This document shows positions 1-32,000 of a stretch of DNA of 32,000 nucleotides, one piece after another. Source of the stretch: Candidatus Saccharimonadota bacterium. Lineage in GTDB: Bacteria; Patescibacteriota; Gracilibacteria; Absconditabacterales; Absconditicoccaceae. A program made the position numbers and the translations under genes. Location: contig JAUIDC010000001.1 in NCBI GenBank assembly GCA_030429145.1, positions 720,001 to 752,000 of the forward strand. The letters are read 5' to 3'. The notes below the pieces were generated by a model, which saw nothing but the letters and a program-made list of their open reading frames with translations, was not told where the DNA came from and did no database searches. Positions within the stretch are counted from its first letter, which is position 1; each line of letters opens with the position of its first letter.

Positions 1-638
1 TCATCACTTATCTCTTGGGATCGTACTCATATTTACTGATAGAAAGAGGTATCCGATTCCCTCTCAACAGCCTTACAAATCTCAAGGCGTGGCTTTCTCC
101 TTATGGATACAAATTCCATTTTGTTGGTATACTTTTGGGTATTGTGTGGTCTCTTCGTAGATTTTTTAAGAAGATTGTAATCGGTTCAGAGAAGCGTAAA
201 TGGATAGATCTTTTCTTCTTTGCTACAAGTACAGCATTGATCCCTATGGGTCTGTTCTTCGTGCTCGGTGACAATATTATCGGTAGGCCAGCTCCTTTCT
301 CAGGTATAGGTGTGAGTGATCTGACTCCAGGTTGAGTGAGCGAGCTCAGTAAATATGGGAAGGTATTTCCGGTCTGAATCTTTTTGTCGCTTATCAGTAT
401 GTTGGCATTTGGCCTGACGTTTGTCGGTAAAGCTATAACGAAAAAAGAGGGCTGGTGATTTATAGGCTTTGGTGTATTGCTCCTTCTCATCAATGTTGTG
501 TTTAACTATCAACAGTATACAAGACACGGTGTTGTATCAGTTTTGGGCGGAACGCTGGATATTAAAAACATCTTGGCAATAGTAGTGTGAATTATTTGTT
601 TGATAGTTGGTATGCGTATTATTAAGAGAAAAAGATAG
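1..638 (+). CDS. Lgt-like (prolipoprotein diacylglyceryl transferase family) polytopic membrane protein, 5'-partial
   Basis: The frame is open from the window edge. ORF 15..335 continues through four in-frame TGA codons (333, 375, 456, 588) to TAG at 636-638. The protein is multi-TM, with an Lgt-like layout (GILLGIV ... LGDNIIGRPAPFSGIGV). The family assignment is from memory only. Confidence 0.5.
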
Positions 639-640
639 TC

Positions 641-2182
641 ATGAAGCTGTTTTTTACGAGAGATGATAGCTTTTATAAGATATGTAAAACGATAGAGAAA
701 CTCCCTAAAAATAAAAAAGTTTCTCTTTTTATGGAACCTCAAAATAGCTTCTTTCGTAATCCATGGCGATGAAAACAGGTAAAAAACATACTAGAAGAGA
801 GAAATATTAGCTATGTATTTATATGTAAAAGTGAGAGAACAAGGCGCTACTGTGAAGAGGCAAAGCTTGCTTACAGTTATGATCAGCCAAATCATTTCCT
901 CAGGGGGCTGAAGCTTGTCTATATGTTTTTTTTCCAAGCACAAAAATTCCATCTTTCTCTTTTCAATAAAAAAACAACCTTATCATATCTCTTTTTCATA
1001 GGGGAGATACTTATCATCGGACTGATTGCTTACCTTCTGTATCAATTTATCCTACCGAGTGCTACTATCTATGTGAAACCTTCGTATACGGTAGAGGATA
1101 TTGTCTACAATTTCCGTTATTATCCGTCGCGAAACCCAGAAGAGATCAAGGAGAGAGGCTTTATTAGTATCCCATACTATACGGGAAGTATGGACTATAC
1201 GTATATTCTCAAAACAAATACACAAAATATTAGCTTCATGCAAACTCCTGCGAGATGAACAGTAAGAGTACTCAATACTATGTACCAGTCATTTTCTTTG
1301 TTGCCTGATACCAAGTTAGTTACAGAAGATGGTATGCTCTTTACTATGCCAGAGTCCATCACTATCCCTGCTGCAACGAGATCTGGTCCTGGTGAGGTGA
1401 CAGCCACAGTGATCGCTATGGATAAGGATGAGGTAAATAGTATCATTGGAGAGAGGGGGAATATCCCAGTTGGGACGCAGCTGCTGATAAGAAATCTTCC
1501 TCAGAGTTACAACAATCAGCTCTTATATGCGGTTGCCTCGAGTGATTTCACAGGCTGAGAGACAAGGCAAAAATGAGCTATAACTCAAGCAGATCTTGAG
1601 AACATCAGGCAACGTATGTGAAACTATGTTCGTGCGAATAAGAAACAAATAGTGCTAGAGGAGTTTGCTAAGTGAGAAGATAAATACCCACTCATGTTTC
1701 AAAATCTCATTGATGTACAGGTAAATGATGTTACTTTTGATGCACAGGTTGGTGATGAACAAACTGACGTAGAAGGAAGGATCGATATAACTTATATTGT
1801 GAGATATTTTACCCGGGATAATTTAAAAGAAGCACTCAACGAGTATCTGGGTCAGCGTCCCTCACAAACATTGGATATCATTAGTATGCAGAAGAGTAGT
1901 CTGACCTTTTTCCCGGACACAAGCACGCTTGTCACAGGAGATACAGTGATCGTGATGCCAACGAAGATGAGTGTAATCTGGTGATATGACTTCAATAAAG
2001 ATTACAATGGTATAAAGGAGGATATGAAAAACGAGATCATTGGGAAGAGGAGAGATGAAGTACAAAAAATACTATTGGATTATGAAGAGATAGGAAGTAT
2101 ATTAATTAAGGTGTCTCCGCCTTGGTCAGATACGATCCCAGCGATTAGGTCAAGAGTAAGGTTTAAGCTTGCTGACGAGTAA
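641..2182 (+). CDS. N-terminally membrane-anchored hypothetical protein (resembles the CPR proteins often auto-annotated 'baseplate J-like')
   Basis: ATG at 641 lies 2 nt after the upstream stop. ORF pieces 923.., 1280.. and 1694.. share one frame, joined by 7 TGA codons with no TAA/TAG until 2180-2182. Motifs: TM helix LFFIGEILIIGLIAYLLY, and AR-[TGA]-TVRVLN ... TRSGPGEVTATVIA. Confidence 0.6.
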
Positions 2183-2187
2183 ATAAC

Positions 2188-2216
2188 TTGAAAAATAAAA
2201 TATTTATATCCATAAT
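2188..2216 (+). promoter_or_regulatory. sigma70-like promoter of pilin gene 1 (TTGAAA-N17-CATAAT)
   Basis: TTGAAA at 2188-2193 and CATAAT at 2211-2216 with a 17-nt spacer. The -10 box ends 6 nt before ATG 2223 and no Shine-Dalgarno is visible. Confidence 0.35.
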
Positions 2217-2222
2217 GGCACT

Positions 2223-2780
2223 ATGAGTCTCAGTAAAAAGTCGTCATTTACGCTGATTGAAATGCTGATAGTCATTGTGATTATCGGGATTTTAGCTGCA
2301 GCTTTGGTGCCGAGACTGCAGTCGGTACAGGCAAGGGCGAGAGATAGCAAAAGAAAGGTTGATCTCAGGACAATTGCTAATGGCTTAGAGATATATTTAT
2401 TGGATACAGGAGCGTATCCTCCAGATGATACCCCTGCTGGCTCTCCTGGAGCATGGCGTCATAGTTATGTGACAGCTCCTTGGATACCTGCGCTCAGTGG
2501 AATACTCAATACGATTCCGGTTGACCCAATTAACACACACGTTAGTTCAACAGCATTACATCCTTGGTATACATGAGGGTATCATTATATCTATTGGGCT
2601 TGGCTTTCCGGGGCTGTTAACTCGTATGATCTTGCTGCACAATTGGAAAACCTCCAAGATCCAGACAGAAATGAGCTGAAGTGATACAAGTATAATAATG
2701 AAGCATCTCAGTATCCTTGGGGTCAAAATTGTTGTAAAGTGCGTTATATTATTGATGTGAGTCCAAGAAACGTTAATTAA
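2223..2780 (+). CDS. type IV pilin-like protein (prepilin N-terminal cleavage/methylation domain), paralogue 1
   Basis: N-terminus is MSLSKKSS|FTLIEMLIVIVIIGILAAALVP. Two in-frame TGA codons (2574, 2682); stop TAA at 2778-2780. Confidence 0.85.
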
Positions 2781-2785
2781 ATTTT

Positions 2786-2814
2786 TTGGAAAGTAGAATA
2801 TTTACTTTGTATAG
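2786..2814 (+). promoter_or_regulatory. sigma70-like promoter of pilin gene 2 (TTGGAA-N17-GTATAG)
   Basis: TTGGAA at 2786-2791 and GTATAG at 2809-2814. ATG 2824 follows 9 nt later without a Shine-Dalgarno. Confidence 0.3.
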
Positions 2815-2823
2815 AAAGTTGGT

Positions 2824-3354
2824 ATGTTGAGAACAGCATTTACGCTCATAGAAATGTTGATAGTGATTGTCATTATTGGTATTTTAGCTGCAGCTCTTGT
2901 TCCAAGACTGCAATCGGTACAGTGAAGAGCGAGAGATAGTAAAAGAAAAGTTGATCTTAGAACTATCTACAATGCAAATGAGATCTATATCCTTGATAAT
3001 GGTTCGTATGCTCCGACCAATGGTCTTTTGCGCCATAGTTATGATACAGCTCCTTGGATACCATGATTGAGTGGCTTGCTAAACTCATTGCCGGTTGATC
3101 CGATTAATAGTCTTAATGGTGGCAATATTCATCCGTGGATGACAGGTTCATTTCACTATATTTATCATAGCTTGTATAGCGGAACGATCAATACATACGA
3201 TCTTGCAACACAGCTCGAGAATCCTCAGGATCCAGATAGAAATGAGATTCAGAACTGGAAACGTAATGCAGATCAACATTCATATGACAACTACTGAAGC
3301 CATCCGGCTGCTATGCAAATATACGACCTCTCTCCAAACGTAAAAAATCAATAA
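2824..3354 (+). CDS. type IV pilin-like protein, paralogue 2
   Basis: N-terminus is MLRTA|FTLIEMLIVIVIIGILAAALVP. Three in-frame TGA codons (2923, 3064, 3295); stop TAA at 3352-3354. The N-terminus and a C-terminal block (YDLATQLENPQDPDRNE) are shared with paralogue 1. Confidence 0.85.
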
Positions 3355-3364
3355 TTATTATATG

Positions 3365-3396
3365 AAAAAATGAGACATGTCAGTCTCATTTTTTTG
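3365..3396 (+). terminator. rho-independent terminator after the pilin pair
   Basis: Hairpin AATGAGAC-atgtca-GTCTCATT followed by a T-run. Confidence 0.7.
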
Positions 3397-3445
3397 TAAA
3401 TTACTTGTATATGATAGCTATATGACTAACTTATTTATAGTCTAA

Positions 3446-3521
3446 TGGGGCGGTCGACGGGAATTGAACCCGCGGCCAGAGGATCCACAAACCTCTGCTC
3501 TACCACTGAGCTACGACCGCC
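3446..3521 (-). tRNA. tRNA-His (GUG), with encoded G-1 and CCA
   Basis: The reverse complement GGCGGTCGTAGCTCAGTGGTAGAGCAGAGGTTTGTGGATCCTCTGGCCGCGGGTTCAATTCCCGTCGACCGCCCCA folds as a cloverleaf. The anticodon loop is TTGTGGA. An extra 5' G pairs with C73, as expected for bacterial tRNA-His. Confidence 0.9.
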
Positions 3522-3606
3522 ATCTGTATCGTGCTGGCGTAGAAGAACTTATACAGATTTGTGGGTAAAAAGCAATAAGAACTCTTTATTTTTTCTCTTT
3601 CTGCTG

Positions 3607-4383
3607 ATGAGAATAAAATATCTACTGATAGGTATGATAGTGGCACTTAGTAGTTTCTCACAGGCTTTTGCTGTTTGAAATATTAGAGTTCTTCCTGGAA
3701 GATCATTGAACTATACCACTTATCAGTGAACTAAAATTTGGCACTATGAGGTTCCAAAGATTACCGTCATTAAACCAGCTGCTTTCAGCATTGTCTTCAA
3801 TGGAGTAGGTAATACCGCTTCTCGCCTCGTTCGTGATGGAGAGTATGCGGCTGTGCTCAATGCATCCTACTTTGGTCGACATCAAGACGGCACTTATTTT
3901 CCTGCAGGTGTCTGGTATGACAATGGATTCTTGATATCGCCACAAATGATACCGCAAAAAGATTTAAATTTACAGGTGTTGGCATACTACTATAGTGGTA
4001 GTATCGACTTTTATGAGAACAGCGAAATAGACATTAGTAGTCTGTCTCATACAACTCCAGGACTGTATTTTAATGCGTGACCGTGGCTTGTCAAAGATGG
4101 TACCATCAATCCTGATATTGTCAGATCTCGTTCTCATCGACAGTCAAAGGCATATAGGACGGCTATGCTTCGTACAGAGACAGGAGAACTCTATTTTGTG
4201 ATTGCTACTGAGAAGATAGATCTACCACAGCTTATAGTCTTTATCTACAAGAGTAGGTTCATACAAAAAGATGAAAAGTTTAATCTGGTAAACTTAGACG
4301 GAGGTTCTTCAACCTCCCTATGGTCACCAATAGTCAAATTTAATGCAACAAAAAGGTTACCGCTTTTTATAGGTGTTAAGTAA
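3607..4383 (+). CDS. secreted phosphodiester glycosidase family (DUF2233/NAGPA-like) protein
   Basis: Signal-like N-terminus MRIKYLLIGMIVALSSFSQAFA. Motifs NA-[TGA]-PWLVKDG, RTAMLRTETGELYFV and VNLDGGSSTSLW. Three in-frame TGA codons. The upstream part of track ORF 3445.. overlaps tRNA-His and is not coding. Confidence 0.7.
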
Positions 4384-4389
4384 GTATCT

Positions 4390-4977
4390 ATGCAATATAC
4401 AGGAAAGGTATTTTTTATATTGGGGGTCGCAGGTTCTTGAAAAAACACAGTTATTCACAATGTTCTCCAGACGGATCTTCCCCTGTCTCAAGTTATTTCT
4501 TGTAAGACAAGACCACTTAGACCAACGGAAAGAGATGGAGTGGACTACCACTATCTTTCTGAAGAGGAATTTGAAGTGGCAAAAGGACAAGGTGAATTTT
4601 TGGAGTATGCGTTAGTGCATCAACTCTACCGATACGGGACAAGAAAGAAAGATCTTGTAGAAAAGTTGAAAGAGGGAAAATATGTCATCAAGGAGATAGA
4701 TATCCATGGGTTAATGATTATTGCTAAAGAACACCCAGATATATGGGCTGTTACAAAGAGTATATTTCTGGATATACCTGATGAGACGATGATAGAAAGA
4801 GTTACCTCGAGAGCAGCACTTAGTGACAAAGAAATGCAGAACAGATTACAAAGTGCCATAAAAGAAAGACAGTTGGCAAAAGAGTATTGTACTGACATCA
4901 TTGACGCTACACCTTCTCAGGAGGAGGTGGCAGCACATGTCTATGCGTTGATCTCTCAGTATATTTCAGAAGAGTAA
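4390..4977 (+). CDS. gmk: guanylate kinase
   Basis: Walker A motif GVAGS-[TGA]-KNT, with TGA at 4438-4440 on the invariant Gly. Also TRPLRPTERDGVDYHYLSEEEF and GEFLEYALV..LYGT. Confidence 0.9.
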
Positions 4978-4995
4978 TTTATTTGTTTTGTCTCT

Positions 4996-5232
4996 ATGAT
5001 GCGTATTCATATACACGTGGTGCCGTGATCAAAGCAACAATCAGTGGAAAAACAGGGGCAAGATATATATGGTCATGATGTCTATAAGGTGAAGATATCT
5101 GAGAAGCCAGTAGATGGTGCAGCAAATAGAGGGGCTATTGAGATTCTATCTGAATTCTTTAAAGTGCCTAAGAGAAATATCTCCATCGTTTCAGGTCATA
5201 CATCAAGAGAAAAAATAGTAGAAATTATGTAG
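4996..5232 (+). CDS. DUF167 (YggU-like) family protein
   Basis: MMRIHIHVVP-[TGA]-SK ... KVKISEKPVDGAANRGAIEILSEFFKVPKRNISIVSGHTSREKIVEI matches the remembered YggU pattern. Confidence 0.75.
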
Positions 5233-5262
5233 TGTTTTTATCCTTTCTAACTGTTACATACT

Positions 5263-5640
5263 ATGAAGAACGTCTTAGTTTTGCTCCTCTTTTTCTGAGG
5301 GTTAGTCTTCTTGTTTTTGTATCTTTATCTTGATAAGTATGCTACGAAAGCAGATGTCTATACATGGGAAAAGAGCTATGGTATAGAGCTACCTCTTTGG
5401 ATGAAAGATCTTCCAAAGACAACAGGTGAGGTAAAAGATTTGTATGCAGAAGGGAAAGCTGCATTTACTGGTGAGATTGAAGAGCGGAAAACCTCAGCGA
5501 AAGCAGAGTTTAATACGTGGCTCGAAGAACTGAAAAATGATCTCAAAGAGAAGGCAAAAGAAGAGGCTAACTGACGAATAGATAAGCAGTTTGGTGGCTC
5601 AGATGAGTCAGTAGCAACAGGTACAACAACTGGTAATTAA
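5263..5640 (+). CDS. small N-terminally anchored hypothetical protein with a charged coiled-coil-like tail
   Basis: ATG at 5263. TM segment VLVLLLFF-[TGA]-GLVFLFLYLYL. Two in-frame TGA codons; TAA at 5638-5640. Confidence 0.5.
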
Positions 5641-5661
5641 TTTTATAGCTATGGATAAGAT

Positions 5662-6744
5662 ATGTCGACAATAGTACGAATAGCAGTAGGAGTGGTTCTT
5701 GTTGGGTGTTTTGCTTTGGTAGTAGCTATAGCATTTATGAAACAAAAACTATGAAAGGAAGGTAATGATAATGTGCTCCATGAGAAGCATGCAGAGTTTT
5801 TCTTTTCTTGACTGGAGCATATTCACGTTCATCATCCTAGAGTAAGAGAGCTTTATAGAGCACTACAGCAAGAGATAGTCGGTATGGACTATTTTTTACA
5901 TGGTTTGCTTTTGTCTTTATTTGCTGGATGACATGTGCTTGTAGAAGGAGCACCTGGTCTTGCAAAAACAAAGACGATTCGCTTGTTGGCATCGCTCCTT
6001 GCGTTGGATACAAAGCGCGTGCAATTTACGCCTGATATGTTGCCAGCAGATCTTATAGGTGTTGATATGTTTAATCATGCGACACACTCATTTGAGACGT
6101 TTTTTTGACCGCTGTTTACGAATATTTTACTAGCGGATGAGATCAACCGTGCTACGCCTAAGGTCCAGTCTGCGTTACTTGAAGCTATGCAGGAGAAGCA
6201 GGTGAGTATTGGTGGAAAGTCTCACCTTCTGCAAGAGCCATTTTTCGTGCTAGCGACACAAAATCCAATCGAGCAAGATGGAACGTACCCTCTGCCTGAA
6301 GCACAGCTTGATAGATTTCTTACAAAGCTTCAGGTCTCTTATCCATCTCTTGAGAGTGAAAAACAGATACTGCAAACAGCTGCATCGTCGGCGAATGAGC
6401 AAGAGCATATACTTACAGGAGAAGACCTTCTAGCTATGCAACAGGAAGTTGCTCAGATTGCTGCATCGGATGAGATGCTTGAGTATATAGCTCGTATTGC
6501 TGATGCTACGAGAGCTGCATCAAATGAGATAGACTATGGTGTTTCACCAAGAGGTTCTCTTGCTATACTTTCATTGGCAAAGGCAGTCGCTTATGTTGAA
6601 GGAAGATCGGCTGTTACTAAAGATGATATTAGAAAGGTTATACTGCCTGCTTTGGGACATCGTATTATTATCTCCATGCATGCGCAGATGGAACAAAAAA
6701 AGCCTGAGCATATTCTCTTTCAGGCAGTTCATAAGGTTCTGTAA
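5662..6744 (+). CDS. MoxR-family AAA+ ATPase (start uncertain; the ORF includes a hydrophobic N-terminal extension)
   Basis: Motifs FAG-[TGA][13 protein letters not shown] (Walker A), [23 protein letters not shown] (Walker B/sensor) and [26 protein letters not shown]. Four in-frame TGA codons. An alternative start is the M at about 5737. Confidence 0.85.
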
Positions 6745-6759
6745 TTGTGTCTAGACGTC

Positions 6760-7647
6760 TTAGCTTTTCACCTTCCTAAATATCTTGTATCGTACTGTTA
6801 CAAAAAATGCTTCTACGATACCATTGATATAAGCAGTTACTAAACCAAGAACAATAAGACTTCCGTAAATAATATACTTAATGAAGGATTGACTACTTAT
6901 GTCTAGTTGTGTCGCAAAGTAGATAATGAGTCCTGGTACTCCTAAGAATATAAGGATGTTGATGATAGCTCTAAGGTAGAGGATATAGTTGATAACTGCG
7001 AATTTGACGCTTGCTCTCAAGTTTTCTAATGCGAGATGCATGCTTTTTTTTATGGCCTGAATAGGTCACATGTTCTCTAACACGATGATAAACTTCGTAT
7101 AAGGGAGAAAGACTGAGGTGAAGAAAATAATGAGTCATCGCATCACGAGGACGATGATAACAAGCACATTGTCCATAAGTCCAAGTACCCAAAATCTGGA
7201 TACAAAGATAAAGTAGGCGAGTGGATTAAAAAAGGTCATGATGCCATGATACTCAAACATAGGAAAGAACTTAGAGAGTCATCTTCCTATCGACAGAGTC
7301 CCTTTTCTTTCGTGGTTGTCTAGATAGTAGATCATAGATGCTTCTGCAATTGGTGGAAGGAGAAAATAACCAACGGCTAGTATTGCACCCAATATGATAA
7401 ATCGTATTAATACCTCCTGTCCCCCGAAAAGCTGCATGATGAAAGAGATGATGTTACCCACCTCTAGCTCTTTGCCTTGCCTTTCTATAACAACAAAATA
7501 GACGCCGTACATGATATAGACAAGGAATATCATCGAGTGGATGAATGTGGTGATAGTTGTCAGTCTGATGAACTTGGTGTCATCCATCACGTGGTCATAT
7601 GCTTCGGCGACTATAGTATTGTGCTCTTGTGTTTGTTCAGCGCTCAT
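6760..7647 (-). CDS. polytopic membrane protein, function unknown
   Basis: Track ORFs 7279..7647 and 6760..7041 share a frame. I translated the gap and found only TGA codons (7279, 7135, 7066) and no TAA/TAG. Its ATG overlaps the upstream stop (TAATG). Confidence 0.6.
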
Positions 7648-8708
7648 TATTTTTTCTTCGATTGCTTCGATAAAAGACGGCTTTCTACCTTTCTAATCTC
7701 TGGAAAGAGTTTTTTGATGTCTTGAGGTATACTTGTCTCTATATAGAGATTTTTCTGAGAAAAACAATCATAAAACCCATAGCCGAAACTATGAAGAAGT
7801 TGACGTGAGATTTTGTGTTTTTTGTAGGCTAGTTGATTGATATTGCCGTCTCCATACATGATATCTCCGATGATGGGGAGGTTTTCTGATGCAAGATGTA
7901 CACGGATCTGGTGCATTCTTCCAGTGTGAATGGTGACCAGCAAGAGGGAGATATCGCCTAAGTGTGGATCTTCTTTGGTTGCAATACATTCGAATTCACT
8001 CTTCGATGGGAGTCACTTCTCTTCATTGACAAAGGTTTGAGCTCTTTCGTAGGTCGCATTAAATCATTTAAAGAGAGGCTTGTCTATCACTAAGTGGTCA
8101 GGAGCTTTTCCTAACACGACAGCAAGGTATTGCTTTTTTACATCTCTTTCTCTGATGATCTTATTGAGATACTGGAGCGCCTCATAGTCTTTTGCTCCTA
8201 CGATAATACCAGAGGTGTCTTTATCTAATCTAAATCAGAACGATGGTTTAAATGTCTGTCCCATTTCGCTTGGGTCTTTCCCTTCTTGTTTTCGTGACCA
8301 GTTTACATATGTCTCGAGAAAATCATTTAATGTAATATCGTTGAGATGGAAGTTTCCCGGATGTATGACAATGCCGTCCGGTTTGTCCCAAAAAATTCGG
8401 TGGTCGTCTTCGTAGAGTATTTGTTTTTTGAGGTCATTGATAGAGATGTTATGTTTTTTTACTTGTTTCTCGGCATGTGCCATAAACGGCTGCTTGAGCG
8501 TTAGTTTCTCTTCGGTGAACTCTACAATATCTCCTACGACAAGTTTGTAGTTTTCTGGTTTTTTCTTGCCATTTACTTTGATAGCACCTTTTCTTATTCG
8601 TGAATAGATGTCAGCAAGAGTAACTTCTGGTTCTGGTTTGAAATATTTTCTGAGGAATCTGTCAAAGCGCTGGTTAGCTTCGTTTACGTGTATCTCTTTG
8701 CGCGACAT
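7647..8708 (-). CDS. RluA-family 23S rRNA/tRNA pseudouridine synthase with N-terminal S4 domain
   Basis: Motifs MSRKEIHVNEANQRFDRFL, G-FRLDKDTSGIIV and TGRMHQIRVHLA. Three in-frame TGA codons (8235, 8064, 8013). The track ORF's extra N-terminus beyond 8708 was rejected. Confidence 0.85.
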
Positions 8709-8842
8709 ATGCTGACAGGCAAAATAAAAGTATATTATAGAGAAAAGCCTTTCATACACAACGCTAAGTGAAAGGTTTGCAAATATCATTGGTTTCTCTA
8801 TATTGCAACAGATAGTCTTTTTAGCTTGAGCTGATTGTGCTG

Positions 8843-10336
8843 ATGGCGAACAAAAAATCCTCAAAAAATCATACAAAATCAAGATTTTCTCTCAACATTT
8901 GGTATGCGATACCGGCGTTTATCATACTGCTTGGAGTATTTCTTTACCTGAAGATGATCTACTTTCCAGGGAGGGCTGATCTCAATCAAGACGATTTTCA
9001 ACTGATCGTAACTGAAGGGGATATAGCAAATGCACGCAACATTGATATACAAACCCTTAGTTCGTTTACAGGGGATTATATCGTGTCGACAAATGCAATC
9101 GATTCGCTAGCTCGTCTCTATCAGAAGACAAAAGACGAGAAAGTCGCGCTTTCATTGATTCAGATGTATATCTCTCACAATCAGTTTGATGAGGCATTTA
9201 CGCTCATTAGTGACGTTTACCACAATGATATAGACTTTACGATCATCCCAGCGAGTACATTTTTGTATGTGTTGTTTAACTCTTCACAGCTCTCGCCAGG
9301 GAAATATGAGCTTATAGCAAATATACTTACTGATTATAAACAGCATGTGCGTATTGATGATGAGACCTATACACTTTATAGTGGTTTGCTTGCTGCTTAT
9401 CAGGACGATATGGAGCGCTTTTATGATGCGATTGGGGCGTTGAGTGGCTCAAAGCAGTATGAGTATCTTGTGAATGCTATTGGACAAGCAGGGCAGACAG
9501 CATCGAGCTTAGGTTCAGATGTGCCATACTATAAGGATGCATTGAGCAGTATTGCTTTGCTCGATGCTGGTTATTTTAGAGTAGCTCAGAAGGTGGCTGT
9601 CGGCGTGAGACAGAAGGATGATAAGTATATCCTGCCATATCAGGTGCTTGCCCAGGCTGCGCTTTTGCAGTCACGCCGACAAGAAGCAACGCAGTATTTT
9701 GACACACTGCTGAGACTCGACGTCAATCACGCTGACCAGTATCATTTTGGGCAGTGTGTTAGCTACTTCTGGCAGCAAAGCTATAGCAATGCGTTGCTAC
9801 ACTGTCAGCAGATTACTGATCCGCTATTGCTGCCGGATGCTCACAGATACATGCTGCTTGCGCACTATCAGTGAAAAAACTGGCAGGGGATGATGGACAC
9901 TTTTCAGCTTATGCTGAGCAAGTCATCACCTAGTGAAAATGACTACTATACATTCTTTGATGTGGTCTTCTATCAGCCATTCGTGACCGACAAAGATTTT
10001 TCACATGTACAGAAATATTATGTGTCAGTAGTTCTTCCTTATTTGGATCGCTGTGTGACAGTCTTTGGGGCTGATTCGCTTGTGTGTAAGTATGGTCAAG
10101 CTGGATTCTATTTGTACAGAAACGAACTAGAGAAGATTCATAAAGAGCTTTTGTACCTAGCTTCTCGTTATCCGAGTAGTTATGTTTTGAGGGTCCTTGG
10201 AGAGTACTATGAGTCTCTTGATCAGGAAGATAAGGCAAAGGCTTACTATCTCAAAGCAATGAGTGTGAAAACAGGTGCTGTGGTAGACGTCTCAACTATG
10301 AGAAGTTGAGCTTGAAATAACGCAGTGAATAAGTAA
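8843..10336 (+). CDS. N-terminally anchored alpha-helical repeat (TPR-like) protein, function unknown
   Basis: ATG at 8843. TM helix IWYAIPAFIILLGVFLYL. Pieces 8837.. and 9890.. are in the same frame, joined by TGA 9872. Two further TGA codons near the end (10307, 10313); TAA at 10334-10336. Confidence 0.6.
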
Positions 10337-10344
10337 TAATCGCT

Positions 10345-10689
10345 ATGTTTAGCTTTTTTCTGGACATTTCCATGTACGATACTATTCTGCACGTAGCAAA
10401 CGATATTATCACTATCTGAGGAGCGTTGATTATTATCCTTGCGGTGCTTCTGATGATTGTACTGCTTGTCATGGCTGCCAGAGTAAACAGAGTCGTATGA
10501 AAAATAAACGATACGGTCTCAGTAGTCTCACAGTATGTCATGTTGCCTTTCACTTACCTTTCGAGTTTACTCTCGTGAAGTGAGTCAGGTAAAGCATCGT
10601 CATCACGTAAAAGAACGGTAAAAGGAAAAAAGTAATTGTTTTATTATTAGCAAGTAATCTATCACCATGAGTGGGAAAAAAGTAAGTAG
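10345..10689 (+). CDS. small membrane protein (hypothetical) overlapping the secD start
   Basis: ATG at 10345. One TM helix (ALIIILAVLLMIVLLVMAA). Three in-frame TGA codons and TAG at 10687-10689. It does not look like YajC. Confidence 0.4.
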
Positions 10690-12856
10690 TCGCTTGGCAT
10701 TGTACGCGGCATTGTTTATTGTGTCACTATTCCTCATCTTCTTTGTTGGAACTCGTATAGACAAAGAAACATGAGAATCACATACTATCATTACATCAGA
10801 TGGTCTCATGCACTTCAAGAAAGGTCTGGATATTGCAGGCGGAGTGAGATTGACCTATAAGATCGATTTTGCGAAGTATGAGCAGGTATATACCAATGAA
10901 ACAGAGCTCCTACAAGCGAAGAAAACAGCTCAAGATATTATCCTAAAAAATATCGACTCAAGAATTTCAAAACTCGGTGTGAGTGATTATTCATCGTATA
11001 TCCAGAAGTTGACGGATGGTGACTATCTTATCGTAGAGATTGGTGGACTAGATGACATAGATGAGGCGAAGCGTATTATCGGAAAGACAGTAGAATTGGA
11101 GTTTAAGCTTGCAAATGATGCAAACGAGGGTTCTGCGGAACTGTATGCTGAAAGACAAAATATTGCTGAAAATCTTTTGCTCAATGTAAGTGCTAATCCT
11201 GAACAGTTTGAGGCGCTTGGTACTGGTAGAGCGTCAGAAGACATTTTCTATACAAACTATGTGGACACGCCTATTGAGCAGCTTCCAGATATCTACAGAA
11301 CAAATCCAACTTTGTTGAGTTCGCTACAAACAGGAGCGATTTATCCAACATTGCTTACGGATACCTATCATGTTATCCAGGCACAAGATGCAAGTGGAGC
11401 AGTGCAGACGCAGACATTGAAAGGCTTTACTATCGTGAAGTTCAATGGTGCGACATCAGTGAGACTTGATTCGTTAGAGCCTGCAAGAGTGCTTGCTGTT
11501 GCTGAAAGACGTGGATTGGATACTGAAATCGTGTGGCAAAAAGACATAGCTCCTTCTACAACAGGGCTGATTGCATATGATGGTGCTAGTACAGTGAAAT
11601 TTACAGGACCTGAGGCTCTTCCAGGTGTGTCAGGCTATAATATTGCTCTTTATCAGGTAGTAGATATTACCAATACTGCTACTATCGCAGATGCGGTGAG
11701 AGCAGGAGAGCCGCTTTCTGAAGAGCAGGCTGTACAGCTAGTAGATGGTTGGGCTGATGGTAGCGTGCTTGCTGCTCAGCTTATAGGATTTGATCCAACT
11801 CTAGAGGTGAATATCTACGACCAAGCAGAAGGAACATTTATCCTCAAAATAACTGATAGCAAAGATGCAAGTGAGACGCTTGTTCCTACTATCTCATTCG
11901 GTGGTATGAGTGCTCAGTCAGCAGATAGATTGATCTCGGCAATGCTCAACGCAGAGCTTTATAGTATAGAGGATATTCGCGTACAAGACACGCAGACATG
12001 GGTGCCTGCTATAGATCCAAAGAGTAACGATATCCTCAATGGTGCATTCTTCAAATTTGCAAATGTGACACAATCACAAACTGGGAAGCCGGTTGTTGCT
12101 ATCAATTTCGATGATAGAGGACAGGATATCTTCTGTAATGTGACGGAAGCAAATATCGGAAGACAGATGGCTATCTTTGTAGGAGGACAGTTGATGACAG
12201 CACCGACTATTCAAGATAAAATCTGTGGTGGAACAGCTCAGATTGATGGAACATTCGATGTAAAATCTGCAAAAGAACTGACAGAAAATCTCAACAGTGG
12301 AGCATTGCCTGCACCATTGATCCTTTCGCATGAAGAGAAAGTGTCGCCAACGCTCGGAGAGAGTGCACTTAAAGGTGCATTTATCGCCATCGCAATAGGT
12401 TTCGCAGTTATCTTCTTGTTGATGCTTTTGATGTATGGATGGAAGAAGGCAGTCATTGTTACTATAACGCTTATTTTCTTCCTCGCTTTCCTTATGGCTA
12501 TCTTTAAGCTGTTTGGTGTTGTCGCCTCGCTTTCAGCAATTGCAGCTGCAATCCTTACTGTAGGTATGGCGGTAGATGCGAACGTACTTATTTTTGAAAG
12601 ACTGAAGGAAGAACTCGCTCAGTGAAAATCTATGCGTACTGCTATAAGTGATGCATATGAAAGAAGTTGGTTCCCTATTAGAGATGGAAATATTAGTACT
12701 GGTCTTATTGGTTTCCTTCTCTTTACGATGGGAGTAAATGTATTTAAGGGGTTTGGTACGACTATCCTTATCAATATGGCATTGATTCTTCTGGTAAATG
12801 TGCCTTTGACAAAAGAGTTGCTTTATCTGTTCTATAGAGGAGAGAAAAGTAAGTAA
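10667..12856 (+). CDS. secD: protein translocase subunit SecD with an enlarged periplasmic domain
   Basis: N-terminal TM helix, then GLDIAGGVRLTYK. The C-terminal TM bundle carries VDANVLIFERLKEELAQ-[TGA]-KSMRTAISDAYERSWFPIRDGNISTGLIG. Two in-frame TGA codons. Confidence 0.85.
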
Positions 12857-12918
12857 TATGCTGCTGCCCTAGGGTGAACAGTCAATGAGAATGTTTATTT
12901 TGTATTATTGATCGTATT

Positions 12919-15900
12919 ATGAAAAGAACCATATTTCTCATACTAGCTATTCTTGTACTGGTTATCCTAGGATATCAGGTATTCGATGCATATTTACTCA
13001 ATCACCCATACTATTTCGGGTCAGCTACAGACGTTGGTATGCTAGGATCTGCTCAAAATCGAAAGGTGCTTATTCGAGCACTGTTAGCTGCATGTATCCC
13101 TGTGAGTTATCTGTTATTTATGAAAAAGAAAAGTTTGAAAGGATTGGCTATTAGCGCCTTTCTCGGTCTTTTTCTCTACTCGGTTGCAGAGGCTGTTATT
13201 AAACAGGATATCCTGTGACCAGGTTTCTTGTTGATGCTCTTTAAGTATGTGATCATTGTTGGTATTATCGTCTACTTCATCGTAGGATTGCTTGCGGTGG
13301 GAACTCGATTGAGAAAGAAAACATTTGGTAGTCACCACTGGAATATTGAACAGATTTTTTTGAATATAGGACTGGGACTTATTGTTTTCTGTCTCCTGAA
13401 CTATGCACTGATTATTCTCCATCTCTTCTATGGTATAGTCGTCGCAGTGATGTTTGTTGGGCTTGGCGTTGTTTGGTGGATGATGAGAAAAAGTATTACT
13501 GAGGCTGGCGAGTCTGTTGCTGGTATAGTGAATGAGATTAGTCGAACTAAGGCAGTGAGCTCTCCTACAGTTATGATGTTTGTGATCTTGGCTCTCTTCT
13601 CGTTTATGTATTTGTTCTATGGATTTGTCCTGTCTGATATCCCATATCCGACAGCTTGGGACGCCAATCATGCATATATGTACTTTCCAAAAATCTGGGC
13701 ACTCAATGCTGGATTCTACTGGGAGGAAAGCATCATGACTACTCCTACTATGTGGCTTGGATACATAGCATATTGGTTTAAGTTTATGTTCATCTTTGGC
13801 CAGAACACATGGATCAGTGCTGACAATCTTGCGGTGATTATGAACTTCCTTAGTGGTGTCTTTACACTCACATTTGGTTTGATCTTGGTGAAAGAAGTAT
13901 TGATTTTCATTCATGGGAAAGAGGAGCGTAAGACTCACTCTCTCTTCTTCGCTATTGGTTGGTTTCTGTTGATCCTTTGGCTAACAAGTGGTATGGGTGC
14001 GTTCTTGGTATTTGTCGATAATAAGACAGATCTTGGTGTGATGGCATTGACGATACTGGCATTGTACTCAGGCTTTTTCTTCCTCAATCAGCTGAGAGAT
14101 CATACGGAGGGAAAGAAACATTCACTTCACTATGTCATCTTATCGGGAGTGTTCTTTGCTGGAGCTATCTTAGCGAAACCGACAGCGACATTTGATGTTA
14201 TTAACTTTACCGTTATGATAGCTGCATTGTGGTTCGGTGCTATCCTCGCCTTTGGTGGATTCCTTTTGCTGCTCTGAGTGCTCGGAAAATCAGCTATCCT
14301 TACTGTACAAAAATTTCTCAATGATACGATGAGTAATCAGCTGCTTGCAGCATGAGGTATCGTCGGTGTTGCGGGCGTTGTCTATGCGTGGTTGAGAAAA
14401 AAATGGGCAAATCTACGTTATCTACTTGTGTGGGGTGTGGTTATTATTGCTACATTGGTTGTGGTTAAAGCGCCATACCTTGTGACAAAGCAACTCAAGG
14501 TTGACGATAACTTTGCACCAGTGAAGCTTATCAAGGATATCTTCCTTACGAGAAATGACACCGAGATCGTAGACAAGAAAAAAGATCGCATCCTTCTTGC
14601 AAGCACTTATGACTACCGCACTTTGCTTGCTGCCGATGCAGGAGCAGATCAAACAGATTCTTCTGAAATAACTCAGCCAAACGACGTGATTGCAGCATGT
14701 GAGGCACAAAATATTTCAAAGGAAGATCTTTACTCAAACCTCAAAACTCCTCCAGGAAGTGCATTAAACGAAGACGTAGGAAGATACATAGGATATGGTT
14801 GGAGAACGTTCGACCGTCCATGGCGAGGGTTCGCTTTCTCTGAAGGATGTCATGCATGGACAGCAGATGCAAAAATCCTTTGTCAAAATGAGGATGTTAT
14901 CCAAAACCCAACACTCTCAGGACTACAGTCTCTTTATGAAAAGCTTCCTGATAACACTAGAGGCAAAGAGATCTTAGGTAGTATCATGGATGAAAATACA
15001 ACAGCGATCCAGCTAGCAGCAGATATAAGAGAGCTAGAGGCTTACTACAAAGACAAGAGCTGGTATAAGGAAGATGGTAAAATTTCTTTGCCATTTACTG
15101 CTTTGGTACCATTTAATATTACATTCAACTGGTCTCTCCAAAACCTTACAAGTTACTATACTGATATAGGTGTTATCTGGCTTCTGTGTCTCTTCCTGAT
15201 CATCATAGGATTTATCTATAGCTTAGTGAAATGGAATAAGTCGTTGTTTGCTGTGACATTGGCTACGCTGACAGGGTGGACACTCTGGTGGGTAGCATGA
15301 GGTGCTATCCTCTGGTACTCACTTGGTGTCGTGATCTGGACAGTTATTGCAACTACGCTTGTACTCTATACACTGGGAAACGATACAAAGGGTGTGCAGA
15401 AAAATCTTTTCATGTTGCTTGCAGCCGTATTCGCCTTTATTGGTCTCTTCCAGCTTCTTCTCAATTTCATCAGAATTTCATCTCAAGGTGGCGGTGGTCC
15501 TTTTGTTTGGTATAGAGCGAATGTAGGAAATGTAACGACATTTGATAGTAATCTTGTACAGGAAACGAAGCAAAAGATTGGCTATAGTGATGAGGATGTC
15601 TTCCAGTTGCAGTTTGGTCATTATGATAAAACCATCTCTATTCTCGACGCAAGAGACGATAATGAAGGAGTTGTCATTGCTGGAACATACCTTCCATACT
15701 TCCTTACAAAACAAACAGGTATTTCTAACGACGGGTTTCTTGTAGACTTGTGGAAAAATCTCTCGGATAACGACCCATGTCGTACCTATCTGAGACTAAA
15801 AGACATGCAAGAGAAATATCTGGTGATCGATCCAAATATTGCCAGCGTTGTTATGGGAGATGCCAATAGATCACTTATGGACAGAATATTTGGTAAGCTG

Positions 15901-16443
15901 GATGAATCATGAGATAGTCTTATTGACTATGGTTCTATCACGATGATTGTACAGATGGTAGAGGAGGGCTATATGTCTCTTGCTGCTACTAACATCATCA
16001 GTGCAAAGTATGCATTTGAACTCAGCTCTGAGGAACTTCGTGCGGCATTCCCTGGCTTTTCAGAGGACGATGTTGTGCTGAGAGCAAAATTGACAACACT
16101 CAGATTTTGGCCAAAAGCCAACCAGATGTTCGCTCGTCTTCCTGCTATCTTTACGCAGAGGATGACCTCTATGGAAGCTATCGATGATATCGCTTCTATG
16201 ATGGGGAAGAATGTAGATACATCAAAGCTACAGTGACTAGCAAGATCATTCCTCAGTAAACAGAATATTACTCCTGATACCTTTGCAGAACTGACTCAGG
16301 ATGAGAAGAATGTACTTGTACAATACCTCAGCCTGTACAATTTGATGAAAACGAACAGCCAGCAATACCAGCAATATATGATGAATTTGCTACAACAAAG
16401 TGTGTTGTGAAGCAGTCAAGTTATGTTGTTTGAGCGTAAATAA
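12919..16443 (+). CDS. giant (1174 aa) polytopic membrane protein with large soluble domains; possible GT-C-fold glycosyltransferase
   Basis: Five track ORFs (12919, 13228, 14392, 15331, 15943) share one frame. All junctions were checked and contain only TGA (7 in total). TAA at 16441-16443. There are many TM helices, and a loop motif SDIPYPTAWDANHAYMYFPK. Confidence 0.7.
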
Positions 16444-16469
16444 TTATTTTTGTCTTTGTTGTTATCGAT

Positions 16470-17258
16470 ATGAAAACGATTTATCTTCTGGATTGGCTCA
16501 TCAGTAAACATGTGAAGGTGAAAAATGTGCCTGACCATATTAGTTTTGATGTCGGAGAAAAGGTTGTCTACTTGAATCCAGAAGATAACAAGCAATACAT
16601 CGGCCTCAATGTGTGATATGAGCTTGAGTGTGAAAAAGAGTGAAAGTTTGTGCAGTGCCTTGAATGACAGTTAAAAGAAAAGTTTGAAGAGTATCAAAAG
16701 AGAGCCCTTCAACACTATAAGGACTTTAAACAAAAATTTACTAAAGAGTTTGAGGGGGCGGTACCTATTACTGCAAGATCGGATCTACATGGTCGTATCA
16801 TCTACTTTTACTTCTATTCTGAGGATAGATATAACTTCTCTGAGTTTGTAAGATCTTTCAGGCAACAACTGCCATGTCAGTTCTTCATCTATCAGGTCGG
16901 AGCAAGAGATATGATGAGACTTTCTCCTCATGCAAAAGACTATCTGTCAGCGTGTGGCTGTGGTCCATTGGGATGTTGTAGTCTTGGTAAATTGCCGAGT
17001 GTTGAGATGGACAATATTGCTCTTCAAGGACTGGAATGAAGAGATGTAGAAAAACTTAAATGAAGGTGTGGAAAGTTAAAATGTAGCATCGTTTTTGAAA
17101 GATCACTTTATCTTGAAGAAACAAAAAAATTTCCTAAAAAGGGAGAAACCGTAACTATTCCAGAAGGGATAACCTGACAATGCATTGGACACAATATCAT
17201 GACAGGAGAGATTACGCTAAAAACAGAAAAATGAGAAATCCATAGAACTACTTTGTAA
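16470..17258 (+). CDS. PSP1 domain protein (RicT/YaaT-like)
   Basis: Motifs FYFYSEDRYNFSEFVRSFRQQL, ARDMMRLSPHAKDYLSACGCGPLGCC and GLE-[TGA]-RDVEKLK-[TGA]-RCGKLKCSI. Seven in-frame TGA codons. Confidence 0.8.
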
Positions 17259-17288
17259 GGTATTATTTAGCTTTTTCTGTCCACTACG

Positions 17289-18356
17289 ATGTTTCAATAT
17301 ATTTTACAATGACGATATGTGTTGACGATTGTGCTAGTTGCATCGATCGTATGATATATCGTATTCTATACTTTGGAACGAATATCCCATAAAAGAGCTC
17401 TCAAAAAAGAGCAGTCGAGAGATTCCCGTACTGAAGGAGAAGAGGATGATGAGGATACTTATCTGTATGAAGAATCTTCAAGCGTTTTGAGGATAGAGGA
17501 TGAAGATGGAAATGAGTTGATGGTCTTTGAAGAGGACTCATCAATTATTTCTGATGACGAAGATGATGATAGCAGTGACGATGACGAAGAGCTACTTTTC
17601 ATAGAAGAAGATGAGGACTCTGAAGATGATGGAGATGGTGAGGATGACGATGATGACGATGACAGTAGTGATGACGACGAGGTAATAGTTGCTCATCCCG
17701 AAGAAAATCTTGAAGCAGATGAAGACCAAGAAAAGCCAAAGAAGCATAAAGTAAAAAATATTGCAGAGTGAGTGAGTAGAGACGATATCTTACAGGATAA
17801 GCATGAAAAGAATCTCAAGAAGATTAAATATGAAGCTTTGTTGTTCAAACAGAGAAACGACATGGCTTGATTTGAAAAGAAATTAATAGAAGGACTGATC
17901 CTAGATCCAGACGATATAGACATATATAGACAGCTTGGTGATTTCTATTTTTCTGAAGGAAAGTATACGAAAGCTCTTAGTATGTTCAGAAAGATGCTCT
18001 CATTTGATGGAGATGATCATCATGCTCTCTGGCAGATTGGTGAAATATATATTGAGCAGTGACAGTTTGAAGACGCTCAGGTATTTATAGAAAAGGCTTT
18101 GAGCCTTTCTCCAGACAATCCGAAGTACTATATTAGTTTGATTGATATCTGTATAGCAAAAGAGGAGTTTCAGACCGCCTTAGGACATCTTGAAAAGATT
18201 GTTGCTTTGAGACCAAGAAACATCTCATACCTTATGGCTCTTGGCGAAATGTATGAAAAGCTTGGACGTAAAGACGATGCGAAAGAAACATATTCAAGAG
18301 TACTTGAGATTGACCCTCTGCACATAGATGTGAAACACATTTTAAAAAGATTCTAA
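17289..18356 (+). CDS. membrane-anchored polyacidic (D/E-rich) protein with C-terminal TPR repeats
   Basis: ATG 17289 is the first start after TAG 17268-17270. TGA codons at 17310 and 17352 hid this start from the ORF track. The N-terminal hydrophobic helix is YVLTIVLVASIV-G-YIVFY. A D/E tract follows, then TPR-like helices (ALSMFRKML..., AKETYSRVLEIDP). Confidence 0.65.
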
Positions 18357-18368
18357 TTGTATCCGTTC

Positions 18369-18494
18369 ATGAAAAGAAGAAGAACACTTGTTAAGATTAT
18401 CACATGGATTATCATCATATTTATGGTGCTTGCAGTATTATCACCATTTATCCAATATATTTTCCCCGATAGTGCCCAGGTAGGGACACAGTAG
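18369..18494 (+). CDS. 41-aa single-TM peptide (hypothetical)
   Basis: Sequence MKRRRTLVKIITWIIIIFMVLAVLSPFIQYIF... . It fits the intergenic gap exactly. There is no other support. Confidence 0.3.
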   Translation: MKRRRTLVKIITWIIIIFMVLAVLSPFIQYIFPDSAQVGTQ

Positions 18495-18527
18495 TTTCTT
18501 TATTTTTCATTATTCCCTTGGTAGAAA

Positions 18528-18965
18528 ATGAAGTGTCCAACGTGTTGAAATGTTGATACAAAGGTTGTAGACTCTAGAGTGGTAGAGTGAGGATATGCTA
18601 TTAGGCGTAGACGTGAGTGCGAATACTGTGAAGAAAGGTTTACTACCTTTGAGAGAAGGTGAAATACAGATCTCGTGGTGATTAAGAGAGATGGTACAAA
18701 GGAGCTATACGATAGGATGAAAATCAAGAAGGCTTTATTGCTTGCGTTTGCAAAGAGAGAGATGACAAACGAGGCTATGGAAGAGATGATTAATAGTCTA
18801 GAGATGAAGTGGACAAAAAGTGGTTCAGAGATAAACTCTCAGGATATTGGTAAAGACATAGTCCGACTGTTGAAAGAAAAGGATCCTGTGGCATACGTGA
18901 GATTTGCTTCGGTCTATCTGTCATTCAATACCTTGGATGACTTTAAGCACCTATTGAAAGAATAA
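18528..18965 (+). CDS. nrdR: transcriptional repressor NrdR
   Basis: MKCPTC-[TGA]-NVDTKVVDSRVVE-[TGA]-GYAIRRRRECEYCEERFTTFER gives the zinc ribbon, followed by an ATP-cone domain. Three in-frame TGA codons. Confidence 0.9.
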
Positions 18966-18967
18966 AC

Positions 18968-18996
18968 TAAAAACCTCCATAGTGGAGGTTTTTTTA
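18968..18996. terminator. bidirectional rho-independent terminator between convergent nrdR and the rsuA-like gene
   Basis: AAAAA-ACCTCC-atagt-GGAGGT-TTTTTT, with an A-run on one side and a T-run on the other. Confidence 0.7.
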
Positions 18997-19755
18997 TTTA
19001 TATGGTTGCATCATATATTTTCCTGGCTTAATTGTTCACAGTTGATACTTTCATACTTTGATTCTCTTGAGATCTTTCACTCTATAGCCCAATGCCTTGC
19101 ACAGACGTCTGATGTGGCGTTTCTTTCACTCGTTGAGCATCATCACAAGGAAGTGTTTTTGTCATAGTTTTTGGTAGCGAACTGAGACTACTTTGAGTAG
19201 CTCAGCTTCATCTGGATTTCATGTGCTCTTCCCATCTTTCTTTATGAGTTGCCCATCACCATCTACTAGTATGCCTTTCTTTGCTTTCTGTACATGTTGT
19301 GTTTTAAAAGGTTTATCTATTTCAATCTCATAGGTTTTATAAATATTGTTTTCTGGCTTCTCATAGAGATCGACAAGAGATGGCTCATTTGTTAAGAGTA
19401 AGAGCCCATGCGAATCTTTATCGAGTCTACCAATATAGTAAAAATCTTTTTGTCGACTTTTGGGAAGCAGTTCATATATGGTGCGATTGTGCTTGTCAGA
19501 CTTAGAAACTGTATAGCCTTTTGGTTTATTGAATAAGACAATCATAGTTTTCTTTCTTTTGATAGGAGAGAGTTCTTCAGAAAGTAGCGTCTTTCCTCTT
19601 TGTCTTATTTCTAGCGTATCGCCTGGTTGAGCTTCTGCATTGAAAGATTCTACTTGATTGTCATTGAGCCACACTGCTTGTTCTTTAATCATCTGCATGA
19701 ATTCTCTTCTACTTACTCCATGAGTTTGTTGCAGATAAGAAAATATTTTTATCAT
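18994..19755 (-). CDS. RsuA/RluB-family pseudouridine synthase with S4 domain
   Basis: Motifs YYIGRLDKDSHGLLLLTNE and NE-[TGA]-KKRHIRRLCKALGYRVKDLKRIKV. Five in-frame TGA codons. I checked 18997-19218 for TAA/TAG and found none. Confidence 0.85.
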
Positions 19756-19799
19756 TATTTCTCTGTAAAATATAAATGTCTATGTATGTCTATCTTTGT

Positions 19800-20663
19800 C
19801 TATTGTGTTCCTCCTCCTAATTTCTTGATGATGACTTTAGGGTAGGTGGTGAGATTTATCTCGTATTGCGTTGTTGTATCCAATCATTGGATAGTCTCAA
19901 GGTAGAGTAGTTGTTGCGCAATATCTCTTTTGTGATCAAATGTAATTTCGGTGTTGTCTGTACTAATGATGCTCTTTTGTGAACCAATCAAGAACAAGAT
20001 GTTGCTGGGCGAGATAACGTTGACTATTTGTAGGAGATCTTGATGGAGTTTCTCTGCGCCGATAAGGCTAATATATCCCGTCGCATATTGTTCTATTTTC
20101 TCTCATGAAAAATAGTCAGGTAGCGTCACTTCTATGGCTCCTGAAGCGATGCTGTCGGCCTCTCTTATGGGAGTGAGCATGTCATTGGTATATGCTACGC
20201 GGACTGTGTCATTGACGAAAACCAGGTCTGCTGTTTTAAATACTATATTTGCAAGGATACTACCTGGTCATACTTTCTCAAGAGAGAGATTCTCGATGAA
20301 CGGATAGCTTTTTGTGATGGCGTTTTTAGCATCTCCACCGTTGTGAAGTTTCAGAAGGATGATGTTTTCTCCATATAAATTTTCTCTTATAGTGTTGTAC
20401 ATATCTTTGTCATCATACATTTGGACGCTCTCATCAGTGAAGAGCACTTCTGAGATGATATTTTCTTGTTTGCCTATGGTGTAGGCAAAGATCAATTTGA
20501 TAATGGTTGTGATCAAAAGCACAATGATGCCTATAAGTATGATGGTTTTGTAGTTTACAAAAAATCTTTTTGTTTTCGACCAAAAGTGTGAGTTGCGTCT
20601 TTTTTTTGGTAAACGCTTTCTTGCTGGTGAAGAAATATATGCTGATCTTTTATGAGTGCTCAT
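19800..20663 (-). CDS. FtsQ/DivIB-like cell division protein (TM helix plus POTRA-like domain)
   Basis: Basic N-terminus, TM helix IILIGIIVLLITTIIKLIF, then a POTRA-like segment ISEVLFTDESVQ...PFIENLSLEKV-G-PGSILANIVF. Three in-frame TGA codons. The frame was checked to TAG at 19800-19802. Confidence 0.6.
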
Positions 20664-21139
20664 TATGCATTATTAAGTAATGAGTTGATAAGTGGCGTTA
20701 CATAATAGATGATCCGCGTGAGGGCGCTTCCTACAAATATACCACCTATCACCTCAACAAAAGTATGACCTAGTCTTTCTTTGAGGTCATTCAGTTTGTA
20801 GTCGATAAAAGAAAATGATTTTAATTCTTCTTTAATTTCATTGATGTATTGTGCGTGCTTTCCGGCCTCGTATCTTACGTTCATAGCGTCGTATCGAAAG
20901 AGTAATGAAAACGACAAAGCAATTGCAAAGTAAGGACTTTCAACTCCGTAAGTAAGTCAAAGGAGGGTTGTCAAACTACTGGAGATTCCACTATGTACAG
21001 ACGGAAATCATCCAGCTCTTCGTAGGTATTCTATCTTGATTCTTTTGCCGCCTTCCGCGAAAAAATCGACAATTATCTTGATAGATTGGATGATAACTGC
21101 GACAATAAGCGGAACAATAAAGAGGGGAAGGTTGATCAT
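20663..21139 (-). CDS. divergent PAP2 family membrane protein (DUF212/YuiD-like)
   Basis: RRAG-[TGA]-FPSVHSGISSSLTTLL-[TGA]-LTYGVESPYFAIALSFSLLFRYDAMNVRYEAGKHAQ matches the remembered GGMPSSHSA...YDA.GVRR.AG.QA pattern. Start ATG at 21137-21139 (MINLPLFIV). Confidence 0.7.
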
Positions 21140-21273
21140 GACACGCGTGTATGAAAAGTAATGAATCCTTAGTCATAGATATGGAATAGAGGAGGAAAAT
21201 CAAATCAAAATAGTTGTTGTAATTATTGCGTTTTTCGATATCTTGAAGACAATTTGTTTCATAATGGAAGATA

Positions 21274-22203
21274 ATGTTGAGAGTAGGAGCACATACGTCT
21301 ATAGCAGGAGGGATATATAATGCATTTGAGAGATCTCATGAGATAGGAGCAAACACCTTACAAATATTTTCAAAGTCCCCAAGAGGTCGGTCTATACCCA
21401 ATTATTCTGATGAGGACTATCAGAAAGCAAGAGAGTATAGGGAAAAGTATGGACAGATAGGAGGTCTGATTCACTCAAACTATCTTGCTAATTTGTCTAA
21501 ATCATTTGATGACTGCCAACCTGATATCAAAAGCGTCTTACACGACTTTGAGGTTGCTCATCATACAGGCTTTGAGGCTATCAATGTGCATGTAGGTAAA
21601 GGAAAAGGGTTTGATGATGTAAAGGATGCCTATATGAACATGGCAAAAAATACTGAGTATATTTTGGAGCAGAATAAGAAACACTGATACAAAGCACAGT
21701 TCCTCTTTGAAATTACTTCGGGGCAGTGAAGTGAACTTGGTTACTTAGTGGAAGATCTCGCAAAGTTTTACCAGTGATACTTGAAAGACTTGCCTGTCGC
21801 ATTTTGTTTTGATACGGCTCACGCTCGATGAGGAGGAAACGATCTCAATAAGTGGGACGAGTTGATAGAGCGTCGAGATGATGGGATTGGTATAGATAAG
21901 TTGCATGCTTTTCATCTCAATGATAGCAAGGCTGCTTTAGGATCTCGCTTAGATAGACATGCGCCTCTTGGTAGAGGAGCTATCTGATTGCCAGCTCTTT
22001 CTCAGGTTATTACATGGGCAGAGAAACATGACAGACCTATGTTTTTAGAGACAACAGATCCAAGTTTGTGGCCTAAGGAGATAGAGTATATTAGACATAT
22101 TGAAAATGGTAATACTGATTGGATAGATGCATTTCACGAAGAACATGCAGGAACACATTTGCTGAAAAAGTTTCAGTGATGAGATCAAGCCTCTCTTTTT
22201 TAG
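21274..22203 (+). CDS. nfo: endonuclease IV (AP endonuclease)
   Basis: Motifs [19 protein letters not shown]-[TGA]-[13 protein letters not shown]-[TGA]-GG and HAFHLNDSK...[14 protein letters not shown]. Seven in-frame TGA codons; TAG at 22201-22203. Confidence 0.85.
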
Positions 22204-22220
22204 TCTCTTGCACAGTGTAC

Positions 22221-22709
22221 ATGAAGAAGGAAAAGATTATATTGGCTGTTGATCCATGAGTGCGTAAACTCGGTTATGCATTGATCAAAGAAGATATGAG
22301 TATCGTCGATGCAGGTATTATTTTGCAAGACAAAAAGAAACCAACAAGAGAGGATCAGTTTCAAAGGATGAGACAAATCTATGAGTTTTTTGAGAAGATG
22401 TCGACACGTGTCGACATAGATCTTTTTGTGATAGAAAAACTTTTTTTCACTGATATGAATCAAGCTAATGCAGAGTTCGTGTATGGTGTGAGAGGTATGC
22501 TTATTGCACTCATGTTGATGAATGACATTCCTGTGAAAGAGTATACGCCGGTAGAGCTGAAAAAATATGTAACGTGAAATGGTAGGGCAGACAAAATCTT
22601 TGTACAAAAGATGATTATGAAAATCTATAAGCTCGATGAACTACCTGAGTACAATGATGCAGCAGATGCTCTTGCATTAGCCTATATCTGACTGAAAACA
22701 TCACTCTAG
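22221..22709 (+). CDS. ruvC: crossover junction endodeoxyribonuclease RuvC
   Basis: Motifs ILAVDP-[TGA]-VRKLGYALI, LFVIEKLFF, and NDAADALALAYI at the C-terminus. Three in-frame TGA codons. Confidence 0.85.
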
Positions 22710-23888
22710 TTGATTACTGATTGATATCCTTATGGCAAATCGCTATACATAGGAGTTTTATTTTTTTCGTCATCTCCCGTGCCAATACTTGTCGTCTGAG
22801 CGTTACTTGTGATCATCGGTATACTCGCTATTTATAGCGTGAGTATTCACGAATCTTTTACGCTTACTCTGACAAAAGTTGCAGCGGGCGTACTGGCAGA
22901 GCCGTCGAATTATTTCTATTTCAATAAGCATATTATCAATATCATAGTTGCTCTTGGTGTGGCGCTTATTACCTATAAAATTCCTCTTAAATTTTTCAAA
23001 AAATACAATCATATCATCTTCGTGCTCGCATTTATCTTCCAGCTTCTTGTGTTTACAGGGCTCGGATTGTCGCTACAGGGTGCAAAGGGGTGGCTGTATC
23101 TGTGATTCACAACTATTCAACCTTCTGAGTTTTTTAAACTCGCATTTGTTATCTTTTTTGCTGGCTGGCTTGTGAGAAAAAAGCATGTGTTAAAAACGAT
23201 GCGCTGATATCTCGCATTTCTTTTTATCGTTGGAATAAGCTCTATCGTTTTTCTTGCTATCCCAGACCTCGGAACATTATTGGTAATCATCCCTCTTTCT
23301 TTCATCATGATGCGATATGGAGGAGGGAAACTGAAACATCTTGCACTGATTTTAATTGGTTGTCTTGGAGTGGGTATCCTTGTGGGTATGCAGTTTGGTT
23401 ACATTAGAAACAGATTGGAGTCGTTTGTTAATCCAAGCGCAGATACCACCGGTAAGGGTATTTCATATCAGATCAATCAGTCCCTCATTGCTGTCGGTGC
23501 CGGCGGTATCTTTGGCAAATGATATGGCAAAGGCTTACAGAAATTCTGATATATTCCTGAGGCACAGTCAGACTTTATCTTTGCTGCCTTCTCAGAAGAA
23601 ATAGGATTCTTCGGTAATATGGTTTTACTTGCATTGTATTTCTTTTTGGCATATAAGTTTATTAAACGTCTGCCTGAGACCAAAGATGAGTATGCAAAAA
23701 ACTTGGGTGCAGGTATCATTTCATTGATTATTATCCAGATGTTTGTTAATATTTGAGTAAATGTGAAGCTCCTTCCATTGACCGGATTGACGCTTCCATT
23801 TATCAGTGCGGGATGATCTGCGTTGATGGTGAATATTATTGAGTTGGTGCTTTTATATAAGATCGCTTATAAGAACGAGAAACTCTAA
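22710..23888 (+). CDS. SEDS-family peptidoglycan polymerase FtsW/RodA (start uncertain; TTG 22710 proposed)
   Basis: Motifs QPSEFFKLAFVIFFA, PEAQSDFIFAAFSEEIGFFG and LPLTGLTLPFISAG-[TGA]-SAL. About 8 in-frame TGA codons. The track's GTG start at 22809 would cut TM1. Confidence 0.8.
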
Positions 23889-24517
23889 TGTTGTTAGTAA
23901 ATGATCAAGGTATATTGTCGTTGGGTAGTCCGATCGAGTGAAGAGAATTTACTCGCTACTTTTCGTGATTTTCGGTGACATCGCTTGATCAGGAGCTAAT
24001 AGCCTATCATAAGAAAACGATACAGTCGAAGCACTGGAAGGATATTGGTTCGGGGCAGGAGGTCTTTCTTTGCAGAAAAAAAATCGAGGACAAAGACTTA
24101 GAACATATACGTGAGATATGTGTAAAATATGGCCAACTCATGCTACGTGGGGATGCAATACATGGTATTCAAGTACATGTACCTCTTACTTCTGACTATC
24201 TTGGCAAAGAGGACTACTTTACTGGTTTGGTCAACGAGCTACGGGGGCAAGGCTATGTGATCGTGCAGAGTATTGTACAAACAAAAGACTATCCACTGGT
24301 GCAGTGGTCTATTACTGATCCGGCTCTCTTGCAAACACTCGTGTCGATGATGAAAGAGATTGAAAATACAGAGGGAACCGATATAGTACAGAACATTGTT
24401 GCAATAGATCGTAGAGACAATATCTTAGCTGAACTTGTCAATCGGTGCGAGCAACAGTGATGAGATGCATCTCTGCTAGATGAGTACGATATTGCACTCC
24501 TCAAGTGCGATACATAA
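23888..24517 (+). CDS. hypothetical cytoplasmic protein (209 aa)
   Basis: Its ATG overlaps the ftsW/rodA stop (TAATG at 23886-23890). Four in-frame TGA codons; TAA at 24515-24517. No family was recognised. Confidence 0.55.
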
Positions 24518-24522
24518 TATAT

Positions 24523-24593
24523 AGGGGGTTAGTGTAGTGGTAACACAACGGTCTTCGGAACCGTCATCGTCAGTTCGAACCTGGCACTCCCTG
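24523..24593 (+). tRNA. tRNA-Arg (UCG), no encoded CCA
   Basis: The acceptor stem AGGGGGT/ACTCCCT, D stem GTGT/ACAC and anticodon stem ACGGT/ACCGT all pair. The anticodon loop is CTTCGGA and the T arm is GTCAG-TTCGAAC-CTGGC. Confidence 0.85.
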
Positions 24594-24658
24594 ATTACTC
24601 TTGTAACTTAGAGAGTTAAAATGAAATATAATAATAAATTTTAAAATCATAATATTCA

Positions 24659-25252
24659 ATGTCTGCGATAGAACTTACGGAAATACCAATCTCATGACAA
24701 CTAGAAGAAGTTAATTTTGGTACATCTAATAATTTGTATCGGGTTAAATTTACTGATAAATGAGTTAATAGTTGGGTCGGTAAATTTAATTTTGGTCTTG
24801 GGGAGTATTCTACGGTACTTAATGTTGATGATTCTCATGCTGTTATAATAGCAGGAGGAGACATATATTATATAAACTTTAAGCAAAGAAAGATCTTGTT
24901 TTCTGTTATAGATGCAGGAATCCGTTGAGTGATAGTACATAATAATGAAATAATTGTACATACATATCGACGAATACAAATATATTCTTTTACATGAGAT
25001 ATATTATATGATAGTCGCAATGATAAGGCAATCTTAGACGACTTAATTTTTGAAAAGATTGAAAATAATGTTTTATATGGTGTTTTCTACTCTTCATCTT
25101 ATTCTGACACTAAAGGGTCGTTTATGCTAGATATTTTGACTAGAACAATTACTACTAGAATAATTATTACACAATATAACCCTCCTCATAAGGATAAATA
25201 TAATAATACTCAAAGTATACTCGCTAGGCTTAAAAGCCTTTTTTCAAAATAA
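24659..25252 (+). CDS. orphan hypothetical protein (197 aa) in an AT-rich inter-tRNA segment
   Basis: The frame has 197 codons with no TAA/TAG in roughly 30% GC sequence and four in-frame TGA codons. It is invisible in the standard-code ORF track. A terminal hairpin AGGCTT-aa-AAGCCT plus a T-run sits at the stop. Confidence 0.55.
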
Positions 25253-25330
25253 CCATCCTGTTTTTTTGTATCAAGACGCTTTTTTCTTGCTATTCAACCC
25301 ACTTTCGCTATATTGAGGCAACTGGCTTTT

Positions 25331-25405
25331 GATCCCGTCGTTCAACGGATAGGACACGACCCTGCGAAGGTCGTAATGCAGGTTCGATTCCTGCCGGGAT
25401 CGCCA
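25331..25405 (+). tRNA. tRNA-Arg (GCG), CCA encoded
   Basis: The acceptor stem GATCCCG/CGGGATC and anticodon stem CGACC/GGTCG pair perfectly. The anticodon loop is CTGCGAA, the T arm is GCAGG-TTCGATT-CCTGC, and the discriminator G is followed by CCA. Confidence 0.85.
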
Positions 25406-25436
25406 TAATAGACTCTTTAGCATTGATCCTGTGCGT

Positions 25437-26195
25437 ATGTACTCAGATGTATGTGAGAAACTGATGGAGCAGAATGCAGCGAACTTCATTTCGCTCTTCA
25501 ACGAGATAGACAAATATCTTGATAAGCTTTTACAGACAGAGAAGTTTCTGCCATACAACGAGAAACTCAAACAGGTGACAGAGTGAGAGTTCTCTATCTC
25601 ACACTATGTAAATAAGAACCAAGCAAAACTCAAATATTTCGGAGAACTAAGAAATCATATTGCCCATGGGCAACAGCTACAAGGACAATACTATAGCGTT
25701 CCGACATATCGTGCAGTGGATGAACTGAGAAAGGCAAAAGAACAAATACTTTCACCTATGCCTGCCATAGATCTTTTCAAAAAAGAAGTTCATACTTGTA
25801 AGACGACAGACCTCTTGCAAAATATTCTCATAGAGATGAGAAACCGTAACAATAGTCACCTACCGGTGTATGATAATACAGGTCTCTTTGTGGGTGTGTT
25901 AACTGAAAGCGTTATCTCTAACTGGCTTTCGACAAAATGAGCAAAGGGCCCAGTAAATATGAATACTACTCGTGTGGGGGATCTTGATTTGACCCAGGGA
26001 AATGATGAGTATGTATTCATCCCGAAAAATAAGAGTATTTATGAGGTAGAATCTCTTTTTGAGAAAAAAGTGATGTGAGATAAACCACTCGGTGTAGCGT
26101 ATATTACAGAAAAAGGGGAGTCGAGAGAGAAGATAGAAGGTATTGTAACTGTCTTGGATCTTCCTAAGATAGCAAAGTATGACTTTATAGCATAA
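25437..26195 (+). CDS. HEPN-like (Rx4H motif) N-terminal domain fused to a CBS-domain pair
   Basis: ELRNHIAHG (25650-25667) lies in a helical N-terminal domain. Two CBS-like units follow (LPVYDNTGLFVGVLTESVISNWL; IEGIVTVLDL). Three in-frame TGA codons. The gene starts 31 nt after the tRNA. Confidence 0.6.
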
Positions 26196-26200
26196 CTTCC

Positions 26201-27229
26201 ATGCAAACGATGGATAAGAAGAGCATTATAGCTGACTTAAAAAAAGTAGCATCTGCAGCAGAGCTAGACCAATGGTATGAGAAATATCTTGGTAAAAAGT
26301 GAGAAATCACCGTAGCCTATAAGAGCATGGGAGAGCTTTCTCCTGAAGAGAAAAAAGAGATGGGTCAGAAACTTGGAGAGATTAAGACTGAAGCGACAGC
26401 GCTCTACGAGGAAAAAAATACTGCTTTTCAACGTGACGCTATCAATGAGCAGCTTGCAAATGATCTCGTAGATATTTCTCTCGACTTACCACTTGTAAAG
26501 ACTGGCCATGCGCATCTTCTGCAAAAAGAAAGAAGACTTATCGAAGAGATTTGTCAGTCTATGGGTTTTATCATCGAGTACGGTAAGGATGTCGTAACAA
26601 AATACGAAAATTTCTATTCGGTAAATATCCCAGCGTCACATCCTGCTACCGAAATGCATGATACTTATTTTCTCTCACAACATGACGATCAAGGAGATAA
26701 TCTCGTGCTTCGCACGCATACATCTTCGATGCAAAATGAATTGATGAAGCGTTACGGAGTACCTTTAAAGACAGTTGTGCCTGGTAAAGTCTATAGACAT
26801 GAAAACACTGATGCATCACATGATACAGTGTTCTGGCAGTTAGAGGGACTGGTAATAGATAAAGATATCAGCATAGGAAACTTCAAAGAGATGATGATGT
26901 CGCTACTGTCAGCCATCTTCGGAAAGGATACAAAGATCAGGATGAGACCTGCCTACTTCCCATTTGTTGAACCAGGTTTTGAAATAGATGCAAGTTGTCC
27001 AATTTGTGAACAGAAGGGATGTTCTCTGTGTAAACAAACAGGATGGATAGAGATACTCGGTGCCGGTATGGTGCATCCAAATGTACTGAAGGAGGGTGGA
27101 GTCGACCCAAATGAGTATACAGGTTTTGCCTTTGGTATTGGTCTCAACAGAGTCGTTGCTATCAAGTATGACATCAAAGACATCAGGTACTTCACCAACG
27201 GTGATTTGAGATTTCTTCAGAGTTTTTAA
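26201..27229 (+). CDS. pheS: phenylalanine--tRNA ligase alpha subunit
   Basis: YLGKK-[TGA]-EIT...LSPEEKKEMGQ, and class II motifs LRTHTSSMQ, YRHENTDASHDTVFWQLEG and GFAFGIGLNRV. Confidence 0.9.
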
Positions 27230-27233
27230 TAGG

Positions 27234-27256
27234 CTGTCCCTAAGGGCAGTTTTTTT
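27234..27256 (+). terminator. rho-independent terminator after pheS
   Basis: CTG(T)CCC-taa-GGGCAG followed by T7. Confidence 0.65.
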
Positions 27257-27337
27257 GTAGATTTTTGCCGATTTCACTTGCTTTTTCTCTTTCTATATAT
27301 ATAGTATCAGCAATTTAGTTTATGTCAATAACTTCTG

Positions 27338-29503
27338 ATGAGAGCAGTGCTTAAGTTTATCATCCAAGTTGGCCTTATCTTCTTGCTTTTACGAATTCTT
27401 ATAAAGTACACAACACTTGATGACAAGGTTGTCACTTTTTTCCGTGCAAATAGCTCAATTTCACAGACGGGTAGCGTCGTACAACAGGATCGTGTCATGT
27501 GTACCACACCATGGGGTGTGCAGATCCCAGATGGTTCAAGTACCTATGCGTATGAGCAAACATCGCAAGGGGAGTGTAAAGAGGAAATTAGAACATGTAA
27601 CGGTGGAATACTCGATGGTTCATATCAGTCTCCTGCCTGTGCAAATGATACAAATCAGACGCCAACACAAAATGACGATACTTCCATCTCATTTGGTATG
27701 GCATGTACAACGCCACGAGGCGAAACAGTCAATGATGGTGCATATATCATAGCCTATGAAAGCACAAATTCATGTAGATTTGAAAAAAGATACTGTCAGG
27801 ATGGTGTTCTCAATGGTTCATTTTCAGCGCACACGTGCTACTCACCAAGAGAAGTTTCTCAACAACCAGCACAGCAATCTACAACAAATACGCAGGTAGT
27901 GACTACTACGCCAAATATCACTACTGTTAACTATGGGCTTATCGAAGATAAAGGAGCTTCTGACTATCAGTGACCATCAAGAACATCCACAAATGGCGTC
28001 ACTACAGTGATATATTCATGGGATGATAATAAAACAAATCCTGTAAGTAGATCAGCGAACGATAGCAAGTATATACAGCCTACTGTCTACAGAAATTTTG
28101 ACCTTACACAGCATGGTTGTATGACACCACGAGGTACATACCTTGATCATGGTGACAATGTGATCGCATATAGATCACCAACACCTGAGAGTAATGGAGC
28201 ATCATGTACCTATGAGAGAAGAACATGTTTCCAAGGTATGCTTGGAGGAAGTTATGCATACTCTTCATGTTCATTGGGAGATAGTAAAAATATTATCAAT
28301 AATAATGGACAAGATTACTATTATCCTCAAAAAACAACTTATTATCCAACCTATCCAAGATACTATTCGAACGCTAAATCATGTACAACATCACGAGGCG
28401 AAACAGTACAACACGGTGATTATGTACTTGCCTATAAGAGTTCATATACATCTCAGGGTAAATCATGCCAAGGGGAGTATAGATATTGTAACAATGGAAA
28501 ACTCGATGGTTCATACCAGAACAAGTCTTGTATCATGTCACAGGATAAGTACCGTTGTGTGTTGCCACGAGGTGGAACCGTACCACATGGTTCGTCTGTC
28601 GTTGCATATGCAAATAGCTCGTCACCATGTGCTAGTCAGCTAAGAACTTGTAATTATGGAAGACTTTCTGGTACGTATACCTATCAGTCATGTGAGCAAA
28701 AGAGAGACTACTATAGAAGCTGTCAGCTTCCGTGGGGTGGAACAATCCCTCATGGTGCTTCAGCTATAGCTTACAATAGCCCATATGGTCAATGTTTCAG
28801 TCAAAAGAGAACATGTTATGATGGCTCTCTAGCTGGAAGTTATCAGTTCTCATCATGTTCAAATAACTATAATCCTCACAGCCGATGTGCTTTTGGCAAC
28901 TGTCATGGAGGATACAACAATAATCACAATAACTACCATAGCTGCCAACTTCCACGAGGTGGAAGTATCGCGCATGGCGCGTCTGTCACAGCCTACAATA
29001 GCCCAAGTGGTTCTTGTTACAGCCAAACGAGAACATGTTACAATGGCTACCTCAATGGTTCTTACCAGTACGGCTACTGTAATAAGTATCCAACCTGTAC
29101 AGGAAATAACTGTGGAAACAATAACTATAGGAGTTGTCAGCTTCCATGGGGAGGTAGTATAGCACATGGGGCAAAAGTAGAGGCTTATCAAAGTACTTCT
29201 GCACCTTGTTACAAGCAAACGAGAACCTGTAACAATGGCTATCTCGATGGCAACTACCAATATAGCTATTGTAATGCAACTAATCCTGGAGGAGGCCAAG
29301 ACTACTACGGTAATTGGATAGATGTCGGTGTAAAACAAGGTGACATGGATGGCTATGATACTTGTAACAACAATAGTGCATCGTCATATCTCTGTGGAAG
29401 CGAAGGAACAAACAGCTGTACCGACTATAGTAGAGTATCATGTACATCATTCTCTCCATTGGTATGTACCTACTGGAAGAGAGATGTGAAGTGTGTGAAA
29501 TAA
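27338..29503 (+). CDS. secreted/anchored cysteine-rich protein with eight tandem 4-Cys modules (721 aa)
   Basis: Track ORFs 27338.. and 28007.. share a frame and are joined by a single TGA (27971). Hydrophobic N-terminus FIIQVGLIFLLLRILI. Repeated module: C-x2-P-[WR]-G-x-x-[IV]-x-[HD]-G-x5-AY-x6-11-C-x5-[RY]-x-C-x-[NDQY]-G-x-L-x-G-[ST]-[YF]-x4-C. Confidence 0.8.
27500..29272 (+). repeat. eight protein-level tandem repeats (45-51 aa each) inside the Cys-rich CDS
   Basis: Module spans: 27500-27640, 27704-27838, 28118-28270, 28382-28531, 28556-28693, 28721-28858, 28943-29080, 29135-29272. The last four are closest to each other (CQLPWGGxIxHGA...). The DNA copies have diverged. Confidence 0.8.
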
Positions 29504-29530
29504 GAGATTTTCTGAGAAATCTTACATAAG

Positions 29531-29557
29531 AAAAACTCCCATAAAGGGAGTTTTTTT
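29531..29557. terminator. bidirectional terminator between the Cys-rich gene and the convergent murD fragment
   Basis: AAAAA-CTCCC-ataaa-GGGAG-TTTTTTT. Confidence 0.7.
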
Positions 29558-29568
29558 GATAGATAGTT

Positions 29569-30288
29569 CTAATAAACAGAGAGATTTTTGACGCATTGAT
29601 TGAACGTGTCTCAGCGTTTCTTGTAGTTTTTAAACATATCAAAGCTTGGGGCGGCGGGAGAGAGGACTACAGCATCGTCTTTCTCGTTAGCAGCTTCACG
29701 AGCTTGGTTTACTGCCTCTTGCATACTAGATGCAGTAGATATACTTCGTGTTTGGTCAAACGTGTGAAGAAGATTTTTCCAGTAGTGTGGATCACTACTC
29801 AGACACACAATATGTTTTACTTTTGTATTGATCTCATCTATGACTGCCTCCGGTGGTTCTTTGATGTTCTGAGTTTTCCCTCAGATAATGAGGACTGTTG
29901 GCTGTTTTATATGAGCTAATGCGTATCGCAGAGTATTCCAGTTTGATGAGATGCTATCGTTGAAGTAGTCTATGCCTGAGAATCTACCAATATGCTGCAT
30001 TTTATAGGGGGTTTCTTCAAGTGTTGTGAGCGCTTCTATGAGTTGTGCTTTCCTGATGAGACCTCTATTTCCGTTGAGTTTCCCAACCAATCATGCTTTG
30101 ATATGATTGTTGAAGTCTATCTCTTTGAGACGATTGAAATCAGCTATCGTTTCTGCCTCATGACCATGGTGACGTTGAAAAGCGTGTTCATCGATTCACT
30201 TTGCTTTAAGCATTCCTCTTTTCTCATAGGTAAAAACGCTAATGATTATATAAAATCATTGCTTCATGTCAATCTTTCAAAAGAACAT
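29569..30288 (-). pseudogene. murD: murD (UDP-N-acetylmuramoylalanine--D-glutamate ligase), C-terminal ~240 aa only; N-terminal Rossmann domain and an intact P-loop are missing
   Basis: Motifs LVGKLNGNRG, GIDYFNDSISSNWNTL, VLII-[TGA]-GK and VVLSPAAPSFDMFKNYKKR-[TGA]-DRF. The frame is closed by TAA at 30310-30312 upstream. No ORF encoding ITGTNGKST lies above it. Confidence 0.55.
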
Positions 30289-30408
30289 GAAAAACACCAG
30301 TTGATACCCTTAAGTTATCAAGAAAGTGGGCATTTTGGCACTTATTACATATTATATATATGAAGTCAACCATCTATGTAGTAAATAAGTATTTATGTAT
30401 GATCTGTT

Positions 30409-30441
30409 TTGCGAATTTCTGAGAAATCTCTATTATATAAT
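30409..30441 (+). promoter_or_regulatory. candidate sigma70-like promoter (TTGCGA ... TATTATATAAT) facing the structured non-coding stretch
   Basis: TTGCGA at 30409-30414. The overlapping -10 candidates TATTAT, TTATAT and TATAAT at 30431-30441 give spacers of 16, 18 and 21 nt. Confidence 0.3.
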
Positions 30442-30628
30442 CATCACGTTGCCTAGGGAAAAGGTTGTCGCCTCTCCTTGGATGATATGGTCGAGGTATC
30501 CCTCGTAAAACCAGTTATCACTCCTATGAAAGCATATGAGGATAACACTCTATGCTCTGGTTTGTTGAGGTTTTCTCCAAAATCAACTGGCTGACTGTAT
30601 TTCTTTCATCCGTTTGATCTTGGCGAAA

Positions 30629-30683
30629 GCCACCTCGACGGATCAGGGTCGAGGTGGCGGTATCCGCTGCCTTTTTCTTTTTT
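30629..30683 (+). terminator. plus-strand terminator-like element (11-bp GC-rich hairpin, small second hairpin, T-run)
   Basis: GCCACCTCGAC-ggatcagg-GTCGAGGTGGC (30629-30658), then GCGG-tat-CCGC, then TTTTTCTTTTTT (30672-30683). Confidence 0.45.
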
Positions 30684-30713
30684 GAAAAAAATCCCCGTTG
30701 ATTAACGGGGATT
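30683..30713 (-). terminator. rho-independent terminator of the 309-aa gene
   Basis: On the minus strand: AATCCCCGTT-aatc-AACGGGGATT followed by T7, about 25 nt after the stop at 30739-30741. Confidence 0.65.
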
Positions 30714-30738
30714 CGTATAATATTATTCTATTTTGTTG

Positions 30739-31668
30739 TTATGCAGGCGGATAGAGAAACTTGAGAAATAATTTATCAAACTTTTTAAGTTCATCATGTC
30801 CTATTGCTTGCATGTGTTGATCTATACTGGTTCTGAAACTAGCACCTGCAAGTAATGCCCAAAGCACAAAAAGATTGCCTACTGGTAGTAATGATGGATA
30901 TCCATATCTCATGGCTGTGGCCATTGGATTATATGCAGGTTTTTCACTACGTATAGTGATGGCTTCATCCATGACTATTTCCCATTCTTTTTTCTTTCGC
31001 CCTATAAACGGCGGATTATTGCTAATCTTTTTCCACATTGTTTCACATTCTGATACAGCATCCATGAGATTCTTATTGAGGTTACTCATGAAAGATTCTT
31101 TATGTGGAACGCGAAGATATTCTCGCCAAACAATATGCTGGCTTTGTTTCTCTTGGAAATGTGCATCGTTGAGAATTGAAAACGATGCCGTCAGAGCAGT
31201 TTCTTTATCCCATCTATCTTTGATGAGGAATGCCATTCTGTATGACTTAGTGCCTGGTAAGCAATCGTTAGCTATAAATAATAACTGTACCTGCTTGTCT
31301 TGCTGATAACTATCAGCAAGGCTGCTTCTGTCGTAAAATCCTTTGACTAATTTGTATCCGAGAGAATACATGAGTTTGGTCAAAAATGTCCTATCGGTAG
31401 TGATGAAACTCTCATTGTTTTCGTTGGTTAGCTCTCTTTTTTTGATGGTTTCCCAACTTGCAAAAAGATCATATAAATTTTGCAGATCGAGATCATCTTT
31501 ATCAAAGGTAGGAATATTTGCTACTTTGATGCCGGTGATACAAGCTGTCTTGATTTTACGGCGTGAAGTTGCCTTTCGATTTCTCATATCGGTGATAACA
31601 CCTTTTATACTACTTTGAATGATGCGATTGACCAGTGATTGGCCAATGAGATGTGTTCTGTAATTCAT
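30739..31668 (-). CDS. orphan hypothetical protein (309 aa), family not recognised
   Basis: An uninterrupted ATG-to-TAA ORF with no in-frame TGA and its own terminator. It sits between mnmA and the truncated murD. Confidence 0.6.
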   Translation of the reverse strand: MNYRTHLIGQSLVNRIIQSSIKGVITDMRNRKATSRRKIKTACITGIKVANIPTFDKDDLDLQNLYDLFASWETIKKRELTNENNESFITTDRTFLTKLMYSLGYKLVKGFYDRSSLADSYQQDKQVQLLFIANDCLPGTKSYRMAFLIKDRWDKETALTASFSILNDAHFQEKQSQHIVWREYLRVPHKESFMSNLNKNLMDAVSECETMWKKISNNPPFIGRKKKEWEIVMDEAITIRSEKPAYNPMATAMRYGYPSLLPVGNLFVLWALLAGASFRTSIDQHMQAIGHDELKKFDKLFLKFLYPPA

Positions 31669-31750
31669 GATATAGATACTTTTCTTTTGTTACGAATTTG
31701 TTTACGAGGAAAGTATACTTTCCCATGCGAGAAAATCAACCAAATCTCTT

Positions 31751-32000
31751 TTATTGTATAAGTCAACTTCCGAGGAGTTCGTCTCACTGGTAGAGTGCTA
31801 CGATTTGGCCTGAAGCTACCGCTCTTTGCGGCTGAGAAAATTCGATTTTCATGAGATGATTGTCAGTTGCACTGATGGTGCAATCTTGGTCAGGCTGACG
31901 GTAGCGTATCTTTGCTGCTGCCTGCAAGGGGAGAGGAGGAACTGGGCTGATCCGATGCCAGTCGGTGGCTATGAGGCTATTACGGTAGAGCTCTGCCTCG
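31751..32000 (-). CDS. mnmA: tRNA 2-thiouridine synthase MnmA, C-terminal end (gene continues beyond the window)
   Basis: KIRYRQPDQDCTI...MKIEFSQPQRAVASGQIVALYQ-[TGA]-DELLGS-[TGA]-LIQ* matches the remembered MnmA C-terminus (RYR...PGQ..V.Y.GD..LGGG.I). Confidence 0.75.

Follow-up and report, generated by a model that had tools for sequence, protein, structure and literature searches.

In NCBI translation table 25, which is given to Candidate Division SR1 and Gracilibacteria (Campbell 2013; Rinke 2013), UGA encodes glycine, only UAA and UAG terminate, and CGA and CGG remain arginine codons. A further change has been predicted with Codetta for the Absconditabacteria (SR1), where UGA is translated as glycine and both CGA and CGG as tryptophan (Shulgina and Eddy, 2021, eLife, PMC8629427). 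The same work provisionally recognizes the tryptophan acceptor as a tRNA(UCG) that has G73 and lacks A20, with A/G1:U72 as a supporting feature. Capture of an arginine CGN codon by a tRNA of tryptophan identity is also described for Anaerococcus and RFN20 Bacilli, in which only CGG is affected, tRNA(CCG) is the decoder and tRNA(UCG) has been lost (PMC8629427). In NCBI table 4, used by Mycoplasmatales and some endosymbionts, UGA is read as tryptophan.

The stretch of DNA analyzed here (the window; 32,000 nt, positions 1–32000) is coding sequence of an SR1/Absconditabacteria contig, for which 30 gene models were built; the features below lie on the plus strand unless stated otherwise. Its codon usage and tRNA genes make it very probable that it comes from an uncultured member of the Absconditabacteria (candidate division SR1) in which UGA is glycine, CGA and CGG are tryptophan, and only UAA and UAG terminate. 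This is the code already predicted by Shulgina and Eddy (2021; PMC8629427), not plain table 25, and the window is therefore another case of a known code. It shares with table 25 the glycine meaning of UGA, the two stop codons and the clade, whereas CGA and CGG do not behave as arginine codons. With table 4 it has in common a sense UGA and a reduced, AT-rich genome, but UGA is glycine here, not tryptophan, and the extra tryptophan codons are CGA and CGG. The original prediction referred the glycine recoding to Gracilibacteria/SR1; among the best FtsW matches, every sequence that bears a name belongs to SR1/Absconditabacterales, which places the lineage in Absconditabacteria/SR1 and not in Gracilibacteria proper.

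Under the standard code, 0.56 of the window lies in open reading frames (ORFs) that are 120 aa or longer. The share is 0.96 when TGA is read as sense and only 0.66 when TAG is, as a control, read so instead. The gene models end in TAA (25) or TAG (5) and never in TGA, confirming the earlier observation that genes here are split by TGA alone. There are 105 in-frame TGA codons among 9,629 codons (0–7 per gene, at least one in 29 of the 30 models), making up 16% of the glycine-type codons. Pfam domains run unbroken across them, as in FtsW/RodA (positions 5–354 of 356), AAA_3 (1–130 of 131), RuvC (1–145 of 148) and AP_endonuc_2 (1–247 of 249). Density is uneven, as had been noted, with seven TGA codons in a 262-aa PSP1-like protein versus one in a 721-aa Cys-rich protein, where a single one of 69 glycine codons is TGA (binomial p = 1e-4, the mean over the window being 16%). 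The count of seven is correct; behind the label PSP1 stands a sub-threshold Pfam match (E = 0.0034). All nine positions originally quoted are accurate (TGA at 2574, 4438, 5929, 12623, 18546, 21727, 22257 and 23814; GGT at 3145). An ordinary tRNA-His(GUG) on the minus strand (3449–3520) overlaps the 5′ end of a spurious extension of the ORF at 3430–4383.

Public table 11 gene calls on the contig are fragments, as they would be if the TGA codons were untranslated and marked pseudogenes, assembly errors, selenocysteine sites or occasional read-through. Such an origin is extremely improbable: the genes are interrupted only by TGA, never by TAA or TAG, the interruptions are common to relatives or swapped for GGN, purifying selection is evident against relatives of ~70% nucleotide identity, and the 105 sites, spread over 30 genes, fall in columns that match glycine and not cysteine. 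We rejected it on the TGA-only interruptions, their retention or replacement by GGN, and the glycine columns. The C-terminal tail of endonuclease IV (22179–22203), KKFQ-[TGA]-[TGA]-DQASLF-TAG, is conserved beyond the tandem TGA in four relatives; TGA is therefore no terminator there.

The meaning of TGA was read from orthologous codons in four syntenic relatives (L002, L003, L057 and L063). These relatives are kin to one another, so that the comparisons are not independent events; with that limit, 144 of 169 partners of a window TGA are GGN (92) or TGA (52), and none is TGG. Among unambiguous partners, glycine accounts for 79% at TGA and likewise for 76–83% at the GGN codons. In the top solved standard-code homologues, 14 of 26 TGA columns hold glycine and none holds tryptophan. 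For FtsW/RodA, 134 divergent representatives (at most 40% identical to the search query P0001, a close relative) have a mean glycine fraction of 0.54 at TGA columns and 0.57 at GGN control columns. Retranslation with Pfam scoring and tabulation of the TGA columns, both proposed as checks at the outset, thus agree on glycine: bits summed over nine domains are 1034 with TGA as glycine, 985 as X and 973 as tryptophan. Glycine at UGA is strongly supported by these sequence comparisons. Tryptophan, the commoner UGA reassignment among bacteria (table 4), does occur at FtsW/RodA TGA columns in a few database homologues (1–3%), which may come from recoded relatives wrongly translated with table 4. We nevertheless rejected it and give it almost no probability, in view of the 0/169 TGG partners, the 0/26 tryptophan columns and the lowest Pfam total.

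The claim that TGA falls on invariant glycines went too far, although many of its examples stand. The guanylate kinase P-loop TGA (GVAGS-x-K, 4438–4440) lies in a glycine column in solved guanylate kinases, the MoxR TGA (FAG-x-HVLVEG, 5929–5931) in one in 2r44, the SecD TGA (EELAQ-x-KS, 12623–12625) in one in 3aqp and 5xan, and the RuvC TGA (VDP-x-V, 22257–22259) in one in three solved RuvC proteins. The endonuclease IV TGA (TSGQ-x-S, 21727–21729) matches the glycine of the conserved TAGQG motif, and the FtsW/RodA TGA (PFISAG-x-S, 23814–23816) falls in a column that is 90% glycine in the 134 divergent homologues. In NrdR, by contrast with what was claimed, the three TGA columns hold F, E and E in E. 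coli-type NrdR; the column of the zinc-ribbon TGA (CPTC-x-N, 18546–18548) is variable in homologues, with Phe in solved NrdR, and is therefore not an invariant glycine. Distant RluC/D homologues similarly have V at a TGA column. The pilin paralogues, put forward as an internal control, show one of four TGA columns opposite glycine and the other three opposite Ala, Ala and Asn.

When 62 codons were tested against the relatives, only TGA, CGA and CGG departed from the standard code, the other 59 keeping their meaning. The gene models contain 43 CGA and 8 CGG codons, together 35% of the tryptophan-type codons. In the same related genomes, 57 of 62 partners of CGA/CGG are TGG, CGA or CGG and one is a standard arginine codon, whereas 389 comparisons of AGA, AGG, CGU and CGC yielded no TGG and no CGA/CGG partner. 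Tryptophan makes up 83% of 18 unambiguous partners for CGA and all five (TGG) for CGG. The CGG support (12 of 13 aligned partners TGG, CGG or CGA) is thinner than that for CGA because there are only eight such codons. An internal control is provided by the 721-aa Cys-rich protein (27338–29503), whose eight C-x-x-(P/S)-W-G repeats mix the two codons in one tryptophan column, CGA in five (27716, 28130, 28394, 28568 and 28955) and TGG in three.

CGA columns aligned in standard-code homologues are aromatic or hydrophobic. In endonuclease IV, the CGA at 21826–21828 (DTAHA-[CGA]-[TGA]-GG) and a second at 21874–21876 both occupy Phe columns in solved Nfo proteins. In FtsW/RodA, the CGA at 23313–23315 lies in a membrane segment, where the 134 divergent homologues have F (71%), L (12%), Y (7%), V (4%) and W (2%), Arg being outside these top five residues. 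The CGG at 21388–21390 of endonuclease IV (SKSPRG-[CGG]-S) adjoins the Trp that is conserved in the NQRQW motif of homologues; when this codon is masked as X, phmmer inserts that Trp directly before it, and reading CGG as tryptophan would bring the motif into register. Replacing Arg with Trp at CGA/CGG gives a small, mixed Pfam gain (net +5.8 bits; +5.4, +4.2, +3.0 and +0.6 in four domains, −0.3 to −2.9 in four others).

The glycine half of the original assignment to table 25 thus stands, and its arginine half does not. That CGA and CGG are arginine, as plain table 25 has it, is the reading assigned to the clade by NCBI and current tools; Arg scores slightly better than Trp in four Pfam domains, and ARAGORN labels the window's UCG tRNA (24522–24594) as tRNA-Arg. 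It is nevertheless very unlikely, given the partner counts (57 of 62 versus 1), the failure of the other four arginine codons ever to pair with TGG or CGA/CGG, the column shared by CGA and TGG in the Cys-rich repeats, and the UCG tRNA itself, which has A1:U72 and G73 and no A20, whereas Arg-type CPR tRNAs have A20. Since CGA and CGG behave as tryptophan, table 25 would put Arg at 51 positions where Trp is the most likely residue; the first translations carried this error, as in ...HAR-[TGA]-GG of Nfo and CxxP-R-G of the Cys-rich repeats.

The UCG tRNA (24523–24593, Rfam placement) carries identity elements of the tryptophan type. It has A1:U72 and G73, and its D-loop, AGUGGUA, is 7 nt long, shows U following GG and lacks the A20 of bacterial tRNA-Arg. 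It shares the G73 discriminator and the A1:U72 pair with bacterial tRNA-Trp, but its anticodon is not CCA, and it has G at position 37. All three bases of the CCA anticodon are major TrpRS determinants; the UCG tRNA is without two of them and retains C35 and G36, elements used by ArgRS. As its anticodon is not CCA, we infer its tRNA-Trp function and do not count it as a canonical member of that family. The same 19-nt anticodon arm sits on an Arg-type body (G1:C72, A20) in about 88 CPR genomes and on a Trp-type body in SR1-type genomes. Among the 88 Arg-type CPR tRNAs, A20 is present in each of the four most frequent D-loop variants, which account for 87 genes, 80 of them with AAUGGAUA. Over 38 positions that were not part of the search patterns, the UCG tRNA is 61% identical to tRNA-Trp(CCA) and 36% to the Arg-type tRNAs. 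These features suggest that it is likely the decoder of CGA and CGG as tryptophan. A tRNA-Arg(GCG) (25331–25402; G1:C72, G73, CCA encoded after the gene) has the arginine-type D-loop AACGGAUA with A20. From wobble rules and PMC8629427, its G34 anticodon would be expected to read only CGU and CGC, leaving CGA and CGG to the UCG tRNA.

The correspondence with the Absconditabacteria of Shulgina and Eddy (PMC8629427) is close. The same three codons are changed, the lineage is SR1 with low G+C, and the tRNA(UCG) has the G73, the missing A20 and the supporting A1:U72 of their acceptor; in both cases the code is a prediction. In their code tRNA-Arg(GCG) reads CGU and CGC, and there is no tRNA-Arg(ACG); the window encodes the GCG tRNA, which may take the place of ACG here too. 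Unlike in Anaerococcus and RFN20 Bacilli, tRNA(UCG) is kept and would take both CGA and CGG. The window differs in its G+C of 0.39, just above their range of 0.26–0.38, and in a commoner CGA, 45 per 10,000 codons in the window genes against fewer than 37 in their Pfam-aligned columns, figures whose denominators differ. CGA and CGG form 35% of tryptophan-type codons in the window and about 54% in the relative L002, resembling the single 'advanced' genome they mention.

Tryptophan codon choice shifts fast among the relatives, and Shulgina and Eddy pointed out that wobble might blur the distinction of UGA-Gly from UGG-Trp (PMC8629427). Together with the ArgRS elements C35/G36 of the UCG tRNA, these observations would suit an ambiguous or transitional decoding, in which CGA/CGG are part Trp and part Arg, or a U34 tRNA-Gly(UCA) misreads some UGG codons as Gly, so that residues at the affected codons would be statistical mixtures. 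We consider this unlikely: substitution patterns carry nearly no Arg signal at CGA/CGG (1/62), CGA is found in buried columns of aromatic or hydrophobic character, in which an Arg would do harm, and no Arg-type UCG or CCG tRNA was found in the contig sequence examined, about 42 kb of 94.6 kb.

In the favored three-codon code, TrpRS would charge the UCG tRNA, which would read CGA and CGG; UGA would be read by a tRNA-Gly(UCA) presumably encoded elsewhere in the genome, a search of the window and of ~21 kb of contig that overlaps and adjoins it (L001) having turned up none; and release factor 2 would be absent, as reports on the clade have it. A more speculative proposal, which we consider doubtful, links the two reassignments of this SR1 sub-lineage causally and takes them to be still in motion: CGA and CGG may be replacing UGG because UGG is open to wobble misreading by the U34 tRNA-Gly(UCA). 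On this proposal the decoder, which resembles tRNA-Trp over its whole body, would have arisen by duplication and an anticodon shift, its loop changing from CUCCAAA to CUUCGGA, and not from an arginine tRNA of switched identity. If true, this would document a case in which one codon reassignment drives another.

The window has a G+C content of 39% and yields short ORFs when read with the standard code. The total length of ORFs of at least 100 aa, summed over six frames, rises from 29.9 kb to 59.1 kb once only TAA and TAG act as stops, and freeing TAG or TAA in place of TGA brings a far smaller gain. Coverage of the window by ORFs of at least 120 aa is 0.56 with the standard code and climbs to 0.96 when TGA is made a sense codon, compared with 0.66 when TAG is. 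The 30 gene models built for the window contain 105 in-frame TGA codons, with at least one in 29 of them, and every model terminates at TAA (25) or TAG (5). UAA and UAG are the exclusive terminators in these genes. Individual Pfam domains span TGA codons from end to end. Residues after near-terminal TGA codons are kept in relatives (e.g., KKFQ-TGA-TGA-DQASLF in the endonuclease IV, Nfo), and because these protein tails are conserved, TGA is not a terminator there. The original prediction of a sense UGA throughout the window is confirmed in its core observation, and all the coordinates it quoted are correct. Selenocysteine, pseudogenes and read-through were considered as accounts of the in-frame TGA codons and rejected. 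On the 94.6-kb Logan contig ERR3428547_4705, gene calls made with table 11 fragment RuvC, Nfo and PheS.

Four syntenic relatives were available for codon-by-codon alignment: L002 (SRR7003763), L003/L004 (ERR1208492x), L057 (OZ246420.1, a 1.1-Mb chromosome) and L063. Their nucleotide identity to the window is ~70-71% over the common genes. The named organisms among the best FtsW/RodA matches, the nearest of which has 83% identity, are all Candidatus Absconditabacteria, Absconditabacterales or candidate division SR1.

Three independent lines, namely Pfam, solved homologues and the codons of the relatives, concur in indicating glycine as the meaning of UGA. Across nine domains in nine proteins, the Pfam total is highest with TGA as glycine (1034 bits, against 985 with X and 973 with tryptophan), in accordance with the original prediction. 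At the 26 TGA columns that could be aligned to the top-matching solved homologue of each protein from standard-code organisms, the residue is glycine in 14 and tryptophan in none. The glycine columns lie in the guanylate kinase P-loop, MoxR (two), RuvC (two), FtsW (four), Nfo (two), SecD and two pseudouridine synthases (one each). In a panel of 134 FtsW/RodA representatives with at most 40% identity to the query, a close FtsW relative, glycine is the most frequent residue at five of the seven informative TGA columns, and the mean glycine fraction is 0.54 at TGA columns versus 0.57 at GGN columns of the same protein. In the four relatives, window TGA codons are partnered by GGN 92 times, TGA 52 times, other codons 25 times and TGG never. 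Two of the examples first put forward for glycine are less clear-cut. NrdR is a weaker case than claimed, its three TGA columns being F, E and E in solved NrdR, and the comparison of pilin paralogues gives glycine at one of four TGA columns, the other three not being glycine. A tRNA-Gly(UCA) and loss of RF2 have been reported for this clade; no tRNA-Gly(UCA) was found in the contig sequence flanking the window on the right, and from those reports the tRNA would be encoded elsewhere in the genome and RF2 would have been lost.

The assignment of UGA to glycine thus stands, but translation table 25, proposed together with it, is incomplete, because CGA and CGG also depart from the standard code. 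The alignments with the relatives point to tryptophan as the meaning of both, a second reassignment that had been overlooked. TGG in the window stands opposite "Arg" codons in the relatives one third of the time, and window CGA and CGG pair almost exclusively with TGG, CGA and CGG. CGT and CGC exchange with each other, and AGA and AGG with each other and with lysine codons. Pooled over the four relatives, the partners of CGA/CGG are TGG (31), CGA/CGG (26), a standard arginine codon (1) and others (4), versus no TGG and no CGA/CGG in 389 comparisons for the other four arginine codons. When codon meaning was inferred from unambiguous partner codons, exactly 3 of the 62 codons assessed were off the standard code: TGA (glycine 79%, n = 76), CGA (tryptophan 83%, n = 18) and CGG (tryptophan in 5 of 5). 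CGA (43) and CGG (8) make up 35% of the tryptophan-type codons of the window, and ~54% in the aligned genes of L002. An internal control is provided by a Cys-rich protein of 721 aa (27338-29503, + strand) with eight C-x-x-(P/S)-W-G...AY repeats, in which five copies of the repeat have CGA at the tryptophan column and the other three have TGG.

Residues in standard-code homologues are of a kind that fits a tryptophan reading. Two CGA columns in Nfo are Phe in these homologues, and the CGG adjoins the Trp of their NQRQW motif, which phmmer places as an insertion directly before the masked codon. At the CGA column of FtsW, homologues have F/L/Y/V/W and Arg ranks outside the top five residues; the RluC/D CGA column is Ile in a standard-code homologue. 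Pfam rescoring gives weak backing: tryptophan instead of arginine yields a net +5.8 bits with mixed signs, the gains being clear for Nfo, DUF212 and FtsW, marginal for guanylate kinase and slightly negative for others. In our reading, the gain is small because tryptophan is penalized for its rarity at variable columns. Since the rescoring is only weakly informative, the claim for CGA/CGG rests on the codon-exchange data.

ARAGORN finds three tRNAs in the window, His(GTG), "Arg(TCG)" and Arg(GCG). The second is placed at 24522-24594, one base off the Rfam tRNA model (24523-24593, + strand), and named tRNA-Arg; naming by anticodon hides its change of identity. In the Rfam register, on which the reading of A1:U72 and G73 depends, tRNA(UCG) forms a perfect cloverleaf with an A1:U72 pair, a G73 discriminator and a 7-nt D-loop (AGUGGUA) without A20. 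By the criterion of Shulgina and Eddy (PMC8629427), it is a provisional tryptophan acceptor. The neighboring tRNA-Arg(GCG) (25331-25402, + strand) has G1:C72, G73 and A20, and is of the arginine type. By the wobble rules, a GCG anticodon reads CGU and CGC only.

Searching GTDB representative genomes for the 19-nt anticodon arm gave 104 loci, and the tRNAs split into two clean classes. Those with an arginine-type body, from ~88 CPR genomes, have G1:C72, mostly A73 and the D-loop AAUGGAUA. The tryptophan-type class comprises 12 sequences, from the window, its relatives and further SR1/Absconditabacterales genomes, some of which carry the labels Peribacteria or Patescibacteria. L057, L034 and L027 are labeled 'Candidatus Peribacteria', yet possess the SR1-type tRNA(UCG), and L057 also shares synteny with the window, their nucleotide identity being 71%; these labels, and hence the translation table assigned, may be wrong. 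None of the representatives recovered is identical to the window, the nearest having ~70-71% nucleotide identity; at species level, the SR1 lineage of the window has no counterpart among GTDB representatives bearing this anticodon arm.

Scanning metagenomes for tRNA-Trp(CCA) sharing the D-arm and anticodon stem of tRNA(UCG) gave 27 loci and 25 usable genes. Their contigs lack TGA recoding; these genes come from standard-code organisms and are not SR1's own tRNA-Trp. They share with the SR1 tRNA the D-arm, the anticodon stem, G73 and an acceptor stem that starts with AGGRG. At the 38 positions that neither search pattern covers, the identity of the window tRNA to tRNA-Trp(CCA) is 61%, versus 36% to the arginine type. 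Given the class features and these identities, tRNA(UCG) looks like a tryptophan tRNA body with the anticodon loop CUUCGGA instead of CUCCAAA. It may have arisen by duplication of the SR1 tRNA-Trp or by an identity switch, and it would be charged by TrpRS. Because it retains C35 and G36, bases that ArgRS also uses, some ambiguity between Trp and Arg in the decoding of CGA/CGG is possible, but an arginine partner occurs in just 1 of 62 comparisons.

The two tRNAs are separated by an ORF of 197 aa (24659-25252, + strand) with four TGA codons, a tandem CGA-CGA (24968-24973) and no Pfam match. In L002 they lie 73 nt apart without an ORF, and the 197-aa ORF looks like a lineage-specific insertion. 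The Cys-rich protein is probably secreted and has no Pfam match. Its gene uses TGA for 1 of 69 glycines (p = 1e-4), and the bias is weaker in the L002 orthologue (7 of 75, p = 0.12). The low count is not taken as a sign of foreign origin. Two ORFs have no counterpart in L002, where the corresponding region runs from the Cys-rich gene to mnmA: 29569-30309 (- strand, 239 aa), with only a weak match to the Mur ligase C-terminal domain and TGA at 6 of 14 glycine codons, and 30739-31668 (- strand, 309 aa), without a family match or TGA, which is also found on ERR3428547_4705. A multi-pass membrane protein of 1174 aa without a Pfam match (window 12919-16443, L002 122-3685) has CGA/CGG at 22 of 36 tryptophans in L002 versus 5 of 35 in the window; tryptophan codon choice is turning over fast between close lineages. 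Its gene is TGA-poor in all three lineages. A TPR-repeat protein (17289-18356, + strand) has an N-terminal membrane anchor followed by a near-pure Asp/Glu/Ser acidic tract of ~120 residues. The tandem type IV pilin-like paralogues (2223-2780 and 2824-3354, + strand) have identical N-terminal methylation/transmembrane segments, and a T2SS/T4P ATPase (T2SSE) lies just past the right end of the window. A SecD-like protein of 729 aa (10667-12856, + strand) shows a strong match to the SecD half of solved SecDF but only a weak one to its SecF half; no other gene in the window could be recognized as SecF.

UGA as glycine in SR1 and Gracilibacteria, i.e., table 25, dates from 2013. CGA and CGG as tryptophan in Absconditabacteria, with the tryptophan-type tRNA(UCG) and tRNA-Arg(GCG) as part of the same computational prediction, were put forward by Shulgina and Eddy in 2021 (PMC8629427). 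The three-codon variant that they published is the one used in the window, where CGA is comparatively frequent. The code itself is already known as a prediction and would not surprise a specialist. According to a 2026 preprint, the arginine-codon reassignments still lack experimental verification, and current tools predict tables 11, 4 and 25 only. For the CGA/CGG reassignment, so far a prediction, the window is a handy locus and a compact test object, since it brings together tRNA(UCG), its arginine neighbor tRNA(GCG) and many CGA/TGG sites. Table 11 breaks the window genes apart and table 4 writes tryptophan for glycine. Table 25, which NCBI and current predictors use for the clade, places arginine at 51 likely tryptophan positions in the 32 kb of the window, several of them in conserved aromatic columns or in the repeat motif of the secreted-looking Cys-rich protein. 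The CGA/CGG correction affects every translation made from the window, and the error of table 25 passes into structure prediction, family assignment and proteomic searches on SR1 genomes.

Follow-up and report, generated by a model that had tools for sequence, protein, structure and literature searches.

The target gene occupies positions 27338..29503 of the + strand of the window, the 32,000-nucleotide stretch of DNA analyzed here, and comprises 721 codons and a TAA stop in genetic code 25, in which TGA encodes Gly. Orthologues of 36–67% identity share both its start (MRAVLKF...) and its end (...CVK). The gene contains one internal TGA on + strand translation, at aa 212 (27971..27973), as the original prediction stated, and translation with table 11 breaks it at this codon into ORFs of 211 and 498 aa. 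Alignment with orthologues assigns Gly to this position, which lies opposite Gly in P0001 (EYQGPSRTS) and P0005 (YEGPSRTS). When orthologous genes from related genomes were aligned with every TGA marked, 177 of the 365 residues opposite TGA were Gly (background 7.4%) and none was Trp (0/365). Long contiguous ORFs extend throughout the window solely when TGA is a sense codon. On these two lines of sequence evidence, the host organism is a code-25 Patescibacterium of the Gracilibacteria type. Related loci are labeled Ca. Absconditabacterales, Ca. Peribacteria or Patescibacteria. Several orthologues appear in databases with W at Gly positions conserved in the family (for example, PRWW for PRGG), the expected outcome of translation with code 4 instead of code 25. 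No tRNA-Gly(UCA) was found within the window, which lies on a 94.6-kb Logan contig of run ERR3428547.

The target gene was originally described as sitting where pheT would normally follow pheS. The upstream gene is pheS (26201–27229; Pfam tRNA-synt_2d, E=8.6e-81), and a Pfam scan covering part of the window's ORFs brought up no pheT-like gene. A terminator-like hairpin with a T-run (27231..27252, + strand) directly follows the pheS stop, which implies that transcription of the target starts from a separate promoter within the AT-rich segment 27260–27337. A second hairpin, ACTCCC-ATAAA-GGGAGT with a flanking A-run and T-run, lies 28 nt past the target stop (29531..29557, no strand assigned); it was read directly, the consensus terminator scan not having listed it, and is probably a bidirectional terminator. 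The target gene looks monocistronic because terminator-like hairpins lie on both sides of it.

Layout of the encoded protein

The N-terminus (aa 1–35; 27338..27442, + strand) consists of a positive MRAVLK, a hydrophobic stretch at aa 4–22 and a juxtamembrane KYTTLDDK. The hydrophobic N-terminus noted originally is thus present; it is the sole hydrophobic segment of the protein, with a 19-residue Kyte-Doolittle mean of 2.47 against values of ≤1.6 in every other 19-residue segment, and it provides an export or anchor segment. The accompanying description of the protein as secreted needs amendment. Membrane anchoring is more likely than secretion because the hydrophobic segment is long, no small-x-small or A-x-A-like cleavage motif follows it, and the juxtamembrane motif K[YF]TT[LI]DD is conserved among orthologues (alignment A2). 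The first 35 residues would therefore act as an uncleaved signal-anchor, and neither an LPXTG motif nor another C-terminal anchor is present in the protein. The segment could also serve as a Sec signal peptide, in which case the target would be a cleaved, fully secreted protein, for instance a soluble lectin that binds glycans or a chain of modules resembling protease inhibitors. This reading is quite unlikely given a hydrophobic core of ~16–19 residues that has no helix breaker and is followed by the conserved KYTTLDD in place of an A-x-A-like cleavage site. The modules have conserved aromatic, His and Asn residues that would suit sugar binding, and some inhibitors, such as Kazal arrays, are also built of tandem small disulfide-rich domains, but no Pfam inhibitor or lectin family matches the protein at E≤10.

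Downstream of the N-terminal segment lie eight modules of 45–51 aa with four Cys each. Their first Cys residues are at aa 55, 123, 261, 349, 407, 462, 536 and 600 (M1–M8), and the Cys-to-Cys offsets within them are 23–29, 7 and 14. The core pattern C-x22-28-C-x4-R-x-C-x2-G-x-L-x-G-x-[YF]-x4-C is found in 8/8 modules and in 0/5000 shuffles of the protein, so the repeat count of the original prediction holds. The motif given with it matches no module as literally written, having two spacers that are one residue too long; with these corrected to HG-x4-AY and C-x4-R, M6 and M7 fit, and the strict residue classes miss the other modules. The two linkers quoted at the same time were located, YYYPQKTTYYPTYPRYY from aa 327 and NNNHNNYH from aa 527. 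The protein is Cys-free before aa 55, and its 42 Cys are divided among the modules (32), linker C-x4-C loops (4) and the C-terminal tail (6).

All of these features are encoded on the + strand. M1 (aa 55–101; 27500..27640) is without a counterpart in some orthologues (P0005–P0007). M2 (aa 123–167; 27704..27838) keeps its position, is found in all 10 aligned homologues and holds many invariant columns of alignment A2. A Cys-free spacer (aa 168–260; 27839..28117) follows, the first part of which is variable and the second conserved, with the elements VNYG, DYxGPSRTS, NPxx and Y..DLTQ.GC. M3 (aa 261–311; 28118..28270) also keeps its position and is 83% identical to its P0001 counterpart, and M4 (aa 349–398; 28382..28531), preceded by a Tyr/Pro-rich linker (aa 312–348), keeps its position across orthologues. 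The remaining modules form a variable-number array, M5–M8 (aa 407–452, 462–507, 536–581 and 600–645; 28556..29272), which includes the two linker C-x4-C loops, C517/C522 and C587/C592.

The C-terminal tail (aa 646–721; 29273..29500, + strand) is conserved (alignment A3) and contains six Cys, one fewer than first counted. C676, C686, C694 and C719 are invariant. C702 and C710 form a variable pair, with a vicinal CC instead in one subgroup and both residues lost in P0015. An AlphaFold2 model of aa 534–721, computed from a shallow alignment of 12 sequences, represents the modules poorly (pLDDT 41–62) and predicts an all-beta tail, in which 10-residue blocks over aa 654–721 have pLDDT values of 68–88, most of them 79–88. 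A Foldseek search with this model, the tail being of moderate confidence, identified no PDB relative of the tail.

A family of four-cysteine modules

The module matches no characterized family in the databases searched, in agreement with the original statement that no named family could be assigned. The target protein has no match in Pfam-A or NCBIfam at E≤10 and none in PHROGs, and PDB sequences searched with the module profile gave 0 matches at E≤10. Phage records searched by tblastn with aa 536–721, the last two modules plus the tail, yielded no match, and literature searches found no account of the module. A hypervariable surface protein of Gracilibacteria has been described (bioRxiv 10.1101/595074), but it is a different, PTD-repeat protein.

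The module is nonetheless widespread. When 1.84 billion representative proteins were searched with the module profile, 3,728 clusters passed E≤0.001 and 954 of them passed E≤1e-30 (the roughly 3,700 module-bearing clusters being counted at 50% identity), with up to 43 matched stretches per protein. Cys conservation extends to homologues: in 98 aligned module instances C3, C27, R32, C34 and C48 (M8 numbering) are invariant, and G14, G37, L39 and G41 nearly so. Among the top 143 family representatives, the median is 7 modules per protein, and 962 of the 1063 complete modules contain four Cys, no more and no fewer. This constancy and the pairwise replacement or loss of C702/C710 in the tail make up a putative disulfide signature.

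Several features of the family place the module outside the cytoplasm. First, of the 137 top family members with an initial Met, 112 have an N-terminal hydrophobic segment. Second, a lipobox-like motif, FQNC, is present in 49/143 top members. Third, the domains that co-occur with the module are of kinds typical for extracellular or wall proteins and include PG_binding_1, SH3_3, LamG, fn3, PKD, BNR, collagen and TSP1_ADAMTS. When multi-module proteins of other lineages were scanned, only such non-module domains were recognized by Pfam and NCBIfam and nothing significant by PHROGs, and RefSeq names these relatives 'hypothetical protein'.

The best profile match is Pseudobdellovibrio exovorus WP_015469866.1 (P0027), with 15 modules and E=5.5e-276. 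P. exovorus is an epibiotic predator. P0027 and the target protein share the module family, its four-Cys spacing and the invariant R-x-C-x-[ND]-G-x-L-x-G. They differ in that the unnamed lipoproteins of the P0027 type carry a C-x-F-N-G subtype of the module in place of the C-x2-P-[WR]-G of the target, have an FQNC lipoprotein-type signal where the target has a signal-anchor, and lack both the conserved tail and the pheS-linked position. The module is also found in a Woesearchaeota protein and in plasmid genes of Methylomagnum ishizawai and Allochromatium tepidum. The original proposal of a host-contact domain does not extend to the module as such: with 3,728 clusters that include the Methylomagnum and Allochromatium plasmid genes, the family extends beyond host-dependent and predatory organisms, and the module alone therefore does not imply host contact.

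Fold of the module and comparison with known repeats

An AlphaFold2 model of M8 based on the 98-instance alignment has a pLDDT of 94.7 and consists of four main strands with no helix. Foldseek searches of PDB and BFVD with this model gave no match at E≤0.001. The top PDB matches are to domain V of beta2-glycoprotein I (E=0.88–3, query-normalized TM-score 0.50–0.55), the best of them at E=0.88 with a TM-score of 0.55. HpARI, a protein composed of CCP-like modules, is also among the matches (E=5.7).

A loose resemblance of the module to Sushi/CCP domains had been suggested from its Cys spacing and element order. What remains of it is a weak fold lead, the Foldseek match at E=0.88; the sequence gives a different picture. 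The Pfam Sushi model (PF00084) does not match the target protein at E≤10. In hhalign comparisons, for which the beta2-glycoprotein I sequence used is an exact match to PDB 6v06_A, domain V scored a probability of 10.8% with the module profile (A1), and the four canonical CCPs of that protein scored 0.1%. The Trp between Cys3 and Cys4 that is a hallmark of CCPs occurs in 0/8 modules, and the family consensus in this interval is G-S-Y-x-Y. Membership in Sushi/CCP (PF00084) is thus rejected on sequence. The two kinds of repeat are alike as small (~50–60 aa), all-beta extracellular units with four Cys that occur in tandem arrays, and C-x2-P at the first Cys is common to both. The module is shorter, at 45–51 aa against ~60 aa for a CCP, its Cys spacing (23–29/7/14) is unlike that of a CCP, and it has an invariant Arg two residues before Cys3 that Sushi/CCP domains do not.

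A true but highly diverged prokaryotic member of the Sushi/CCP superfamily would account for domain V, an aberrant CCP, heading the Foldseek list, with HpARI further down, and for the hhalign alignment, which places the module stretch HG-x-x-V...C...C-x-[DN]-G on the corresponding part of domain V; the four Cys and the C-x2-P at the first of them fit as well. Such kinship is nevertheless improbable, since no structural match reaches E≤0.001, the profile probabilities are low even against domain V, the hallmark Trp is missing from every module, and the Cys2–Cys3 offset of 7 is far shorter than in the four canonical CCPs aligned. A broader version of this idea holds that the module is a prokaryotic counterpart of the Sushi/CCP fold, ancestral or convergent, that cell-attached predators and symbionts deploy on variable-length stalks for partner-cell recognition. 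We regard this, too, as a long shot. The users it names are code-25 Gracilibacteria, Bdellovibrio-like bacteria and a Woesearchaeota archaeon. If it were true, the pheS-linked protein would be a lineage-defining component of a host-contact organelle of the Gracilibacteria clade.

Conserved Trp, Arg and Cys also mark TSP1 (PF00090/PF19030), another disulfide-rich extracellular repeat of ~50 aa. Some modules of the family are a six-Cys variant with a C-G-x2-C...R-x-C stretch, which TSP1 resembles by eye. TSP1 repeats form a long three-strand ribbon, whereas the predicted secondary structure of the module is that of a compact multi-strand beta unit. Membership in TSP1 is rejected, as the Pfam TSP1 models match no module; in P0026, a TSP1_ADAMTS domain (aa 432–486) lies beside a module (aa 487–539).

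Orthologues, repeat number and the role of the protein

The whole query resembles 26 proteins only, and orthologous loci number seven among 185,579 species genomes. The full-length target is restricted to a code-25 Gracilibacteria-type clade, where the gene always comes after pheS. Five of the seven loci preserve the arrangement CBS-domain gene–pheS–target. These loci, this gene order and the flanking terminator-like hairpins indicate a real, maintained gene. Orthologues share a common order of elements: the N-terminal helix, K[YF]TT[LI]DD, M1 (sometimes missing), M2, the Cys-free spacer, M3, M4, the variable array, a last module of the 'AKVEAYQ...PCYK' type and the Cys-rich tail. M1–M4 are each best matched by their own counterpart across genomes. 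Modules present in most orthologues show 51–63% conservation, and the linkers among M1–M4 are the least conserved part (19–33%).

Copy number, which the original prediction had named as a point to check in relatives, does vary: orthologues have 5–12 modules in total, and the C-terminal array accounts for all of the variation. Adjacent modules within this array are up to 94% identical in L002 and 88% in L007. In the target protein, the C-terminal modules are likewise more alike than the N-terminal ones (57–73% protein identity for M6–M8 vs. 33–46% for M1–M4), as had been noted. The further proposal that this end expanded recently is supported as to the site, in the target and across orthologues, but not as to the time in this genome. 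The target repeats are just 60–78% identical at the DNA level, so the duplications in this genome are old, and recent repeat expansion in it is rejected.

The explanation toward which we lean, with moderate confidence, is that the target forms a surface stalk with a type-II anchor, stabilized by disulfides, variable in length and conserved at its tip. A single N-terminal helix would hold the protein in the cytoplasmic membrane, with the N-terminus inside and the remainder outside. The predicted outer part would consist of eight small all-beta modules in a row, each probably held together by two disulfides and joined to the next by variable Tyr/Asn/Thr-rich linkers, and would end in the conserved, putatively disulfide-rich beta tip domain. 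The four membrane-proximal modules would be position-specific and conserved across orthologues, and the distal array would change copy number between lineages through duplication and loss. Array copy number would thereby set the length of the stalk and the distance of the tip from the cell.

Variable-length bacterial surface stalks of the 'periscope' type include SasG and Rib-domain proteins. Like these, the target combines a putative cell anchor, a tandem array that varies between lineages and a conserved distal domain; its orthologues differ in repeat number, and their neighboring repeats are highly similar, reaching near-identity (up to 94%) as in periscope stalks. Unlike these, its repeat is an unrelated disulfide-rich module, its predicted anchor is an N-terminal membrane helix and not a C-terminal LPXTG motif, only the distal half of the array varies, and its own repeats are 27–51% diverged at the protein level.

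Such a stalk would most likely serve to bind something, whether a partner cell or a surface or envelope polymer, and it is plausible that the protein is an adhesin or acts in host contact. The conserved neighborhood, with pheS, ftsW and a Mur-ligase-like ORF, fits a role in the envelope or division as well as it fits adhesion. The protein could accordingly be a structural component of the envelope or division apparatus, with an ectodomain that acts as spacer or scaffold by attaching to the wall or S-layer of the cell that makes it and not to a foreign cell, a reading that is unlikely but deserves to be taken seriously. ftsW follows the target in four loci (L002, L004, L006 and L007), and a Mur-ligase-like ORF adjoins it in the window and in L008, but this gene order may be mere inheritance within one clade; in the window itself ftsW is found 3.4 kb upstream, separated from the target by five unrelated genes, and the target appears monocistronic, with terminator-like hairpins on either side. 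PG_binding_1 and SH3_3 accompany the module in other proteins, and the membrane-proximal M2 and M3 hold many of the invariant columns of alignment A2, both points in favor of this reading, whereas a variable stalk length combined with a conserved distal tip is more typical of outward-facing proteins.

The proposed variable-length surface stalk represents a familiar type of architecture, and its module belongs to a domain family not yet catalogued, in the familiar class of small disulfide-rich extracellular repeats, which are well catalogued in animals and poorly so in bacteria. A confident predicted fold, ~3,700 clusters and the absence of an entry in Pfam, NCBIfam, PHROGs or PDB recommend the module for description as a new domain family and for structural work. 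No long-standing question is settled by this finding alone. The gene marks a conserved, clade-specific protein, predicted to be a variable-length surface protein, of uncultured code-25 Patescibacteria, and it offers a natural first target for studying the contacts that these tiny cells make with partners or with their environment.

TGA glycine codons and linker loops in the target gene

The gene at 27338–29503 on the plus strand codes for a 721 residue protein with eight four-cysteine modules, and is read with genetic code 25, in which TGA specifies glycine. Only one of its 69 glycine codons (1.4%) is TGA, a lower share than the 108 of 604 (18%) in the other genes of the window (Fisher p=8.7e-5). 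Comparisons of related loci reveal several patterns. First, the orthologues at L002, L005, and L006 use TGA for the same share of glycine codons as their neighbors (33–42%). Second, the L007 orthologue is somewhat lower than its single neighbor, at 61% versus 77%. Third, L003 and L008 exhibit only a weak trend between orthologue and neighbors.

Small C-x4-C loops recur in the linkers of the variable array, the region of modules M5–M8 whose copy number differs among orthologues. Those of the target (CAFGNC and CTGNNC) lie within residues 508–535 and 582–599 (bases 28859–28942 and 29081–29134), and orthologue linkers contain CYGRQC, CYWRNC, and CHGDSC...CHDGTC.

Other genes in the window

Beside the target gene, a minus-strand ORF at 29569–30297 matches Mur_ligase_C at a borderline score (28.5 bits, cutoff 28.4), and the N-terminal and central ligase domains are not recognizable in it. 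A counterpart with 37% identity occupies the equivalent position in L008. The ORF could be what is left of a larger gene, or it could encode a short protein that has diverged.

Two type IV pilin-like genes are present in tandem on the plus strand (2223–2780 and 2824–3354; Pfam N_methyl), and both products contain the N-terminal methylation motif FTLIEMLIVIVIIGILAA. A long plus-strand ORF, 3445–4383, overlaps at its 5’ end with a minus-strand tRNA-His gene at 3446–3520; the true start of the gene in this ORF is probably near 3607 (MRIKYLL...), and its product carries a signal and a NAGPA phosphodiester glycosidase domain. The plus-strand gene at 12874–16443 translates to a predicted polytopic membrane protein of 1189 residues, and an ORF of 729 residues directly precedes it; this ORF has one N-terminal hydrophobic segment and several at the C-terminus, and by eye appears SecD/SecF-like. 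A protein with a very long Asp/Glu-rich run at residues ~50–150 is predicted at 17289–18356 (plus strand), and inspection of its C-terminal half suggests a TPR-like sequence.

A module match on a Methylomagnum plasmid

On the Methylomagnum ishizawai plasmid pRS11DPr1 (L009; NZ_AP019784.1, 40857–51222), three consecutive genes are annotated as ‘hypothetical protein’, and the second of them contains the match to the module. A putative porin gene flanks the trio on one side, and a substrate-binding-domain gene followed by a ShlB/FhaC two-partner-secretion transporter gene flanks it on the other.

Genetic code in public orthologue translations

Nine public copies of the target’s orthologues (P0001, P0005, P0010–P0013, P0015, P0023, and P0025) contain tryptophan at conserved glycine positions, as in PRWW and NWxL. 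These substitutions indicate that code 4, and not code 25, was applied in producing the translations. Profiles made from such orthologue copies are slightly corrupted.
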